The notes under the pieces were generated by a model. That model ran no database searches. It was not told where the DNA came from and saw nothing but the letters and a program-made list of their open reading frames with translations. Of a stretch of 64,000 bases of DNA, positions 1 through 64,000 are shown in pieces; position 1 is the first letter of the stretch; each line of letters starts with the position of its first letter. The position numbers were made by a program, and so were the translations under genes. The stretch is from an uncultured virus (IMG/VR IMGVR_UViG_3300021405_000011) (taxonomy: Duplodnaviria; Heunggongvirae; Uroviricota; Caudoviricetes): the IMG/VR virus record IMGVR_UViG_3300021405_000011; one strand, written 5' to 3'.

Positions 1-1
1 C

Positions 2-1828
2 CCTCCACCCCCACCCACTACTCCCGACTACCTCCAAGGTGAAGGTCTAGACGATACTGGTGGTGCTCCTCCTCCACCTCCACAACCAACAGGGCTGGGG
101 GGTGTGGCGGCTGGGGGCGGGGCACCTCCAGTACCGCCTCCACCTCAACCCATACCTAATTTCACTCCAGCTATGGGACCTGACGGGAATCCCCAAACTA
201 AAGACATCCCCATAGGCGCTATCTGTTTCGACGTGGCCTCACCTTTTGAAGTCTACCAAGACAACACTATCCCCAGTGGCTCTGACGGCCAACGTTGGTA
301 CCTACGATTTAAACGTACTGATATTGACGTGGCTAAACAAAATTGGGTCCCCTTCGCTGACAAGATAGTGGAGGGAATGCAAGAGGCGTTTCCAATGTCC
401 AGAAATTACTTACTGGCTATCGCTTACGCCGGTTCCATTTCCAGTGACTACGGATATGGGGATAGTGTGAGTAAGGAGTCGATGAGACGCCAGATTAACG
501 TCTGGGAACTCAACGAGTTACCCACACCGGACTTTCCTGATGGTCTTAGGGCTGTACAAATAGGGGATTTCATTGTGGAAGCTACTCCACTCAAGACGGT
601 TTGGTCTGCCGGAGCCAAAAAAGGCCAACCGTGGCTCCCTAGAGTCCAATTTACTATGAGTGATGTGGGCAGTGCGTGGGGGAAGCCTCGTGCGGATTAC
701 TTAATTCCCCTGCAATTTAGACGCAACATTATCGAATCCTCACTTCAGTTGACAGCCCAACGAACCGGTGCCCCAAAATTACTCACTCCCGAAGGATGTA
801 AGGTCAAAAATGTGACCGGTGAGGCTGGACAGTTACTCACCTACAATCCCATCTCCCTCGCTAGTGGAACTGGTATTAAACCTGAATATTTAGAAGCTGC
901 GTTAGGCAACGTAGCCCCACTAACTGAACTCATCAAGAATATTGATAGTGACATGGAAGCTATTGCGGGGACATTCTTCCTGACAGGTGGTGACGCACCG
1001 GCTGGTGTTACTGCTGCGTCGGCCTTGTCTTATTTGGGTGAGAAGAGTCATCAGGCTGTAGCTCCAGTTAAGGAACATTGGGCTGAGTCATGGAGTCAGT
1101 GTTATCAATATGCACTGGAGTTGGCCAGAACTAACTGGGTAGACGGAAGGACATTATCAGTACTGGGCCAAAACAAAACATGGGAATTCCAAAAGTTCAA
1201 GCAAGCCGACCTAGCCGGGAGTGTTAATGTCCGTGTTGATTATCAGGCCCTATTCCCGAAGTCCCAAGCTACTGAGAGAGCTACCATTATGCAACTCTAT
1301 CAAATGGCCGTCCTCCAACCGGGTGACCCGGATACTGACTTCCTTGTCCTGGAAGCCTTTGGCGAGACGAAACTTAAAAACTTGACGAATGGTGCCTTCT
1401 CTCAGGCTCAACGCGAATGGGACCGTTTCCTCAACCAGAATATCCCCCCTCAACTAAAGCCCATCGTCCAAAACTCCCCTCTCCACTTGATTCAACACAA
1501 GAAGGACGCTCAATCTCAGGAATATGAGAATTTACCTCCCGACAAACAAGCCCTCTGGGACGCCCACATCCAAGCCACCATGATGGACATTATGGCCCAG
1601 CAAGCTATGGCCCAAGAGGCAGCTGGTGGTGGTGGTCAACCAGCTCCCGGTGGCCCTCCACCCTCTGGTCCACACGGTCACACTCAACCCGGCTCCCAAC
1701 ACGGGTCCCAAAAGGGAGCCGCTGGTGGCAACGGTATCCCCAAGGAACCTGCGTCTGTCCAGAAAGGTAAGTCGGCAGCGGATGCCGACGCCGGTCCTCC
1801 ACCGGCTATCAAGAATATAGGTAGGTAA
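2..1828 (+). CDS. Portal protein (5'-partial, frame open from window edge)
   Basis: Frame is open from position 2. Portal-like segments (PLQFRRNIIES, IDSDMEAIAG, TAASALSYL, G+VNVRV), low-complexity tail, and position upstream of scaffold/capsid. Confidence 0.8.
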   Translation, partial: PPPPPTTPDYLQGEGLDDTGGAPPPPPQPTGLGGVAAGGGAPPVPPPPQPIPNFTPAMGPDGNPQTKDIPIGAICFDVASPFEVYQDNTIPSGSDGQRWYLRFKRTDIDVAKQNWVPFADKIVEGMQEAFPMSRNYLLAIAYAGSISSDYGYGDSVSKESMRRQINVWELNELPTPDFPDGLRAVQIGDFIVEATPLKTVWSAGAKKGQPWLPRVQFTMSDVGSAWGKPRADYLIPLQFRRNIIESSLQLTAQRTGAPKLLTPEGCKVKNVTGEAGQLLTYNPISLASGTGIKPEYLEAALGNVAPLTELIKNIDSDMEAIAGTFFLTGGDAPAGVTAASALSYLGEKSHQAVAPVKEHWAESWSQCYQYALELARTNWVDGRTLSVLGQNKTWEFQKFKQADLAGSVNVRVDYQALFPKSQATERATIMQLYQMAVLQPGDPDTDFLVLEAFGETKLKNLTNGAFSQAQREWDRFLNQNIPPQLKPIVQNSPLHLIQHKKDAQSQEYENLPPDKQALWDAHIQATMMDIMAQQAMAQEAAGGGGQPAPGGPPPSGPHGHTQPGSQHGSQKGAAGGNGIPKEPASVQKGKSAADADAGPPPAIKNIGR

Positions 1829-1862
1829 ATTTCGTGGTAGAGTAACAATAAGGTGACGCGAT

Positions 1863-2054
1863 ATGGCCGACCAATCTCAGCAACAATCTAAGCCAAATAG
1901 TAGTGATTTGCCCGCGACGACTAGTTATTCCTCTTCCCTTTCGGGAATGTTACCTACATCCAAACGCAGAAGGTCCCCTTTCGACCGTCTGGGGGCTGCC
2001 TCTTGGGAGAAGACTGGTAAAGGTCAGATGCCTACGTCCTACGCGGGGAAATAA
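1863..2054 (+). CDS. Small head-region protein
   Basis: ATG after AAGGTG. Packed between portal and next gene. Contains PFDRLG motif. Confidence 0.55.
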   Translation: MADQSQQQSKPNSSDLPATTSYSSSLSGMLPTSKRRRSPFDRLGAASWEKTGKGQMPTSYAGK

Positions 2055-2056
2055 TT

Positions 2057-2230
2057 ATGCCAAGCGTGAGTGGTGCCCAACAGGAAGCCATGGCGATTGC
2101 TCTCCATAATCCTAGCAAGTTGAATTCCGCCAATAGGGGCCTACTTAAAATGAAGAAAAGTGACCTACATGACTTCGCCTCCACTCCTCGCAAGAACTTA
2201 CCTTTTCACAAGATAGGAAGTAAACAATGA
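2057..2230 (+). CDS. DUF3008-like small basic protein (57 aa, not in ORF track)
   Basis: Manual translation MPSVSGAQQEAMAIALH...DLHDFASTPRKNLPFHKIGSKQ resembles DUF3008 (MP.kS.AQQ...L.dFAST.RK). ATGA overlap with next gene. Confidence 0.65.
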   Translation: MPSVSGAQQEAMAIALHNPSKLNSANRGLLKMKKSDLHDFASTPRKNLPFHKIGSKQ

Positions 2231-2439
2231 CCAATCAATTCCCCTTAAATCCTTCGTTGATGGAACGCTATTCTCAGGACCAACAGTCACGAGGGGCAGC
2301 CGTCAAACCCATCACCGCCGCTCCTATCCCCTCCTCCCCTCCCCCACAAGGTTCCAGCAACAATCCTCGTAAATTTCCCGCTACTGGTGGGAAACGTTTT
2401 GGGCGTATAGGCAAAAAATCTGGAGGATTCGGACAATGA
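2227..2439 (+). CDS. Small head-region protein
   Basis: ATGA-coupled on both sides. C-terminal RFGRIG. Confidence 0.6.
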   Translation: MTNQFPLNPSLMERYSQDQQSRGAAVKPITAAPIPSSPPPQGSSNNPRKFPATGGKRFGRIGKKSGGFGQ

Positions 2440-2912
2440 CTAAACGCGCTTCCACTATATTCATCACTTCCATTCTAACCCTCACCTTCCTCCTTCTATT
2501 CGTCTCCCCCGCTGTCCCTACACCCGTCTACTCCGCAGGTAACGCAATCTCCCTCGCCAAAGGTAACGTCGTCGTCCTTTGGAACGCGGAAACCCCCACT
2601 CCCGGTAACGGCGGCGTATCGGCTTCTCAACAAGTCGGTTTACCCGCTTCCCCCGACCAAACCGGCACTCCTTTCAGCATGGATGGTAAGTTCAGCGGAG
2701 CCCCCGGTGCATTTGAAATAGATGTCCAAGTAGCCGCCGTGGACGCTGATACTAACTACCAAACAATATCGGGTGGGGCAATTACCACCGTGGACGCTAC
2801 CAACAATACTTTCCATTTGGACGCCCCTTCGGTAGTGGCCAAATATGCCAGATTATTAATGCGGTCTCGTACCAACTCTGTAAGTATTACTGCCACGGTA
2901 ACAGGTGGATAA
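2436..2912 (+). CDS. Signal-peptide-bearing beta-sandwich protein (possible head decoration/spike base)
   Basis: N-terminal KR plus hydrophobic stretch, beta-rich body, translational coupling. Confidence 0.6.
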   Translation: MTKRASTIFITSILTLTFLLLFVSPAVPTPVYSAGNAISLAKGNVVVLWNAETPTPGNGGVSASQQVGLPASPDQTGTPFSMDGKFSGAPGAFEIDVQVAAVDADTNYQTISGGAITTVDATNNTFHLDAPSVVAKYARLLMRSRTNSVSITATVTGG

Positions 2913-4774
2913 TGCGGAAATACTTCCCTATTTTACTACTGTCCCTTACCCTTACCGGGACCACACCCGCACAAACCCCATCAGGTGGATATGTAAGTCC
3001 GGCAACAGGTGGCGGCTCAGGCGGGGGGAGCACGGTCTCAACGCTCACCAATATTATTGACATGATGAACCCAATTTTCGGGATGAAAGCGGACTTGCGA
3101 ACTTGCGTAGGAACACAAGGGGTGCTGACGATTAGCAGCCCTACGTTCACATGCACGGGAGCCAATTTCTGCAATGGGTCAACAGTAGGGTGCCCGGCTG
3201 GGCAGACGAGTGACGTAGGAAAGCTTTTCAATGCAACGAGTGGCTGCTGCAATCTTTCGCCGTCCGGCTCTGCACTAAATGATCAAGTTGTACCCAACAA
3301 TACGACGATTCTATCCGTCCAGAGCGCTACGTCGATTATCCTTTCGCAAAATGCCACTGTGACGCAAAACGGAGCGAGTACCCTCTACGCTTGGTGGGCA
3401 ACGGATGATGATGCGGCAGTGACGGTGGCGGACACTGCTTATCAGAATGCACCTGTCTGCTCGGCGCTGCTTTTCCCCCCCACTCCTTTTCTCGTAAAGA
3501 ACCCACACTTCAACACGCCAAATCCGCAATGCGTAAACCTCGACGGGGGTGGAATTGGGGGGCTGCGAGAGTCTGCTGCCTCTTTTGTCGGGTGGGGGCA
3601 AAACAATTCAGTGATGTACCTCGATTCGACTTTTCCGAACTCGGTATCATGCACTTTCGGAGTCAACTCCAATGGCTGCTTTTTCTCTATGCAGGGAGCA
3701 AATGTTTGGAACTTAGGGATAAATGGGGGATGGAATTTAGTCCCCAACGGCGGCGGCCATTCCTATTCACTCATTAATCCAAACCTGAATGCGGTGTTCT
3801 CAAATGATTCGTTTGTTGGCTTCGCAGGCGGCGATGGAACGTCTGTTGGGCTCCATGCAAATGCTTTCTCTTTTTTCACTACTGTTCAGGTTGCACAGTT
3901 TGGCAAGAACTGCATGACTGCGTCTGGGAACACGGTTTTTACTCAAGGTGTCTATGGCAATTGTTACGGGCCATCGGCGCAACTGCTTGTATCTCCGGGC
4001 GCGCCTATTAATACTTACGGGGTGACCTTCGGCACGGTGGCACCCGGAGCTAATGAACTTATCCTGGCCGATTCCGGTGCAGGGCAATGGTATTCTTATG
4101 GAGACTATTTCTATGGCGCAAACAGCCTTTGTATATTTATTAACGTTGGTTCAGCGTCAGTGGCATACATTGACGGGGCGACCATAGGAGGAAACGGTAC
4201 CTGTACGACCGGCATTGAACCACTTGCCCCTGGTAAGGTCGTCCTCTCGAAAACTTCGCTAACTTCATCCACGACAGCAATCAATGTAAATGGCGCTTCG
4301 ACGTTTATAGACGGGGGCGGTAACGTATTCTCAAGTACCGGAACTTTCACCGTAGGAGCCACCGGGCGCTATCTCACCAATTCCACAAGCACCTACGCGA
4401 ACATGACCGGACTTGTGCCTACGTGCACCTTTTCTACTGGTGGAGGAACGACTCCCTCCTGCACCCTACAAGCAGGCAGCACAAATGAGAAGGGCGTCAT
4501 CATCGCCTCGACGGGGACAGGTTCCCCCGGTTCGGCGGGGACCGTTACGCTGACATTCGCAGGGACATACACTGGCGCGACTGGCGCGGCTCCCGCTTGC
4601 GTCTACAACGTCGATAATTCAGGCACCGCTTGGGGCAACGAAGCCGGAACGCAAGTCAGCACGCAGAGCACAACGGCTCCGGTAGTCGCTTGGTTCAACG
4701 TCAATTCCGTTGTGGCGACGGCTTTGACGGTATCTTCGCCTTACCGGATAGATTATTCATGTACAACGCGATAA
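2912..4774 (+). CDS. Signal-peptide-bearing beta-helix spike/fibre-like protein
   Basis: MRKYFPILLLSLTLTGTTPA-Q. FGMKAD...TDDDAAV resembles the pectate-lyase-3 cap. G/S/T/N-rich with many Cys. Confidence 0.65.
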   Translation: MRKYFPILLLSLTLTGTTPAQTPSGGYVSPATGGGSGGGSTVSTLTNIIDMMNPIFGMKADLRTCVGTQGVLTISSPTFTCTGANFCNGSTVGCPAGQTSDVGKLFNATSGCCNLSPSGSALNDQVVPNNTTILSVQSATSIILSQNATVTQNGASTLYAWWATDDDAAVTVADTAYQNAPVCSALLFPPTPFLVKNPHFNTPNPQCVNLDGGGIGGLRESAASFVGWGQNNSVMYLDSTFPNSVSCTFGVNSNGCFFSMQGANVWNLGINGGWNLVPNGGGHSYSLINPNLNAVFSNDSFVGFAGGDGTSVGLHANAFSFFTTVQVAQFGKNCMTASGNTVFTQGVYGNCYGPSAQLLVSPGAPINTYGVTFGTVAPGANELILADSGAGQWYSYGDYFYGANSLCIFINVGSASVAYIDGATIGGNGTCTTGIEPLAPGKVVLSKTSLTSSTTAINVNGASTFIDGGGNVFSSTGTFTVGATGRYLTNSTSTYANMTGLVPTCTFSTGGGTTPSCTLQAGSTNEKGVIIASTGTGSPGSAGTVTLTFAGTYTGATGAAPACVYNVDNSGTAWGNEAGTQVSTQSTTAPVVAWFNVNSVVATALTVSSPYRIDYSCTTR

Positions 4775-5187
4775 AACGCCTCGCTCTATTTCTGCTTTTC
4801 CCGCTCGCGGCGCAGGCCGGGCCTGTCGACTTCATGAAGCACCAATTCCGCGACCATCCACTGCGGACGCAGCTTATCTTCGCGGGCGTAGCATCCGGCG
4901 TTCACGCCTACGGTCTTCACGAATGTCGCATCGTCAACGTGGAAAACTGCGACGCCCACTATGGCGCGGCGTGGGGCAGCTACGGCGTGACAGTCGGCCT
5001 CAATCTCGTTGGCGTGCTCGTCGGCCACGAACTTGGCGGCAAGGGAGGAAACTCTATCGCTTACGGCAGTAGCGCGGCGCAACTTGGGTGGGGAGCCTAC
5101 CAGTGGCACGGTGGACTCAACAAACCAGCAGACTGGAAAGAGACAACTAAGGTGGATTTATCCAACATCGCTATTTTGCATCATTAA
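4759..5187 (+). CDS. Exported/membrane protein
   Basis: KRLALFLLFPLAAQA signal peptide and Gly-rich hydrophobic helices. Start moved to ATG 4759 (or ATA 4771). Confidence 0.55.
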   Translation: MYNAIKRLALFLLFPLAAQAGPVDFMKHQFRDHPLRTQLIFAGVASGVHAYGLHECRIVNVENCDAHYGAAWGSYGVTVGLNLVGVLVGHELGGKGGNSIAYGSSAAQLGWGAYQWHGGLNKPADWKETTKVDLSNIAILHH

Positions 5188-5224
5188 TCGGTAGGTAAAA
5201 ATTCCATGTTATGATGAGGTTGCT

Positions 5225-5410
5225 ATGGCATCCAAATTCGACTCTAGCCGTGAAAGTGGCCTTCCCCCCAACAAGACCACCCGTCTCCAACTCCCCGACG
5301 CCCGCTCCCACCACGCCGATATGTCCCAAGAGGACCGTAAGAAGGCTATGTACAACAAGGGCAGCAAAGGTGCATTTAGTAAGATTGGGATTGTGGGTCC
5401 TGAAAGGTAA
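5225..5410 (+). CDS. Small head-region protein
   Basis: GAGGT RBS before ATG. C-terminal AFSKIG. Confidence 0.6.
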   Translation: MASKFDSSRESGLPPNKTTRLQLPDARSHHADMSQEDRKKAMYNKGSKGAFSKIGIVGPER

Positions 5411-5412
5411 TT

Positions 5413-5607
5413 GTGGCTCGTCTCACTACAGCTCAAAGAAACGCGCTGCCCGCCAGTGACTTCGCTGGCCCCCATCGCAGTTTCCCGATTCCGGACGCTG
5501 CTCACGCCCGCGCCGCCAACATGCTTTCCAAATTTGCCTCTCCAGCCACCAAAGCCCGTATCAAAACGAAGTCGAATAAAGTATTCGGTAAGATAGGTAA
5601 CTCGTAA
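5413..5607 (+). CDS. DUF6582-like small head protein
   Basis: LT..QRNALP.SDFA.P.R.FPIPD.AHARAA is the motif seen in phage head-associated DUF6582 proteins. Confidence 0.65.
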   Translation: MARLTTAQRNALPASDFAGPHRSFPIPDAAHARAANMLSKFASPATKARIKTKSNKVFGKIGNS

Positions 5608-5628
5608 ACAATTAAAAGGAGACACACC

Positions 5629-6285
5629 ATGAGAATCAACGTAGCCAGTTCCGGAGTCCGAATCAACGTAGGAGCCACTTCCCTTGGTTCCCATGGAGAC
5701 GATGCGCGTTTTGGGCCGCATGGTGGAGGTCCCTATAAGCCACTCGAAGCCCCACCCGTCCCTCCTCTCTACACCATCGAGGTGGTAGACACCAGCGACA
5801 TTTGTACCTACGACCCCACAGCTATGACTCTGAAGCCCAACGGGTCAGGTAGGACAGGGACAGTTCTTGTTAACGTTGCTGCTCGTGGCAGCAAATTTGT
5901 CACTACAATTCAACTAGACGTAGCTCTTGTTGGTGATGACCTTGGTATCCCCGTGTGCTTTATCCCCCTCCCACCGGCTCCCGCCACCAAGACCTATCTC
6001 ACCGCCGCCGAACTGGAAGCAAAGTACGACATCAAACTGAAGCCACTACCTCCTAAAGTTGCCCCCGTTGGCCCTGTTAATCGTAGAGTGGGTAAACCCG
6101 ACCTCCGCCCGTTACCCTTTGTGGAACGTAGATACGCTCCCATTGACCTCCGAGGTAAAGAGGCCGCAGACAAGTTGGCTGCCGAGAAAGCCGCCTCCTC
6201 GACTAAGGTAGCCTATTCCGGTACCGAACGTAGACATGGAGCCGTGGATACTCGTCCACTTCCACAGGCGAATCGCAGAGTTTGA
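5629..6285 (+). CDS. Hypothetical protein with C-terminal [EN]RR-x4-5-D[LT]R repeats
   Basis: AAGGAG RBS, 218 aa, repeats visible in translation. Confidence 0.65.
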   Translation: MRINVASSGVRINVGATSLGSHGDDARFGPHGGGPYKPLEAPPVPPLYTIEVVDTSDICTYDPTAMTLKPNGSGRTGTVLVNVAARGSKFVTTIQLDVALVGDDLGIPVCFIPLPPAPATKTYLTAAELEAKYDIKLKPLPPKVAPVGPVNRRVGKPDLRPLPFVERRYAPIDLRGKEAADKLAAEKAASSTKVAYSGTERRHGAVDTRPLPQANRRV

Positions 6286-6356
6286 CAGGAACCAACGATG
6301 GGCCGTTCATCGACTACATCCACCACAACGGTAATAAGGGTGGAAGGAGCAGAATC

Positions 6357-6806
6357 ATGGGAATCAGACTTAAAGAACACGCGGAAACAGAATCATTCGA
6401 TTTGGGGATAGCGGGGGCCGTCACTGCTATTACTTTACCCACCAATATTTTGGCCCCATTTGCCTTAGTTCTGAAGGGTGTCTACGCCTTTCTCAACACT
6501 GCCGGAGGTACTCAGGCTACTATCGTTGATATTCAAAAGGCCGCCGCTGGGGGTGCTTTCGCCTCTGTTTTCTCAGGAGCCACTAAAATAAACTTTGCCA
6601 TTTCTTCCCAAACGCCAACTTTTGGGGCTTTAACTAATCCTCTTGTAACTTTTAATAAGGGTGACATGCTACGTTTCGTGGTTACCCAGGTTGGTTCTGC
6701 TCCGGCTCCCGCTGACCTTGGTCTCGCTGTGTTACTTCAGCGGCCTAAATATTCCGGTGTCAGCGCAGCCACTCAATTTGGAACTGTGGACATACAGGCT
6801 GAATAA
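6357..6806 (+). CDS. Putative capsid decoration/cement protein
   Basis: AAGGAG RBS precedes ATG 6357. Beta-rich jelly-roll-like pattern next to scaffold and capsid genes. Confidence 0.5.
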   Translation: MGIRLKEHAETESFDLGIAGAVTAITLPTNILAPFALVLKGVYAFLNTAGGTQATIVDIQKAAAGGAFASVFSGATKINFAISSQTPTFGALTNPLVTFNKGDMLRFVVTQVGSAPAPADLGLAVLLQRPKYSGVSAATQFGTVDIQAE

Positions 6807-6864
6807 TTTTGTAGTAGTACTCTAGTTATACTAATTACTTTAGTATACCTAGTGAAAGGAAAAT

Positions 6865-7806
6865 ATGATTGAAGAACCAAATGGAGCGGCTACTCCGATT
6901 CCATCGGGCGACGGGTCGGGTACTCCGGCTCCTAGCTCTACACCGTCAGCAACTCCACCAGCGGCCCCTCCGTCTACTGCGGATACACCGTTTTTGGATT
7001 TGAATAACGGAAGGCAGGTATACAAGACAAGAGAGGAAGCTATCCGTGCATATACGGAAGCAGGCAACCGTATAGCCGAACTCTCCCCCTGGGAAGCCCT
7101 CGCAAAGGAAGGCTTCACTCCCCAACAGGTTCAACAATATCTAGACGAGTTAGCCCAAGTGAGGGCAGACAAAGCCGCCGAAGCCGCCCGTCAAGCTGCC
7201 GCTGCTGGTCCCCAACTTAGTCCCGAGTGGAAGGCCCATCTAGAATTCCTGAAGTCACAGGGAATATTTACTACCCAAGACGAGTTGAAAGCTCTCCGTA
7301 CCCAACTGGAACAAGTCGGCAACTCCATCCAAGGCGAACACGCCGCTCGTATCGAAGGCGCACGTTCTAGTGGAGAAGCTATTCTTAATGGAATAATTAA
7401 GGATAGCGGCGTCCAGATAGACGAGGCCGGTTCCCGCCGCATAGCCGATTCCATAGAGGACGCTATTGTAAGAAACTCTAGGGACGGCAACGGTAACATA
7501 ATCCCCAACTCCCCCGAAGACCGTTTTATCCGTGGGGACGCCAGTGAACGCACCCGTATCATCAAGGAAAATTTCGACTGGTTCAATAAGTTCGGTGACG
7601 CTTACGCTCAACGTAAGACATCCACTTTAGTAGACCAGAAAGCCGCCGCCCAAGCGGCCAATTCACGTTCTCTTCCGCCGAATTCGTCTCCGGTACCAAC
7701 TACCCCCACTCCCGGCAAGGGCTTCCGTGACCCCAACCTGAACAAGTCCGTTCAGGCCGTTATGGAAGCTGAGTTAGCCCGTCGTGGTGGTGGAGGATTA
7801 TCGTAG
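6865..7806 (+). CDS. Scaffolding protein
   Basis: Disordered P/S/T N-terminus, helical body, directly upstream of the major capsid gene. Confidence 0.7.
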   Translation: MIEEPNGAATPIPSGDGSGTPAPSSTPSATPPAAPPSTADTPFLDLNNGRQVYKTREEAIRAYTEAGNRIAELSPWEALAKEGFTPQQVQQYLDELAQVRADKAAEAARQAAAAGPQLSPEWKAHLEFLKSQGIFTTQDELKALRTQLEQVGNSIQGEHAARIEGARSSGEAILNGIIKDSGVQIDEAGSRRIADSIEDAIVRNSRDGNGNIIPNSPEDRFIRGDASERTRIIKENFDWFNKFGDAYAQRKTSTLVDQKAAAQAANSRSLPPNSSPVPTTPTPGKGFRDPNLNKSVQAVMEAELARRGGGGLS

Positions 7807-7854
7807 TCACGTGTTCCCTGAAGAGGACGTTATAAGGAGAATAGATATACTGAT

Positions 7855-9153
7855 ATGCCTCTAACAACCTCTCTCTACTCGGCTGCTATGAGAACCGTGT
7901 ATGAGGAAAAAATCAGGGAACAATTGAACCTTAACCATATTGTTCGAAAGTTCCGCAAACAGAACAAGGACGAAGTAACCTGGCAAGGCAACGCCGTCTT
8001 CGTCCACCTGCACTCCAGCCGTAACTATGCCGGTGTCAAGTCCACCGGTGAAGGTAACGCATTGGGAGTCGCCGGTAACCAATCCTACGCTGGTCTCACT
8101 ATCCCCATCCGTGACATCAAGGGCCGCTTTGGCATCACCCGTGAAGTCATTGAAGCCTCCAACAAGGGTCTAAAGGGAGCCGCCGCACCCGCGCTCACCC
8201 GAGAAATGGAAGGTCTCACGGAGGATATTGAGAGACAGTTGAATAGACAACTATTTGGATTCGGACAGGGAACACTAGCCATCGTCAGCCCAGGTGCCGC
8301 TTCCACTACCCAAACTCTCATCAATCCCGGTGGAGTCGCCGGGACCATCAATACCGCCCGGTTCATCAAAGTCGGCATGAACGTCATCTTCACCGACCCC
8401 ACTGGCGTCACCATCCGTGGAGTAGCCACCGTTACCGCGTTCAACAACGCCACCGGGACCATCACTCTAGGTACCTCCGTCACCACCACCACCAACGACC
8501 TAGTAGCCCTCGGTACCATCACTGCTGGTTCTGGTGGAGTCGGCTCCTATAACCTAGAAATGATGGGTCTACTTGGTCTAGTGGACCAGACCACCTACGT
8601 CTCCACCATCTTCGGCCTCAACCGTGGTTCTGCCGCTAACCAGTTCTTCTGGTCTGGTGTCTACACGGCTGTTGGCCAAATCTCCGAAGACTTCCTCTAC
8701 CGTAAAATCCACAATCAATGGATTGACGTTAGCGGAGTCAAAGTGGACACTTTCTTCTGCCACCCATCCCTTGAGCGTGAATATTACAAACTCACTCAAG
8801 CCGATAGACGATATCAGGGAGCCGACCTCAACAACCCCGACGCCGGTGTGGACATGGACGCCAAGCCTATGTTCGGCCACGTAGCTGAGTGGGTCGCGGA
8901 TAAAGACGCCCCATACGGAACGCTAATTGCGTGTGCATCTGATAATTTGTTCGTCATCTACCTCAACGAAGGAAGCTGGGATTCGTTTGGGATGGATGGG
9001 GATGCGCCAGAGTTACTAAGGTTCGTACCGGACCAAACGGGGTATGAAGGTGTGTTCTATATGTTCCTCAACGCCTACACAGACCGAGGAAATGTTCATT
9101 TCAGGGCGGATGGTTGCAGTGTGACCGTCGATTCCGGTATTGTGGCCGATTGA
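7855..9153 (+). CDS. Major capsid protein (P22/SU10-like HK97 fold)
   Basis: 432 aa, strong RBS, biased codon use, capsid-like segments (YEEKIREQLN, LNRQLFG.G.G.LA, MMGLLGLV). Confidence 0.8.
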   Translation: MPLTTSLYSAAMRTVYEEKIREQLNLNHIVRKFRKQNKDEVTWQGNAVFVHLHSSRNYAGVKSTGEGNALGVAGNQSYAGLTIPIRDIKGRFGITREVIEASNKGLKGAAAPALTREMEGLTEDIERQLNRQLFGFGQGTLAIVSPGAASTTQTLINPGGVAGTINTARFIKVGMNVIFTDPTGVTIRGVATVTAFNNATGTITLGTSVTTTTNDLVALGTITAGSGGVGSYNLEMMGLLGLVDQTTYVSTIFGLNRGSAANQFFWSGVYTAVGQISEDFLYRKIHNQWIDVSGVKVDTFFCHPSLEREYYKLTQADRRYQGADLNNPDAGVDMDAKPMFGHVAEWVADKDAPYGTLIACASDNLFVIYLNEGSWDSFGMDGDAPELLRFVPDQTGYEGVFYMFLNAYTDRGNVHFRADGCSVTVDSGIVAD

Positions 9154-9187
9154 GGTCCTTAATCAATTAGTTAACAGCTGAGGGAGA

Positions 9188-9718
9188 GTGGACTACTTCC
9201 ACTCTCCTGTTAGCATCCAGAGGAGTAATAAATTGGATTACACACACTCAGTAGTCGTCCTCACCGAAAACAAAGATGTCCTCGACCGTCTCCGTCGCAT
9301 GACCCTCCTCCACATGGATAAGCAACGGGATAAGGAGTATTACACCGCCCAATTCGACGGTAAGTTCATCAACTTCTACGTCGGTGAGCCCCGTACGTTC
9401 CCCGAGGAAGTGGGCAAGGGACTGGAGAACAGCAGCCATACCTTCCTCGACCACCCTTGTCCGCATTGTAAGGGGCAAGGCAGTACAGTCGCGGGAATCT
9501 GTCTCAACTGCAAGGGACGTAAGCTCATCAAATCCGACGAAATGTACCGCATCCTCAAGGTTATTCGTACCTACGACGCCATGTTAGTGGACCCGGAGGC
9601 TCTCAAGTCCCTACCCGTAACTGTCCCCGACTCACCTGTCGAGGCCAAGGTAGCCACTGTCGCTCCCGTCGTGGCCAAGGATAAGGGGACGCCCAAAGAT
9701 GCTCCCAGAGTTATTTGA
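9188..9718 (+). CDS. Protein with DnaJ-type zinc-finger insert
   Basis: CPHCKGQG and CLNCKGRK motifs. Start uncertain. Confidence 0.6.
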   Translation: MDYFHSPVSIQRSNKLDYTHSVVVLTENKDVLDRLRRMTLLHMDKQRDKEYYTAQFDGKFINFYVGEPRTFPEEVGKGLENSSHTFLDHPCPHCKGQGSTVAGICLNCKGRKLIKSDEMYRILKVIRTYDAMLVDPEALKSLPVTVPDSPVEAKVATVAPVVAKDKGTPKDAPRVI

Positions 9719-10316
9719 AAATAATCTCCGTAACTACGACGCGGCTCTCTCCCTACGCTGGGGTCCCACGGTCAAGTGCTGGTGTATCGAGCGGAAGTGT
9801 AACGTGCCACCGGAACTGGTGGCTACCCTAGCTGATGGTAAAACTAAGGCCCTCAATCTTATCCACCGTCCCGAACTAAGCGAATCCCAACGCTACATGC
9901 TACAGAAAGCGTGTGAGGAAAGCTATAGTGCCAACCACAGTAAACGTGTGGTTATCTATACCAAGCAACTGGATAATCGTGTGTTTGACGCACTCAAGTT
10001 AACCGACCTCCAGGCCACTGGTAACCTTCAACACGCCGTCGAACGCTCGAAACGCATCTCCGCCAAGAAGAAAAAGGATAGGTATGAAGCCTATGAGCCA
10101 CTTGGGAAGGAAGTAGTGGACATCATGGGATGGGCTAACCGTAAACACTCGACCGAGGTAGACCACGGTAAGGCTCCTAAACTGGTAGCGGAAGCGTTTC
10201 ATAAAGAAGCTCCCGTAGGGACACGTAAATATTCTATTGGACCTCCCATGCCACCACCTTTACCTTCTCTACTTGACCAATTTGGTAAGCCTATGGTGAC
10301 GAATGGCCAACCCTAA
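9699..10316 (+). CDS. Hypothetical virion-assembly-region protein
   Basis: 205 aa ORF with RBS, overlapping both neighbours. Confidence 0.6.
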   Translation: MLPELFENNLRNYDAALSLRWGPTVKCWCIERKCNVPPELVATLADGKTKALNLIHRPELSESQRYMLQKACEESYSANHSKRVVIYTKQLDNRVFDALKLTDLQATGNLQHAVERSKRISAKKKKDRYEAYEPLGKEVVDIMGWANRKHSTEVDHGKAPKLVAEAFHKEAPVGTRKYSIGPPMPPPLPSLLDQFGKPMVTNGQP

Positions 10317-11019
10317 GCTGTCGGGACAAGATTTAATTGATGAACTCCGTATTGCTCTAGGTGGTCTAAGTAACGCCTTCACTCCTGACCAGTATCTCTA
10401 CTTTATTAATCTAGGCGTCAGCGAAACGTGGGGGGTCATACGTGTGTTGGATTTGGACTACTTCGCTGACAGTTCCCAAGACACCGACGCGACCCAAGAT
10501 GATTACATGATTGACCTCTCCACTACGGTAAGGGAATACAACCTTCCCCTCAACTGTAGGGAGATTAGAGCCATTGAGTGTATTTCCCCTAGTTACACCG
10601 ACCGCGTATTTCAATACCGCAAGTTTGATGACCCTGAGTTTATGACCGCCAGACGAGAAGCTACTGGATTAGGCAGTCCCGGTGTGGGTGGCATCTCCAC
10701 TGGCCAAGGTTGTTATTACTACACCATCTTCGGCGTCCAGTTTATGTTAGCCCAGTTCCCTGAGGACGTACTCAAGTTAAAGATATGGTACATCAAATCC
10801 ATCGACGAGGTGACCATTGATACCTTTCCTGAGATATTGTTTCCATTTAATAAGAAGATAGTCGATTACGCGGCTAAGAAGGCCATCCTCTCCACTCGTA
10901 ATCTCGATATGGCCCAAGGATGGAAAAACGAATGGATGGATTCCGTGAGGATGTTGGCGATGACCGTGGGGGCCAGAGAGAGTACGGGAGCCAGTTATAT
11001 TTACGATTTTTTGGGATGA
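10303..11019 (+). CDS. Head-tail adaptor protein
   Basis: Helical N-terminus, YNLP..C.EIR, Y-rich beta domain, IVDYAA C-terminal helix, upstream of nozzle. Confidence 0.7.
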   Translation: MANPKLSGQDLIDELRIALGGLSNAFTPDQYLYFINLGVSETWGVIRVLDLDYFADSSQDTDATQDDYMIDLSTTVREYNLPLNCREIRAIECISPSYTDRVFQYRKFDDPEFMTARREATGLGSPGVGGISTGQGCYYYTIFGVQFMLAQFPEDVLKLKIWYIKSIDEVTIDTFPEILFPFNKKIVDYAAKKAILSTRNLDMAQGWKNEWMDSVRMLAMTVGARESTGASYIYDFLG

Positions 11020-11030
11020 CAGGATGAGGG

Positions 11031-13364
11031 ATGCCAGCACCAAATTCTATTGTAAAACGCTACTCACTTACAGGCGGCCAAAATATCTACAGTTCTCCTG
11101 CCAGTGTAAATGAAAACGACGCCCGCAAGCTCCAATCCCTCATTCCCTCATTAGCTGGCTACCTCGAACGCGAACGCCCCACCGTCCCCTTCACTGCCGA
11201 CGCTCCCTTTGCCTCCCGTATCGCTTTCTTCCATCAGTTCAAGCGTAATAATAATGGAATAATTGTCACCTACCAATTCTGCGCTACCGCTACCGAGTTG
11301 TATCTGTTAACCGGCGCTTTCCCTACTCAAATATGGCAACCCGTCCTTACTCTCCAAGGCTTCCCTGTCGCCGTCAACATCAACAACACCATGCATATCA
11401 GTGATGGTATAAATAGCTGGATATATGACGGATTGGGATTCAATATAGATGGCCTCGCTATCCCCTTCAACCCTCCTCATTTCGCCGTCATTGCTCCTGT
11501 TGGCCTAACTATCGCTGCTTCCCCCACCGGTGCCGTACGTGTGAACGGTGTGGTGACTATCACCACTACTACTCCTCATGGTCTATTCGCCGGTCAAGTG
11601 GCCGTGGTCGCCGCTGTCACCGACCCCACCTTCGATTCCATTGTAACTATCCTAACTGTCCCCTCTCCTACTACCTTCACCTACAAACTTGTCGCTCCCT
11701 TCCCCGATTCCGCCAGTGGAGCCGGTACCGTCAACGCCACAGGTGTCACCATCCTCTCCAATCGCTACTATTGGACCACTTATTCCGACCAATCGCTCAC
11801 GCATCCCCATGAATCCTCGTCCTCTCCCATCTCCCTCGGCACCGGCCCGCAAACTAACATGCAATTTCAGGTCTTCGTGATGCCGGGGACCTTAACCGTC
11901 GCTCTTGGCAACGCCGCTGTCGTGGGCGTGGGGACCAATTTCGACCAGAGGGACATCGGAAAGGCCCTATGGGTCCCAGGAGGCGGTAGAGCTGGAATTA
12001 TTCTAAGTGTCCAAGATGCCCAACATCTTACCCTCGCTGCCGGTTCCCTCTATTCCGCAGTTGGACCCTACAATATCGCCCCAATTCGCGCCACGCACTG
12101 GAATCTCTACGCTTCCTCGTCGGAAGAGGATAAAGTCGGGAACTATCTTGCTTCCATTCCTATAAATTTCTTCTATTACTTCGATTTCTCCCCCATGGAC
12201 GGCACTGTAGGTAGCTACTTCAGAAATGTCCAGCGTCCCTTGCTCAACGACCCTCCTTTACCCTCGCCAATCATGGAAGTCTACCAAAATAGGATATGGA
12301 GAGTGGTACCTAAGTTCCCTAATTTTTTCTCCTATACAGGTAACGAGGAAATATTAGCCGAACAAGCCGGTACGCCATCAGAATGCGTTCCCGGAGACGA
12401 CCCCAACACTGTCTCCCCTGGCCAAATCAACGAAACCAGTTACCCCGACCAATCTTCCACTATTACCAGCATGAAAGCCCACGGTGCGGCGTTATTCATA
12501 GGTACAGAACTAAATGTTATCCCCTTATATGGTGAATCCCTAGCTGATTTCCAATTATCCAACAGCCAAGCGTTTGCTGTCGGGTTCGCCGGACGTAAAC
12601 TAAGTGTATCCACCCCCTTTGGCCTCGCTTTCGTCTCCTACGACACCAAAGTTTACCTCTATCCTTCTCAATATTCCTTTGGAGTGGACTCCACCACCGC
12701 TTTAGTCGAGTTAGGCCGTCCCATGCGGCCTGAATTCGAGAATATCGACGGTTCCGACTATCAAAATGCCTCCCTAACCTTCTATAATTGGGGTCGTCGT
12801 AATTGGCTCGTCCTAAATTACCGTCGAACCGACCTAACCTTCGCCACTTGGGTCTTCGACTTCGAGACTAAAGGTTGGTTCCAACTCCAACAGGGATATA
12901 CAGCCGTATACGTCTTCGAGATGACTCTCGGGCGTCGTTCCCTTGTCGCCGCCACCACCGACAACCACATAGTAGTGATAGACGACCGTACAGGTAACTA
13001 TCCCATCCCCGTCAACACGAATTATCCAGTTGGCTACTTCCACGTCCTCCTCGACTTTGGTGACCCTAACGCTTCCTTCATCATCCACTCCGTCGAATAC
13101 GAGAAATCCGACCAAAATATGGAAGTGGACGTGACCATCTGGCTGGACCCCATTAATCCAGAGAATCCCGGCGTTGGTATCCCAGTTATAATGTCCGAGA
13201 CCACCCTTGGTGCCAACACCAGTCTAGGACGCCCCAACTCCGACACCGGGGCTTCCTGCCAGCGTATGTTAATTGAGTTCGCCGTGGCTGCGGGTCCCAT
13301 AGCCGGTACTCTCCATGGCTTCACCGTCGAAGCCGAGAAGATGATTGTGGAGCCTGTACTCTAG
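11031..13364 (+). CDS. Tail nozzle / DNA-stabilisation protein (P22 gp10-like beta-propeller)
   Basis: 777 aa, aromatic beta-rich, TWVFDFETKGW motif, inserted TITTTTPHGL..G.V domain. Confidence 0.7.
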   Translation: MPAPNSIVKRYSLTGGQNIYSSPASVNENDARKLQSLIPSLAGYLERERPTVPFTADAPFASRIAFFHQFKRNNNGIIVTYQFCATATELYLLTGAFPTQIWQPVLTLQGFPVAVNINNTMHISDGINSWIYDGLGFNIDGLAIPFNPPHFAVIAPVGLTIAASPTGAVRVNGVVTITTTTPHGLFAGQVAVVAAVTDPTFDSIVTILTVPSPTTFTYKLVAPFPDSASGAGTVNATGVTILSNRYYWTTYSDQSLTHPHESSSSPISLGTGPQTNMQFQVFVMPGTLTVALGNAAVVGVGTNFDQRDIGKALWVPGGGRAGIILSVQDAQHLTLAAGSLYSAVGPYNIAPIRATHWNLYASSSEEDKVGNYLASIPINFFYYFDFSPMDGTVGSYFRNVQRPLLNDPPLPSPIMEVYQNRIWRVVPKFPNFFSYTGNEEILAEQAGTPSECVPGDDPNTVSPGQINETSYPDQSSTITSMKAHGAALFIGTELNVIPLYGESLADFQLSNSQAFAVGFAGRKLSVSTPFGLAFVSYDTKVYLYPSQYSFGVDSTTALVELGRPMRPEFENIDGSDYQNASLTFYNWGRRNWLVLNYRRTDLTFATWVFDFETKGWFQLQQGYTAVYVFEMTLGRRSLVAATTDNHIVVIDDRTGNYPIPVNTNYPVGYFHVLLDFGDPNASFIIHSVEYEKSDQNMEVDVTIWLDPINPENPGVGIPVIMSETTLGANTSLGRPNSDTGASCQRMLIEFAVAAGPIAGTLHGFTVEAEKMIVEPVL

Positions 13365-13373
13365 GAATGGAAA

Positions 13374-13877
13374 ATGAACACTCTTCCACAGATAAATAGT
13401 TTAGAGGAGCTATTACCTGCCCTAAAGATTTGGCAACAGACCCTCAATCCCGTCATCTCCACTCCCCCTATCCCCCGTTCCCCCTTCAACTTCCACGCCA
13501 CTGGAGGAGCCGCTGGTGCCATAGGTATCACCCTCAACTGGGAACAAGTCTCCGGAGCCGATGGATACCAAATTCAATCTTCTACTACTGGTGATTTCTC
13601 TACTGCACCTATCGTTGCCACTCTCTCTTCCATCTCCGCTACCAGTTTCTTTGACAACACGGTGGTTACGGGAGTCAAGAAATATTACCGTATACGTTCC
13701 ACCTCCGGCACTCTCAGTAACCCCCAATCCGTCCAAGGTGTCTGGACTTCCCCTATCTCCGCTAGTTCAGGCAGTGGGACAACCGTATACGACCAAGTAA
13801 GTAACTCTAGCGGGACAAATGGATGGAACAATAACGTGAATGCTGGATTCGGCAGTAGGAGTCACATCTTTAAGTAA
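13374..13877 (+). CDS. Fibronectin type III domain virion protein
   Basis: ITLNW..V.GA.GY.I.S ... F.D ... YYRIRS pattern. Confidence 0.7.
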   Translation: MNTLPQINSLEELLPALKIWQQTLNPVISTPPIPRSPFNFHATGGAAGAIGITLNWEQVSGADGYQIQSSTTGDFSTAPIVATLSSISATSFFDNTVVTGVKKYYRIRSTSGTLSNPQSVQGVWTSPISASSGSGTTVYDQVSNSSGTNGWNNNVNAGFGSRSHIFK

Positions 13878-13887
13878 AGGAGTATAA

Positions 13888-14304
13888 GTGTTCTCCACCC
13901 AAATAACTCCCCCCAGTGACACCGATATCATCCAACTGGAGAAATGGCGAAAGGAGTTTGCTACCGCTGACCTAGAGCTGCCTGAGAACTATGTCAGCGA
14001 TGGAGTGGCTACCGCTGTCGCCAAAACGAAGGAAGGTAAGTTAATTGGCTCCCTCACGGCGTCCATTATATTAGCCGTTTCTCTGGACCCACTTATCAGA
14101 AATCCCGACAGTGGCCGCACTGAGACACTCGCTGGTCTATTTGCGCTCACCCGTGCTCTGGAGTATCAGGCGGCATTGAATGGGGCAGCGGCATCCTTCA
14201 TCGCCGTACCTAATCTGCTGCCAAACTATCAAGAGTTGGTCGTCAAATGTGGATTCGAGCCCACAGCCCAACACTGTTCCTTGTACCGTCATAGTTTCAG
14301 ATGA
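13888..14304 (+). CDS. GNAT-fold-like protein
   Basis: EGKLIG and LV.KCGF motifs. This position before ejection genes is common in podoviruses. Confidence 0.45.
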   Translation: MFSTQITPPSDTDIIQLEKWRKEFATADLELPENYVSDGVATAVAKTKEGKLIGSLTASIILAVSLDPLIRNPDSGRTETLAGLFALTRALEYQAALNGAAASFIAVPNLLPNYQELVVKCGFEPTAQHCSLYRHSFR

Positions 14305-14340
14305 CGATTTTTAACATGGTAGAATTAACTGGAGTTCCCA

Positions 14341-15276
14341 ATGGGCAAACTAGTTGAATGGAAATTAGTGGATAGTGGCTTCCTGATGGAAAGGGAGGAA
14401 TGGGAAGGCCGTGGATATAAGCACAAAAAAGGCCGGGGTCAAGTGGAGCAGAACATGGCCGACGCTGGGGCCGCTGCCAAGCAACAAAACGCCAACTCCC
14501 AAGCTCAATATCAGTCCGCCGCCGATGCCAATGCCAAAAATTTGGCCGACTCGCAGCCAGGTTCCCTCACTCCCGCCGCCCAAGCCCAACTAGCCTCCGA
14601 TAAAAATAATATTGCTAACACGTATAACGGGATTAGACAGACAGCTTTCCAGACTCTCGGTCAACGAGGTATGGGCAGCGCACCGTCAGGTTTCGGGGCC
14701 ACTGCCGAGAACGCAGTTGACTTAGGTGAGGCCAACGCTGGAACAGCCGCTTATCGCAACGCACAAGTGAACACTCAGAATGAACAGAACTTTGGCACTC
14801 AGGAAGCCGGGTTATTGAGTGGACAACAAGGTAACTTAGGCATTGGTAACATTGGGCAGTCCACCACTGCTGCTATGGACCGCAGTCAGATGGGTTCCAC
14901 TTTAGGTGACATCGGACAGGGGTTATCCACCGCTGCTGGTATCGCTGGGGCCGCTTTCGGAATGGCCAACCCCGGTAGTAGTTCCCCCTTCAGTGGTGGT
15001 TCCCCTCAAATAGCCGCCGCCGGTCTCGGTCCCACGCCCGGTGGCCCCAATGCCACTCCTTCCACAGCCCCATCCGGCAGCACACTCACTCCCCCTTCCG
15101 TTACTCCCGACGCCGCAGCGGCCCCAGCTTTCTTGCCATCCACTCCCGCTCCCACATCCCAAGCTACCATGTCCAGCATGGCCGGTCTCGGAGCCGCACA
15201 GGCCAACGCGGCGGCTAATCCATTCTCCAATATCGGCAAAACTAAAGGTGGTCAAGTCGGGAGTTACGGTGGATAA
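14341..15276 (+). CDS. Putative ejection/internal virion protein 1
   Basis: A/Q/G/N-rich low complexity, follows the tail genes. Confidence 0.6.
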   Translation: MGKLVEWKLVDSGFLMEREEWEGRGYKHKKGRGQVEQNMADAGAAAKQQNANSQAQYQSAADANAKNLADSQPGSLTPAAQAQLASDKNNIANTYNGIRQTAFQTLGQRGMGSAPSGFGATAENAVDLGEANAGTAAYRNAQVNTQNEQNFGTQEAGLLSGQQGNLGIGNIGQSTTAAMDRSQMGSTLGDIGQGLSTAAGIAGAAFGMANPGSSSPFSGGSPQIAAAGLGPTPGGPNATPSTAPSGSTLTPPSVTPDAAAAPAFLPSTPAPTSQATMSSMAGLGAAQANAAANPFSNIGKTKGGQVGSYGG

Positions 15277-15278
15277 CG

Positions 15279-16982
15279 ATGAGCAACTCACCCGGATTCA
15301 ATCCACAACCGACCCAGCAAGGGAGCCAACAGGGTCCTCCTCCAACTCCCTCTCCAAATACTTCCCAACAGAGTGATAGTAGTGGAGGTGGTAGCCAGAA
15401 GAAAGGTTTTTTCCAAAATATCGGTTCCTTCCTTAGACAAAATAGTGGAGCTATAGCTGATATAGGTAACCAGTTGGCGGCTGCCGGTGGCAACTACCGT
15501 CCCATGATGCTGGCCCATCAGGATAAAGAGTTACGTCTCCAACAGGACGCCCAAGCCACCCGCGCTCAACTGGCCCAATCGGAGATGCAGAATCAGGCGC
15601 TCACTCGTCAATTGACCCAGAAACAACTAGACAACTACCGCACTCCCGAACAAATTGCCGCTGCCAATGTCACTCAAGCCGGTGCTCTTGAGGATGTCAA
15701 GAACCTCCACGGTCCCGAAAAGGATACCGCCGTTCCTCTTGGACCGGGTGAGGGATACGGCTACATGCAAGACGTGTATGACCCATCCACAGGACAACGT
15801 GTAACGCGTCCGAAGATGGTGACGAATCAAGTTCCTAATCCAGCTATCGGAGCCCAGACAGCTCAAGCCGGAACCATCTCCGGTATGCGTTCGGACGCCC
15901 AACCTCCCACAACTGTCCCCGGAGGCCAAGGTCCCGTTGCTCCTCTTGGTCCATTATCTACTCCCTCCCCCGCAGCCTCGGCTCCTCCACCTATCATGCC
16001 CCCACTCCCGCCCACAGTCCCCCAACAATCCCAAATGATGGCGTCACCAAAAGGCTCCAACTCTCCCCACATTGAACGCACCACAGGTAACTCTTCTACC
16101 GGTTGGGATTATGTGTGGAGAAATCAAATGGGCATGGAGAGTGGTCGTGCTGGAGAGGCCCCCGCGCCATCTCAATATGTAGGCAGTGAAACTTCGGGTC
16201 AAAATACTTCCCTAAAGGATACCCCCGAAGGCCAAGTTCCAGTATCCCTACCTCATAGTTCCACAAAGACGCCAATATTTCCCGGTGGTCCTAATTCACA
16301 GGTACCTCCTGTAAATCCTCCTATTCCTGGAACCGGTAATGCAGGAGCAGCCCGAACAGCAGCGCCTCAAGCTCCCGGAGCCACTCCTCCCCGTGCTAAT
16401 CTAGGAGTAAAAACAGGTTCGCCAGTTCTCAATAGTTCCAAGGAGACCGAATGGGTAAGTTGGCAGGATAAGGATGGCCGGACGGTCGCAGGTCCCGCAT
16501 CCATGGCTGCCCAAGCTGGCGGCAAGAATCCCGCCAAGGTTCCCGCTCAAGAGGTACGTGATATCACCAACGCTCGTCATGCTGTAACTCTGATGACTAA
16601 AGTAGGCGACCCTAGTAAGCCCGAGACACAAGGTACTTTACAGTTAATAGACTCCTTGGATAAGGACGGTAAGTTGGGTATATTGGCCTCCCGTTGGAAC
16701 TCCTTTATGACCACCGGTGTCGGCTCGCAACTGGGTGACGACCCACGTATTACTACCTTACTGGACAAGAATATGCTCGCCGATACCGCCACCATGCTGG
16801 CCCACTTTGGAGCCTCCGGTGGCCGTTCCCCTCTCATGCTCCAACACTTTCTTGACTTAGCGAATGCCGGGAAAATGGATGGTCACACTTTGAAAGCGGG
16901 TACCAAGGCTATCGCTGACTATATGACTGATAGGGCTCAGATACCTAGCGGCCAATCAGGAAGTACGTTTCAACACTTTTAA
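15279..16982 (+). CDS. Putative ejection/internal virion protein 2
   Basis: P/Q-rich with coiled-coil and helical C-terminal domain. Confidence 0.6.
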   Translation: MSNSPGFNPQPTQQGSQQGPPPTPSPNTSQQSDSSGGGSQKKGFFQNIGSFLRQNSGAIADIGNQLAAAGGNYRPMMLAHQDKELRLQQDAQATRAQLAQSEMQNQALTRQLTQKQLDNYRTPEQIAAANVTQAGALEDVKNLHGPEKDTAVPLGPGEGYGYMQDVYDPSTGQRVTRPKMVTNQVPNPAIGAQTAQAGTISGMRSDAQPPTTVPGGQGPVAPLGPLSTPSPAASAPPPIMPPLPPTVPQQSQMMASPKGSNSPHIERTTGNSSTGWDYVWRNQMGMESGRAGEAPAPSQYVGSETSGQNTSLKDTPEGQVPVSLPHSSTKTPIFPGGPNSQVPPVNPPIPGTGNAGAARTAAPQAPGATPPRANLGVKTGSPVLNSSKETEWVSWQDKDGRTVAGPASMAAQAGGKNPAKVPAQEVRDITNARHAVTLMTKVGDPSKPETQGTLQLIDSLDKDGKLGILASRWNSFMTTGVGSQLGDDPRITTLLDKNMLADTATMLAHFGASGGRSPLMLQHFLDLANAGKMDGHTLKAGTKAIADYMTDRAQIPSGQSGSTFQHF

Positions 16983-16988
16983 TTCTAA

Positions 16989-19277
16989 ATGGCCAACGAC
17001 TCCACCACCGGAATAGAGTTCCAGTCCCCGACCACTGGCGCTCGACAGAACGTCGCTCCCGAGAATTGGGAGGAGGCACTGAACCACGGCTACAAGCCTA
17101 CGCAACACGTAGTCATGTACGACAAGAACGGTAACCGTGGGATGGTCTCTAAGGCAGAGATGGCTGATTATGCGAGACAGGGATATCAGACGACTCCCAA
17201 GACGCAATTTGAGAAGAATATAACTGAAGGCCCTCGTGGAGTGTGGAATGCTCTAAAGGGTATGGTTCCTCCGGACCCCACAGAGGGACGTTCTCCACTA
17301 GACCCTAAATTTTGGCTGAATACAGATAAGACAAAGTTTGACCCTACCGGCCCCGGTACAGCCTACCACGACTTAACGCGTCCCCTCCCTCCCGACCTTC
17401 CCGGAGTCACCACGAGAGGAGGCAGTCCCACTCGTCAGGCTCTTTATCGTGGTGCTGCTGTTCTGGCTCCCTTAGCTGGAGGTAGTGCTGAAGGTATGGA
17501 AGATGCCGCTGCTAGAGGGGATACCTCTGGTGTCGCCACCCAAGCCGCCGTCCCCATTGCCACGGCCATCGGAGCCCCTTTTGTCAAAGCGGGTGTCAAC
17601 TATGGGATGGGCAAGTTACGTAGTGCACTGGCTCCTCCCATCGAAGGTGAAACTGGCCAAAACGCCATCGCTCAACAAGCTCTCAAACCCAAGCCCAAAG
17701 GTGCCCAACAATTTCAACGCGATATGAATCAGGGCGGACGGGCGTATCTCCAAGGTGCCGAGTCCCAAGCCGACTTACAGGCTAAAATTAAAGGAGCCAA
17801 GACGGAGATTTGGGACCCATATAATAAGGGACTAGAAAAGTTTGGCGAAGAGAGGACTGTTGGACCTGACGGTAAGCCCACTACTTACAGTAAACTCGAA
17901 GCTCGTCGTCTGGAACTCTCCGCTCAACTCCAGAAAGTTCGTTCCAAGGACCCCGCTACTCTCCAAACTCTTATCCAAGAAGGGAAGACCCCAGCCGACC
18001 TTATGGCGGAGGAGAAAGCTGTCACCGCTCCACTAGATGAACGCTTCCGTCAGGAGGGTATTAATCCTGATGCCATTCGGAACACGATGGGAGCTGTGAA
18101 GGGGATTGATAGACTGACATCTGGACGTAACACTCTCTCTGAACCCTCCCAACGATATGGATTAGGAACCATAGCCAAAAAGTTTGATGTAACCAAACCT
18201 GGCCAAATTCTCCCCGCTGTTGGCGAGGGAATTAAAGACATGGCTCAGGGTAAACCTGTTTGGAGCGGCAAGCCAACAGATGTAAATATCAAACAGGGAT
18301 TCCAAACTGGAGCCGATAAGCCATCTTTCCGTACCACCCTATCCCCCAAACCTCTTGGCCCCGAACCTAATCCCGCTAGACCATTTACCCCTCCCGGTCC
18401 CGCTGAACAAGTTCCCACCACCGGTCCCGGCAATAATCCAGCCGTCTTTCCAGATATTCCTTCTGGCCAGAATCCCTCCGTCCCCCACGCTGGAGGTGAA
18501 ATTCCCAACTGGCCTCCCAAGGTCCCCGACTGGAGTTCAACACGTAACCCTCCCCCCATCCCCGACGCCAATTCCACCATCCCCACTCCCAATCCTTACG
18601 GTCCTCCCTCCACTTCCGGTCCCCCTCCCATGCCCGGTGGATTAACCGACCAACAAGTAGGCCGCCTTCCTACAGCCCTCCGTAGCACTCTCTCTCAACC
18701 AGTCCCCCGTCCCGGTTCCTATTCCCCCGGTGCCCGTGCTGAAGTAACTCCCCAAGGCGGTCCCTTACCCACCTCCACTCCTCCCACCACCCCATCACTT
18801 TCCTCCGGTCCTTCCCCCCAACCTGATATACCATCAAAAGGGGCACCTCTTTCCACGGTGTCTCAGACACCAGCCGGTTCCACTCCGGCAAATACCGGGA
18901 ATGTGCCTCCGCCTACTATGCCCCCTGTTCCGGCTAGTTTCCGGACGGGTACTGGTATAGGAGTCACGGAGCCCACAGGTATTCAGACCGGAACTGGTAG
19001 TGGCGGCAACACTCGTGCTCCCTCCGGCTCCCCCACCCTCGAACGAGCCCTAGGAACAATGGACCAACAGTTGAAACCATACACTCAACGTTTAGGCGAA
19101 CAGCGTGTATCATTTCAGAAGGTCCTAGATGACCCGGCTGCTACTGCTGTTGATAAGACCAACGCCGAAATACAGATGAGAAAACTAGGTGGACAACGAG
19201 TGAAAGATATAGGTCCACCTGCGGGGACTGCGGACCAAAGAGTACCGCCTATTGGCCCATTGCCGGTGACGCCATGA
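16989..19277 (+). CDS. Putative ejection/internal virion protein 3
   Basis: N-terminal duplicated ~28 aa motif ending in GY, Ala/Gly hydrophobic segment, long Pro-rich tail. Confidence 0.6.
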   Translation: MANDSTTGIEFQSPTTGARQNVAPENWEEALNHGYKPTQHVVMYDKNGNRGMVSKAEMADYARQGYQTTPKTQFEKNITEGPRGVWNALKGMVPPDPTEGRSPLDPKFWLNTDKTKFDPTGPGTAYHDLTRPLPPDLPGVTTRGGSPTRQALYRGAAVLAPLAGGSAEGMEDAAARGDTSGVATQAAVPIATAIGAPFVKAGVNYGMGKLRSALAPPIEGETGQNAIAQQALKPKPKGAQQFQRDMNQGGRAYLQGAESQADLQAKIKGAKTEIWDPYNKGLEKFGEERTVGPDGKPTTYSKLEARRLELSAQLQKVRSKDPATLQTLIQEGKTPADLMAEEKAVTAPLDERFRQEGINPDAIRNTMGAVKGIDRLTSGRNTLSEPSQRYGLGTIAKKFDVTKPGQILPAVGEGIKDMAQGKPVWSGKPTDVNIKQGFQTGADKPSFRTTLSPKPLGPEPNPARPFTPPGPAEQVPTTGPGNNPAVFPDIPSGQNPSVPHAGGEIPNWPPKVPDWSSTRNPPPIPDANSTIPTPNPYGPPSTSGPPPMPGGLTDQQVGRLPTALRSTLSQPVPRPGSYSPGARAEVTPQGGPLPTSTPPTTPSLSSGPSPQPDIPSKGAPLSTVSQTPAGSTPANTGNVPPPTMPPVPASFRTGTGIGVTEPTGIQTGTGSGGNTRAPSGSPTLERALGTMDQQLKPYTQRLGEQRVSFQKVLDDPAATAVDKTNAEIQMRKLGGQRVKDIGPPAGTADQRVPPIGPLPVTP

Positions 19278-21514
19278 GAGTACACAGACTATTACTACTA
19301 TTAATGTATATACTATTATATACTAATATAGCTATGGGACAATCCACGGCGACCGTGACTGGCCACCTGATTTATCCCTCTGCCGGTCCTCCCACGAATG
19401 CACAAGTCTGCATGAGTCTCCAAAATTACAAACCAAACGTTCCTAGGATTATCGGAAGCGGAACCATAGTTAGCCAGACAAACTGGTGTATCTCCGTCTC
19501 TACAGTAGATGGCTCCTTCTCCGTCCCTCTCATTCGCAACGACTTCATCGCCCCCAACGGCACCTTCTGGCACATCTCTTACGTTTGGGATAATATCCAG
19601 CAATCGGGAGCCGATTGGCTCATTACTTCCACTCCCTTCAATCTCGATACCCAGACTCCACTTAGTTCCACTATCCCATTGGGTCCAGCTACTATCCTCA
19701 CCCAAAGCTTCCTGTGTTCTATCCCTGTCGCCTCCCTAACGTGGGTTTGTACGCATAACCTAAACGACCCTTACGTTGTGGTTGGTGACCCGTATAATTC
19801 CAGCAACGTTAGAATTTTTCCGGATACCCTTACCAGAACAGACGCGAATACGGTAACAATTACTTGGTTGTCCCCACAGGCGGGGTCCACAACTATCATT
19901 CACGCAGGTTCCCTTAACATTGCCACAAATCAACCAAACGCCGTCATCACGAATCCTTCCAGCAGTCAAACGGTCTCACAGCCATTTACCACCACTGGCC
20001 TTGACACCGCCGCAGGAGGCTTTACCAGTTCCGGTCCCACACAACTGAACGGGACCACGACAGCAGCCAATCCAATTGTCGGCAGCATCACCGGGAACGC
20101 GGGAACAGCCACCATAGCCAATGGCACGACCGGCATATCGACGCTGCTTTGCAAGAGTTTCGAGAATATAACCTGCGTTGACGCGGCCAACTCGCAAGGC
20201 TGGGCAGGCTCGGATTATGGTGCCTGGTTCAACGCCGCCGTTGCCGCCGCGAACGGAGGGGAAGTAATACTTGCTCCTTCTTCCACCCCGGTTAACGTAT
20301 CCACCACGATGTCCGTCACCGCTCCCGTGCATATTCACGGACCAGGCAAAGCCGCGCTCAAAATCAATTGTACGATGAACGCGGATTGCATGAACGTCCA
20401 CATGAGTCCCTTCACTATCTATCTCACCGGCACGGAAATAGAAGGATTTAGTCTTATTGGCCAAGGTACGGCCAATGCAAACGCAGTCGGCGTGCATTGG
20501 GGAGACATTCTTGATGCCCGCTTCGACGACATCGGCATTGATAATTTTCGAGGAGCAAATTCCGCTTGCTCCTGGGGCGACAACATCAACGGGTTCAGCG
20601 AACGCAATCTGTTCACTCACATTGATACCGGACTCGCTCCCGGCGAGCAGAATGGCTGCACTAAGGATTGGAAGTGGACGAACACATCAAACACGGCGCT
20701 GTCTTCCAGTTTTGCCCACAACCATTATGCCTTTAACAAATACAGTATCTTTGACGGGCAGACGGCTTTTTCGTTTGAAGGCGGAAACCACAACGGGCTT
20801 TCAGCTTTCGATTTTACCGGTAACATCAGCACCGGCACGACCGCCATTGTCGGCAGCGTCTCCGGACTGACCTATACCGGCGGGTCTTCCACTTTTCTCG
20901 ACGGGAACATCAACGTCACAGCCGAATGTACGCCTCCTTGCAGCGCAGGAACCCTGCTAAAAACGGTCGGTGCTCAAAACAACGTGTTCATTCGTAGTGG
21001 CGTTGGATTTCTTGATATCTCCGGTTTGTTGACTACCAGTTTCACAGGCAGCGTGGTCCGGGTCCTGAACGACACCTTCAACGGCGCGAATGCCGAATCT
21101 GTCTGGATTATGGGTCAATCATTTTCCGGCCCTTCCAATCCCTACATTTTCAATCCAGCTAATCCAGCGGCTAGTCGGCAGATAGCTATCCGGGACCCGC
21201 TAGGCCCCGCAGCTTTGGCCATGCATCTCAATGCCGCTACCGGTCTCTACCAGAGCAAACGTGGCACTAGCGGGTGTACGACAGCGGCGGCGATAGGCGG
21301 GATATGCGCTACACCAATAACCGTGACATGGACGACTTCATTCCCCGATACAAATTATAGTGCCGGATGTTCAGCGGAAGGAACTCCAAGTAATTCGCCT
21401 TCGCCGCCCTACGTTGCCACAAAAGCCAACGGTTCAATTACTGTAAATTATATGGCCATCACGGCGGTAGCGGCGGCTTGGCCTTCCGTCGATTGTTGGG
21501 CGGTACACGACTAA
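19274..21514 (+). CDS. Signal-peptide-bearing tail fibre/spike protein
   Basis: MRVHRLLLLL...IAMG-Q. N-terminal attachment-like domain, W.C.HNL motif, beta-helix middle, gp53-like C-terminus (VTW...FPDTNY). Confidence 0.7.
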   Translation: MRVHRLLLLLMYILLYTNIAMGQSTATVTGHLIYPSAGPPTNAQVCMSLQNYKPNVPRIIGSGTIVSQTNWCISVSTVDGSFSVPLIRNDFIAPNGTFWHISYVWDNIQQSGADWLITSTPFNLDTQTPLSSTIPLGPATILTQSFLCSIPVASLTWVCTHNLNDPYVVVGDPYNSSNVRIFPDTLTRTDANTVTITWLSPQAGSTTIIHAGSLNIATNQPNAVITNPSSSQTVSQPFTTTGLDTAAGGFTSSGPTQLNGTTTAANPIVGSITGNAGTATIANGTTGISTLLCKSFENITCVDAANSQGWAGSDYGAWFNAAVAAANGGEVILAPSSTPVNVSTTMSVTAPVHIHGPGKAALKINCTMNADCMNVHMSPFTIYLTGTEIEGFSLIGQGTANANAVGVHWGDILDARFDDIGIDNFRGANSACSWGDNINGFSERNLFTHIDTGLAPGEQNGCTKDWKWTNTSNTALSSSFAHNHYAFNKYSIFDGQTAFSFEGGNHNGLSAFDFTGNISTGTTAIVGSVSGLTYTGGSSTFLDGNINVTAECTPPCSAGTLLKTVGAQNNVFIRSGVGFLDISGLLTTSFTGSVVRVLNDTFNGANAESVWIMGQSFSGPSNPYIFNPANPAASRQIAIRDPLGPAALAMHLNAATGLYQSKRGTSGCTTAAAIGGICATPITVTWTTSFPDTNYSAGCSAEGTPSNSPSPPYVATKANGSITVNYMAITAVAAAWPSVDCWAVHD

Positions 21515-24500
21515 TGAAACGACTCCTTCTGTTTCTAATCCTGCCTTCGGCAGTATTTGGCCAAGGGACACAACACGGTCGGATTGTCGCCAATCAATTC
21601 TCGAACACCGGCGCGTTGACGATGACCGGAGCCACGCCAGATGTCTCCCAAGGAAACGTGTTCATCACCGCCAACGGCAGTCCCACGACTGTCACTAATT
21701 TTCTCAATCCCTTCGGCGCTCCCTTTCTCATCATCCTCTGCGGCGATACCAACACGACCTTCGCCAACAACGCCAACATCGTGATGGCCAGCGGGAGTAA
21801 CTTCATCTGTGCCGCGAATCAGAGTATCTCATTCGTCTATAACTCCCTATCGTCCAAGTGGATTCAGAGTTCCAGTGTGGCTGCGGCAGGTGGAGGGGGA
21901 GCGGTATCCAGTGTCTTTGGCCGTACTGGAGCCGTAGTCGCCGCTACTAACGACTACAGCTTCGCACAACTCAGTGGGAATATCTCTGTCTCGCAGATGA
22001 ACAGTGGAACAGGAGCTTCCGGTACGACCTTCTGGCGCGGTGATGGGACATGGGCCACGCCTGCGGGCGGCGGGGGGAGTGGCACCGTCAACAACGCTCT
22101 CCAATTCAGCGTTCCCTACTACTCCACTGCGGGCACCACCAACGTCCTAAGCGGCGTAAACGCTCCCACTGGTCCTAATGGTGTCGCTCAGGCATTCGTT
22201 TCCATTCCCTCTGGCGGTGTTGGGACTACTCCTGCCTTTGCTCTCCCTGGTATGGTCACTCGCCCGGTCACGGGAACCACTTCCACCGATACCATCGCTT
22301 CCGCCGATTGCAGTCCTAAAGTTGTGGAATATCAAGGCAGCGTGGCCGTGGCCGTCACTCTCCCTACAGCCACTACTCTCGCTCTCCCCAACTGTGTCCT
22401 CAGTCTCGTCAATAACACAAGTGGTTCGGCTACCGCTGTCACCGTCACTCCCACAACTTGGACCGTCTCTCCAGGAGGGGCTAGTTTAGTTATCGCCCAA
22501 GGCCAGTCCTGCCGTCTCACTGTGGATACCGTCGTCACCACGCAATGGGACGCGGAATGCCATGATGCACCATTCGTTGCCGGGTCCAATATCACGATTA
22601 CCAGAGGACAGTTCGGACCCACCATCGCAGCCACGGGCGGCGGATTCACGCCAGCCATCAACGGCACTCCACTATCCAGTGCCGGACTAAACCTCCAAAC
22701 GAGTACAACGAACGTTACCGGTCTCATCTGCACGCCAACACTCGTTTCGACCATCAACGTTATTCCCTGTGAGGTCAGCGGAACTATAACTGCCGGTCAC
22801 GTTGCGACGCTGAATCAGAATACGACTGGTACCGCAGCCAACCTTTCCGGCACTCCCGCCCTTCCAAATGGCACGACAGCCACGACGCAATCTCCCGGAG
22901 ATAATACAACTAAACTCGCCACCGATGCCTTCGTGCTCGCCAATTCCTTTACGAATCCAATGACGACCTTGGGAGACATGATTTACGGAGGGTCAGCAGG
23001 AGCCGCCACACGTCTCGCTGGCCCCACGGTCAATGGTTTATATACGGTCACGGAAAACGTTTCCGGCGGCGCGGCTACCGCTGAAACTTTTTCCCTTCCG
23101 GGCGTGCCAGTGGACGCGACGAACCCGGCTACATTGCTATACACTGACCGGGCGAACTACCTCAACTGGACAAGCGGGACAGCGTTGGCTTTACCTGCGG
23201 TAGCTACAAATTTTGCCTCCAACTTCCCATTCGTCATTAAGAACACTTCGACCACACTGACATTGACTCCAAACGTTGGTGCCTCGGACCTGATTGACAG
23301 TGCGGCGTCCGGGACACTCATCCCAAATTTCGCCGCCTTTGTCTATCAGGATTCAACTTCAGCTCCGGGACACTGGTGGACAGTTAAGTTCCCTACCTTT
23401 GCGGCGTTCGGTTCCAATTGCGGCAGCTCCACTCAAGCATTAAGTTGGTCCACCACAACCGGATTCGGTTGTCAGTCCATCACTGGTTCGGCCTCCGCTG
23501 GTGGGTCCAATACCCAAATTCAGTACAATAACTCTACCGCTCTCGGAGGTATCACAAATTTCACGTCAAATGGAACCAATCCTCTTTTGACGGCCATCGT
23601 TGCTCCCGCTGCGCCTGCGGCTGGATTCGATACGCTATATGAAGACTCCACCAATTTACGATTTCACGATATAAACGCCTCGGGAACCATAGGTACAACA
23701 GTCGTAGCCAACACAGGCTCGGCTAACAATTTCGTGACAGCCATCTCGGCAGCGGGTGTCGTTTCTCTCGCTCAGCCTGCATTCACAAACTTGTCCGGGT
23801 CTGCTACTTGCGGTCAACTGCCAGCATTGACAGGTGACGTAACAACATCAGCAGGTTCCTGCGCGACACTCGTCAAACAACCTCACTGGACCGAGACGGC
23901 CATAAATTTCGCATCCTCACCTTATACCGTCTTGGCCGCTGATACGGTCATCACCTGTGACGCCACAAGTGGTGCGGTAGTGATTAACCTTCCCGCGTCC
24001 AGTGGAGGTGGTCGGCAAATAACATTTAAGAAAATAGATTCCACTGCCAACGCCTGTACGCCGACTCGCGCCAGTACGGACCTCATTGATGGACAGACAA
24101 CTTTAAGTCCCGCGCTTACTGTCCAGTATGCCGTTGCGTCTCTTGTGGATACATCGTCGGGAGTTTGGTCCCGAACACACGTTAACCAACTAACTGGTGA
24201 CGTAACAGGTATCAGCACGGCGAACGTCGTGGGAAAAATTAACGGAGGCGCTTTCCCGGCTTCCGCAACCGTTGTCGGTTCCAATTCAAGCTCTCAACCC
24301 ATCGCCGCGACCTTAGCCAATACGGATATTTGGATAGGTACTGCTGGCAACCTCCCCGCACCTTTCCCTGTCACCGGCGACTCCTCCATGACCGCTGGTG
24401 GAGTGATGACGAATACTAAAATTAATGGAACCTCTATTCCAGTGAACTCCGCTGCGGACCAAATTATTAACACAAGCGCCTCCGCAGTTGGCCAGTGGAT

Positions 24501-27500
24501 ATCCCTTCCCAACTGTCCCGATTCAGGAGGGAATCATTTCAATTACACAACAGCCGCGCACACAATCACCTGCGGCACGACCTCCAGTGGCGGCGGAACG
24601 CCAGCCTTCCCTATAACTGTCACTGGAGGAGTCTCCGGAGCCATTCCTTATTTTAGCTCAACGACCGTGGAATCAGTTTCCGCTCTCTTGGCAGCGAATG
24701 CCATTATGACTGGTGGTGGTGTTGGCGCGGCTCCCCAGACGCCTTCAGCTACAGCAATCCTGAGTGCTGGCGGGGCAATGTCACTGCCGAGCACCCTGAC
24801 GGCAACGCAACTTATATCCAACATCGCCATTGGAACGGCACCACTGTCGGTGACTAGCACGACGGTAGTTCCCAACCTGAATGTGTCGCAGTTACTTGGA
24901 AGCACGTGGGCTGTCCCTCCAGCGATAGGCAGCACGACCCCGGCTGTTGGGACATTCACGACGCTCTCCTCCAGCGCCCTTGAAGGTTGCCAGCACGTCA
25001 ACGCGCTCCAATCGTTCGCGCAAGCTCTTACGGCGGTCAGCAATCCAGGTTGTATTGCCATCGACCCCGGCACATACACACTGGCGGCGAATCCAACGGT
25101 TCCAGCGGGCGTCAACCTAATTTCCGAAAGCGGCGGCGTCCTCTCGGTTCCAAACACGGTGACGCTGACGGTCAACGGCGGGTTGGTAGCCCCGCCCGTT
25201 CAAATCATCTCGAACACACCGCAAGTCGCTACCATCACGAACTTTGCCATCACGTCGAACGTTGTTACGTTCCTGGCAACGAACACATTTACCGCTGGTG
25301 AGGTCGTCTACGTCAATGGCTTGACTACGGCAACATATCTGAACGGTTGCGGCCTCATCGTTATCGCGACAGGTCTTTCCGGTTCACAATTCGAGGCCAA
25401 CCTCGTCTCCCCTTGCACCCACGCGAACGTTACATCAACCGCCGATAGCGGAACGGCAACACAGATTCCGATGGTGGTCAGCGGCAGTGTCCAAACGGCG
25501 AACCTCTACCCTCAATGGTGGGGCGCGAAAGGAGATAACTCCACTGACGACACGGCGGCGATTCAGGCATCAGAGGTCGCGGCGATTGCACCGGCTTCCA
25601 CGCAAGTCTTACCCGTTATCTTCCCAAGTGCTAACTATAAAGTCGTATCGGCTCTAATGTGGTCACCTTACGTTCCAGCCGTCGCGCTTGGCAGGGTATT
25701 CCTCAATACGGCGCTGGCTAGTGGAACATTCGTTAGCATCTCGGACCAGTACGGTTCCCCTGCTCCTAATCCCACTGGCATCGGTTCGACGCGCTCGGTC
25801 CCCTTCCGTGGCAACTTCCAATTCCACAACACGAATGCCGCGAACACGACATTCGCTTTCCTTATCGGTGGAACGAGTGCGGCATACACATCATCCGAAT
25901 CGACCCTCGACGGCATCGGCGTTCAAGGATTTCTTAGCGGAGTGTTCGTGTTCGGCTATCGGTCAGTCGGCGTCCATATCACGAACTGCTTTACGCTGAA
26001 CAACGGTGGCCCGCAAATCAGCGTGTTATCGGGAGCCACGGGATTCGGCGAGAGCCTTACGTTCGATAGCTGCATCTTTGGCGAGGATACGGGATTCGCC
26101 ACACCTGGCTATCTCATAAGTTGGAACACCGCGACGGCAGACGACTTCTACTTTACCGGATGCTCGTTCGATTATCTGTTGGGGATTAGTGACCCGGCTC
26201 AGACCGCCGCTCTAACCTCCGTGAACATTTCCGGCGCACACTTCGAGTGGAATGAGACGACTGCTCCTTACATACAGGCAGCAAACGGTATCAACATCAA
26301 GATACTCAATTCAAAGTTTTTTAGTCCTCTTACTACAGGATTCTTTAACCCGTTCGTCGGGAAAGTGACAGGTGCCAGCACGCTATCCATTACGAATGGC
26401 CGCTATGAATTTGGTGGCGTTGCAACGAACTTCTTCGACAACGCCTCGGCTACAGCAGGTAACTTACTCTATCTCGACCTTCAATTGAATTCCTCTACGA
26501 CGCCAACAACTTATTTCACCTTGACTGGTGGCGTCGGCCTTGCGAATGTGGTGTTCGATGGCGTGCCTACTGCCGGAGTATCTACCGTTGACCTCTCTAA
26601 TTACAGTATCGGACTCAGCAACATCTACCTCGGAGGCCATCCTGCGGGAGCGAACGTAGCGCAGTTCCAATTCAACAGCAGCACGGTAGCCGGAGTAGCG
26701 GGAACCAACTACACGCTATTCCGCTCTGGCGTCGCCGCCACGGAAGGCCACTCCTCCACTGGAGATCTAGGCCTCGCAGGTAGATTGGGACTAGCGGAGA
26801 TTGCCGCCCCCACTCCTGTTCTCAGTTCTGAAGACGTCTATGCAGACTCGACGACTCACGCCGTCACTATTCAAGCTCTCGCTCCAGCTTCAGTGGCCAC
26901 GACACCGGGAACAGCCGCTCCTACTGTGTTTGTGGTTCCGGGAGTAACCGGGGGAGCGACGACGAACGCGAGCGGCACGGGTGGTAAGGGATCAACGCCC
27001 TCCATTGCGGGCGGTACCGGCGGCGCTGCCAGCGGAGCCACGGCGAGCACGGGCGGCGCTGGAGGAGATATTCTCCTGCCGGCAGGTAATGGTGGCGCTG
27101 GAGCCGGAACGGGTGTCAATTCCAACGGCGGAAGCATCATCGTCACACCCGGTACACCGGGAACCGGTGGTTCAGGAACAGCAGGCAAGGCAGGTGTGCT
27201 ATCCGTGTTGGGCACTACCGCCGGATTCGTGGGCTTCACGCAAGGTTCGACGAACACTACAGCGAATACGAACATTCCAGCCAATACGATCATCGAGCAA
27301 GCTCCGACTTCGGTTACCGCTTATTCGTTGACTTTGCCAGGTGCGGCGGCCACGGGTTTTCCTATTTGGTCAAATTCTTCTGGAGTTGTGACGGAAAGCA
27401 TTACGACACAATTACAGTTCTCGGCACCCACACTCACTGTTGGTTTAGCGGGCACGAGCAGTGGAATTTTGGCGCTGGCCGGCTCGACGAGCGGCTCTGC

Positions 27501-28158
27501 TACCTTGACGGCTCCAGCGGTTGCCGGTACATCCACAAATCCGATCACGATTTCCAATTCTCTGCAATTGGCCAGTGGGACCGTCTACAACTGGAATGCG
27601 GATACCGGACTCTCGCGCGATGCCGCAGGCGTCGTGGACGTCGGCAACGGGACAGCCGGAAACAGTTCAGCTTTCATTCGCACCGGGAACACGGTTCAAG
27701 TAGCTTCAAACTTCACAACAGCCAGCACATCGCTAGTGACGATCACCGGATTAACTTGGACTCTACCGGCTACGAATCACAATTATTCATTCGTTTGCCA
27801 CGGCTCCTATTCCCAAGCGACGGCTGCCGCGGCTAACTTTTTTGGAATTCAAGCAACAACTACAGCACCCACGAATATTTATGCTGCAGACAGAATAAGC
27901 ACTGGACTTGCAGTTACAGGCGTTGATGGCACGCTGCCAACATTAACCACCACAACCGCTACGAACATTGGCGGTACTGGGTTCACTCCTAGCGCAGCAG
28001 GAGCGATTGGCACCGTGGCCGACATTTTTGTATTTGATATTTGGGGTACGATTGAGCAAGGAGCAGGCGCAACGACATTGAATATTATGGTGCTGACGGG
28101 CAGCGCAAGCGACTCGATTACAATTTACCGAGGAACTTCATGTACGTTGCAACCATAA
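21514..28158 (+). CDS. Giant modular signal-peptide-bearing tail fibre/spike (~2200 aa)
   Basis: TAATG-coupled start MKRLLLFLILPSAVFG-Q. Fibre motifs VSSVFGRTGAV, TFWRGDGTWA, LTGDVT and beta-helix cap WGAKGDNSTDDTAAIQ. Confidence 0.75.
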   Translation: MKRLLLFLILPSAVFGQGTQHGRIVANQFSNTGALTMTGATPDVSQGNVFITANGSPTTVTNFLNPFGAPFLIILCGDTNTTFANNANIVMASGSNFICAANQSISFVYNSLSSKWIQSSSVAAAGGGGAVSSVFGRTGAVVAATNDYSFAQLSGNISVSQMNSGTGASGTTFWRGDGTWATPAGGGGSGTVNNALQFSVPYYSTAGTTNVLSGVNAPTGPNGVAQAFVSIPSGGVGTTPAFALPGMVTRPVTGTTSTDTIASADCSPKVVEYQGSVAVAVTLPTATTLALPNCVLSLVNNTSGSATAVTVTPTTWTVSPGGASLVIAQGQSCRLTVDTVVTTQWDAECHDAPFVAGSNITITRGQFGPTIAATGGGFTPAINGTPLSSAGLNLQTSTTNVTGLICTPTLVSTINVIPCEVSGTITAGHVATLNQNTTGTAANLSGTPALPNGTTATTQSPGDNTTKLATDAFVLANSFTNPMTTLGDMIYGGSAGAATRLAGPTVNGLYTVTENVSGGAATAETFSLPGVPVDATNPATLLYTDRANYLNWTSGTALALPAVATNFASNFPFVIKNTSTTLTLTPNVGASDLIDSAASGTLIPNFAAFVYQDSTSAPGHWWTVKFPTFAAFGSNCGSSTQALSWSTTTGFGCQSITGSASAGGSNTQIQYNNSTALGGITNFTSNGTNPLLTAIVAPAAPAAGFDTLYEDSTNLRFHDINASGTIGTTVVANTGSANNFVTAISAAGVVSLAQPAFTNLSGSATCGQLPALTGDVTTSAGSCATLVKQPHWTETAINFASSPYTVLAADTVITCDATSGAVVINLPASSGGGRQITFKKIDSTANACTPTRASTDLIDGQTTLSPALTVQYAVASLVDTSSGVWSRTHVNQLTGDVTGISTANVVGKINGGAFPASATVVGSNSSSQPIAATLANTDIWIGTAGNLPAPFPVTGDSSMTAGGVMTNTKINGTSIPVNSAADQIINTSASAVGQWISLPNCPDSGGNHFNYTTAAHTITCGTTSSGGGTPAFPITVTGGVSGAIPYFSSTTVESVSALLAANAIMTGGGVGAAPQTPSATAILSAGGAMSLPSTLTATQLISNIAIGTAPLSVTSTTVVPNLNVSQLLGSTWAVPPAIGSTTPAVGTFTTLSSSALEGCQHVNALQSFAQALTAVSNPGCIAIDPGTYTLAANPTVPAGVNLISESGGVLSVPNTVTLTVNGGLVAPPVQIISNTPQVATITNFAITSNVVTFLATNTFTAGEVVYVNGLTTATYLNGCGLIVIATGLSGSQFEANLVSPCTHANVTSTADSGTATQIPMVVSGSVQTANLYPQWWGAKGDNSTDDTAAIQASEVAAIAPASTQVLPVIFPSANYKVVSALMWSPYVPAVALGRVFLNTALASGTFVSISDQYGSPAPNPTGIGSTRSVPFRGNFQFHNTNAANTTFAFLIGGTSAAYTSSESTLDGIGVQGFLSGVFVFGYRSVGVHITNCFTLNNGGPQISVLSGATGFGESLTFDSCIFGEDTGFATPGYLISWNTATADDFYFTGCSFDYLLGISDPAQTAALTSVNISGAHFEWNETTAPYIQAANGINIKILNSKFFSPLTTGFFNPFVGKVTGASTLSITNGRYEFGGVATNFFDNASATAGNLLYLDLQLNSSTTPTTYFTLTGGVGLANVVFDGVPTAGVSTVDLSNYSIGLSNIYLGGHPAGANVAQFQFNSSTVAGVAGTNYTLFRSGVAATEGHSSTGDLGLAGRLGLAEIAAPTPVLSSEDVYADSTTHAVTIQALAPASVATTPGTAAPTVFVVPGVTGGATTNASGTGGKGSTPSIAGGTGGAASGATASTGGAGGDILLPAGNGGAGAGTGVNSNGGSIIVTPGTPGTGGSGTAGKAGVLSVLGTTAGFVGFTQGSTNTTANTNIPANTIIEQAPTSVTAYSLTLPGAAATGFPIWSNSSGVVTESITTQLQFSAPTLTVGLAGTSSGILALAGSTSGSATLTAPAVAGTSTNPITISNSLQLASGTVYNWNADTGLSRDAAGVVDVGNGTAGNSSAFIRTGNTVQVASNFTTASTSLVTITGLTWTLPATNHNYSFVCHGSYSQATAAAANFFGIQATTTAPTNIYAADRISTGLAVTGVDGTLPTLTTTTATNIGGTGFTPSAAGAIGTVADIFVFDIWGTIEQGAGATTLNIMVLTGSASDSITIYRGTSCTLQP

Positions 28159-29891
28159 AGACGAGGGAGTCAATTCAGACTATAAAGAGAGTATGGTTTC
28201 TACTACTGCTTTTCTTATTCCCGATTATCTGCTCGGCGCAGACACCGACGATCATCCAATTTGTCGATAGTGCCTCGAACGCAGGAAATGAAGTCGGTAA
28301 TGATTTCAACATCAACCTCGACGCCATTCCGACGAACGATTGCGTGGTGCTGTTCCTCACCTACAATCACCTCGCGACCGACCCGACGATAACCGATCTA
28401 CAGTCACCGGGCGGCCCCGGCGCGTCCAACCTCGGCACCCAGAACACTTGGACGCTCGCCAAAAAGCAAAGCAACACGGGTAACGGCACTACGAACGACA
28501 GCGCCATTTGGTACACCTTGGGCGGGACGGTAGCCGGAACTCAATTCATTAAGGTTCACTTCGCTTCGACGCTTCTGAACTTCAAGCGCATGGCAGTCGT
28601 GTCCTACAACACGGACTGTACTTTGAAAGGGACTGGCAGCGCTCAGGGGCTCACCGGCCCAACGATGTCGTCCGGTAGCTTCACGCCGTCCGTCAACGGG
28701 ACCCTGATACTAAACTTTGGAATGGACGCGAACGGCGGTTTCCCCGGCAACGCGCCGAACGCCACCGGGTTCACCGCTGGGTCGAGCTTCACTCTGCTTG
28801 AAGGTAACCGTATGGGCTCGGCGCTCATTTCGTGGGCGCAGTTCTTTGTACAGAGCACAGCGGCGGCGATTAACCCTGGTATCACAGTCTCTGGCGACAC
28901 CGACACCGACAACATGGGAGTCTCTGCGGCATTCAATCCCGCCTCGCAAGGGTCGGACTTCGCGGCTGGTATCATCGTCCGTAGCATCTTCCATGTCTTC
29001 CCTGGCGCTACCTACCCACAAACAGTCAATGTGCCGTGTGGATTCGGCAACCCAAATCACTTTATCTTTGTCCATTCCGCTGGGGTCAACCAAGACGCTT
29101 TGACCGGCGTGGTCATCGCGAATCCGACAAAGACTCTGACAAAGCATTCGATCGATGCGAACGACACATCGCAGGTTTATTCCAGCGACGATGGTACTCT
29201 CTCACTTACTAGTACGATGACGACCACCATCAGCGAGACTGGAACACCAAGCGGTGGGGCGCACATGCTCTATTGTGTATCCGGTGCGGCTACATCCCCA
29301 TTCGACACCGTTGCGGGAAATGGCACTACTGTGACTGCGGCCACCACGACAACACAATCCAGGATCGCAACGGATACCACTGTAACGGTAAACACCAACA
29401 CCATCGCCAACAACGATTTTCTTATGTGGGAAAGTGAAATCATTCAGGTAACTTCTGGAGGTGGAACTGGGACACTCACAATTTCTCGTGGCTTGCGAGG
29501 AACCACGGCGGCATCTCATGCGACGACCACTAACCTAGTGGAGACGAACCAGACAAATCTTCCCAGCATTACTCCGTCGACCAAGAATGGACTCATCATC
29601 TTTAGCGCAGCGTTCGGTACTGGGCCTCCAGATAATGGCAGCCCCGGTCCGCTCGACACGATGTTTTATCTGGGCGAGACGGACACAGGCGGCAACGACG
29701 CAGCCGACTACTACAGCCATTACTACAACCCGAGCACGGCGACGGTGAACAATACGATAGTGCTGCACAACAGCGGAAATTTGACAAGCATTAACTATGT
29801 AGGTGTGGCTTACAAAGCTGCACCCATAGGACCACAACCCAATCTTAGTATCGGTGGAAAACTCATCCAAGGTGGAAAGATCGTAAATTGA
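28140..29891 (+). CDS. Signal-peptide-bearing beta-sandwich repeat protein
   Basis: KRVWFLLLLFLFPIICSA-Q with two related T/G-rich beta domains. Start uncertain. Confidence 0.65.
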   Translation: MYVATIKTRESIQTIKRVWFLLLLFLFPIICSAQTPTIIQFVDSASNAGNEVGNDFNINLDAIPTNDCVVLFLTYNHLATDPTITDLQSPGGPGASNLGTQNTWTLAKKQSNTGNGTTNDSAIWYTLGGTVAGTQFIKVHFASTLLNFKRMAVVSYNTDCTLKGTGSAQGLTGPTMSSGSFTPSVNGTLILNFGMDANGGFPGNAPNATGFTAGSSFTLLEGNRMGSALISWAQFFVQSTAAAINPGITVSGDTDTDNMGVSAAFNPASQGSDFAAGIIVRSIFHVFPGATYPQTVNVPCGFGNPNHFIFVHSAGVNQDALTGVVIANPTKTLTKHSIDANDTSQVYSSDDGTLSLTSTMTTTISETGTPSGGAHMLYCVSGAATSPFDTVAGNGTTVTAATTTTQSRIATDTTVTVNTNTIANNDFLMWESEIIQVTSGGGTGTLTISRGLRGTTAASHATTTNLVETNQTNLPSITPSTKNGLIIFSAAFGTGPPDNGSPGPLDTMFYLGETDTGGNDAADYYSHYYNPSTATVNNTIVLHNSGNLTSINYVGVAYKAAPIGPQPNLSIGGKLIQGGKIVN

Positions 29892-32002
29892 AAAATCTAG
29901 CTATCTTCTTTGCCTTAATTTTTGCCTCATCCGCGCGCGCCCAACTTTGGTCTGGGGTTCTTGCGCCTGCTCGCGCAGGGCAGAACTGGCAGCAAGCCGG
30001 GGCTGATCCAACTTACGTAAATGAAGTTCGAACGCAGTGCGGTACGACTATCGCGGCTTACGGAAGTTCGGGAACTCCCGCTTCAGCCGCCACGATCAAC
30101 ACGGCCATCTCGAATTGCGCTACGGCCCATCCGTTGAGTGGCGTTGGCGGATACGTCCAACTTGGGGCAGGAAATTTTTTCCTGAATACGCAATGGAATC
30201 TCTCAAGCAATGTGACTGTGCGGGGCATGGGCGCAAATCAGACGTTCGTTTTCCTTTACAACACTACTTCTAGTTGTCCATTTTCAGGCGGAGCGGATAT
30301 TTGTATTTCGACTAGTTCTCCTGGTTTTGGCTATGACGGTAACGCTGACACCGATTGCACCAATTGGACCCCTGCCCTGAATGGAGCAGACAACTGCGCT
30401 GGCTGGACCGCTGGCTATTCGCAAGGTACAACTAGCATAACGGTCGGCACCTTTCTTCATGGCGCGATGAGCAACTGGCAAGTCGGAAGTATTATCTTCC
30501 TCGACCAAGTCGACCAATCGAATACATCTCCACCGACTACGGGATTAGCTGTTTGCCGGAACGGAGCTTGTGGCGGCGGGAACGTAAGTGGTCGGCCTAA
30601 TCGCTCTCTTACTGAACCTCAAGTTATCACTTCCATCTCCGGTACTGGTCCGTGGACTATCGGCATCACCCCCGGTATTCGTATGCCAAGCTGGTTTACC
30701 TCCGGGAGTACTCCCCAAATTTGGGGAAATTCCGGTTTAGCTATTCAGCGTATTGGCATTGAGAATATGTCCATTGACAACTCCAATGCCTTAAACGTGT
30801 TTTCGACCGTTCAGTGTATAGATTGTTATAACGTATGGATAAAGGGAGTTCGATTTTCCGATACCCATGGCGATACGGAGACTGGACAAAACGGGTTCTA
30901 TCAGTTTTATCCCATCCAATCCATGCGCGTAACTCTCCGGGATAGTTACTCCTACGGCTCTCCGCCCGTCTCAAACTACTATGTGATGTCCTGCTGGACG
31001 AGCGGCGATGAGCTTTACGAGAATAACATCCGGCAGCACATGGCCTTTGGTTTCATGGCCGAGGGTTGCGTGAACTGGGTGCACGCCTACAACTTTGACA
31101 TCGACGACTACTACACGCATTGCCACGGCTGCTCTCTTGATGCCCAATGGCAGCAGGCAAGCTCCTACCGCCACGGCGGTACGGACGCCTTGGGACTCCA
31201 TGAGGGGGATGTTGGAATAGGAGTGATTGGGGACCAAGTGTTCGGAGCTTCCGACCTTATAACGGACTTCCGTAATCAATACAACGGACGCGACCCCAAT
31301 GGCGGCAGTTCCGGAGGCAAGTCGGAGCAAACGAACGCCGTCTTGCTTTATCCGTTTAACCGTATTTGGAATATTGTTGGTAATGTCCTCGGCACGGGAG
31401 CCTACCACGATACTTATAGCTGTCTAACTCCGAGTGCGGCAGGACATTGTGGAGATAATTCCGCTGAGATTTATTCCTTAGGCTATGTAGACGGCAGTTC
31501 GTGTACCGGGACGTGCCAAGCCGATAGCTATGTTGGAACCGGGATGATGAAATGGGGAAACTACGACACGGTTAGCAACGCGGTTCGTTGGTGCGGGAAC
31601 TCGGGTAATACCGGATGGAGTACAACTTGCGGTAGCGTATCGGAGGTTCCAACGGGACTCTCGGATGGATTCTCCAACACCGTACCGTCCACCCAGACAT
31701 TACCGGCGTCTTTTTACCTCAATTCCCGGCCTTCGTGGTGGGTATTCCCTTCAGGTAATTCTGGTACTCCTTGGCCAGGGATAGGTCCGGATATAACGGG
31801 AGGGAATATTACCGCAGGGACAGGGACAAGTTCGACGCTCGGTGGCCATGCCTATTTGAATCCAGCGGCAAACTGTTATCTCAATGTAATGGGCGGGCCA
31901 ACTAACGGGGCGGCGACACTGGTATCTTTCAATGCAGCTACTTGCTATCCATCCGGTGGTCCTCCAGCGCCAGCGACGGCTCTCTTTGCAAAGGTGCAAT
32001 GA
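29888..32002 (+). CDS. Signal-peptide-bearing Cys-rich right-handed beta-helix (pectin-lyase-like) protein
   Basis: MKNLAIFFALIFASSARA-Q, INTAISNC...V.LGAG.F...VTVRG.G, GIENMSID. Confidence 0.75.
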   Translation: MKNLAIFFALIFASSARAQLWSGVLAPARAGQNWQQAGADPTYVNEVRTQCGTTIAAYGSSGTPASAATINTAISNCATAHPLSGVGGYVQLGAGNFFLNTQWNLSSNVTVRGMGANQTFVFLYNTTSSCPFSGGADICISTSSPGFGYDGNADTDCTNWTPALNGADNCAGWTAGYSQGTTSITVGTFLHGAMSNWQVGSIIFLDQVDQSNTSPPTTGLAVCRNGACGGGNVSGRPNRSLTEPQVITSISGTGPWTIGITPGIRMPSWFTSGSTPQIWGNSGLAIQRIGIENMSIDNSNALNVFSTVQCIDCYNVWIKGVRFSDTHGDTETGQNGFYQFYPIQSMRVTLRDSYSYGSPPVSNYYVMSCWTSGDELYENNIRQHMAFGFMAEGCVNWVHAYNFDIDDYYTHCHGCSLDAQWQQASSYRHGGTDALGLHEGDVGIGVIGDQVFGASDLITDFRNQYNGRDPNGGSSGGKSEQTNAVLLYPFNRIWNIVGNVLGTGAYHDTYSCLTPSAAGHCGDNSAEIYSLGYVDGSSCTGTCQADSYVGTGMMKWGNYDTVSNAVRWCGNSGNTGWSTTCGSVSEVPTGLSDGFSNTVPSTQTLPASFYLNSRPSWWVFPSGNSGTPWPGIGPDITGGNITAGTGTSSTLGGHAYLNPAANCYLNVMGGPTNGAATLVSFNAATCYPSGGPPAPATALFAKVQ

Positions 32003-34686
32003 TGAAACGTTTTACTTTCTTTGGACCAGCGAGCAGACCAATTTCTACGCGACAGCCAAGCAAAGTCTTCAATATCAACGATGGCGTTTTGGCCTTGTGT
32101 GAGAGGAATCAGGCGGTAAGATGGGTCAGATGGCTGAGTAACAGTATGCCTTGGCAAAGGCGGTCTGGCCATGTTCGCACCTCAAATGCGAATTTGGTAC
32201 TCAGCCATTTTATCATAACTGCCGTCCTTCTCTTCTCTCCCAGTGTAATATTCTCTCAGGGAACATTCACCAGAGACGGGCTAACGGCACCCAACGCACA
32301 TCCACGTTTATTTTTAACTCCCTCTAGAGTCACAACGATGCAGGCTTGGGTCACAAGTACCAGTTATCCTGGACTCACAACCAGTCCGCGTCCACTCGAC
32401 GATTACGACCTCGCATTCACCTGCTTTATTATGAATGTCTCCGCTGCCTGCACCCAAGTCATCACCGACGCCATCGCTATAAGTGGAGCGTCCTGTTCCA
32501 CGAGTGCCGGTTGTGACCCGATGAGGGGTAGCGGCGAGGAAGCGATGATTGTCCGGGACTGGCTCTACCCCGGCTGCGGCAAAGCCTCCTGCCTCACCAG
32601 CGGACAGGTGACGACTTTCGATTCCAATTGGAGCACGTGGCAGACGAATCAGGACGCAACCGCCCAGACGTGGGGCAACGTAGGAATGCCGGTCAGCAAT
32701 TATTTTTGCGGGCAGTTCAGGAATGACTTTGACTTCGGGATAGCCAGCTACATCGACAACGCGAATGCTCCGGCTAACTTGGACTATGGCGCGGTGAACC
32801 GCTGGAACGACCTGCTTAACTTTGTCTCTCTCACAGGTACGGGGAAGAATGGGAAATTAGGATACGGTCTCTATAACCAAGAGGGAGGCGGTGAGTACGG
32901 ACGCTACTGCCTCAACTACTATGCGTTCTCCCTGGCGTCCTCAGCTTTACTTGGGCGAGACATGTGGCAGGAATCCACAGCTTTCAAATCCGGCGTGTTG
33001 CAGACCATCTACAACACGATGCTTACTACCACGACCGGGCGCGGACTGTGGGATTTGTTCACATGGGCGGATGACGAGACTTGGGTAGCGGCGAATAGTT
33101 GCGGATTCATCAGCCACAACTCGACCGGGAACACGAATACGACCGGGGGCTGCATGGCCGAGTCTCAATTCTACGGAGATTTCATGCAAGCGGCGGCCAC
33201 CGAATACAGCGCGACAAACATAGGCAAGTACGCTCGCCAGTGGCTTACTACCGTCAAACCAGCCATTGGACCCATATTCAAATCAGTGGATACTGGCGGT
33301 TCAACACTGGCTTTCTCCAATCTTCCTCTCGATTACTACTCCTCTGGTGCTCAGTATATGTATCTCCACGACACGTGGGCTTCGACTGGTACCGCAGTAC
33401 TCTGGCAGATGGGAACCAATCAAGGAGGAAACACATCGCCCACCTTGGCCATCGGCACAGGCCACTGGCACATTGACACAGGAACCTTCCAAGCCTCGCG
33501 CAAAGGCGTCAATATTATCAGGGAGACGATGGGATACTCCGACACCGTGGCAGGCTATAACGGTGTCGGCACAATCGCTTCGGGAGACGGCATTGCGCAC
33601 AACGTCCCCCTCGTTGGCGGGAAAGCGGAAGTCATCTTCCAAGAAATATCGGATGGGCCTGGAATCGTGAAGCGGTTGGAGACGCAACCTAACTATGGAT
33701 TCGCCGCAGTGGACCTGACACTTACCTATCAGAATAACGTTGTAGACTCGGGAAATCCATCCAGGGAGAATCAGCATGCGGTATCAGTAGTAAGGGAATT
33801 CTACTATTTTCGCGGTATCAATACATTAGTTATTCTTGACCGCTTCCAGAATGACCTCTCGACTACCAGCACGACGTTTGTGAGTCACTGCGAGACGAGT
33901 CCAACAGTGGTGTCAGCGACAGTAAAATGTGTCGATGGGACACAGGAAGCGTTCTATACCGCACTAGTTCCAGCAGCTCCCACTATCGCCATCGTCAACG
34001 AGAGTTCCAATTCCGCAACCTCAGCCGCTTGGCAATATAGAATCGAGAGCAACAACAGCAATCCCGGTAATGTAGTTAACTATCAAATCAACACGATTCA
34101 GTTAGGAGATTCGGGATTCAGCCCGCTTACACCAGGTGTCGTGGACAGTTCACCGGGAACTCCCTCAACGGGAACTTTCACAATCACTCTCGACACCAAC
34201 GACAGTATCGTGGTGAATAAGGGTATCGCGTCCGTTGGCGGGACTATTAAGGCTAACAATGTCTCGAACTCATTGGCTACGACAGTTGAGAATATGACGA
34301 TTACCGATAGCGGTCCGGTGTGGGGGACAGTTGTCCCTCCTCCAGCGCCGTCTAAAACTGTCATTTTTACCTCTTATCCTCTACCAGCATCAGGAGTAGT
34401 ACCGGTTATCACCAATATCATACCCACAGGTAGTTATGTCACCTCAAATGGGTGTAGCCAAGATGGGATTAATTGGAATCTATTATGTCCCGTAAGGTTG
34501 TTATGTACGGGATGTGGTATCACTAGTATCGTCACTTTTGACGGTAATGTGGTCCCGTCCACTTTCCAAATGGGAGAGATGGATATCAATATTCCACTCA
34601 GGATGCTCCCTACCCAATCCACAATTAAGACTCTCCATACGTTTAGTGTCACGAATCCCATTACCACGGTACCCGTCATAAACTGA
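31999..34686 (+). CDS. Heparinase II/III-like polysaccharide lyase-fold protein
   Basis: HPRLFLT, EG..YGRY, H.H.D.G.F and HN motifs in the order of Hepar_II_III-type lyases. ATGA coupling at 31999. N-terminus interrupted by an insert. Confidence 0.65.
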   Translation: MMKRFTFFGPASRPISTRQPSKVFNINDGVLALCERNQAVRWVRWLSNSMPWQRRSGHVRTSNANLVLSHFIITAVLLFSPSVIFSQGTFTRDGLTAPNAHPRLFLTPSRVTTMQAWVTSTSYPGLTTSPRPLDDYDLAFTCFIMNVSAACTQVITDAIAISGASCSTSAGCDPMRGSGEEAMIVRDWLYPGCGKASCLTSGQVTTFDSNWSTWQTNQDATAQTWGNVGMPVSNYFCGQFRNDFDFGIASYIDNANAPANLDYGAVNRWNDLLNFVSLTGTGKNGKLGYGLYNQEGGGEYGRYCLNYYAFSLASSALLGRDMWQESTAFKSGVLQTIYNTMLTTTTGRGLWDLFTWADDETWVAANSCGFISHNSTGNTNTTGGCMAESQFYGDFMQAAATEYSATNIGKYARQWLTTVKPAIGPIFKSVDTGGSTLAFSNLPLDYYSSGAQYMYLHDTWASTGTAVLWQMGTNQGGNTSPTLAIGTGHWHIDTGTFQASRKGVNIIRETMGYSDTVAGYNGVGTIASGDGIAHNVPLVGGKAEVIFQEISDGPGIVKRLETQPNYGFAAVDLTLTYQNNVVDSGNPSRENQHAVSVVREFYYFRGINTLVILDRFQNDLSTTSTTFVSHCETSPTVVSATVKCVDGTQEAFYTALVPAAPTIAIVNESSNSATSAAWQYRIESNNSNPGNVVNYQINTIQLGDSGFSPLTPGVVDSSPGTPSTGTFTITLDTNDSIVVNKGIASVGGTIKANNVSNSLATTVENMTITDSGPVWGTVVPPPAPSKTVIFTSYPLPASGVVPVITNIIPTGSYVTSNGCSQDGINWNLLCPVRLLCTGCGITSIVTFDGNVVPSTFQMGEMDINIPLRMLPTQSTIKTLHTFSVTNPITTVPVIN
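32010..32207 (-). pseudogene. N-terminal fragment of HNH-AP2-type homing endonuclease
   Basis: RLIPLTQGQNAIVDIEDFAWLSRRNW matches the typical N-terminus of phage HNH-AP2 proteins. GAGGTG RBS lies in a hairpin. No HNH motif follows. Confidence 0.65.
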
Positions 34687-34703
34687 TGATAAAATAGGGG
34701 TAT

Positions 34704-35249
34704 ATGACTCCTGAACACAATGTCCGCACTGAGGTTCTCGCGGAGAGACTAGCTCGTGTGCAGGACCAAGTGGGTAGCAATAAGATTATTATGGACGAAC
34801 GGGATAGGTTATATGACACCCGTTTTAGGGCTGCTGAGATTGCTGTATCGGCTGCCTTGGCGGCTCAGGAGAAATCCACAGCCACCGCATTCTTGGCTAG
34901 TGAGAAAGCCGTGTTGAAGGCCGAGGATGCCCAGAAGGATTACAATCAGAGGTCGAATGAGTTTAGGGGACAGTTGGACGACCAAGCGAAAACGTTGATG
35001 CCCCGTCTCGAAGCCCAAGCGGCATTCAAGTCCATGGAGGAGAAACTGGAGGGATTAAAGATTACAGCCCAGACAGATATCGAAAGGTTGCGGGTGGATA
35101 TACAGAGTCTTAGGGAGTCTAGGAGTGAGGGGGCGGGGAAAGGGACTGGTACGACGGCTACTTGGGCTATTATAGCCACACTTTTTTTGGCGTTGATGTC
35201 CGTGGCTGGGTTAGTCATAACAGTATGGAAACTTAGTTCACTTAAGTAA
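34704..35249 (+). CDS. Coiled-coil protein with C-terminal TM helix (lysis-associated?)
   Basis: Heptad pattern, terminal hydrophobic helix, start of lysis region. Confidence 0.65.
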   Translation: MTPEHNVRTEVLAERLARVQDQVGSNKIIMDERDRLYDTRFRAAEIAVSAALAAQEKSTATAFLASEKAVLKAEDAQKDYNQRSNEFRGQLDDQAKTLMPRLEAQAAFKSMEEKLEGLKITAQTDIERLRVDIQSLRESRSEGAGKGTGTTATWAIIATLFLALMSVAGLVITVWKLSSLK

Positions 35250-35259
35250 AGGAGAGGTT

Positions 35260-35424
35260 ATGAATCAGCATAACGGGGCACCAATTCACCTAATCCTATT
35301 CGTCATCGCGTGCGTCTTCCTAGCCCTAGCCGCGTTCCCGGTCAACTATCCCACTTACGATACCTATCGTGTCAGATTTGGATGGTTTGGGATGTTCCTG
35401 TGGGCCATATCCACGTTCTTCTAA
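35260..35424 (+). CDS. Small two-TM membrane protein (54 aa, not in ORF track)
   Basis: AAGGAGAGG RBS. MNQHNGAPIHLILFVIACVFLALAAF...FGWFGMFLWAISTFF. Confidence 0.6.
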   Translation: MNQHNGAPIHLILFVIACVFLALAAFPVNYPTYDTYRVRFGWFGMFLWAISTFF

Positions 35425-35434
35425 GGAGTCTTAA

Positions 35435-35596
35435 ATGTTACTTCTAATCGTCATATTGATATTAATCTTCGGCGTCGGTGGGGGATGGTACGACAGTTCT
35501 TATGGCGGGGGGAATTGGGGACGTGGGGGAGGGATAGGGTTAGGGACCGTTCTCATTATTTGTCTGATTCTTTATTTACTTGGCGTCCTTAGATGA
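35435..35596 (+). CDS. DUF3309-like small membrane protein (53 aa, not in ORF track)
   Basis: AAGGAG RBS. MLLLIVILILIFG...GGGIGLGTVLIICLILYLLG. Confidence 0.65.
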   Translation: MLLLIVILILIFGVGGGWYDSSYGGGNWGRGGGIGLGTVLIICLILYLLGVLR

Positions 35597-35793
35597 TACA
35601 CTCTCCCGATGAAATGCGACGAGTGTCAGCGTGAAATACCAAAGGATGACGAGAATCATGTCATATTGGGGGGAATACAGGTATTCGTCCCCTTCTGCTA
35701 CGAGTGTATAAAGAAAATGTGGAAGGAGTTTGACGAGTTTCCGGAACCGGATGGGATAGCAAAGAAGAGAAGGTATAGGAGAGGGAGACTGTT

Positions 35794-36120
35794 GTGACGA
35801 GCGTATGGACATGGATTATGGCACATCAACTATTTGCGGGCGCTGTGACTGCGCTCATCTACGCCCATATTGTCACCGCTCTCCCCACGCCGGATATTCA
35901 TAGCGGTAAAGTATACAACTTTATATTCACCCTCCTGACTAGTTTCGTCAGTATTGCTAGGGCTTTTAGTTCCAATTTGCCAATCGCGGCGGCTCAGGCG
36001 CAGGGATTAGCGGCGGCTAGAGCTGCTGACCCCATAACCGTAGGCGAGACAGTGACAGTAACGGCAGCCCCTCCAGACCCATTGAAGGTCGCGCCGATAT
36101 CGACAGTGGAGAGCAAGTAG
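35794..36120 (+). CDS. Putative holin-like membrane protein
   Basis: Two hydrophobic segments, upstream of endolysin. Confidence 0.45.
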   Translation: MTSVWTWIMAHQLFAGAVTALIYAHIVTALPTPDIHSGKVYNFIFTLLTSFVSIARAFSSNLPIAAAQAQGLAAARAADPITVGETVTVTAAPPDPLKVAPISTVESK

Positions 36121-36340
36121 GATGACGTGGAGTTTACTGGAACTTGTTGCAGGCCGGGTTGTAAGCACCCTAGATACCATCCTTGGTACCTCTGTAGGAA
36201 CTGTATATTATTCTGGGTGGCCACAGAGATGGCCAGAGATGACGAGATACATCACAGGTTCGGGAATATCATTGTTCCCGTGTTGCCGCAGGTTGAGGAA
36301 AAGCGAGTAAAGGTTAGGGTGGTGAGGAAGGGGAAGTAAA

Positions 36341-36814
36341 GTGGACCCGGTCTCGGAAGCGCGTTTGGCCCTTGTACACCCCGAACTCTCCCATCGTGTG
36401 CATGAGTTGGATGCCCTACTTACCCCAGATGGCGTGTCCATTCATATTATTCAAGGTTTACGGACTTACGCTCAACAAGATGCTCTCTATGCTCAAGGAC
36501 GCACGGCTCCAGGAAGAATCGTGACGGATGCTAAGGGAGGATACTCTAGTCATTGCATGGGATACTCCTGCGATATCGACCCATTCAAATTAGGAGTACC
36601 GGACTGGGACGCCAGTGACCCGGCGTGGGTAGATATGTTGGCCACAGCACTAAAGTGCGGGTTGGCTGAAGGGGCTCTGTGGAAAGAATTCCCAGACCGT
36701 CCGCATTTTTATTTATCGGAGTTACCAGCCACTCCCACGGACGCCATGAGAGCTGCTTTTGCCCAAGGTGGTCTATCTGCCGTCTGGGCGACGTTCAACA
36801 TATCCCTCACATGA
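36341..36814 (+). CDS. Endolysin, M15 family (L-Ala-D-Glu peptidase type)
   Basis: GLRT..QQ..LYAQGRT.PG.IVT.A.GG.S.H..G...D and D.PH motifs. Confidence 0.9.
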   Translation: MDPVSEARLALVHPELSHRVHELDALLTPDGVSIHIIQGLRTYAQQDALYAQGRTAPGRIVTDAKGGYSSHCMGYSCDIDPFKLGVPDWDASDPAWVDMLATALKCGLAEGALWKEFPDRPHFYLSELPATPTDAMRAAFAQGGLSAVWATFNISLT

Positions 36815-37584
36815 TATCCACTGATATTATCTATGCCAAGTTGGTCCTTGTGGCCTCACAGTTGGGGACTGGAAATTATTCCCAAAACGAGTTCGACCAG
36901 ATAACCACACTTGGATATTCATTCCTCAATGAGATTAAGGGTAATGATTTACCTGGAGATTCCGTAAGTTTCGGTTATGCAGCTATCTCTCCCAGTGGGG
37001 AGCTAATTGTAGCCATTCGTGGGACACACGCGACGGATATATTGGAGTGGCTAGATGATGCCCTCGCTGTCCAGATTCCAACCAGATTGGGCTGGCTGCA
37101 CTCAGGATTTTTCGCAGTCTTCAATTCACTGAGGTTGGTACAACAGCCAGAAGCTAAGGAAGTGACGGTAACGGAATATGTACACTCTTTGGTATCGACT
37201 GGACAGGTTAAATCGGTGACTATTTGCGGCCATTCACTCGGTGGGGCTGTGGCGACCATCCTCTCACTAGACCTCAAGGACCTCCTCCCACGAGTTCGTA
37301 CCTTCGCCAGTCCCCGTGTGGGTAGCAAGGGATTCGCAGATGAGTTTGATAAGGTTATCGTGGACTCCACTCGCTATGAACACCATGCGGATATTGTTCC
37401 TGCGTTGCCAATGTTCCCTTTTTGGCACGTCGGGCAGAAAGTGAAACTGAGAGGGGATGTTAATCTGAGTGTGGCCACTAACCATGAACTCTCTACATAT
37501 ATAGACTTACTGGAGAAATCTTTCACAACCAAAGTTGGAATCGGGTCTATAATGAACGTGTCCACTAAAAAGGAGTCCACATGA
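36811..37584 (+). CDS. Class 3 lipase (alpha/beta hydrolase)
   Basis: IVAIRGT, W..D, H.GF, GHSLGG, TFASPRVG, DIVP.LP and terminal H. ATGA-coupled to the endolysin at 36811. Confidence 0.9.
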   Translation: MISTDIIYAKLVLVASQLGTGNYSQNEFDQITTLGYSFLNEIKGNDLPGDSVSFGYAAISPSGELIVAIRGTHATDILEWLDDALAVQIPTRLGWLHSGFFAVFNSLRLVQQPEAKEVTVTEYVHSLVSTGQVKSVTICGHSLGGAVATILSLDLKDLLPRVRTFASPRVGSKGFADEFDKVIVDSTRYEHHADIVPALPMFPFWHVGQKVKLRGDVNLSVATNHELSTYIDLLEKSFTTKVGIGSIMNVSTKKEST

Positions 37585-38207
37585 TACGTATCCTGTCCAA
37601 AATGTCTCTTTCCGCGTTACTGGTGGTATCTCTCACCCTCCAAGCGTGCAGTACTACCTGGATTAGTAAACTCGACACGATTATTGCGGTCGCTGCCCCT
37701 TCCCTATTGAATGTCCTGAATATCGTGGCCATTGCCGAGGGGAAGCCCGTAGACGCGGCCCTGGAGGCCAAGATTACGGCTGATGCGGCTAATTTGAAGG
37801 TCGTCGCGGCTCAACTTGCGGCTGCCTCGGCTGCTGCTGCTCCCACCGCCTGTGCCCAGACCCAAGCGGCGGTACAGGTTATTAATGACGACGCTCAGTT
37901 AATCCTACAGATAGTTCAGGTGTCCTCGGCCTCGTCCACCACCAACGCTCTCGTCGTCTTCCAAGCTGCTGATGCCATCATCATCACTATTACTGCACTC
38001 ATCCCCTCTTGTGCTACTCCAGTGGCTACGAGAGAGTTGGCCAGAGCTAGGTTGACTACTCTCGATACCAATAAGCTCATTTCTGATTACAACTTCGTCC
38101 TTACTCGTCCTACTGGGTATCCGAATGTGGATAACTTTAATAGGACTCACCAATTGCACGCCCACAACAAATTCGTCCGTGTCATTACTCTCGGCCATGC
38201 CAAGTAG
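37581..38207 (+). CDS. Lipoprotein
   Basis: Signal peptide with lipobox LQAC and Ala-rich helices. Confidence 0.7.
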   Translation: MIRILSKMSLSALLVVSLTLQACSTTWISKLDTIIAVAAPSLLNVLNIVAIAEGKPVDAALEAKITADAANLKVVAAQLAAASAAAAPTACAQTQAAVQVINDDAQLILQIVQVSSASSTTNALVVFQAADAIIITITALIPSCATPVATRELARARLTTLDTNKLISDYNFVLTRPTGYPNVDNFNRTHQLHAHNKFVRVITLGHAK

Positions 38208-38423
38208 TCCCTTATGGAAGACAATGAACGGAATGAACTGGCGATTATCGCGGGTAAACTCGAACTCATCCATCAGGAGTTTGAGACGTTGAACACGTGG
38301 CTTCACCTTATCTCGGATTCCTTGGTTAAACTCACGACCATACACATGCTGAAAAGTATGGAATGGAGATTCGGAACGGTAGTAGAATCGAATCGCAAGT
38401 AGACTAAATATAGGAGAAATATT

Positions 38424-38828
38424 ATGCCACTCAAGTTGAGCCCCACGAATTCAGACACGTTTTTCATCATAGGTAAAGACGATAGCGGGAATCCCGGAGT
38501 CGCCCTACTCCCCGGTCAATCGGTCTCCGTCACTTCCGCCGACCCGTCAACAGTAGTCATCACCATGGATAGTCCCGCCAAGCCTACCCTTGGAGCCGCT
38601 GGGGTTCCTGACGGCACCCTTACCCTCGCATCGGGCACGGTAAAGGCTGCCTCACCAGTCGCTCAGATGAACGTGGCTATCAACGTGACAGCCCACATCG
38701 CCAACGCCGATGGGAATCCCGTACTCGACGACAGCGGCGTAGCCATCCCGGACCAGGTGGATACGGTTACTATCCAGGCTAATTTGCTGAAGTCTATTGG
38801 GGAGTTGTTCGGGACGGCGACGGCGTAA
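38424..38828 (+). CDS. Small beta-rich (Ig-like) protein
   Basis: AGGAG RBS, SADPSTV.I motif. Confidence 0.55.
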   Translation: MPLKLSPTNSDTFFIIGKDDSGNPGVALLPGQSVSVTSADPSTVVITMDSPAKPTLGAAGVPDGTLTLASGTVKAASPVAQMNVAINVTAHIANADGNPVLDDSGVAIPDQVDTVTIQANLLKSIGELFGTATA

Positions 38829-38839
38829 CTGGAGGTCCC

Positions 38840-39595
38840 ATGGCTTTCAAGCTAGGTAAACTCGCCCCCAAGCACCACCTGAAAACTCTCTCATTCGAGA
38901 AATATCTTCTCCCGGAGGCGTTACCGGCTCCTCCGGGGAAGGTGTTTAGGGAGTATAAGGTCCCCGAAGACCAGTGGGAGATGTTTGGGAATGACCAGTA
39001 TGGGGATTGTACGTGTGCGGCCAAAGCTCACATACTGATGTTGATGACGGCTCACACGGGTACTATGGTCGTCCCAACACTAGATGATGTACTAACCATG
39101 TATGAAGCTGTTTGTCCAGGATTCAGCCGCGTCACGGGAGCCAATGACAATGGTGCCGCTATCACGGATACCCTCAACTATCTCCAGACAACTGGTATGG
39201 CTGGGCATAAGATTTTAGGCTGGGCTGCCGTACCTGCGAATAATCCAGTCCGTATTCGTCAGGCTATCTACATCTTTGGAGCCGTAGACACGGGTTTCCA
39301 AGTACCTCAGTCAGCCCTAGACCAGACCGGTAGTGGGGAGACTTGGGATGTTGTGCCCAATGACGGTGGAATCCAAGGTGGACATGACGTACCGTATTTT
39401 GGAGACGGGTCAGCGGGATATTCCTGTGTGACTTGGGCCAAGAATCAGAAATTGACGAATGCCTTTGAGGCCCAATACTGTGATGAGTGTTATTGTCTCA
39501 TTACGGAAGACTGGCTTAACAACGCTGATGGGATAGCACCTAACATGCTGGACCTCGACCAGCTTCAGGCTGACCTAAAATTAATCGCTGGATAA
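38840..39595 (+). CDS. Papain-like cysteine protease family protein
   Basis: GNDQYGDCT (Cys), GGH.V (His), VTW. GGAGG RBS. Confidence 0.7.
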   Translation: MAFKLGKLAPKHHLKTLSFEKYLLPEALPAPPGKVFREYKVPEDQWEMFGNDQYGDCTCAAKAHILMLMTAHTGTMVVPTLDDVLTMYEAVCPGFSRVTGANDNGAAITDTLNYLQTTGMAGHKILGWAAVPANNPVRIRQAIYIFGAVDTGFQVPQSALDQTGSGETWDVVPNDGGIQGGHDVPYFGDGSAGYSCVTWAKNQKLTNAFEAQYCDECYCLITEDWLNNADGIAPNMLDLDQLQADLKLIAG

Positions 39596-39816
39596 CCTAC
39601 ATTCTATCGCCAGTAGTATAGACTCCTCCCAATCCCTATCTCTCTCCACGGATGTCCTACTAGGCGGCATAATCCAGCCATTGGCATCCAGGCCCCAACC
39701 GCGTTTCTTCATCTCTGAGATAAATTTGGTACGGTTAAATTTGTGCCTACCTCTCTCCAGAATACCTCCTCGCGGGTCCCCTGTGGGATTCACGTCACTG
39801 CTGTCGCAGCCCATAT

Positions 39817-40083
39817 TTATCCTCTCCCATATTTTTTCCTGAACTTGGATATTACCCTCTCTAGCGACACTCCACTCATCTCACATACATCTTCCAAGTC
39901 GATACTTTTGACCGTGAGCCAGATGCGGCCCCTGATTCTAAGACGCTTCCTATCGACGCCATTTACCAAATTGAGCCCCTCGGCGTCCTCTCTAGCGCGT
40001 ACCAACACTCTCATCCAGAGTCTTCTACAGCAGTCAAACTCAGAGGTATATTCAATGGGAGAGGGTAATCCCATGTTTCCCAA
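39817..40083 (-). CDS. Hypothetical protein
   Basis: RLW..VL.RA.ED ... W ... VCE..G pattern seen in small phage proteins. Confidence 0.5.
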   Translation of the reverse strand: MGNMGLPSPIEYTSEFDCCRRLWMRVLVRAREDAEGLNLVNGVDRKRLRIRGRIWLTVKSIDLEDVCEMSGVSLERVISKFRKKYGRG

Positions 40084-40143
40084 CTTAGGCGCAATTGGGA
40101 GAAAATGTCAAGGTCCCAAGTGTTTAGTTTGGGACCCTGGATA

Positions 40144-40308
40144 CTACCTCTTCTTAGCTCTCTTCCCGCGCTTTTTGCTTGCGGGATTATGTCTGTGACC
40201 ATTCTTATTACGATACAACTGGAGCTTCCTTGCCACCTTGGGACGGTGTTCACAGTACATGCAACCTGGGACGTTCCCATGACGGCGGCGGTGAGCGTTT
40301 CCTGCCAA
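40144..40308 (-). CDS. Small highly basic protein (54 aa, not in ORF track)
   Basis: AAGGAGGT RBS then TTG. MAGNAHRRRHGNVPGCMYCEH...KKRGKRAKKR. Confidence 0.45.
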   Translation of the reverse strand: MAGNAHRRRHGNVPGCMYCEHRPKVARKLQLYRNKNGHRHNPASKKRGKRAKKR

Positions 40309-40607
40309 TGGACATCACCTCCTTTAACTACAGGTGTGCTGTCATTGGCTGCTCCTTTTTCATGGTGATTCTCCCTTCACAACATCAGACGAATACTATC
40401 ATATTTCTCACTCAGAATCCTCCTTAACATGCCCCGATTGATATCCATTCCCATATCGTTTGGACCCCAAATCCCTCACCTCCAACCATCTCAAGAAGTT
40501 CCTCCAACACAACTCGCATATCGTCCAATGTTCCCCGTGGATACCGTTGATTATCATGGAGTGGCTTTTGAGAGCGCCACAGGTGCCTCGGTGGGGGTGT
40601 TCGTGGC

Positions 40608-42532
40608 TCATATGGGAGTCTGGTCAGCCCAATTGGGGCCAAAGGTCACCTCACAAGGTATCACAAAGTTGGGCATCTCTGGGGTAGATATCTCTACTGT
40701 CTCCTGTATCCACTTTCCTACTACCTTGGATTCGTATTCACGGGAGACGTAATAGAGTATTTCATCATGGACTTGTAAAACCGGTAATAGTCTGGGATGG
40801 CTCTCAGCGTTAAGGAGGATATATTTAGTGACGTGGGCTACGGGATTGGAACCGAACATAGCCGCTGCGGTCTTCAAACGGTCAGTTTCATAACCGTAGC
40901 TGGAGAGTACGTATCCCGTCGGTGGCCTCACACACTTTTCACGTTCTACTTGTTTAGTTATGAACATCTGTAGGCCCCGTAACTTAGGAAATCCAGAGAA
41001 GTATTTCATGGTTACTTCGAGAGCACGCTTACGATTCTCCCAACTAGCGGAACCAAACGCACGCCTAGCTAAATTGATACCGGTAAATGTGACAACTTTT
41101 CCCCAGACACTCCAATCCGGGAAGGCTACTCTTACACCCTTGGATATTTCATTCTGGATACGGGAGGAACGGAGTTCAGCGGTAGTAAGGAGAATTAACC
41201 CTTCCATGTAATCGGTAGCATGGGTAACCGTCTTAGCGGCCTCTCTGGCATTCCCCATCTGGATAGCAAACGGGTCCTCTTCCTTAATTCCAATCATATC
41301 CCTCATTGCAGAGTGGAAGTCGGTATTGGGGATATCCTTATACCCAGCTAAGTGAAGGAACACTCTATTCTCGGCATTCTTCAAGTCAGCCCGGTAGAGA
41401 TAGTATCCCTCCGGCGCGACGATGGCTCTCCTAACCTTCTTACCGATACTTTCACCTGTGGCTCTATCCCGGCGGCGCTTAGAGACGTTTTGTAGGTTTG
41501 GATTGCTAGAAGCAAGGCGTCCTGTTGACGTGAAGAAGGACAGGTTACAGTGAATTGAACCTTCACTGTCAACGTATCCTGTCCACTCATTCTTCTCATA
41601 ATCGAAGATACGAGGCGCGAACCATCGGTCAGGGCCTTTACCCAACTCCTTGTAATCCAGGAGACTGGTAAGTTCGGGGTCGTCGGAGTCCTCTGAAGCG
41701 TCTCGAATAGTCTGTTCCTGGGAATTAGCAAGAGGGATACCCTTGGATTTGAAGTGGGCTACTATTTGCTGGGAGCTGTTGGGATTGAAGGGGAAGATGC
41801 CAGTGTTAGTGGAGTCATCCCAGTATTCCCTACATGCTAGTTGGAACTCTCCCCGTAATTTCTCCACATAGGGTACATCCACCAGTACCCCTCGTTCTTT
41901 CATCTTGGAGAGTACTACTTCTACATCACGATGCAAAGGATATAATGAATGGACGCCTAATAGTTTGGCCCTCTTGAGCATGAGGGGGAAGGCTTTGAGG
42001 GGCCAGTAGCAGTCGTTCCCGTTGTACCCGAACACATCACACTCCGGACAGGGACCGGAACAAGTATCCTCGCGGTGGTGTTTCCAGTTAGGGACAGAGA
42101 GGTAGAAGGAACACATGGCATAAAGATTCATCCATCCTCTACCACGTTTTTCACCCTCCTCATCGTCCGTTTTCTTAGTCCCCTTGCAGAGAGACATATT
42201 TGTAAGGAAGTGGTAGAGGATGGTATCCTCCACCCTCTCTATGGGAATATGAATACCCTCTTTTACGGCCACCGGAATATCAGCAGCCACAAGATTATGA
42301 CCGAGCAGATGACAATCAGGATATCTCTGAAGTAGATACTGAAACGGAGCTTTCCCGTCGCCATAGGGGACACTCACTGTGTGGTTGCCGTCGCTGACGC
42401 CTAGGATAGTGGGAGTGTTATCGCGGGTGTGCCACTCTAAAGGTCCCAGGAGAGATAAGGATTAGGTACCAACTCCCTTATCGCCGCTGGGTTCCTTTCG
42501 ACTAGGGGCCACGTTCTCATCACCTCGAACAT
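40608..42532 (-). CDS. polA: Family A DNA polymerase with 3'-5' exonuclease; frameshift near 42440
   Basis: TGRLASSNPNLQN, motif A ADLKNAENR, motif B R..AK...H...Y, motif C VHDE, ExoII GHNL..AD. The N-terminal 31 codons (42437-42532) lie in another frame. Confidence 0.9.
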
Positions 42533-42862
42533 TTACCATCCCTTTAATCGACAATACCTTCGACTAATCCACTTCGCCACACTGAACCAGAATCCCTTGT
42601 AGCACACACAGCAGTCGAACTCCGGATACCACATATCCACTGGTAGTCCGTCCCACTCCATGCACCAGTGGGCATAGGGACCGTTGAGATATTCCCCTCG
42701 CCACTTTTCACAGTCTTCTTGCCACGCTAGAGACCATTTCATATTTCCTCAGAATGTTGAGAGACAGGTTCCAACGATGGCGCTTCCTTTCTGCATCGAA
42801 AGATGCGTCAGCCGGAGTTGCCCAACCCGGACCTGTCTCTCTTAAGTGGGCTAGTCAGTCGT

Positions 42863-43390
42863 TTAATAGCTGAACACCGTAACCAAAAATATCCCCATCA
42901 GAATTACAATCGCAAGTAAGTGCGCCTGCCGTGGGGAACAGTCTCCATAGGAATCTTTTTTGTAGTCCACTGTCTGCCAAGTATCTTTACCCGTTTTGAT
43001 TCTACGGACCATACAGGTTTTACGGTAGGACCATATCCAAAGCGGAAGGAAGACGACTAACTCTATGGCTCCTCCAACTAGATGTACTATCTGGTCTCCG
43101 AGTATCTTCCATACCACAAGGACCATCGTGAGTTTCCCCACCCCAGTTTGGGCGAAGCTATTGGTCTGGACGGTCACGGCGGCTAAGGATGAATTGACTG
43201 CCTCCCCTACTTCCTTTCCCACTCCAGCCCACTCGTGGACATTTTCCCGCAGGTCATGTCCCTGTAATTTATTTAATTGGTCTTGGGTCAGCATACTTTT
43301 GGGAACAGTTACCTTCTCGTCTTGTGGAGTGTCTCCCAGCACTGGGACGGTTAGTAGAAGTCCCAGAAGTCCTATAGTTAAAATTTTCAT
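42863..43390 (-). CDS. Membrane protein with signal peptide
   Basis: N-terminal signal and further hydrophobic helices. Confidence 0.65.
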   Translation of the reverse strand: MKILTIGLLGLLLTVPVLGDTPQDEKVTVPKSMLTQDQLNKLQGHDLRENVHEWAGVGKEVGEAVNSSLAAVTVQTNSFAQTGVGKLTMVLVVWKILGDQIVHLVGGAIELVVFLPLWIWSYRKTCMVRRIKTGKDTWQTVDYKKDSYGDCSPRQAHLLAIVILMGIFLVTVFSY

Positions 43391-43399
43391 ATCCTCTCC

Positions 43400-44335
43400 T
43401 TAATCCAACCCCTTACTCTTCCCCTTCACCTTGGGGACCATCAATCCCAACATCTCCTTATATTGTTGCTCACTTATGTAAGTATCTATGTGATATTGGA
43501 CCTCCCCAGTAAAATCATCCTTAGCAACATCCGCCGCCCGGATGACAGGGAGGGCTGATTTGAGGAATATCTCCAGGGCTAGTTTAGTTGTCAACTTCTT
43601 GGGCTTCTTAACCTTCGGTCCCACTTTGATGGACATCCCACTTACCCTCCTCTCCTCACGTTTCAGTCTAGCATAGCCGGACTCAATTTCATAGTGACCA
43701 CACCATACTGTGGTATTCTCAGAATGCCCCAACCAGGCGTGACTGGCCTTACCACCCATTAATATCAGTACCCTCTCCCCCTGTAGGGAGAAATGTTTTG
43801 CCTTCTCTATAACTTTCAAGCAGACAGGCAATGGGGACGGCTCCCGCGAGATAGCACTTGGATGGAGGCATATAATGGCCACTGTTGGATTCCACTCCCT
43901 TAACTGTCCCCACCATAAGGTGGAGCAACAGGCTTCGGCTCTCTTTCTCACGTCACCAATAGGATAGGCAACGGTTCCATCAGGCTTTTTACCGGGATAA
44001 CAGTGGAGAGTATTCACGAGTCCGATGTCTATCCTATGTATCCCCAACGGCTCCAGCATCCAGGAGAATAAAGTGGCTCCAGCTTTCCCCACGACCGCTG
44101 CTCCAGTTTTGATAAACTTTTCCTCCAGAGTTGGATAGCGTTGTCTACGGCGGTTTAACTCCTGCTCTCCGTCTGATAGTTCCACGATAGGGAAAATAAT
44201 TTCACTGGTTGCCGGAGTTTCGAGTAAAGCGACTATCTTCACCTTATTGAAATCTCCAGACGGCAAGGCGAATCCAGTAGACTTACTGGCCAATGGGCAT
44301 TGGATATCCATACACGCTTGGGGTTGTCCAGACAC
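43400..44335 (-). CDS. Uracil-DNA glycosylase superfamily (family 4 / SPO1 polymerase-associated-like) protein
   Basis: C-x4-CPL, LETPA (for GEAPG), VG.AG, NTL.C.P, HPS. GTG start after GGGAG. Confidence 0.7.
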   Translation of the reverse strand: MSGQPQACMDIQCPLASKSTGFALPSGDFNKVKIVALLETPATSEIIFPIVELSDGEQELNRRRQRYPTLEEKFIKTGAAVVGKAGATLFSWMLEPLGIHRIDIGLVNTLHCYPGKKPDGTVAYPIGDVRKRAEACCSTLWWGQLREWNPTVAIICLHPSAISREPSPLPVCLKVIEKAKHFSLQGERVLILMGGKASHAWLGHSENTTVWCGHYEIESGYARLKREERRVSGMSIKVGPKVKKPKKLTTKLALEIFLKSALPVIRAADVAKDDFTGEVQYHIDTYISEQQYKEMLGLMVPKVKGKSKGLD

Positions 44336-44345
44336 ATACTCTCCC

Positions 44346-44390
44346 AAAAAAGAAAAGGGATGGATAGCGGGGTCATGTTACCCATCCCTT
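44346..44390 (-). terminator. Intrinsic terminator-like hairpin
   Basis: AAGGGAUGGGUA/UAUCCAUCCCUU stem followed by a U-rich tract. Confidence 0.7.
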
Positions 44391-44394
44391 CTCA

Positions 44395-45365
44395 CTACTA
44401 CTCCACCTGCTTGGGGAGGCAGAGTAACTTGCTAGTGGAGGTGCCCGATTGAACTCTTAGCACAGCTTAGGGTATCAACAGCAAGACTGTTCGCTTTCGA
44501 GTTCACACTCTCCACTAGTTCCGGGGGCAGTCCCAGACCCATTGAACCGTCTCCCATGGCCGACGTTCCATGTTGAGGTCTCGAACCTCATGCCCGACTT
44601 AGCGGGCACTCTAACACTATGCTTGTCACCGAAGCGACTGTCCTCTCGGACCTGTGTTTACCGCGAGTGCCCAAACTGTCCCTAGACGGTGAACTCGGTG
44701 GCTCAGTGCCGTCGCTTATGGGTGCCATCTTAACCTGACATAATCATCAGGGTATCCCACATCCGCCTCACCGTACTTCCGCTAGGGTAATCTATAGCCA
44801 CCGCGACCGGACGCTGTGCCAGTCAGAACGTTGACAATCAGCGACTACATACCCCATAGAACGCTCGCCCGTTCTGTCGATGGCTAACTTATTGGGGACT
44901 TGAAGACTATCTCCTTCCGACAAGAGTGTCTTCTTGGTGCGTCCCCAAACTCTTTGGCGGCGAGAGGAGCGACTCGCATTATATCCATTGCCACTGGCTC
45001 ACCCCTCTGTATCGTTAGCCCTGGCTAGTGAGCACCGCCAAACTTTAATAGACTGACAAGGTGGGAATCGGATTACGAATCCGTTGCTGATATCAGCACT
45101 CCCACCCTGTTGAGCCCTCGTTAACGAGTTCTGCACCGTTTCGGCCTCACGACCACAGGGACGGTGCCCGCTCTCTTGTACAAGTTTGGTGGAGGGTCAC
45201 TACGACCGTTTGTGGAGCCCTTCCATGCTGGACGGTTCAGCACTGACAGGATGAGTATCCACCCTGTTGAGATATTTGGCTACAGTGCTAACGTGCTCAC
45301 CACCTTCAATTCCCCTCGCAGTACACACGAGGGAGGTGCTAGGCCACTTGCATTTGTGGGCTAGT
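44395..45365 (-). ncRNA. Array of structured RNA modules / large ncRNA, family unknown
   Basis: No credible ORF. Consecutive stem-closed modules with UUCG and GNRA tetraloops and G-U pairs favouring the minus strand. Confidence 0.7.
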
Positions 45366-45385
45366 GTACCAATAGGTTAGTTTAC

Positions 45386-46129
45386 TTACTCGTTAAGCCA
45401 CAATCTACGATACCCTCTACCTTTATTAGGGTCATACCCCTTGAGCACATTCTCCGCGAAGGCCGGTGAGACGAATCGACGTGTTCTCAGTCTATCACTG
45501 AATTCACCGTCGCCACCTTGGGGCAGTAACAATGCCACACACTCAGTACCGGTACATAGTCCATTGAGGTACTCAGCCACTTGGACGAAGGTACGGGGAA
45601 CGTTAATGGACCTCACCTTATGGTCCTGTTCCTTGGCAAAACGGATTAGGGTCTCTAAGGTACCGTCCCCCAACTCGTTACCATCACTAGGATTCATACT
45701 ATGAGCGATAATGGCACCGGCCTTAGCGGCTTTACCATGATTACGGACAGCAGCGGCGTACTTTTGGTGCTCAGATGGAGTGGGACGGCCACTAGCACCT
45801 ATGGGACCCGGAGCCTTGGATAATGTCTCGGGGTCCACGGCGGGATTGTCGATATACTGTTGCGGGAGGAAGACGGTTAGAGCGTCGTCTCCAGCCGTGT
45901 CTAGGCTGGTATAGGATATTTTCAGCCATTGGGTGAGGGTGTCCTTGCTGCTCTCAACACTCACGCCAGTAATCCTTACTCTGTGGGCTTGGGGCACTGG
46001 AGCCGCCCGCATAGGTGCGGGAGTGTCGGGGAATAGGTCTATTTCACCATTCCCTACCTCGTGTCCCTCCACTTCTATGGGTTCCTCTGGTACCTCACGT
46101 TGCATTTGTGTGGCCTCGTCGTCGAACAT
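45386..46129 (-). CDS. Putative ssDNA-binding protein
   Basis: OB-like beta pattern (HRVRITGV...WLKISY), acidic N-terminus, downstream of Sak4-like ATPase. Confidence 0.45.
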   Translation of the reverse strand: MFDDEATQMQREVPEEPIEVEGHEVGNGEIDLFPDTPAPMRAAPVPQAHRVRITGVSVESSKDTLTQWLKISYTSLDTAGDDALTVFLPQQYIDNPAVDPETLSKAPGPIGASGRPTPSEHQKYAAAVRNHGKAAKAGAIIAHSMNPSDGNELGDGTLETLIRFAKEQDHKVRSINVPRTFVQVAEYLNGLCTGTECVALLLPQGGDGEFSDRLRTRRFVSPAFAENVLKGYDPNKGRGYRRLWLNE

Positions 46130-46177
46130 AGTCACCTTCCATTCTCTCCCTTGAATTTTCACTGCTACGAGTGTGTG

Positions 46178-46206
46178 AATGTACTCTTACCATGGAAACT
46201 TGTCAA
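46178..46206 (-). promoter_or_regulatory. Sigma70-like promoter
   Basis: TTGACA-17 nt-TACATT upstream of the SSB-like gene and RNA array. Confidence 0.65.
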
Positions 46207-46405
46207 GAGTTAATATTCGCACTGGATACGGTCGCGGCGTTGTAACTGGTACTCGCTTGGACGCCAGATTGGGTAAATTTGGCACCGGCTCTCAATAGTG
46301 CTCGTTGTGCTGCTGGCTCCTTTTGTAGGGCCTTCAATTCTTCCAGTGGTCCCCAGTCCATCGTTCTACTCCCTTGCTGCTGTCCACCCGCCCCCAGCAG
46401 CGGGG

Positions 46406-46627
46406 CTAGAAAGGGCGGACGATTATCTCCACGTCCTCTAGTTTATCGACGTGTGTCTCTGGGATAGCCCTTCCTGCCAAAACACTTACTTGGTCGGGAG
46501 TGGACGCCAACACGGACTTCGGTTCTATTAATACTTCTGATTTCGGTGTCTCCCCACGGTCGTTCTGTTCCTTCGTCGGCTTCGGATGGTACAGTACTGC
46601 GTACTCAAATAATCTACCTTTCGCCAT
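46406..46627 (-). CDS. Small protein ending in VRPF; probable -1 frameshift extension to 46203
   Basis: AAGGAGG RBS. Slippery C CCU UUC just before the stop. Confidence 0.7.
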   Translation of the reverse strand: MAKGRLFEYAVLYHPKPTKEQNDRGETPKSEVLIEPKSVLASTPDQVSVLAGRAIPETHVDKLEDVEIIVRPF

Positions 46628-47047
46628 CACTTTCCTCCTTTATCTTCCACTAGATATCCCTTCTCCTTCGCCTTCCTCAACGCATTCTCCTCTCTCAATA
46701 ATGCATAGTCAGCTTGGGGGACGATTATTCGTAGTCTACGGTGGCTGCGAGGTCCCCTAAAGACATAAGACGTGAATCCCGGAGACACTATCTCCACTTT
46801 GGCGCGGTTATGGACAATGGTTATCTCCCTTACGCGGCGACGGACAAGGGTGGACGGCCCCTGCCTCCCTTTTTCCATCGCTTACATCCAAGTGCCTCAC
46901 GATGTTTGGCGGCGTCGAGTGACAAGTGTAAGGGGCAGAATCTCGCGGCACCATACTTACGTTTCTTCCCGCAAGTAGAACAACGTCCGGCTCTAAGTTG
47001 ACGTAGACTCCACGCTTTCTGTCTGGGTACCTTTACTTTGGCGCGTT

Positions 47048-48031
47048 TCATGTCCCAACCTTTGCTGGCTCTCCCTTTTTAATCCTCTCCCAGATAGCTC
47101 TGAGGTCCAGTGGCTCATAGGGACGGATTATACCCTTACCCTCCAACTCCACAGGTAGTTTGTGTCTTGCGAACATGAACCGTTGGAAGGTGACATTCTT
47201 TTTCTGATTCTCGTCATATTCGGTTATGGACTCGAAGTCCTTCCCAGTAAGGAGACAGGCGTTGTTGGGTTTCTTTTTGTTGATGTAATAGATGTAGGAA
47301 TAATCCGACATAATTAAATTGGACATCGCCGGAGGAAGGTCAGGGAAGATAGACTCCTCTTGAGTGATGGCGTTTTCCCTTATCTTGCTTAGGGCCACGA
47401 GGGTAATGTGAATAGGCTTCCTGTTGAGGGTAGTAAATACAGAATCCATCTCCTTCAACGCGGCTACGTGCATCTTCCTGGGGTCCTTGTGCTCGCGGAC
47501 CTCGCCAGTGCCGGAAGTAAAGGTCTCGTTGTCCTTCAGCACCATGTCCTTTCCTTTAGATATGTCATCAATGATTAAGTAAGGTTCCGGTAACTTAGCC
47601 CAGTCAGGCCAGATAGTATCGCAGTAGGCCATTGCTTCGATGAACTCACTGGCGTTCTCGACCTTTACGTACTGAATACCTAAACTCTTAATAGGAAGTA
47701 GTTGGTCCTCACCGCGAGTCAGGATAATACGGGTATTCTCTGGAGAGCTGAATCTAGACGCAGTTACGGTCTTCTTACTATCTATTTCCCCATGGAGCAG
47801 TAATCGCATCCAAGGAGAGAGGATATCCTTGGTACTCTGAGTGCGTTCGGCTAACTTTTTGACGAGGGGAGATTGTCTCGCATTAGCCGTGGATACCTGA
47901 CTGAATATACTTTGGGGAGTGGTTGGCTTAACTGGAGTTACTACTGGAGACGCTGCTCCAGTAAACGGGGCTCTAGCCGCTTCAGCCGTCTTAGGTATCG
48001 GTGAGACTAGTGTTCTCTCTTCCTCGGTCAT
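47048..48031 (-). CDS. AAA_24 / Sak4-like ATPase
   Basis: LLLHGEIDSKKT (degenerate Walker A), YLIIDDIS (Walker B), next to nuclease and SSB-like genes. Confidence 0.65.
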   Translation of the reverse strand: MTEEERTLVSPIPKTAEAARAPFTGAASPVVTPVKPTTPQSIFSQVSTANARQSPLVKKLAERTQSTKDILSPWMRLLLHGEIDSKKTVTASRFSSPENTRIILTRGEDQLLPIKSLGIQYVKVENASEFIEAMAYCDTIWPDWAKLPEPYLIIDDISKGKDMVLKDNETFTSGTGEVREHKDPRKMHVAALKEMDSVFTTLNRKPIHITLVALSKIRENAITQEESIFPDLPPAMSNLIMSDYSYIYYINKKKPNNACLLTGKDFESITEYDENQKKNVTFQRFMFARHKLPVELEGKGIIRPYEPLDLRAIWERIKKGEPAKVGT

Positions 48032-48054
48032 TATCTCTCCCTAAGTGGGACATC

Positions 48055-48083
48055 AATATCCCACGATAATTTCGTACTGTCAA
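48055..48083 (-). promoter_or_regulatory. Sigma70-like promoter
   Basis: TTGACA-17 nt-GATATT with upstream TG. Confidence 0.55.
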
Positions 48084-48086
48084 TGG

Positions 48087-49037
48087 TTATTTGGGCCATT
48101 GTTTGTAGATAGCGGCCAGTCCAGCGTGATACCCAGTTCCAATCCCTTGCTCAAACGAGGACTCTCTTTCTGCCCCCTCCGTACCCTCGTATAACTGTCG
48201 CCCTCTCTCCATACACCACGTATAATCCGTGTATTTAGAGGGAGATAGCATTACTACCTCTGGGTCATTAGGGTCCACTTTTAACCGTTCATACCACTTT
48301 CGCCTGCCTTCAACCATCTCCTCAAGGGATTCCGTTTTGTGTCCCCAACGGGACAGAGGATTCAAATGTTTCTTGCATATTTCTTCCCGGAACTCACAGA
48401 TAGTACGATACTTATTTTCACACTGACCTCCAACGAGATTCCAAGGTATTAGCTTGGACTCCCGCGCCGCTCTAATCTGCTTGCATTTCACTAGTAATGC
48501 GTTCTTGGTGGAATCTAAAGCTACTTGTGAAAAAGTATGGAGACCATCTTCATGGTTCCGTGGCCACACCTCCGGCGGCGACGACTTCACACATGCTCGT
48601 ACCATTACTCTGGGGGCGTCTACGCCGAAACTAATCTCTTCCTCATTCTCCAGAAAAATACCTTGTTGGGCCGCGAGAGCGTACACGGCCACCTGCACGT
48701 CATTGGATATATCGTCCAGCCAACTTTCCTCGTCCTGTCCCTTATATGGCTTTCCCTCCCTTGTTAACTTGGGGGCACCCTTAGTCTTCCACTCCGCGTG
48801 AATCATCCCAATAGCGTCCATGAAATGGCAGTCTCCAATGCCAATGCAATAAAATTTGGGAGCCAGTTTGATATAGAAGGGGGTTTCCGTGGCCACTACC
48901 TTCCACTCCCATTCAGGCAATTCAGGAAGTTTCTCCAACATGAATTCAATTAATCTTGCACTTTCTTCCTTAGCTGGTCCCCCGGTTTCACACGCAACGA
49001 TGGCGTCAGAGACTAGTTGAGTATCAATCTTTATCAT
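48087..49037 (-). CDS. PD-(D/E)XK nuclease (Cas4/AddB-like), circularly permuted
   Basis: ATE, GIGD, EWKT, QVAVY and Cys cluster, then LSPSK..C...GTGYH at the C-terminus. Start chosen by GGAG RBS. Confidence 0.75.
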   Translation of the reverse strand: MIKIDTQLVSDAIVACETGGPAKEESARLIEFMLEKLPELPEWEWKVVATETPFYIKLAPKFYCIGIGDCHFMDAIGMIHAEWKTKGAPKLTREGKPYKGQDEESWLDDISNDVQVAVYALAAQQGIFLENEEEISFGVDAPRVMVRACVKSSPPEVWPRNHEDGLHTFSQVALDSTKNALLVKCKQIRAARESKLIPWNLVGGQCENKYRTICEFREEICKKHLNPLSRWGHKTESLEEMVEGRRKWYERLKVDPNDPEVVMLSPSKYTDYTWCMERGRQLYEGTEGAERESSFEQGIGTGYHAGLAAIYKQWPK

Positions 49038-49434
49038 TGACAATTTCTCCAGCTTGTGAGACATTATACTCATTAGTTTCTTCCCGCGTGGTGCCTCCAG
49101 ACGCCACGCTGCCCGCAACGGGCATATCCACGGCGGCATCGGTCTCTTCCCTTGACTGGTGCCGCCTCTCCCTTTCAGCTATCATCTGAGCCTTCTTATG
49201 GAGAGCAACAGCGTGGGGACAGTCATCGGTACCCAATTCCACTAGCATGTGACAGTCAATACAGAGCACGGTGGTGGCTAGGTGTGTGGTACCTGCGGCA
49301 CTTTTACCCAGTTTAATTCCTCTATCAATGAACCAATCTTCCCACTCTTCTCTCTTCAGGTGAGCTTCGATACTCTCATCCTCTCGCATATTAATTTCCC
49401 TATCCTCGTCTGGACGCAATTTATCCATGGCCAT
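49024..49434 (-). CDS. Hypothetical protein with CxxC
   Basis: Coupled to neighbours. Confidence 0.5.
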   Translation of the reverse strand: MAMDKLRPDEDREINMREDESIEAHLKREEWEDWFIDRGIKLGKSAAGTTHLATTVLCIDCHMLVELGTDDCPHAVALHKKAQMIAERERRHQSREETDAAVDMPVAGSVASGGTTREETNEYNVSQAGEIVNDKD

Positions 49435-49651
49435 CCCCCACGTTATTCACAGTTACCCTACCACTCTTCCTCTTCCTCGTCAACAGGATAGCTCCCCTAA
49501 CTCTCTGTTGGACTCTATAGTGGACAGCCTTAACGGTACCGATAGTCACTCCCAGCGTGTTGGCTACCTGACCGAACGTTAGTCCACTACCCAATAGAGA
49601 TATGACTTTATATTCAGAGTTACGGATGCGGAGAGAAGGGAGTTTATTCAT
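49421..49651 (-). CDS. LuxR-type HTH regulator
   Basis: E..VI.LLG.GLT..QVA..LGVT.GTVK.V. Confidence 0.75.
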   Translation of the reverse strand: MNKLPSLRIRNSEYKVISLLGSGLTFGQVANTLGVTIGTVKAVHYRVQQRVRGAILLTRKRKSGRVTVNNVGDGHG

Positions 49652-50087
49652 TGTTACCCTCCGACTGTTTGCCCGTGCCTGCTGGCTCACTCGTTTTACC
49701 TGCTAGGCCGCTCGCACCGAAGAACACTATCGGCACACAGTCGCGGCATAGCAACGCATCACTTATTACTAGCTTGATTCCGCCATCGATTTTCTCCATC
49801 GAAACATCGCAAGCCAATTCATCTTTCAGGTGTCGCTTGCAGCGGTCACAGAAAGCATCCATTAACAGATTGTCCGGCTTCGGTGGTTCAGGTTCCTTTT
49901 TACTCCACCACATCTTTCGCTCCTCTCTGGCCCGCGCTCAAGGACTGCTTGGGCGGGCGCTCGGCTGGCTTATGCCATAACTTCAGGACTCCGTTGCAGT
50001 GCAGCCCTCCGTTCAGTTTTGAAATCCACATGCCTCGCAGTACCCGCAACGGGTGACCGCACTTTTTATTCGCGCATCGTCTCACGC

Positions 50088-50909
50088 TCATCCGGCTTTC
50101 GCCTCCTTGTCTGGCTCCTGGCTGGCGAGGGCACGCAGCACCAGTGCGATTTGTTGGGGGTGGAAAATACCGTATACCTTGCTCTCGAAATGGCGAGCGG
50201 CTCCTTGCAGCCCTTCCGAGCGACCTCTTTCAACAGCTGCATTGACCGCTTCATAAGGGCTGCAAATTGGGCAGTTTGTTACTTGCTCTGCGTCGTCGTG
50301 TTTGTGCTCGCTCGGCTGGCGGGCTGCGGCCAGCAATGTATTCAACAGTTTAGTTAGGTTGACTTCATCAATATCATCCCCATCGCAATGCGTGCATTCC
50401 TGATGAATCCATGTCGCCTGTATGGCTTCTTGAACTTGCATTACTGTCAGTGAATGTTGAATGGGGCCATCAACGCTCTGCTCTCGGCAAGCCTCAAAGG
50501 CAGGGAGGCTACCCTTCGCGTCGGCTTTCGGTACTGCAATACCGGATAGCCCCAACTCTACCATCCCCGCCTCCTGAACGGCGGGCGCGGTTCTTCTCGT
50601 GGCGACAATTAGGGTTTCAACATACTCCGCGACCGTCTCGCCATTGTTTGGATAACTCGCTAATCGGACAATCTCTGCATGTTGAAAATCTGATAGCGTC
50701 TCGGCTGGCGCGGCTTCATCCATCTTCCAAGGTTTTGGCTTAAGCCTTCCGCCATCTACGAGTCTTGCATGCCCCAAGACGGCTGGCGCTGCGCTCTCAG
50801 CGGGCTGGGTGGCGAGAGCCTTCAACTCATTGAGTAGCCACTCATAACTTGATGTGCAAGCCAGTTTTCCCTCAGCCTGATTAATCAACTTTTGCAACGT
50901 ATCACTCAT
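50088..50909 (-). CDS. Hypothetical mosaic protein
   Basis: AAGGAG RBS, 273 aa. Confidence 0.55.
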   Translation of the reverse strand: MSDTLQKLINQAEGKLACTSSYEWLLNELKALATQPAESAAPAVLGHARLVDGGRLKPKPWKMDEAAPAETLSDFQHAEIVRLASYPNNGETVAEYVETLIVATRRTAPAVQEAGMVELGLSGIAVPKADAKGSLPAFEACREQSVDGPIQHSLTVMQVQEAIQATWIHQECTHCDGDDIDEVNLTKLLNTLLAAARQPSEHKHDDAEQVTNCPICSPYEAVNAAVERGRSEGLQGAARHFESKVYGIFHPQQIALVLRALASQEPDKEAKAG

Positions 50910-51355
50910 CGTTTCTCCTTGCGCTTGGCTCGCAGGCGCTCGACGTTGACGTAGCAGCCAAAGAATCCGTGATGCCGGCCTTCAAGTACACGCAGCGGCC
51001 TTGCCAACTGTGGATGTGTCGCCAACCGCACCTTCCGCTCTTTGGTCTTCACCACCCACCTACTTTCAGCGCGTCCTTGCGAATCTTCAACATAAGCTCG
51101 GCGAAAGTTTCATCGCTCATCGCTTTACAGGTCATATAATCCCACGCTTCGGCCTTCAACATTGGACGCTTCCAGAGACGCTTGAGCCATTTACGAGCTT
51201 TGGTCTTCATGTCTGGCGCTCCGGCTTCTTCTCTTCTTCAAGTTGCTTCCCGCAAAGGACGCAATACGTTGGGTATACGCTTACTTCAAACTCCTCTTTG
51301 CAATGAGGGCAATTTACTTCGTATCTGCCGTAATCGGCTCGTTCGACGCCCATGC

Positions 51356-51835
51356 TCATTTCTCCTCCATCGCTTTGCGAATCGCGGCTGCTTTACACAG
51401 CTCCGTGCAAGGAGGAAGACCGTGCATCCATTCCCCTGCGACTAATTGCGACGATTGCGGCCCGAAGCGCATACAGGCACCGCATATTTGAACACATGCT
51501 TCCTCCATCCCGGCACGACGGGCGGCGGCTAGAGAAACTGAGGGATTCAGCTTGCTAGTCCACAGCAAGTCAAATTGTTCGCGTGTGAGATGGCATGTAA
51601 TCTTATCGCCCTCAGCCGTCAGCAAGGAGTCGAGGCCGGAGACGAGCGGCTCAAGCGTTTGCAAATCAGTGATGAAATGATCGGCGTGCTCGATGTAGTC
51701 CTGCACAACGTCTTTCGTTGATTGGTGAACCAAATTCACACTGCCAATTCGCATCTTTTCGATGTATGACTGCCACTTCGCAATCAGAGCCTTTAGGCGC
51801 TCCGCTAGTCGCTCAGTGAGAGGAGTCGGAGTCAC
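51356..51835 (-). CDS. Hypothetical protein
   Basis: 159 aa with Cys/His-rich C-terminus. Confidence 0.5.
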   Translation of the reverse strand: MTPTPLTERLAERLKALIAKWQSYIEKMRIGSVNLVHQSTKDVVQDYIEHADHFITDLQTLEPLVSGLDSLLTAEGDKITCHLTREQFDLLWTSKLNPSVSLAAARRAGMEEACVQICGACMRFGPQSSQLVAGEWMHGLPPCTELCKAAAIRKAMEEK

Positions 51836-52497
51836 AATTTCACCTGCTTAACTTTCGCTGGCGGAGTATCGACTTTGAAGCCGCCAAGATAAAAGCAATC
51901 TTCCGCTGCCACATCCAGATAATGCCGATTCGGACAGGAAAGCCACTCGCCTGTACAATCGGGAACCATTCGTTGTAAACATTTCGGACAAATTGGGCCG
52001 CTCATCGCTTGCGCTCCACCACTCGCGGATTAACTATATCATACACAATCATAACTCTTCCCATCCTTCCATTTGAAAGAGAGGTCGCAGGTGAGACAAT
52101 GCCAGTGGCCTAAGTTAAGTTTAGCGGGACCATAACCTATTAAGCAGGGTTTACGCCCGCTGTCACCTCGATTGGTAAATATTGGCCCTTCACTGGCTAA
52201 CCTTCCACGTTTACCACAATTAGGACACCCATTCGGCTTGTAACCCTTGTCGAGCCAGTGGGTATGGAAACCGGGACAGGAGCCGGTGTTGGATTCCCGC
52301 AGAGCTGTACCTAATCCAGCCGACAATAGCTCGTTGTAGCGTTTGGTGGCCATCTATTTCCCTACCGTCTCCCATAATTTGATTACCAGAATGAACAGAA
52401 ATATGGCTGCTTGGAACGGAAAGAAGAATTTCCACACAAATTTACAGTAGAAACAGTTTTTATCCTCACAAGGTCCAATCCAGTCCCGTATGCTCAT

Positions 52498-52813
52498 CTA
52501 TCTCCCCTTTGCTGTCAGCGATTTAATCTTAAACCTCAACCAACTATTCACTTTCTTCCAGCGTTCGTGGGGAGTAGCGGTCTCGGGGATGGAGTCGTTT
52601 ACCCTAGCAACTTCATCCAGCAGGGCATCGTTTACCACCGCGCCGGGATTATCGGCCCAAAAGGCTCCCATGGCGCAGTGTTGGCCATTCTTGTGGAGCT
52701 TGCCAAAGATTAATTCTCGGCGTTTAGCTACGGAATCACGGATAAGGAATAGTGTCGTGTCATCCGGGAGTGCGGTTTCCCATGGCTTCGCGTTTATACA
52801 GTAACTTACTCAT
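52498..52813 (-). pseudogene. Frameshifted hypothetical gene
   Basis: Strong RBS and ATG at 52813, but the ~100-codon protein-like body is in the +1 frame after about codon 4. Confidence 0.5.
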
Positions 52814-53031
52814 GTTCTCTCCCTCCAACTTGATGGATGTTACCCTAACCTACGAATATTTGTCAAGTGGATTCCATCAGTCACTTTTAATTCTCCTGTA
52901 ACACTAGAAATGGGGAGTATGATAGTCTGGTGTCGCCGCAGGCCAGCGGCCCGTCCCGTCAACGGTACGGATTTGAGACACGGGCAGTCGCCGCTCCAAG
53001 GGGCTGCCCGATGTCTACCTTGGAGCACTAA

Positions 53032-53964
53032 ATGTCCCTTCCACATCAACGATTTCTCATCAACAACGTATGGCCCGCAGAAGAAGTACACCTCATCGGC
53101 GGTCCCTCAGGTTCAGGTAAGACACGATTCATCTTCCAACTCATCCTAAAATGGTCCAGAGGGGAACCTTTCCATAAACATGACTGTCATCCCATGCCCT
53201 TCGCCTACGTCTCCTGTGACCGTTCCCTTGATTCCGTGAAACGCACACTGGATAACCTCAGTATCCCCCTCGATTCCTTCCCCATGTTCTCCGATGTAGA
53301 CGATAAGCTGAACAATTTAGAGTGCATCATCAACAAAATTCGCACTCTCCAGCCTACTACCGAAGTCATCTTCATCGACGGTTTTATATCTCTCCTTCCC
53401 GGCGGCAAAATCAACGACTACGGTGTTGTTTCCAACTGGCTAAAGGACCTCAATCGTCTCTGTAAACGTCTCCACATCACCATCATAGGTATCGTCCATA
53501 CCACCAAGACCAAGGAAGGTGAGGCTTACCTGAATCCACGGGAGCAAATTATCGGCTCCACGGCCTTCGCTGGGTTTGCGGATGCTATTATCGTCCTTCG
53601 CCCCATAGATGTGGAAGAGACCACCACCAAACGCCGCCGTCTCTACATCCTTTCCCGCACCGGAGCCGCAGAACAGTTCGATTATGAATTCAACGATAAG
53701 GGTGAAATCCACCCTGTTGAATCCCTCCCTCCCGACGAGCCAGGTATCAGAGCCCGTTCCTATATTCTCAATCTCCCCCAAGGTTCCGTTTTCACCTATG
53801 AGGAGGTAGTAGGATTGGGTAAAATAAGTCGTGCCCAAACCTTCCGCATCCTTGGTGACCTTCAACGAAAAGGATTCATTGAACGTGTAGGGAAAGGTGA
53901 GTATACAACCCTCAAGGAATCTTCCTCCAGAACCCCGCTCACCCTAACATTTGACGTAAACTAA
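53032..53964 (+). CDS. RepA-type (AAA_25, SF4-like) helicase with C-terminal winged helix
   Basis: GGPSGSGKT, VIFIDG, IVH..K, GS.AF...AD, C-terminal HTH plus wing. Inverted relative to neighbours. Confidence 0.8.
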   Translation: MSLPHQRFLINNVWPAEEVHLIGGPSGSGKTRFIFQLILKWSRGEPFHKHDCHPMPFAYVSCDRSLDSVKRTLDNLSIPLDSFPMFSDVDDKLNNLECIINKIRTLQPTTEVIFIDGFISLLPGGKINDYGVVSNWLKDLNRLCKRLHITIIGIVHTTKTKEGEAYLNPREQIIGSTAFAGFADAIIVLRPIDVEETTTKRRRLYILSRTGAAEQFDYEFNDKGEIHPVESLPPDEPGIRARSYILNLPQGSVFTYEEVVGLGKISRAQTFRILGDLQRKGFIERVGKGEYTTLKESSSRTPLTLTFDVN

Positions 53965-53967
53965 ACC

Positions 53968-54224
53968 TCAGTCTCATCGGAGCCAGCGTATGCACTCCCC
54001 CCATAGGGGGTGGGTGGATGAGACTTTGGAAGAGTACGTGCTTATAAACCCTTACATATGTATAGTTTATAGTCTCTTGAGACCAGTCTCATGTCAGTCT
54101 CATGTGGTCTCATAGGGGGATGAGACTTTGGATGAGACTGTGTGTAAGTACAGTAGAATGTAAGGGATAAGTGGTGTCAGTCTCATCGCCGCCCCCCTCC
54201 ATGGGAGGACCCCCATGAGACTGA
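53968..54224. repeat. Iteron-like GTCTCAT/ATGAGAC cluster; probable replication origin
   Basis: Nine exact heptamers in both orientations plus two partial copies within ~250 bp. Confidence 0.8.
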
Positions 54225-54469
54225 AATAAGTCCTTTGTTTCTGCTATCCCTTTTTCTTGTCCAAAAACTCTCTCAGGGTTTCCTTGGGAATGTTAACCGG
54301 CAGAGAGGATAACTTATCTGCGAGTTTGTGCTTGTACTCCTCCGGCATTCCGGGTTCGACAACTAGTGTCACAGCGTCTTCTCCGTCCCAGAACACCACG
54401 GCAACAGGCTCCAATCCATAGGACGAAACTTCCTCTACAACTTTTTGAGAAAGCCAGTCGATATCCATC

Positions 54470-54925
54470 TCAGTCGTCCCCCGAATGCCCGGTCGCATCA
54501 CTCACACTCTCAGGTAGGGGAGTGGGAGTACCAGCGTCCACTTTAGGCGTCTCGGGGGCTAACACTCCCTTTGGGCAGTCCCATCTAATCCGGTCACGGG
54601 TGACAGTACGTTTCTCATAGACCACCGGCACCTCCTCCTCCACGGTTTCCTGTCCTACCACCACACGTTCACATACCTGTTCTCTACCCCAGAGAGCCTC
54701 CAGTGTCAGTAGTCCAAATTTCCTGGAGAGGACGAAGTAACTATCCCCTAACACTTCCTTCTTACACGTACCGAAGAGTTTGGCTATACGTGGGAGGTCC
54801 TCGGCCTTACGGGCGAAGATATTGAGTTCCGCCCGGTAGGGTAGCTCCAGTTCAGGACGCTCACGATAGAACTCGGCTAGTTCTATAAGACCGTTGATGA
54901 AATCTTCTCTAGTTGTTTCCTTCAT
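54470..54925 (-). CDS. Hypothetical protein
   Basis: AAGGA RBS, REQVCERVVVG...W.C motif. Confidence 0.55.
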   Translation of the reverse strand: MKETTREDFINGLIELAEFYRERPELELPYRAELNIFARKAEDLPRIAKLFGTCKKEVLGDSYFVLSRKFGLLTLEALWGREQVCERVVVGQETVEEEVPVVYEKRTVTRDRIRWDCPKGVLAPETPKVDAGTPTPLPESVSDATGHSGDD

Positions 54926-55865
54926 GTTGTCCTTCCTTTCTCTCATTTGGTCTAGCATCATACTCACTCTTGTACTCCCGAATATGTTCCATCACCATTT
55001 GTGACCAGTCTTTCATGGCTGTGATGGCTCGTAATACGGGCTCACGTTGCTGCGAGTCAGTCAACTGACAGTTTAGTGTCTCCCCGCCATCCACGAGGTC
55101 CAGAGCACACGCGCCACAAACGGGCAGACAATCCTTAGGAACATCTTTCTCAAAGGTAAGGGGATTGATGGCGATATTCCCATGACACACGAAACATTCC
55201 CGTTTGAGGGCTCCTTGTCTGTCCCTTACCAACAAAGGAATAGTCTTCCATGGCACACACACGAGAAATCTGACTTCCTTAATCTTGTCCATTGTTATCC
55301 TCCAGTTTGAATTTGGAAATCAGTCTCTCCAAAGCCACACGTGGACTATTACTCCCAGGTCCATTCTCCGCCACCTCCACCGCCAAATCCTCCTCGTCGT
55401 TCTCGATACAGAGGGAGACGCCCAGTCCACTCAATTCCTCAGCCGTGAACCTGTAGCCCTTGTCTAAAATGGCCCTAACCTTAGGCCCCAACTTGATATC
55501 CACGTCAGCCGTGATGGCCCTACGCCTACCGTCTGGACGCAGATATTGTGTTAGAGGTACCTCTACTGTAGTTTTCACGATATTTCTCCCTTTACTTCCT
55601 TTTCTCCCTAAACTGTTTTGGCACTGGATACGGCCTCCCAGCACACTTAAAACACGCCGGTTTGTACTCCCCACGAGGGACGTTATCCTCCCGGCGGCCA
55701 TATTGAGCGTCCGGAGTACCGCAGAAGTGGCAGGTATCCTCTCTGGATGCCACTCCCAGTGGCTTTCTAGCCCCTACAGCCGTCCTCCTAGCCCGGATGA
55801 CCATATTTTACCTTCCCAGCGCCAGAATGCCTCTCAGCCACAGGGCTAGGGCCAAGAATGGGGTA

Positions 55866-56300
55866 TTAGTGAGGCTCCCCAACCACCAAATCCCTAATCT
55901 CCTCCCTCACTCTCATCAAAATCTTCCCTAGATGATTCTGCCCTATCCCATTCACCGTCCCCCAGAATGCATCCCCCCACCAGTTACCTTCCTGTATCTC
56001 CTCATCTCCAGTATCCAAAAGCATCCCACGTAATGGTTCACTAGAGAACTTTTGGAGTACCAAACTCTCCATTACCCTAAGTTTCTCCTTCTCCCAATCC
56101 GGTCTCATTTTGACTATCCTACCCAACCGTTTAGCCTCGGACGCCTTAATATTCTCGAATCTGATACAGTCATGGATATCCGCACACTTCGCTGCCTGAT
56201 AGGCGTTCTCCACGGATGGATAAGGAACTCCATGCCAGTAGACGTAACAGGACCAGAAGTTGGAGAGGAATCGGAATTTCCCTGTTAGTTCGCCAATCAC
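55866..56300 (-). CDS. NADAR / YbiA family protein
   Basis: FLSNF, SVE.AYQA.K, LL.TG...I.EGN.W.D.FWG, G.N.LG.ILM.VR. Confidence 0.92.
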   Translation of the reverse strand: MIGELTGKFRFLSNFWSCYVYWHGVPYPSVENAYQAAKCADIHDCIRFENIKASEAKRLGRIVKMRPDWEKEKLRVMESLVLQKFSSEPLRGMLLDTGDEEIQEGNWWGDAFWGTVNGIGQNHLGKILMRVREEIRDLVVGEPH

Positions 56301-56987
56301 TTAGTTCTCCCCCTTAGCCGTCACCTTATTCGCCGCGAGTCCGATGACGTAACCCAACTTAACCAAATTGAACAACGTATCCTCCATCCCCATAATCCCC
56401 TTGTTATGCCCCATCAAGGTCCCTGTCACCAATATCTTGAGGAACATATCCCCTTCCCTCTCGTCCTTCACCACTCCCAATCCCACCAATATCTCGGGTA
56501 TGGTCGCGGACATCTTGACCATCCTCGACTCACCAAAGGACACCTTTTCCTTGGAGACCGTACTCCCACTAATTTCACTGAATTTAGCGTACATAGCGGC
56601 CAAACGTTCCCCGGTCAGTCCTGTTACGTCCATTTGTTACCTCCCTTGTCCCCATTTCCACTCCTTCGTACATCCCTCCCGTTCCAACTTAAACCTCTCG
56701 TCGATATCCTCCCGGTGCCACAAACTAATTGCCTGTCTATTTCCACACCTGGGGCATCCCTTGCTCACGTTCTTCCTGTCCTGAAACTCTCCACAATTTG
56801 GACAGTGGATATCAAAGGGCATGGTCACGCCCCATATCCCGGCGGTATCTCCACTGGATGATGGCACGCACACACACAGTTTAGGGAGAAACACTGTCTA
56901 TGTTTCCCAAACAAACAAGGCCGGGAGAATCCATCTACCATTTTTCTCCCTTTACTGGCCCCACGTTTACGACCTCTCCCTGTCCCT

Positions 56988-57476
56988 TTAGGCGTCACGT
57001 CGATGTAACCCAGTCCGTATATTAGCCGTCTGGTGGACAAACCTCTTCACCATCCCACCGCTATGGGAGTTATCCGGTTTAGTGGCCTTCCCCCTCCACG
57101 TCCCGAGTCGTGAGCACTTCGGTTGCGCCTTCAACTTATACTCCCCAGGTTCAAACATACTTCCACGGTCAAAGGACACGACTTCCCTACTGACAGCCTC
57201 AGGGACCTTATACCTCACAGCCTCCGCCCCCTTAATCACATAAGCCGTACTGGCCGATATGATTACACTCGTCGCGTGTTCCTGTCTCTTCACCGCCGTC
57301 GCCATGGCACACTCGTTATGGTCCTTCTTTTTACTTACCTTCTCGTCCCTATCCGTCACAGTGACAATTAAATCATCGTCCGCGTCCCTAACACTCGTTA
57401 CTCCAGGGACAAACTTCCGGATGACTCCCAATGCTATCCTCCCGATACCATTCTTTCTCACCTTACGTTTAGACAT
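56988..57476 (-). CDS. Hypothetical basic protein
   Basis: 162 aa, coupled to upstream gene. Confidence 0.55.
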   Translation of the reverse strand: MSKRKVRKNGIGRIALGVIRKFVPGVTSVRDADDDLIVTVTDRDEKVSKKKDHNECAMATAVKRQEHATSVIISASTAYVIKGAEAVRYKVPEAVSREVVSFDRGSMFEPGEYKLKAQPKCSRLGTWRGKATKPDNSHSGGMVKRFVHQTANIRTGLHRRDA

Positions 57477-57976
57477 TATCCATTCTCCTTTAGGTTATCT
57501 TCCTCACCAATGGCCCGTTTTACCTTTTCCTTAAGTAATTCTCCAGCGTCATCAGCCCCAAGGGTAATACTAGTGAACCCTCCCTCCGTCCTTGTAACTG
57601 TCTTAGTATCAGCCAGTTCCAACGCATGAGCCGCCGCTTCCATCTTCCCCAACTCATGCAACGCCTCAATCGGCCCACCCTCCGTAATCCCCACACGTCT
57701 CACCATATCCACCACTATCTGAGCCGCGTCATATCCATTATCGCGGTTATACCAAGTGGCATCGAAACTCACATCACTCGTCAGGTCCACTTTCATCACT
57801 CTACCCTTGAGGTAATCAAAGTATGCTCCCTTCAGTAACAGTTCCCTAGCCTCCTTCTCCTCCATATTATTTGGGTCATACTGGAGGAATCCCATCCCTT
57901 GTGGACGTGCAGCATTGTATAAGGCAGCCAACACACTCGCCTTGTCCAATCCCTCTATGTTGACCATCATTTTCAT
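57476..57976 (-). CDS. Conserved-looking viral hypothetical protein
   Basis: I.GLDKA.VLAALYN ... YFDYL.GRVMKVDL ... Y.RDNG pattern. Confidence 0.6.
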   Translation of the reverse strand: MKMMVNIEGLDKASVLAALYNAARPQGMGFLQYDPNNMEEKEARELLLKGAYFDYLKGRVMKVDLTSDVSFDATWYNRDNGYDAAQIVVDMVRRVGITEGGPIEALHELGKMEAAAHALELADTKTVTRTEGGFTSITLGADDAGELLKEKVKRAIGEEDNLKENG

Positions 57977-58658
57977 TATTACTCTCCCTTACCCCTACAA
58001 ATATCACAGTTACTAGATGCTGTCAACACTCATTTCGATTCATTCCATCCACGATAACTATCCAGATGACTCTCCTTATCCCTCTGATTAATCGGTCTCA
58101 TCCTCTCAGCAAACGCCCAAGCCTCTTCCGAATGGTCCAATCCCAAGAACACGGTACTCACCGTCCACTTGCCAACCTTAGTAAGCGCCACTCTCCTCTT
58201 ATCCCCATCCTCAAACCATCTCCCCCAAGTCAGCAAATCCTTCTCCACTACTGGCTTGTGGCCCTTCAGAATATATTTATTCATCATTCCCATGGTTTCT
58301 CCCTTTCCTCCATTTAATAGCCGCCAGTCTCAACCCCTCCGCTTGCGGCCCATCAAATTTCTTCCTCTTTACTCCACTCACCCTATTCGATATCTCCAGC
58401 GCACATATCCCGCACACGTCCGCCTTATCCCCGCTACTACTCACTATCGGACTCACCAACTCCTCCGGGTATAGCCAGGTACACACGCTACATGGCGTTA
58501 ACTTTGTGTCAGTCATCTCTTCCTTCTCTCCACCTCGTACCTGTTCTCCTTAAATGCCCTACTAACCGTATCCCTAACGAATACGGCCACACTTCTCTTG
58601 GGTAGCCACTTTGTCAGTGGTATTCTCTTCCTTTGTACCCTCACCACTCTCCACATGT

Positions 58659-58940
58659 TTACCTCTCCCTCGTCACTATCACCAAATTCCCCACTATCCC
58701 ATCCGCTGGCCACCGTCCATATATCTCGGTAGCCTTCCGGTTCAAGGGTAGCCCCTTCAACTTCCCTTCCTCATTTACATAAGCCTGATTATGACCATTC
58801 CCCGGCGGGAGATAAATCAACTCAATATACCCCTCCACTAACCCCTGTAACTCCTTCAAACTAAACTTCTTACCGTCTTTGGGATTCACTAGAGTATCCG
58901 TCCCATCCGGGTAGATTACTCGTGCTATCTGTCTCTTCAT
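58659..58940 (-). CDS. DUF3846-like protein
   Basis: L.ELQ.LV.GYIE ... VNEEGKL.GLP.N..AT ... IVG. Confidence 0.75.
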   Translation of the reverse strand: MKRQIARVIYPDGTDTLVNPKDGKKFSLKELQGLVEGYIELIYLPPGNGHNQAYVNEEGKLKGLPLNRKATEIYGRWPADGIVGNLVIVTRER

Positions 58941-61142
58941 CGTCCTACCTTCCCTCCATTCTTCCCATTTGTCCCCGCGATATATCCCAGCCACCTGTCA
59001 TACTTAAACGCACTGTTCTGACTCTTACAGAAGTCAGCCAGCATCTCTATCGCTGCTGGTGTCAGTGCCTCATGTGCGCGGTTAGGGTGACTAGTTTTGC
59101 GATTGAACTCTCGAATCGCATCCGCCAGAGCTATTAACACTTTCTTTGTCATTCTTTCCTCCCTATGGCCGGACAGCCGATGATGCCCAATGGATACCCA
59201 TAGCTACCAATACTATACTAACTATACCTATTACTACTATAGTAGATATAGCTATAGTTCCATTTAATACTGACAATCTCTGTTCCCGTTCGCTCAACTC
59301 ACCCCTCCATCTCTGGTCACTAACCCAACTTCCCTATCGAATGGCCCTACAACTACAGTACCGATATCCCCATTCCAATGGATATCCACAATACTGGACC
59401 TCAAGTGTTTCTTTACTTCCTTCAACAATGACCTCTCGTCAATCACCCTCACCCGGCCACTGTATTTATCCCTCCCCACCTCAATTAAGTTATAAGATTG
59501 CATCCTTTAGCTCCTCCTTCTTCCGCCAAGTACCGGGACGTTTCAGGCCAATTGTTCCGTCGGCTAACTCATACCGAAGGAATTTCTGACCTAGCCGTGT
59601 CACGACCTCACCCTTTTTAACCTGTTCCACGGTCCCATCATCGGCAATGACCTCGTACTTTATTCGTGGTCTACTCATATAAGATATTTACCTCTCTTTT
59701 GTCAATACGAATATACAGATGCTCCAAAGTATCCACACGATTCAACTCGTGAACACTCCCTTGGATACCCTCAACCACGAGGATACCCACAGTAGGATTC
59801 ACTTTACCTTCCCCCCTCGTTCTCCCACCTCTCCACGTCCTCATCCTCCTTATCAATAATCGTCAACCGCATCCGCCCCCGCTTCTCCCATCAACTCAAT
59901 GGCCCTCGCAATCCCGCCACCTGAGATAATGGACTCCCCTATCCCCACACCAAAATGGATAAGGACCTTCATCAAAGCGGTCCCAGCCACTACCGCCGCC
60001 GCAAGAACGAAGTACCACAACAAGAAACGGTACAGTTTCTTGTTCATTCTAATGACTTTATACTTTGCCTTGAACTTTGTCCCCATTCTCCCTTTTACCT
60101 CTCTCCCTCTCCACGAGAGTCGAAATGGTGAACACTATCTCTCCCACAACCATAGCAATCACCGTTATCCTCGATACCAGTTCTTCCAGTAGCCCCGGTA
60201 TTCCTTCATTCATGTCCAATAGCCACATGTTTCCCTCCCTTCGGTATGGGCTCCTCTACGTCCCATGTCGGGTACTTTTCAAATAGCCGACTGGCAGGCG
60301 GCAACATAATCGCCACATTCTCATGGTCCGCCCTCAAGAAAGCGTCCGCAAACGCTCTCAGAAAGTGTCCACTCTCATGTGGATGACCATTGACCACGTT
60401 ACGTGCCCAACGGTAGACGACATATTCGTTTACCATTTCACCCTCCTCATAGTGACCGCCAACCCAAAAAAGATAACCGTCACTATCACTAACATATCCA
60501 TCGGCATAGGCTCACCGGCTCCTTGCGATTAGGGCACGTTTGGCCTGCTCCAACTGAGCATTCCTCACGTCTCCAATAGGCACGGTCGTATTCCAAACCA
60601 TACTGCTATCGCGTGTGTCTACCACGTCCAAATACACACTGTCATTCGGACCTACGATAGTTCGTGTCTGAATATGCTGCCGTGTCTCAAAGTGCGACTT
60701 CACTTGTTCCATTTTATTCCTCCTTGTAACCTTTTGTTACATTGATGTACCTATGAATAATCCACATAGGATGCATCCCGACACGGTTAAGATTCACGTC
60801 CCTAACCGTGTGAAGCTGAACCCTAAACTGTCTGGGGAACTGTTACCGTCCTACTCGACCTCTCCACATGCGGCCCAAAATACTTGAGATTAACGTTAGG
60901 AACGTAGTAGACCGTGTGCTGCTCATACCCCATCGAATGTCCCAATTGGGTATCAATACACGTAATGATTAACGTATCCGCTTCCGTCCTCCACGTTGTA
61001 TTGGCCAGAGGGAACAGTATGGGCAACCGTCCTATAATCTCTAGCCTCAAAAATTGCTGTTCCATCCATCTCTCTCCCGAGTTCCACTATCCATGAGTTA
61101 GAACTCCTTAATCTCACTCTCAACGAATGAGATTACAGCGGT

Positions 61143-61550
61143 CTAACGAATGAATCCCAAATCCATCAATAATCCCATCGGCATGTGACCGGCGTTCTTA
61201 GCGATATTGCTATAATTCCCTATCGCCTTCTTAGCTATCGTGGACTCCGATATCCCCGGCACTATCTCATCCGCGAATTTCCACGCTTCTTTCTCCGCTA
61301 CCAACGTGTCATTCGCTGAGGAATGATATCTCCCGCTATTCATCGCCGCCGGGGTCTCTAGTATCCTTCCCACAAAATGCCCCAACTCGTGAGCAAGGAC
61401 AGCGGGAGTATTATCCTCTCCCGACCTCTCCTTATCCCCTTTGGGATTCAGGACAATCTTGTAATCTCCCGTCACATTGTCCCTTTTTGTGAAGCTAGAC
61501 TTAGTGGAATCCTCGTCTATCCACACTTCCAACGTTCCCAATTTCCTCAT
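61143..61550 (-). CDS. HExxH zinc metallopeptidase (ImmA/IrrE-like), copy 1
   Basis: LAHELGH ... E.EAW. Confidence 0.7.
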   Translation of the reverse strand: MRKLGTLEVWIDEDSTKSSFTKRDNVTGDYKIVLNPKGDKERSGEDNTPAVLAHELGHFVGRILETPAAMNSGRYHSSANDTLVAEKEAWKFADEIVPGISESTIAKKAIGNYSNIAKNAGHMPMGLLMDLGFIR

Positions 61551-61634
61551 CCATATTCTCCCTTGAGACTCCCTATTCCTCTAGGCGACTCTCCTTAGAG
61601 ACACTGTTATCCAAACCAATGTCCCTACAGCGGG

Positions 61635-62051
61635 TCACTTAAAATTATCACTCGCGTCTTCCATCAACGCATCCGCTCCCCATTCCTTCATCCCCTCCAG
61701 AAAGTCATTCATGGGTTCGGTATACACCGGCCTCTTGACAATCCCCGGTACAATCTTCTCCGAGAATCCCCACGCCTCTTTCTCCGCAGCATATTGCTGA
61801 CCTAACGTGGTAGTGGGCAATCCACTCCGTTCAGAGATAGGCGTCCTGAACAAATGCGCCACAACATGCCCCAACTCGTGTGCGAATATGTCTTCGGTAT
61901 CCTTCCCTGCACTACCAAACGCCTTGTCAGCGTTAGGCCGCAGATAAATCTCAAATGTGTTACTGTCCGTCTGCCAATGCGTGTAAGAGCTTCCATCTCC
62001 CTTACCCGCATCTTTGTCCAGGAACACCTTGATTAAAGCTATTTGTTCCAT
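61635..62051 (-). CDS. HExxH zinc metallopeptidase (ImmA/IrrE-like), copy 2
   Basis: FAHELGH ... E.EAW. GGGAG RBS before ATG 62051. Confidence 0.7.
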   Translation of the reverse strand: MEQIALIKVFLDKDAGKGDGSSYTHWQTDSNTFEIYLRPNADKAFGSAGKDTEDIFAHELGHVVAHLFRTPISERSGLPTTTLGQQYAAEKEAWGFSEKIVPGIVKRPVYTEPMNDFLEGMKEWGADALMEDASDNFK

Positions 62052-62194
62052 AACTATCTCCCTGAGACATAATGTAAGTCTCATATAGTACACTCGCACT
62101 GAATGTACTATCTGTGAATCACATATATATCCGGTAATACGCCAACGCAGCGTACCCAGCGACTAACCACCAAAACACTCGTTTCAAAATAGAC

Positions 62195-62533
62195 TCAGCA
62201 CGTTCCGTCGTCATGGCAATTCCTCCCTATCCATTCCGTCCCCACATAAGCCGGACTAGGATAATCCCGTTTAGGCGAATCACTAGGATTCACCCAACCA
62301 TGGTTAACCTCATGTGTCACCTGATGAACTGGACACGCCGCTTGCATCCCTACAATCGTTGGATACAATCGTCTCGCCACAAACTCCGCGTAGAACTCCG
62401 GCCACGAGACATTCTCCCTATTAATCTCATCCACTGAACGTCCCTCAGCCTTCATGTTCTCCACAAGGTTATGATGAGCCTTCCCAGCCTCAATCAACGC
62501 CGACTCGATAGCCAGCTTCAAACTAGTTTCCAT
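62195..62533 (-). CDS. Hypothetical protein
   Basis: GGGAG RBS, A.KAHH ... WPEFYA motif. Confidence 0.55.
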   Translation of the reverse strand: METSLKLAIESALIEAGKAHHNLVENMKAEGRSVDEINRENVSWPEFYAEFVARRLYPTIVGMQAACPVHQVTHEVNHGWVNPSDSPKRDYPSPAYVGTEWIGRNCHDDGTC

Positions 62534-63033
62534 ATCTATCTCCCTCTAGACTCCCTACAAAGCGAGTCTCCCCACGTCCCCTCACTTGGACAGCCATACA
62601 GGCGACGGCATGAATAATCGTCCCGTTATTACTAGCGCTCACTGATATGGCCATCCAAGAGAAGGGACGTGTAGCGAATCACTTTAACTGTGAAAGTTAT
62701 CCCTATAGGCGTCGCGGTAATCCACCGCATCGTCCACGTCCTCCACGTCCCCACTCCCATCGTCATCCGGGTCCGGTCTAGCAGAGCGTAATCTCTCAAT
62801 CACTCTCTCCCACCACCCCTTACTTGCTTCCGTATAACTCATAGACCTCAATCCCTTCCGTTCCATACATGAGAATCACGCCTATCACCGATACCGCTAT
62901 TCCTCCCAGTACCAGCAACGCGCTACCCTCCAATATGGAGACTATCCATGTTGGCATATACTCTCCCGAATGTCACCACGAAATATAAGTAACACTCATA
63001 CTACCCACTAATTTCTAATGGGCAGTCTGCGGA

Positions 63034-63348
63034 TTACTTAACCGTATTCGTCAATTTATCCAGAGTGTGACCTTCAAAGTAACGGTCACGTTCAATCTTG
63101 AGTCCCCCAGGTCCCCTCACTGACTCCAATTCAGACAGCAGAAAGTTCCCCAGTTCCTTTTCGTGTCCTTCCACCAATCCAAAGAACTCCCAATCCCCAT
63201 TGACCTTATTCCCCTCCACCGCGTACCACGTCCAATAACTCCACGGTGTGAAGAATTTAACTATCACTGGGACAGGATTCACCTTCTCAGTGGAATACAG
63301 CGGAGACTTGAGTAACTTACTCTCAATCTCCTTGGTAATCATTTGCAT
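63034..63348 (-). CDS. DUF2958-like protein
   Basis: VKFFTPW..WTW ... FGL ... ELG...LSEL..VRGP.GL.IERD.YF. Confidence 0.8.
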   Translation of the reverse strand: MQMITKEIESKLLKSPLYSTEKVNPVPVIVKFFTPWSYWTWYAVEGNKVNGDWEFFGLVEGHEKELGNFLLSELESVRGPGGLKIERDRYFEGHTLDKLTNTVK

Positions 63349-64000
63349 AATCACTCTCCCGAGACTAAGTAAGTCCCACAGTGAGCACTCTCCCCGAATG
63401 CCCACGAGCGAATCACTTATTCGCAATATAACTCGCACATACTGGAGCATGTAACTCCGTTGTAGCGTCACCCTCGTTTGCCAGAAGATAGTAATACCTC
63501 TCCCCATCCCCTAAACTCTCTTGGATATACACTGGCTTCCCTTGTTTAGCATGTTCGATAGCCAAGTTAAGGGCAATCTTATCCCTCTTCCAAGCCACCT
63601 TATCCAAGGTTAGAGACTTAACCTTCCTATACTCCCGGCGACACGCTAATAACTCCTCTAACGTCGCCTGTCTCATTCCTTCCACTACTCACCTCCCATC
63701 ACCCTAACGTAAGTGATTTCAGAGAGGCACTGTCTCCAGTGCCCTACTGGAATAACTTACCTCTTGCGCGGTCCCAAATCTTCCCACGGTCCAAACTTCC
63801 CCGCACCGGGAAGAATCTCCCGCCGCCAGTTGTGATTGTCACAACTCACGGTTTCTTGATATCTCACATCCTCCGCAATCTTCGGAACAGGCCGCTCTGA
63901 TAATTCCTTCAACGCGGCCACAACTCCCGCCGACTGCAATTGCTCCAATTTCTCCGTCGTTGCTGTCTTCGTTTCCATAATTCTCCTTGATACTTATAGA

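Follow-up and report, generated by a model that had tools for sequence, protein, structure and literature searches.

The large genes that follow the ejection-protein genes and precede the lysis genes of a soil podovirus were found to carry conserved secretion signals; the Cys-rich host-recognition proteins that these fibre- and spike-like genes encode are therefore probably exported. The stretch of DNA analysed (the window; 64,000 nucleotides) belongs to a phage genome of about 72 kb, and the probable host, judged from the relatives of two of the genes (F4 and F5), is a member of Terriglobia (Acidobacteriota). The five genes, designated F1 to F5, occupy positions 19274–34686, that is, 15.4 of about 72 kb, or up to about one-fifth of the genome. 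Each starts with a leader of the Sec/signal peptidase I type, followed by Gln. In the textbook view, the virion proteins of tailed phages are folded and assembled in the cytoplasm, and this is challenged by candidate fibres and spikes that all bear an export signal.

Leaders and cysteine content of the block

Leaders were called by a rule of our own, taken together with conservation in homologues, and not by a trained predictor. The rule asked for at least one net K/R, an uncharged hydrophobic core, and then small residues at −3 and −1. It called 13 of the 75 genes of the window, including seven of the eight for which an earlier note on this DNA had claimed leaders. When 170 wrong-frame or wrong-strand ORFs were used as decoys, 11 were called (6.5%); at this rate, five hits in a row are far beyond chance. 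None of the 14 core structural genes, from the portal to the last ejection protein, was called, which agrees with the claim of that note that portal, capsid, adaptor, nozzle, and ejection proteins lack leaders.

All the genes of the window described here lie on the plus strand. The leaderless virion core (104..19277; Pfam and PHROG matches for portal, capsid, and adaptor) comprises the portal, a scaffold-like protein, the major capsid protein, an SU10-type adaptor (10303–11019), the nozzle (11031–13364), a small leaderless protein of 167 aa that adjoins the nozzle and is kept in all relatives (13374–13877), and three ejection-type proteins (14341–19277). In T7-like phages, the fibre gene sits right after the ejection genes. 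F1 has the same position, its start overlapping the stop codon of the last ejection-type gene; the overlaps of starts with preceding stops in the block are 4, 1, 19, and 4 nt. No other large fibre candidate was found in the window or in two complete related genomes. Downstream, the lysis region (34704..38207), assigned by Pfam/PHROG and the leader rule, encodes a 181-aa protein with a C-terminal membrane segment, a 108-aa membrane protein (35794–36120), a VanY/M15 endolysin (36341–36814), a class-3 lipase (36829–37584), and a 208-aa lipoprotein (37581–38207). As the endolysin has no leader, a hole-forming holin is to be expected.

The leaders of F1 to F5 consist of 22, 16, 33, 18, and 37 residues and end in AMG, VFG, CSA, ARA, and IFS, respectively, with Gln next in each case. 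A positively charged n-region, long and basic in F3, precedes an uncharged core of about 8–15 residues near the N terminus, and the leader proteins have no further membrane segment. The basic and hydrophobic leaders that the earlier note had described throughout the block were thus seen, at 19274, 21514, 28140, and 29888 as it had given them, and for F5 from 32146. Its further proposal, that conservation of the leaders be looked for in homologues, could also be followed. They are kept in four related viral contigs, and in the F1 family, leader and Gln at +1 were present in 22 of 22 sequences. All 22 have one to three K/R in the n-region; position −1 is occupied by A (18), G (2), or S (2), and position −3 by A (14), S (3), V (3), or G (2). 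The leaders of this family diverge in sequence while the n-h-c pattern and the −3/−1 rule persist, the pairwise identity being 37% for the leader versus 57% and 51% for the two mature N-terminal domains. Among further F1 cluster representatives (full-length or N-terminal matches among the best 150 profile hits), a leader was found in 81 of 91; the remaining 10 start inside the mature domain or in the end of the leader, and no leaderless relative was seen in this set.

From this pattern, the N-terminal segments are very probably real, cleaved export signals. It might be argued that the true starts lie downstream and that the leaders are never translated: a gene caller began F1 at Met21 (P0121), and the longest-ORF start of F5 is probably wrong. 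We regard this as extremely improbable, given that more than 100 homologues from different families keep an open, hydrophobic, and positively charged extension, that most of them have no internal Met at the junction, and that the starts overlap upstream stop codons. It may be noted that, in the F1 encoded by the window, a Met stands shortly before the cleavage site, so that a leaderless isoform is possible for this protein; a nearby Met occurs in only 2 of the 21 homologues. The segments might also be translated and yet not used for export, the proteins staying in the cytoplasm with the N terminus serving as an uncleaved assembly or membrane-insertion helix, or Sec being shut down late in infection. 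Textbook cytoplasmic assembly of tailed phages speaks for this reading, which is nevertheless very unlikely. The −3/−1 rule is kept in 22 of 22 F1 relatives with +1 Gln invariant, cellular homologues, including lipoproteins, bear the same leaders, and an exposed hydrophobic helix of 12 to 15 residues would be unusual on a soluble cytoplasmic trimer; the cysteine content described below also fits oxidative folding.

Most of the leader-bearing genes had been called Cys-rich, and a Cys enrichment was borne out by counting. In the window, Cys makes up 104 of 6013 residues (1.73%) in the leader proteins versus 24 of 5052 (0.48%) in the leaderless structural proteins (Fisher p 2.6e-10). Over three genomes (the window and two complete relatives), the values were 1.7–2.0% versus 0.36–0.58% (p <=3e-8 in each), a 3.5- to 5.5-fold enrichment. 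The number of Cys residues in the mature protein is even in six of seven leader proteins, and in the F1 family, C46/C72 and C148/C159 are conserved pairs, each within a single domain. Export with oxidative folding, as the earlier note had suggested, is supported along several independent lines, namely the leader pattern, the +1 Gln, the Cys enrichment, and, for two of the proteins, colinear cellular proteins that bear signal peptides or lipoboxes.

Leaders had also been reported for three genes of the head region. Two of these were seen as reported. The gene at 2912..4774 encodes a protein of 620 aa with 18 Cys, the leader of which ends in TPA, followed by Q, and the small gene at 4759..5187 (142 aa) has a leader ending in AQA, followed by G. 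The contig G004 has a leader-bearing counterpart of the former (547 aa) in the same place and with a similar mature start, although no BLAST match links the two. In the ESM Atlas, the 620-aa product lies near viral depolymerase/beta-helix clusters (scores 0.85–0.89), a lead that marks it as possibly a beta-helix depolymerase. The third gene (2436..2912; 158 aa) has a hydrophobic N terminus and was called by the rule. Its leader is doubtful, since its product has no Cys and the only homologue seen (68% identity, in G004) starts without a leader, with a stop codon just upstream.

Proteins F1 to F3

F1 (19274..21514; 746 aa) appears to have two beta-sandwich domains (residues ~24–215) after the leader and a lectin-like domain (657–746) at the C-terminal end, with a variable part in between. 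In the family alignment, conservation is confined to the N-terminal ~230 aa, beyond which the sequences vary. The structural model has a helix at residues 2–22 with a beta domain directly after it; its middle 430 residues are unreliable. The modelled C-terminal domain resembled the corresponding domains of two tailspikes, LKA1 gp49 (Z 9.7; rmsd 2.4 Å over 83 residues) and phi297 gp61 (Z 8.4), so that a domain of the same kind as in these two tailspikes (Z 8.4–9.7) is predicted; R-pyocin fibres followed at Z 8.0. The modelled N-terminal fold is a generic Ig-like sandwich (Z ~7–8, a level common among unrelated folds). Foldseek with the whole F1 model gave nothing in the PDB at E 1e-3 or better, and, as regards a tail-binding domain like the N terminus of T7 gp17, Pfam and PHROG gave no fibre family at the thresholds used.

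F2 (21514..28158) is a giant fibre-like protein of 2214 aa, whose leader and N-terminal domain of ~110 aa are kept in all four related contigs (G003, G004, G005, and G006). Residues 137–192 match proteins of other phages, among them a leaderless protein in fibre position of Bradyrhizobium phage ppBjS10J-1, and residues 998–1080 are 50% identical to gp13 of the phage Tunturi 2, annotated as ‘tail fiber protein’. F2 gave a single weak match to a tailspike PHROG (E 3e-4) and nothing in a sequence search of the PDB. The architecture of F1 and F2 looks like that of fibres: the N-terminal part is conserved, the distal part has been swapped, and the C-terminal domain is of tailspike type.

No likeness to a known particle anchor was found in the conserved N-terminal domains of F1 and F2. 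The N-terminal domain of F1 is also present in an unrelated type of prophage, which makes it less likely to be an anchor specific to this podovirus tail. A complex prediction for this domain with the adaptor and the 167-aa protein scored 0.00, which is evidence neither way.

F3 (28140..29891; 583 aa) had no Pfam or PHROG match. Its N-terminal ~250 aa lie near small viral proteins in the ESM Atlas (TM by row 0.69–0.76), which is a lead only.

Enzyme-like proteins F4 and F5

F4 (29888..32002; 704 aa, TTG start) is modelled as a right-handed beta-helix with 22 Cys (pLDDT 83, pTM 0.89). When the model was compared with the PDB, capsule depolymerases of phages and tailspikes ranked first (Foldseek, E 2.5e-10 to 4e-9); with the F4 profile, the PDB sequences gave only a weak match to the N terminus of a polygalacturonase (E 0.003). 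The predicted beta-helix is the same as that of podovirus tailspike depolymerases, including the Klebsiella phage K1 lyase and KP34p57. To our knowledge, the known podovirus tailspike depolymerases are made without a signal peptide, and their folding takes place in the cytoplasm. In contrast to these, the proteins of the window are Cys-rich and leader-bearing, and F4 has no phage-specific N-terminal domain.

F4 is colinear with a secreted Acidobacteriota family. The alignment begins right after the leader and covers 95–100% of the length, and no N-terminal particle-binding domain was found in it. Among the 120 homologues listed (of 243), the crude rule gave a leader in 107 and a small-residue-then-Q junction in 83. 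Other genes of this phage were absent near the homologue in 79 of 80 genome loci kept. When five loci were inspected, the homologue lay among polysaccharide-synthesis genes in four, its neighbours being Wzy_C, Polysacc_synt_3, glycosyltransferases, and UDP-glucose dehydrogenase. The best analogue for these cellular relatives is WceF of Pantoea stewartii, described as an exported bacterial glycanase of tailspike fold that is encoded with exopolysaccharide-synthesis genes (PMC7949094). The F4 relatives share with it the exopolysaccharide locus, the export signal, and the tailspike-like fold. WceF is chromosomal and carries a Tat signal together with a head-binding domain of the P22 type (PMC7949094), whereas F4 has a Sec-type leader and is encoded by a phage.

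F5 extends from an ATG at 32146 to 34686 (846 aa). The earlier note had derived its leader by removing an insert. No such removal is needed, as the in-frame ATG yields a normal leader of 37 residues. The supposed insert is then a spacer of 143 nt (32003..32145), open in the F5 frame and on the reverse strand. We had at first guessed an HNH remnant in it on account of a motif; the reverse ORF (31945–32172) has no match in Pfam (E cut-off 1e-5) or PHROG (E cut-off 0.1), and because the ATG accounts for the F5 leader, we dropped this idea.

Residues 31–728 of F5 are 62–76% identical to cellular proteins, mostly lipoproteins. Among 119 homologues, a lipobox was seen in 75 and a signal peptidase I leader in 21, and two cellular homologues with a signal peptidase I leader have the same mature N terminus as F5. 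The sources name these cellular proteins as heparinase II/III family; Pfam gave nothing for F5 itself (E 0.01), and a sequence search of the PDB also gave nothing. Residues 739–845 form a module that is absent from the cellular homologues and is 45% identical to the C terminus of the third fibre gene of G004. Thus, F5 looks like a heparinase II/III-like lyase of host origin with a C-terminal module of ~110 aa added.

Where the relatives of F4 and F5 are named, they belong mainly to the Acidobacteriota, above all to Terriglobia, and by sequence, the two are near-copies of secreted or lipoprotein enzymes of that phylum. The colinearity of F4 with cellular proteins over its whole length, with no docking domain, would count against its being a virion fibre, as would the fact that F5 appears to differ from its cellular relatives only by the C-terminal module. 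The earlier proposal that the whole set binds receptors is, therefore, too broad: F4 and F5 resemble entire host enzymes without a phage-specific N-terminal docking domain.

Related phages and the possible fate of the leader-bearing proteins

The relatives were found by means of the F1 N-terminal domain alignment; a search with the nozzle protein yielded a single relative besides the contig of the window. In the four related contigs, two of which are complete genomes, all the large genes that follow the ejection proteins are leader-bearing. Similar genes occur in cultured phages. By its GenBank record, gp12, gp13, gp14, gp16, and gp17 of Tunturi 2 are Cys-rich and have leaders, mostly ending in A and followed by Q; besides the tail fibre annotation of gp13, gp17 is annotated as ‘virion structural protein’. 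Likewise, gp111, gp113, and gp114 of Tunturi 4 are leader-bearing and Cys-rich (GenBank record). This phage also has large leaderless tail proteins, gp15 and gp16. The fibres of Tunturi 3, which has the same host strain as Tunturi 2, are leaderless and Cys-poor, which indicates that the host does not require export. The Tunturi phages infect Tunturiibacter and are thus, like probably the phage of the window, phages of Terriglobia (PMC11924767), and Tunturi 2 and 4 share with it the leader-bearing, Cys-rich fibre genes. Their core proteins are unrelated to those of the window, and only F2 shares a module (86 aa, with gp13). In that paper, ‘signal peptide’ does not occur in the main text, nor ‘signal’ in the supplementary tables searched (PMC11924767). 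The literature covered, which leaves out subscription journals, yielded no report of signal peptides on tail fibres or tailspikes of tailed phages. Export signals on fibre or spike candidates would appear to be spread over several phage lineages that are unrelated to one another, with hosts in one abundant soil phylum.

The best explanation, to which we give about an even chance, is that fibre, spike, and depolymerase precursors are exported, fold in the periplasm, and later join the tail. The whole set would be made as Sec precursors, which would cross the inner membrane unfolded and be cut by signal peptidase I. Loss of the leader would expose Gln, which may cyclise to pyroglutamate, and in the periplasm, the mature proteins would acquire disulfide bonds as they fold, in the manner of the secreted polysaccharide-active enzymes of the host, from which at least two of the five would have been copied. 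Capsids with tails would meanwhile be assembled in the cytoplasm, and at least F1 and F2 would join the tail after the holin opens the inner membrane or the cell lyses. F4, F5, and the head-region beta-helix protein may either ride on F1/F2 or act as free envelope enzymes that cut host exopolysaccharide. Attachment to virions after export is what we infer here, and the chances that some of these proteins end up on virions seem evenly balanced. In its broadest form, in which a lineage-spanning group of Acidobacteriota tailed phages builds a periplasmic host-recognition apparatus that is docked after holin action, the proposal falls a little short of an even chance. Such two-compartment assembly is not known to have been described for any tailed phage; if true, the secreted enzymes of the host would be usable directly as spikes.

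Alternatively, the proteins may be exported and never borne on virions, serving as secreted or envelope-bound enzymes and adhesins while the host is bound through the nozzle and the 167-aa protein. Such proteins could cut or remodel the exopolysaccharide and surface of the infected cell, and so help progeny to escape, remove receptors from debris, or keep out superinfecting phages. F4 and F5, as entire host-type secreted or lipoprotein enzymes, fit this reading. The same is true of the cellular F4 homologues in exopolysaccharide loci, like WceF of Pantoea (PMC7949094), and of the F1 N-terminal domain, which is not bound to one tail type. The nozzle has a weak match to a tail-fibre PHROG (E 7e-4), and the conservation of the 167-aa protein in all relatives also favours this reading; it could be this leaderless neighbour of the nozzle that, borne on the tail, really binds the receptor. 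Moreover, Tunturi 4 pairs its large leaderless gp15 and gp16 with a leader-bearing set. We consider this alternative rather unlikely, however. It would leave the phage of the window and its two complete relatives without a large fibre or spike, with up to about one-fifth of the genome (15.4 of ~72 kb in the window) spent on accessory enzymes, and it does not fit the fibre architecture of F1 and F2 or the translational coupling of the block genes to the ejection genes.

Either outcome would be new. If the proteins reach the virion, there is a new assembly route, which would explain how exoenzymes of the host that are rich in disulfides can be adopted as spikes; otherwise, up to one-fifth of a phage genome is given to secreted enzymes and the host is bound by a minimal device. 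As Tunturi 2 and Tunturi 4 are cultured, the question is directly testable, with Tunturi 3 as a natural leaderless control. Annotation pipelines and host-range predictors that discard proteins with signal peptides as non-structural would miss these genes, and oxidative folding would have to be provided for recombinant depolymerases taken from phages of this type.

Two known phage systems come close to the present one. The receptor-binding pIII of filamentous phages is synthesised as a Sec preprotein and reaches its mature form in the envelope; it differs in having a C-terminal membrane anchor and in being added during extrusion of a non-lytic filamentous phage (PMC8310372). The phage of the window is tailed and of lytic type with a capsid like that of HK97, and a second membrane segment is absent from its leader proteins. 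Among Porphyromonas gingivalis phage genes, five without assigned function have Q-rule signal peptides and are possible outer-membrane modifiers (PMC10367356). Coming from phages of a host phylum with +1 Gln, they carry, like the present genes, host-type Sec leaders, and the authors suggest that host secretion is used; they are not identified there as fibres or spikes (PMC10367356), whereas here every fibre or spike candidate has a leader.

The Q-rule, Gln at +1 after signal peptidase I cleavage, is described as Bacteroidetes-specific, and glutaminyl cyclase can turn the exposed Gln into pyroglutamate (PMC5837995). The present leaders share with those described there a basic n-region and a hydrophobic core, followed by small residues at −3 and −1 and by Gln at +1 (PMC5837995), but the relatives are Acidobacteriota and not Bacteroidota. 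Whether Acidobacteriota follow such a rule in general was looked at with unrelated leader-like ORFs, in which Gln at +1 is no more than enriched (24 of 155 versus a background of 3.3%, by crude, noisy calls). In a sample of 101 Terriglobia genomes, Glu_cyclase_2 (PF05096) was above the family cut-off in 33.

Leaders and cysteine in the candidate fibre block

The region 19274-34686 is occupied by five plus-strand genes, F1 (19274-21514), F2 (21514-28158), F3 (28140-29891), F4 (29888-32002) and F5 (32146-34686), and four of the five starts overlap the preceding stop codon. The earlier note had read this block as an exported, Cys-rich set of fibre or spike proteins, and in each of the five products a basic N-terminus was indeed found to lead into a hydrophobic core, with Gln coming straight after a small-x-small site. 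Leaders were called by a simple purpose-written rule, not by SignalP. The rule called 13 of the 75 window genes, including seven of the eight for which a leader had been claimed, and 11 of 170 decoy ORFs in the wrong frame or strand. All 14 core virion genes (104-19277) went uncalled, in agreement with the claim that these are leaderless. The one reason for missing F5 was the premature start of its longest ORF. An insert had been thought to need removal before the F5 leader appeared; this proved unnecessary, since translation from the in-frame ATG at 32146 yields a normal leader, 37 residues long, and with this start the supposed insert becomes a 143-nt spacer, whose reverse-strand ORF matched no family. 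Among the head-region genes, the leaders at 2912 and 4759 were good, but that at 2436 was missing from the sole homologue seen.

Four related viral contigs were recovered with the F1 N-domain alignment. Two of them, G004 (63,257 bp) and G006 (70,826 bp), are flanked by direct terminal repeats, and both were rated complete. All four share the order portal, capsid, adaptor, nozzle, small conserved protein and ejection-type proteins, followed by two to five large genes, every one leader-bearing, and then by lysis genes. The F1 family carried a leader in 22 of 22 sequences, with Gln invariant at the first mature position and the -3/-1 rule always obeyed. Conservation in homologues, which had been proposed as a check, was thus observed both here and in all the large post-ejection genes of the relatives. 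Pairwise identity in the F1 family was 37% in the leader, lower than in the mature N-domains (57% and 51%); signal peptides evolve in this way, being less conserved than mature domains. A profile search with F1 over 1.84 billion representatives gave 141 matches at E 1e-30 or better. N-termini were read for 91 new matches, full-length or N-terminal, among the best 150; a leader was present in 81, while the other 10 begin in the mature domain or inside the last part of a leader. In one relative (G003, L004:17493-18005), an endonuclease VII / HNH-type gene (PHROG E 1e-32) lies between the last ejection gene and F1, and the F1 leader downstream of it is intact.

The leader proteins were also rich in Cys, as the earlier note had held. 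Their Cys content was 1.73% in the window, 1.91% in G004 and 2.01% in G006, compared with 0.48%, 0.58% and 0.36%, respectively, in leaderless structural proteins (Fisher p <= 3e-8 in each genome). The mature Cys count was even in six of the seven window leader proteins. In F1 relatives the pairs C46/C72 and C148/C159 are kept, each inside a single domain, and the F4 alignment has eight Cys that are invariant or nearly so. Signal-peptide anatomy, its conservation and the Cys enrichment are shown at the level of sequence.

Folds and relatives of the block proteins

In the F1 model a leader helix is followed by two beta-sandwich domains and then by a middle part that is modelled unreliably, whereas the C-terminal domain is confident. 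It is matched by the C-terminal domains of the tailspikes LKA1 gp49 (Z 9.7) and phi297 gp61 (Z 8.4), and by R-type pyocin fibres (Z 8.0). Matches of the N-terminal sandwich were no better than the level common among Ig-like folds. Against BFVD, F1 had 61 matches with E no higher than 1e-3, most of them to phage proteins that are uncharacterised. The second sandwich (residues about 135-220, window 19676-19933) is a repeat unit matched by PHROG 21918, and many large proteins in the representative library contain 4-12 copies of it. F2 has a short motif that recurs in some phage proteins, among them a leaderless one from the fibre position of a Bradyrhizobium phage, and an 86-residue module that it shares with gp13 of the cultured Terriglobia phage Tunturi 2.

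F4 belongs to a large Acidobacteriota protein family, with 243 matches found; leaders were present in 107 of 120 homologues among the matches listed. No other gene of this phage occurred at 79 of the 80 genome loci kept, and at four of five loci inspected the gene lay among Wzy, Wzx, glycosyltransferase and UDP-glucose dehydrogenase genes. F4 was modelled with confidence as a beta-helix, and the PDB structures that match it best are phage capsule depolymerases and tailspikes. One homologue of 63% identity (L009) lies on a 9.5-kb contig binned as 'Candidatus Eisenbacteria', with an F2-like piece upstream; this contig is probably phage DNA placed in a bacterial MAG by mistaken binning.

F5 is 62-76% identical across ~700 residues to cellular proteins named heparinase II/III family by their sources. 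These are mostly lipoproteins, though two have signal-peptidase-I leaders and the mature start of F5. Compared with its cellular homologues, F5 has a signal-peptidase-I leader in place of the host lipobox and Ig-like domains, and an added C-terminal module. Only its last ~110 residues are phage-specific, and these recur in the third fibre gene of G004, which differs in the rest of its sequence. F5 has the look of a gene captured recently from a host by a phage. At the level of sequence, two block members descend from exported host proteins.

Proposed export and assembly, and phages beyond this clade

The leader proteins would be exported via Sec and cleaved before Gln, which might then be cyclised (33 of 101 sampled Terriglobia genomes had a Glu_cyclase_2 glutaminyl cyclase scoring over the family cut-off), and disulfides would form in them. 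The endolysin has no leader; hence a hole-forming holin is expected, and the leader proteins could join tails after it opens the inner membrane. The main rival explanation is that they are exported yet stay off the virion, acting on the exopolysaccharide of the infected cell, as WceF is described to do in Pantoea (PMC7949094). Bearing on this choice, tailspike and fibre folds and motifs occur among the leader proteins, and no other large fibre candidate was found in the window's clade. In full-text literature searches no account of Sec leaders on tailed-phage fibres or spikes turned up, and the main text and the searched supplementary tables of the Tunturi paper (PMC11924767) make no mention of signal peptides.

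Leaders were found in Tunturi 2, on gp12, gp13 ('tail fiber protein'), gp14 ('pectin lyase'), gp16 and gp17 ('virion structural protein'). They end mostly in A then Q, and the four large leader proteins have 10-34 Cys; the portal, capsid and other structural proteins are without leaders. In contrast, the fibre proteins of Tunturi 3, which infects the same strain, are leaderless and Cys-poor, so the feature belongs to gene modules of the phages, and the host does not impose it. Tunturi 4 has leaders on gp113 and gp114, and the ORF of its gp111 ('tail fiber protein'; L115, record about 80076-83171) runs on upstream as far as an ATG, from which the protein would begin with a leader much like that of gp113. 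The annotated gp111 start (80433, GTG) is probably too late.

Of 401 Terriglobia genomes sampled, 5 carried the F1 N-domain, including one that is unpublished. Three of the five genes, again with leaders, adjoin head genes of another prophage type; in the Terriglobia genome G175 these are terminase, portal (phrog_113) and capsid (phrog_1005) by PHROGs, and a 678-aa leader-bearing protein of the same prophage region matches tailspike PHROGs. A distant podovirus, MW202554, has leader-bearing proteins downstream of its portal; its tail-collar protein has a hydrophobic N-terminus lacking a basic residue and was not called.

Among unrelated Acidobacteriota genes (loci L010-L088), Gln was the commonest residue after crude leader-like N-termini (24 of 155, vs 3.3% background). 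A tendency resembling the Q-rule may exist beyond Bacteroidota. In PMC5837995 the rule is given as Bacteroidetes-specific, and P. gingivalis phages are described as carrying five functionally uncharacterised genes that bear Q-rule leaders (PMC10367356).

Genome context

The window spans late as well as early regions of a podovirus-like phage. Portal, major capsid protein, SU10-type adaptor, VanY/M15 endolysin and class-3 lipase were recognised by Pfam and PHROGs; early genes, among them one for a family-A-like DNA polymerase, are on the minus strand, and no tRNAs were found in the window. An IMG/VR contig of 100% identity overlaps the window at both ends, so the genome is circular or terminally redundant, at an estimated ~72 kb (the window plus 7,957 nt). 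A 72,100-nt contig on record carries the phage's own F1 protein.

The portal ORF (2-1828) has long Pro/Gly-rich extensions at both ends. Past the nozzle lie two small leaderless genes (13374-13877 and 13888-14304), kept in all relatives at 38-55% identity, with no Pfam or PHROG family for either; the product of the first could be a tail-borne partner or a minimal receptor binder. The class-3 lipase (36829-37584; PF01764 E 6e-21, PHROG esterase/lipase) lies directly 3' of the endolysin in the lysis region and might attack outer-membrane lipids during lysis. In the early region, the minus-strand gene 42863-43390 encodes a 175-aa protein with a leader and two additional membrane segments, for which a role in superinfection exclusion or membrane remodelling is possible.

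What the first reader, a model, noticed from the sequence alone, without database searches (positions are those of the whole stretch)
44395..45365. ~1 kb non-coding array of stem-closed, multi-branched RNA modules with AGU(U) linkers
Seen: back-to-back units each closed by a stem: 44399-44426, 44432-44518 (CTAGTGGAG/CTCCACTAG), 44525-44595, 44604-44672 (GGGCACTC/GAGTGCCC), 44680-44787, 44795-44886, 44892-44948 (TTGGGGAC/GTCCCCAA), 44953-45042 (TTTGGCGG/CCGCCAAA), 45056-45110, plus more hairpins to ~45365. On the minus strand the units show C(UUCG)G and GAGA tetraloops and G-U pairs. One four-way cloverleaf has a T-loop-like GGUUCGAGACC arm. Six units begin at or just after AGU/AGUU/AGUUU. Unit sequences differ from each other and none is a canonical tRNA. 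A promoter lies upstream of the preceding gene and a terminator closes the region. Inference: a polycistronic precursor cut into tRNA-sized RNAs (decoys or sponges for host defences) or one large ncRNA.
Basis: partly seen in the sequence, partly recalled or inferred. Interest (0 to 1): 0.85.

Follow-up and report, generated by a model that had tools for sequence, protein, structure and literature searches.

The report
Transcribed 1-kb structured phage non-coding RNA
A soil phage carries a 1-kb gene-free stretch that is transcribed and folds into about a dozen back-to-back stem-closed RNA domains, one of them related to an element inside a relative's tRNA gene cluster; what it does is unknown.

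Summary
Window 44394-45385 (minus strand) is the longest ORF-free stretch of the window. It lies between an SSB-like gene (p258) and a UDG-like gene (p315). A sigma70-like promoter precedes p258 and a strong intrinsic terminator closes the stretch. With pair span limited to 140 nt it folds into 13 domains plus the terminator, separated by 0-8 nt linkers.

Folding beats dinucleotide shuffles (z -4.1, 0 of 102). Four coding controls gave z -0.2 to -1.3, but other ORF-poor parts of the phage score as low or lower. ARAGORN and Rfam find no known family.

Soil metatranscriptome contigs from three studies cover only p258 plus this stretch of an 8-kb span. Two of them bridge the p258 stop codon.

Five relatives carry protein genes at this slot instead. 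One domain (44521-44597) is homologous to an element between two tRNA-Lys genes in a relative's 30-tRNA array. This phage has no tRNA gene.

Best reading: a real, expressed, multi-domain phage ncRNA akin to the non-tRNA passengers of phage tRNA islands. Cutting into small RNAs and a decoy role are not shown. No covariation test was possible, because no homologue of the other domains was found.

The parts
46178..46206 (-). sigma70-like promoter (TTGACA-17-TACATT, 10 of 12) upstream of p258
   Evidence: RNA contigs end at 46161 and 46136.
45386..46162 (-). p258, a conserved OB-fold, SSB-like protein gene co-transcribed with the RNA
   Evidence: 7 homologues, and its C-terminus aligns with theirs. 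The AlphaFold model's best PDB match is PrgE, at E 6e-4, TM 0.62 on the target and 0.37 on the query, rmsd 14.9; RPA and SSB chains follow only at E>0.1. RNA contigs 45005-45969 (X4) and 45211-45471 (X7) bridge its stop codon.
44394..45385 (-). body of the structured non-coding RNA (13 stem-closed domains)
45312..45364 (-). two short 5' hairpins (45339-45364 and 45312-45334)
   Evidence: z -2.5 and -3.7
45188..45304 (-). domain A, 117 nt; holds copy 1 of CUCAACAGGGUGG...UGUCAGU
   Evidence: z -2.0
45117..45184 (-). domain B, 68 nt, with a C(GUGA)G loop
   Evidence: z -2.1
45051..45116 (-). domain C, 66 nt three-way junction; copy 2 of the CUCAACAGGGUGG hairpin
   Evidence: z -5.9, 0 of 200 shuffles as low
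44953..45042 (-). domain D, 90 nt, with a 10-bp closing stem
   Evidence: z -1.4
44892..44948 (-). domain E, 57 nt, with an 8-bp closing stem
   Evidence: z -4.0
44795..44886 (-). domain F, 92 nt, with a 9-bp closing stem
   Evidence: z -1.5
44673..44793 (-). domain G, 121 nt
   Evidence: z -1.2
44604..44672 (-). domain H, 69 nt three-way junction with C(GAGA)G and C(UUCG)G loops
   Evidence: z -3.6
44521..44597 (-). domain I, 77 nt tRNA-like cloverleaf with T-loop-like arms; homologous to an element inside the tRNA array of relative G002
44432..44518 (-). domain J, 87 nt, with a 9-bp closing stem; contigs of two RNA runs stop at 44435/44436
   Evidence: z -3.8
44398..44427 (-). 30-nt hairpin K
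   Evidence: z -3.1
44346..44393 (-). intrinsic terminator: hairpin with a 15-pair main stem followed by a U tract
   Evidence: z -5.2
43400..44347 (-). p315, the UDG-superfamily-like gene downstream; its TTG start lies in the terminator's U tract

Best explanation
The stretch is a genuine, expressed, structured non-coding RNA of a tRNA-less soil phage.

Shown or read directly from the sequence:
- Host RNA polymerase would start at the sigma70-like promoter at 46206-46178, transcribe the SSB-like gene p258 and run on through about 1 kb of RNA.
- That RNA folds locally into about a dozen self-contained, stem-closed, mostly multi-branched domains of 57-121 nt, plus three short hairpins, and ends at a strong intrinsic terminator.
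- The element occupies a variable cargo slot that holds protein genes in relatives.
- It is related to the non-tRNA passenger RNAs of this phage group's tRNA islands.

Inferred: the single-stranded linkers, which often carry AGU(U), are cut by a host endonuclease in the way tRNA-operon spacers are. This would release stable tRNA-sized RNAs that compete with host RNAs for RNA-processing or tRNA-directed enzymes.

My odds: about 0.6 that it is a functional structured RNA at all, and about 0.25 that it works through processing into decoys.
For: Non-coding:
- It is the longest stretch of the window without an open frame of 80 codons or more (945 nt; the next is 521 nt).
- Each of the six frames holds 9-21 stops, of at least two kinds, and GC by codon position is flat.
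- 0 of 14 ORF fragments match PHROGs or Pfam.
- It shows no similarity to the genes that fill the slot in relatives.
- p258 and p315 are complete against their homologues, so it is not an intron in a split gene.

Structure:
- z is -4.07, with 0 of 102 shuffles as low.
- The span-limited fold gives 13 domains plus the terminator at -390.5 kcal/mol.
- There are five closers of 9 bp or more on the minus strand and none on the plus strand.
- The two copies of the CUCAACAGGGUGG hairpin differ at 3 of 9 shared pairs, and all three differences are G-C to G-U changes (read).
- CUCAACA occurs 3 times; 0 of 500 shuffles reach that count.

Expression:
- 7 of the 10 runs that hold the stretch are metatranscriptomes.
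- In three RNA runs from three studies, identical contigs cover 44161-46161 and almost nothing else of 41000-49000. DNA run X9 covers the whole span in patches.
- Two RNA contigs bridge the p258 stop codon.

Kinship:
- Domain I matches G002 27346-27419 at 73% identity (E 1.1e-4, 8e-7 and 6e-5).
- The match includes an identical 19-mer. RNAalifold predicts 16 consensus pairs, and 2 of them are kept through changes on both sides.
- In G002 the element lies between tRNA-Lys(UUU) and tRNA-Lys(CUU).
- G002's array holds other non-tRNA or odd stem-closed units with z of -2.8 to -3.7.
Against: - No homologue of any domain except I was found. The searches were phage GenBank blastn, three relatives' records and motif scans of IMG/VR and GTDB genomes. 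No covariation test was therefore possible.
- Five relatives (L004, L005, L006, G002, G004) have protein genes at the slot instead.
- Low folding energy is not unique to this stretch in the phage.
- Six of the eleven larger domains have z weaker than -2.1.
- The runs were chosen because they hold this stretch. Contigs give no strand, ends or level.
- Processing and any target are pure inference. No domain ends in CCA.
Confidence: 0.45

Rival explanations
1. It acts as one large 'ornate' RNA, comparable to GOLLD or ROOL. These are phage-encoded RNAs of 600-800+ nt, often found near tRNA islands, that assemble into RNA-only cages. Under this reading the RNA works as a whole molecule or an oligomer, not as pieces.
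For: It is about 1 kb, phage-encoded, multi-branched and linked to a tRNA island through domain I. RNA contigs of 511 and 965 nt span several domains. GOLLD and ROOL are described as phage and prophage RNAs often near tRNA islands (passages read in 10.1101/2024.12.08.627333).
Against: No Rfam family, GOLLD and ROOL included, matches even at E<=10. Long-range pairs add only about 17 kcal/mol over the local fold. No closing helix for the whole RNA and no supported pseudoknots were found. Contigs do not prove single molecules.
Confidence: 0.2
2. It is a non-functional remnant, such as decayed tRNA-island or other cargo DNA. It is transcribed only because it lies between a strong promoter and the terminator.
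For: It is absent from all five relatives examined at this slot. Domain I looks like a remodelled derivative of G002's element, which reads as a tRNA reduced to an acceptor stem plus T-arm ending in CCA (my reading). The phage has lost all tRNAs: 0 in the window and in G001, against 30 and 32 in G002 and G004. Half of the domains are not individually significant.
Against: Random decay should erase structure, not leave perfect 8-10 bp closers and z -4.1. No tRNA likeness is left in the other domains. The differences between the paralogous hairpins keep pairing. 1 kb of junk is unusual in a phage whose next longest ORF-free stretch is about 0.5 kb.
Confidence: 0.2
3. It is a cis-acting 3' UTR. 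It would stabilise the p258 mRNA against 3' exonucleases, or tune read-through into the p315-PolA genes.
For: It is co-transcribed with p258. The terminator overlaps the p315 start codon, and no minus-strand promoter-like site lies between the two.
Against: A terminator hairpin alone would do this. Relatives manage the same gene order without the RNA.
Confidence: 0.1
4. It is a DNA-level element, such as a replication origin or packaging site, made of inverted repeats.
For: It lies in the replication module, and the plus strand also folds better than shuffles (z -3.76).
Against: Helices with G-U pairs exist on one strand only. There are no iterons or direct repeats. GC is 52-53% and not AT-rich. 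It is present in RNA libraries. An iteron-like region lies elsewhere, at 53965-54243.
Confidence: 0.05

Closest known systems
GOLLD and ROOL large ornate RNAs of phages and prophages
   Same: Phage-encoded, several hundred to about 1000 nt, many multi-stem junctions, associated with tRNA islands, function unknown (passages read in 10.1101/2024.12.08.627333).
   Different: There is no match to their Rfam models at E<=10. There is no covariation-supported consensus, no evident long-range scaffold or pseudoknots, and the architecture is beads on a string. It sits in a replication module of a phage that has no tRNA.
Non-tRNA stable RNAs co-transcribed inside phage tRNA clusters
   Same: Domain I is homologous to a 74-nt non-tRNA unit lying between two tRNA-Lys genes in G002. 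Relative G004 carries an RNase P RNA inside its array. The domains are of tRNA size and separated by short spacers. From memory, T4 has two such stable RNAs in its tRNA cluster; my search for this in print found nothing.
   Different: Here there is an array of such units with no tRNA at all, so tRNA processing of neighbours cannot release them. None ends in CCA.
tRNA genes and phage tRNA arrays
   Same: Unit size of 57-121 nt, closing stems, short linkers, and a T-loop-like GGUUCGAGACC arm in domain I.
   Different: ARAGORN finds 0 tRNAs. The Rfam tRNA model gives no hit at E<=10. Only at a 70% ARAGORN threshold does domain I give a poor cloverleaf, with an 8-nt anticodon loop and G-G mismatches, and spurious calls appear on both strands at that threshold.

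Membership tests
tRNA | Cloverleaf recognised by ARAGORN or the Rfam tRNA covariance model | tested here: not met
   0 genes in the window. No tRNA hit at E<=10 in 44200-45500. Only sub-threshold ARAGORN calls at ps70.
tRNA | 7-bp acceptor stem followed by a discriminator base and CCA (encoded in the relatives' tRNAs) | tested here: not met
   Closing stems are 8-10 bp and no domain is followed by CCA (read).
GOLLD / ROOL / other Rfam large ncRNAs (OLE, HEARO, raiA and others) | Match to the family covariance model | tested here: not met
   0 matches at gathering score in the window. At E<=10 only the terminator matched, to ctRNA_p42d.
GOLLD / ROOL | Homo-oligomeric cage formation | not testable with these tools
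   This needs native gels or cryo-EM.
Bacterial RNase P RNA | Conserved P4 core regions recognised by the Rfam model | tested here: not met
   No hit in the window. As a positive control, relative G004 gives 131.8 bits at L023 13258-13520.
Group I / group II intron | Interrupts a gene whose exons flank it; matches the intron models | tested here: not met
   The p258 C-terminus and the p315 N-terminus are complete against homologues. There is no Rfam intron hit.
Repeat arrays (CRISPR, ToxI-type antitoxin RNA) | Tandem near-identical repeat units | tested here: not met
   Only 2-copy repeats of 10-18 nt were found.
CsrB/RsmZ-type protein sponge | Excess of GGA motifs in loops | tested here: not met
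   GGA occurs 20 times against 19.8 +/- 3.3 in shuffles, and ANGGA 6 times against 4.9.

The most novel reading that the evidence does not exclude
A new class of phage RNA: an abundantly expressed array of tRNA-sized, tRNA-island-derived 'pseudo-tRNA' domains in a phage that has given up its tRNAs. It would be released as stable small RNAs, or assembled into a particle, and would titrate host tRNA-directed nucleases or RNA-processing enzymes during infection.
Probability: 0.15. Interest if true: 0.85.

Novelty: new variant of a known kind. Interest (0 to 1): 0.58.

Why it matters
Large structured phage RNAs such as GOLLD and ROOL are few, and their function is still unknown. A third, unrelated example is useful for three reasons. 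It is visibly transcribed in soil. It shares ancestry with a tRNA-island element. And it sits in a phage whose relatives carry 30 or more tRNAs, one of them also an RNase P RNA.

It would give a tractable contrast for asking what the non-tRNA passengers of tRNA islands do. It would also show whether phages use RNA, not only protein, as cargo in accessory-gene slots.

The weakness is that it is a singleton, so its structure rests on thermodynamics and two small comparisons.

Tried and rejected
Known RNA families and tRNAs:
- Rfam and ARAGORN gave nothing.

Searches for homologues:
- Phage GenBank blastn found no match.
- The window's own assembly is not held. The nearest record, G001, is the same phage but lacks this part.
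- A p258 scan of IMG/VR found none. With an alignment it found only G002.
- JGI metagenomes gave the same phage plus 4 relatives, none of which has the RNA.
- PolA and p315 scans added G003 and G004. G003 is cut at PolA, and G004 has protein genes in the slot.
- A 17-mer scan of IMG/VR gave 4 loci, of which only G002 is real.
- A 19-mer scan of GTDB genomes gave 5 loci, all chance hits in coding DNA.
- A scan for the CUCAACAGGGUGG...UGUCAGU motif gave 1 chance hit.

Rejected readings:
- A decayed copy of the relatives' slot genes: tblastn found nothing.
- An alternative genetic code: rejected.
- A CsrA-sponge motif: rejected.

Controls that did not work cleanly:
- The GC-regressed 300-nt energy scan did not single out the region, which ranked about 11th-14th of 638 windows. 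That scan is confounded by strand G-richness.

Read-laying results that cannot be used as evidence:
- DNA run X9 showed loose ends at 44484 and 45028. With no 'other letters' listed and bin depths below 1, I read these as short spurious alignments, not a divergent homologue.
- Parts of 41000-49000 without RNA contigs count only as absence of cover.

Other:
- A search for T4 stable RNAs in print found nothing.

Full report
**Context.** The window is most of a roughly 72-kb phage genome from soil.
- Structural genes lie on the plus strand up to about 40.7 kb. Replication and early genes lie on the minus strand.
- The neighbourhood, read on the minus strand, runs: a Sak4-like gene (47048-48031), small ORFs, p258 (45386-46162), the stretch in question, p315 with a weak UDG-superfamily match (43400-44347), p175, and a family A DNA polymerase (40608-42377).
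- p258 has 7 homologues of 46-72% identity and no Pfam or PHROG family.
- Its AlphaFold model has mean pLDDT 67. Its best PDB match is the OB-fold protein PrgE (E 6e-4, TM 0.62 on the target but 0.37 on the query, rmsd 14.9). RPA and SSB chains follow only at E>0.1. I call it SSB-like with low confidence.

**The observation.** 44348-45385 has no ORF above 66 aa.
- It is the longest stretch of the window with no open frame of 80 codons or more: 945 nt, against 521 nt for the next.
- All six frames carry 9-21 stops, of at least two kinds, and GC by codon position is flat at 0.555/0.551/0.504. The neighbouring genes dip to 0.40-0.45 at position 2.
- None of 14 ORF fragments matches PHROGs or Pfam at E<=0.1.
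- With base-pair span limited to 140 nt, the minus strand folds at -390.5 kcal/mol. The fold has two short 5' hairpins, eleven domains of 57-121 nt, a 30-nt hairpin and a terminator hairpin (15-pair main stem) with a U tract. Linkers are 0-8 nt.
- The unconstrained MFE is -407.2 kcal/mol on the minus strand and -373.6 on the plus strand.

**Is it more than chance?**
- The 993-nt body has z -4.07 against dinucleotide shuffles, with 0 of 102 as low. The plus strand has z -3.76, with 0 of 28.
- Four coding controls on the same strand gave -0.60, -0.24, -0.86 and -1.28.
- Perfect closers of 9 bp or more, with at most one G-U, number 5 on the minus strand and 0 on the plus strand. The background mean is 1.18. 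2.1% of 470 windows reach 5, and 0.2% reach the same non-overlapping cover.
- At 7 bp or more the count is ordinary.

Against uniqueness:
- Windows 62401-63393, 53401-54393 and 60201-61193 gave z -6.3, -5.0 and -4.0.
- A 200-nt scan gives the region a mean z of -1.7, against -0.7 +/- 1.5 elsewhere.
- A GC-regressed scan ranks it only about 11th-14th of 638 windows.
- The first two of those strong windows contain the other ORF-free stretches of the phage, and the third a 290-nt gap among small ORFs. Low z therefore tracks non-coding DNA here, but it is not proof of function.
- Taken singly, domains C, E, H, J, hairpin K, one 5' hairpin and the terminator have z between -3.1 and -5.9. Domains A, B, D, F, G and I have z between -1.2 and -2.1. 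The boundaries were chosen after folding.

**Strand and RNA-level signals.**
- G-U pairs make the long closers specific to the minus strand.
- C(UUCG)G, C(GAGA)G and C(GUGA)G loops occur among 20 hairpin loops.
- The 13-mer CUCAACAGGGUGG occurs twice, each time as the 5' strand of a hairpin. Over the 9 shared pairs the two copies differ at 3, always G-C against G-U (read). This fits selection on pairing in the minus-strand RNA.
- CUCAACA occurs 3 times, and 0 of 500 shuffles reach that count.
- AGU or AGUU is enriched at domain starts. AGUU lies at 5 starts, and the motif occurs only 7 times in the stretch (P about 0.002, chosen after looking).
- AGUUU fits the RNase E preference RN|WUU. I recall that consensus from memory and no call tested it.

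**Expression.**
- Ten public runs hold the stretch, and 7 of them are soil metatranscriptomes.
- I laid three RNA runs from three studies and one DNA run on 41000-49000.
- X3 contigs, all identical to the window, cover 44435-45252 and 45361-46161.
- X4 covers 44161-44372, 44436-44585 and 45005-45969, plus one 147-nt piece at 42415-42561.
- X7 covers 45211-45471 and 45933-46136.
- The DNA run X9 covers the whole 8 kb in patches.
- The RNA libraries therefore hold p258 plus the stretch and almost nothing else of the span. Two contigs bridge the p258 stop codon.
- The contigs end at 46161 and 46136, just downstream of a TTGACA-17-TACATT site at 46206-46178.
- Caveats: the runs were found with this very stretch. 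Contigs give neither strand, ends nor level. The shared stop at 44435/44436 (X3 and X4), at the 3' base of domain J, is only a weak hint of an RNA 3' end.

**Relatives.**
- The slot between the p258 and p315 homologues holds protein genes in five relatives:
  - a small ORF plus an AAA ATPase in G002/L007, and in L005, which also has a 173-aa ORF with no Pfam match that I read by eye as HNH-like;
  - a DUF7873 protein in L006;
  - three ORFs in G004;
  - a DHH/DHHA1 protein downstream of p258 in L004.
- None resembles the stretch at DNA or protein level. The RNA is cargo in a variable slot.
- The window plus G001 covers the whole phage and contains no tRNA. That G001's far end overlaps window 1 to about 27.8 kb is inferred from a single 18-nt match and from the shared-word figure.
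- Relatives G002 and G004 carry ARAGORN-called arrays of 30 and 32 tRNAs downstream of PolA.
- G004's array also holds a reduced bacterial class A RNase P RNA (263 nt, 131.8 bits).

**The one homologous domain.**
- Domain I (44521-44597) matches G002 27346-27419 at 73% identity (E 1.1e-4; 8e-7 and 6e-5).
- The 19-mer GUCUGGGACUGCCCCCGGA is identical in both. The arm GAGGUUCGAGACCUC corresponds to GGGGUUCGAGACCCC.
- RNAalifold predicts 16 consensus pairs. Two of them are kept by changes on both sides, and two more by a change on one side.
- In G002 the element lies between tRNA-Lys(UUU) and tRNA-Lys(CUU). It is not called a tRNA by ARAGORN or Rfam.
- As I read, its 5' part looks like a tRNA reduced to an acceptor stem (AAAGUUG/CAACUUU) plus T-arm plus CCA.
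- In our phage that acceptor pairing is broken by an insertion that creates a new hairpin. At a 70% ARAGORN threshold the result is a poor cloverleaf.
- With two sequences, three mutually exclusive closings remain possible: AGUY/GACU, GGGCA/UGCCC and the UCUGGG/CCCGGA hairpin.
- G002's array has other non-tRNA or odd stem-closed units with z of -2.8 to -3.7.

**What it is.**
- The best-supported statement is a real, transcribed, multi-domain structured RNA. It forms the 3' kilobase of the p258 transcription unit and is related to the non-tRNA passengers of this phage group's tRNA islands.
- Whether it acts whole, like GOLLD or ROOL (passages read), or is cut at its linkers into tRNA-sized RNAs cannot be settled with contigs.
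- A decoy function is inference only.
- A neutral remnant remains possible. Perfect long stems, pair-preserving differences between the paralogous hairpins, and the compactness of the genome argue against it.
- An origin-like, iteron-rich region lies elsewhere, at 53965-54243. This weakens a DNA-level reading.

**Novelty.**
- It belongs to no known family in Rfam 15.
- I found no paper describing such an array. The four searches were 'bacteriophage / large structured / noncoding RNA / tRNA', 'GOLLD / ROOL', 'bacteriophage T4 / tRNA / stable RNA / species 1' and 'phage / tRNA array / tRNA-like'. I saw listings only, apart from passages of 10.1101/2024.12.08.627333.
- I file it as a new variant of the kind 'phage large or stable non-tRNA RNAs linked to tRNA islands'. 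It is a member of neither GOLLD nor ROOL.

Noticed in passing
L023 13258-13520 (relative phage G004, complete 70.8-kb record): A reduced bacterial class A RNase P RNA (263 nt, 131.8 bits against a gathering score of 100, full model span) lies inside a 32-tRNA array downstream of PolA. This is a phage-encoded RNase P RNA.
   Followed up: partly
window 62534-63033, minus strand: A second ORF-free stretch of 500 nt has very strong, strand-specific folding: -193 kcal/mol and z -9.8 on the minus strand, -123 kcal/mol and z -3.5 on the plus strand. It has no Rfam match and no match in G002-G004. It may be another structured RNA in the early region.
   Followed up: partly
window 53965-54243: An ORF-free stretch is packed with ATGAGACT(G/T) and its complement, 8 or more copies in both orientations. 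It is iteron- or operator-like, lies between divergent genes, and is a candidate origin or regulatory region.
   Followed up: partly
window 43400-46162 and loci L004-L007, L023: The interval between the SSB-like p258 and the UDG-like p315 is a variable cargo slot. Relatives hold an AAA ATPase, DUF7873, DHH/DHHA1 or other ORFs (one of which I read by eye as HNH-like; it has no Pfam match), where this phage holds the RNA.
   Followed up: partly
L014 4087-4176, 4252-4350, 5663-5788, 7118-7186 (G002 tRNA array): Several stem-closed units inside the array are not called tRNA by ARAGORN or Rfam. z is -2.9, -3.7 and -3.5 for the first, second and fourth unit, and -1.6 for 5663-5788. The first two end in CCA. 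Unit 5325-5429 matches a tRNA-Met of G004.
   Followed up: partly
window 44345-44347: The TTG start of p315, whose N-terminus is conserved with L006, lies inside the U tract of the terminator. No Shine-Dalgarno sequence lies outside the hairpin. Expression of p315 may depend on read-through.
   Followed up: no
window 56000-64000: GC skew on the plus strand is strongly negative (-0.25 to -0.49) over the block of small minus-strand ORFs. z values in 200-nt windows are persistently negative from 58.4 to 63.6 kb.
   Followed up: no
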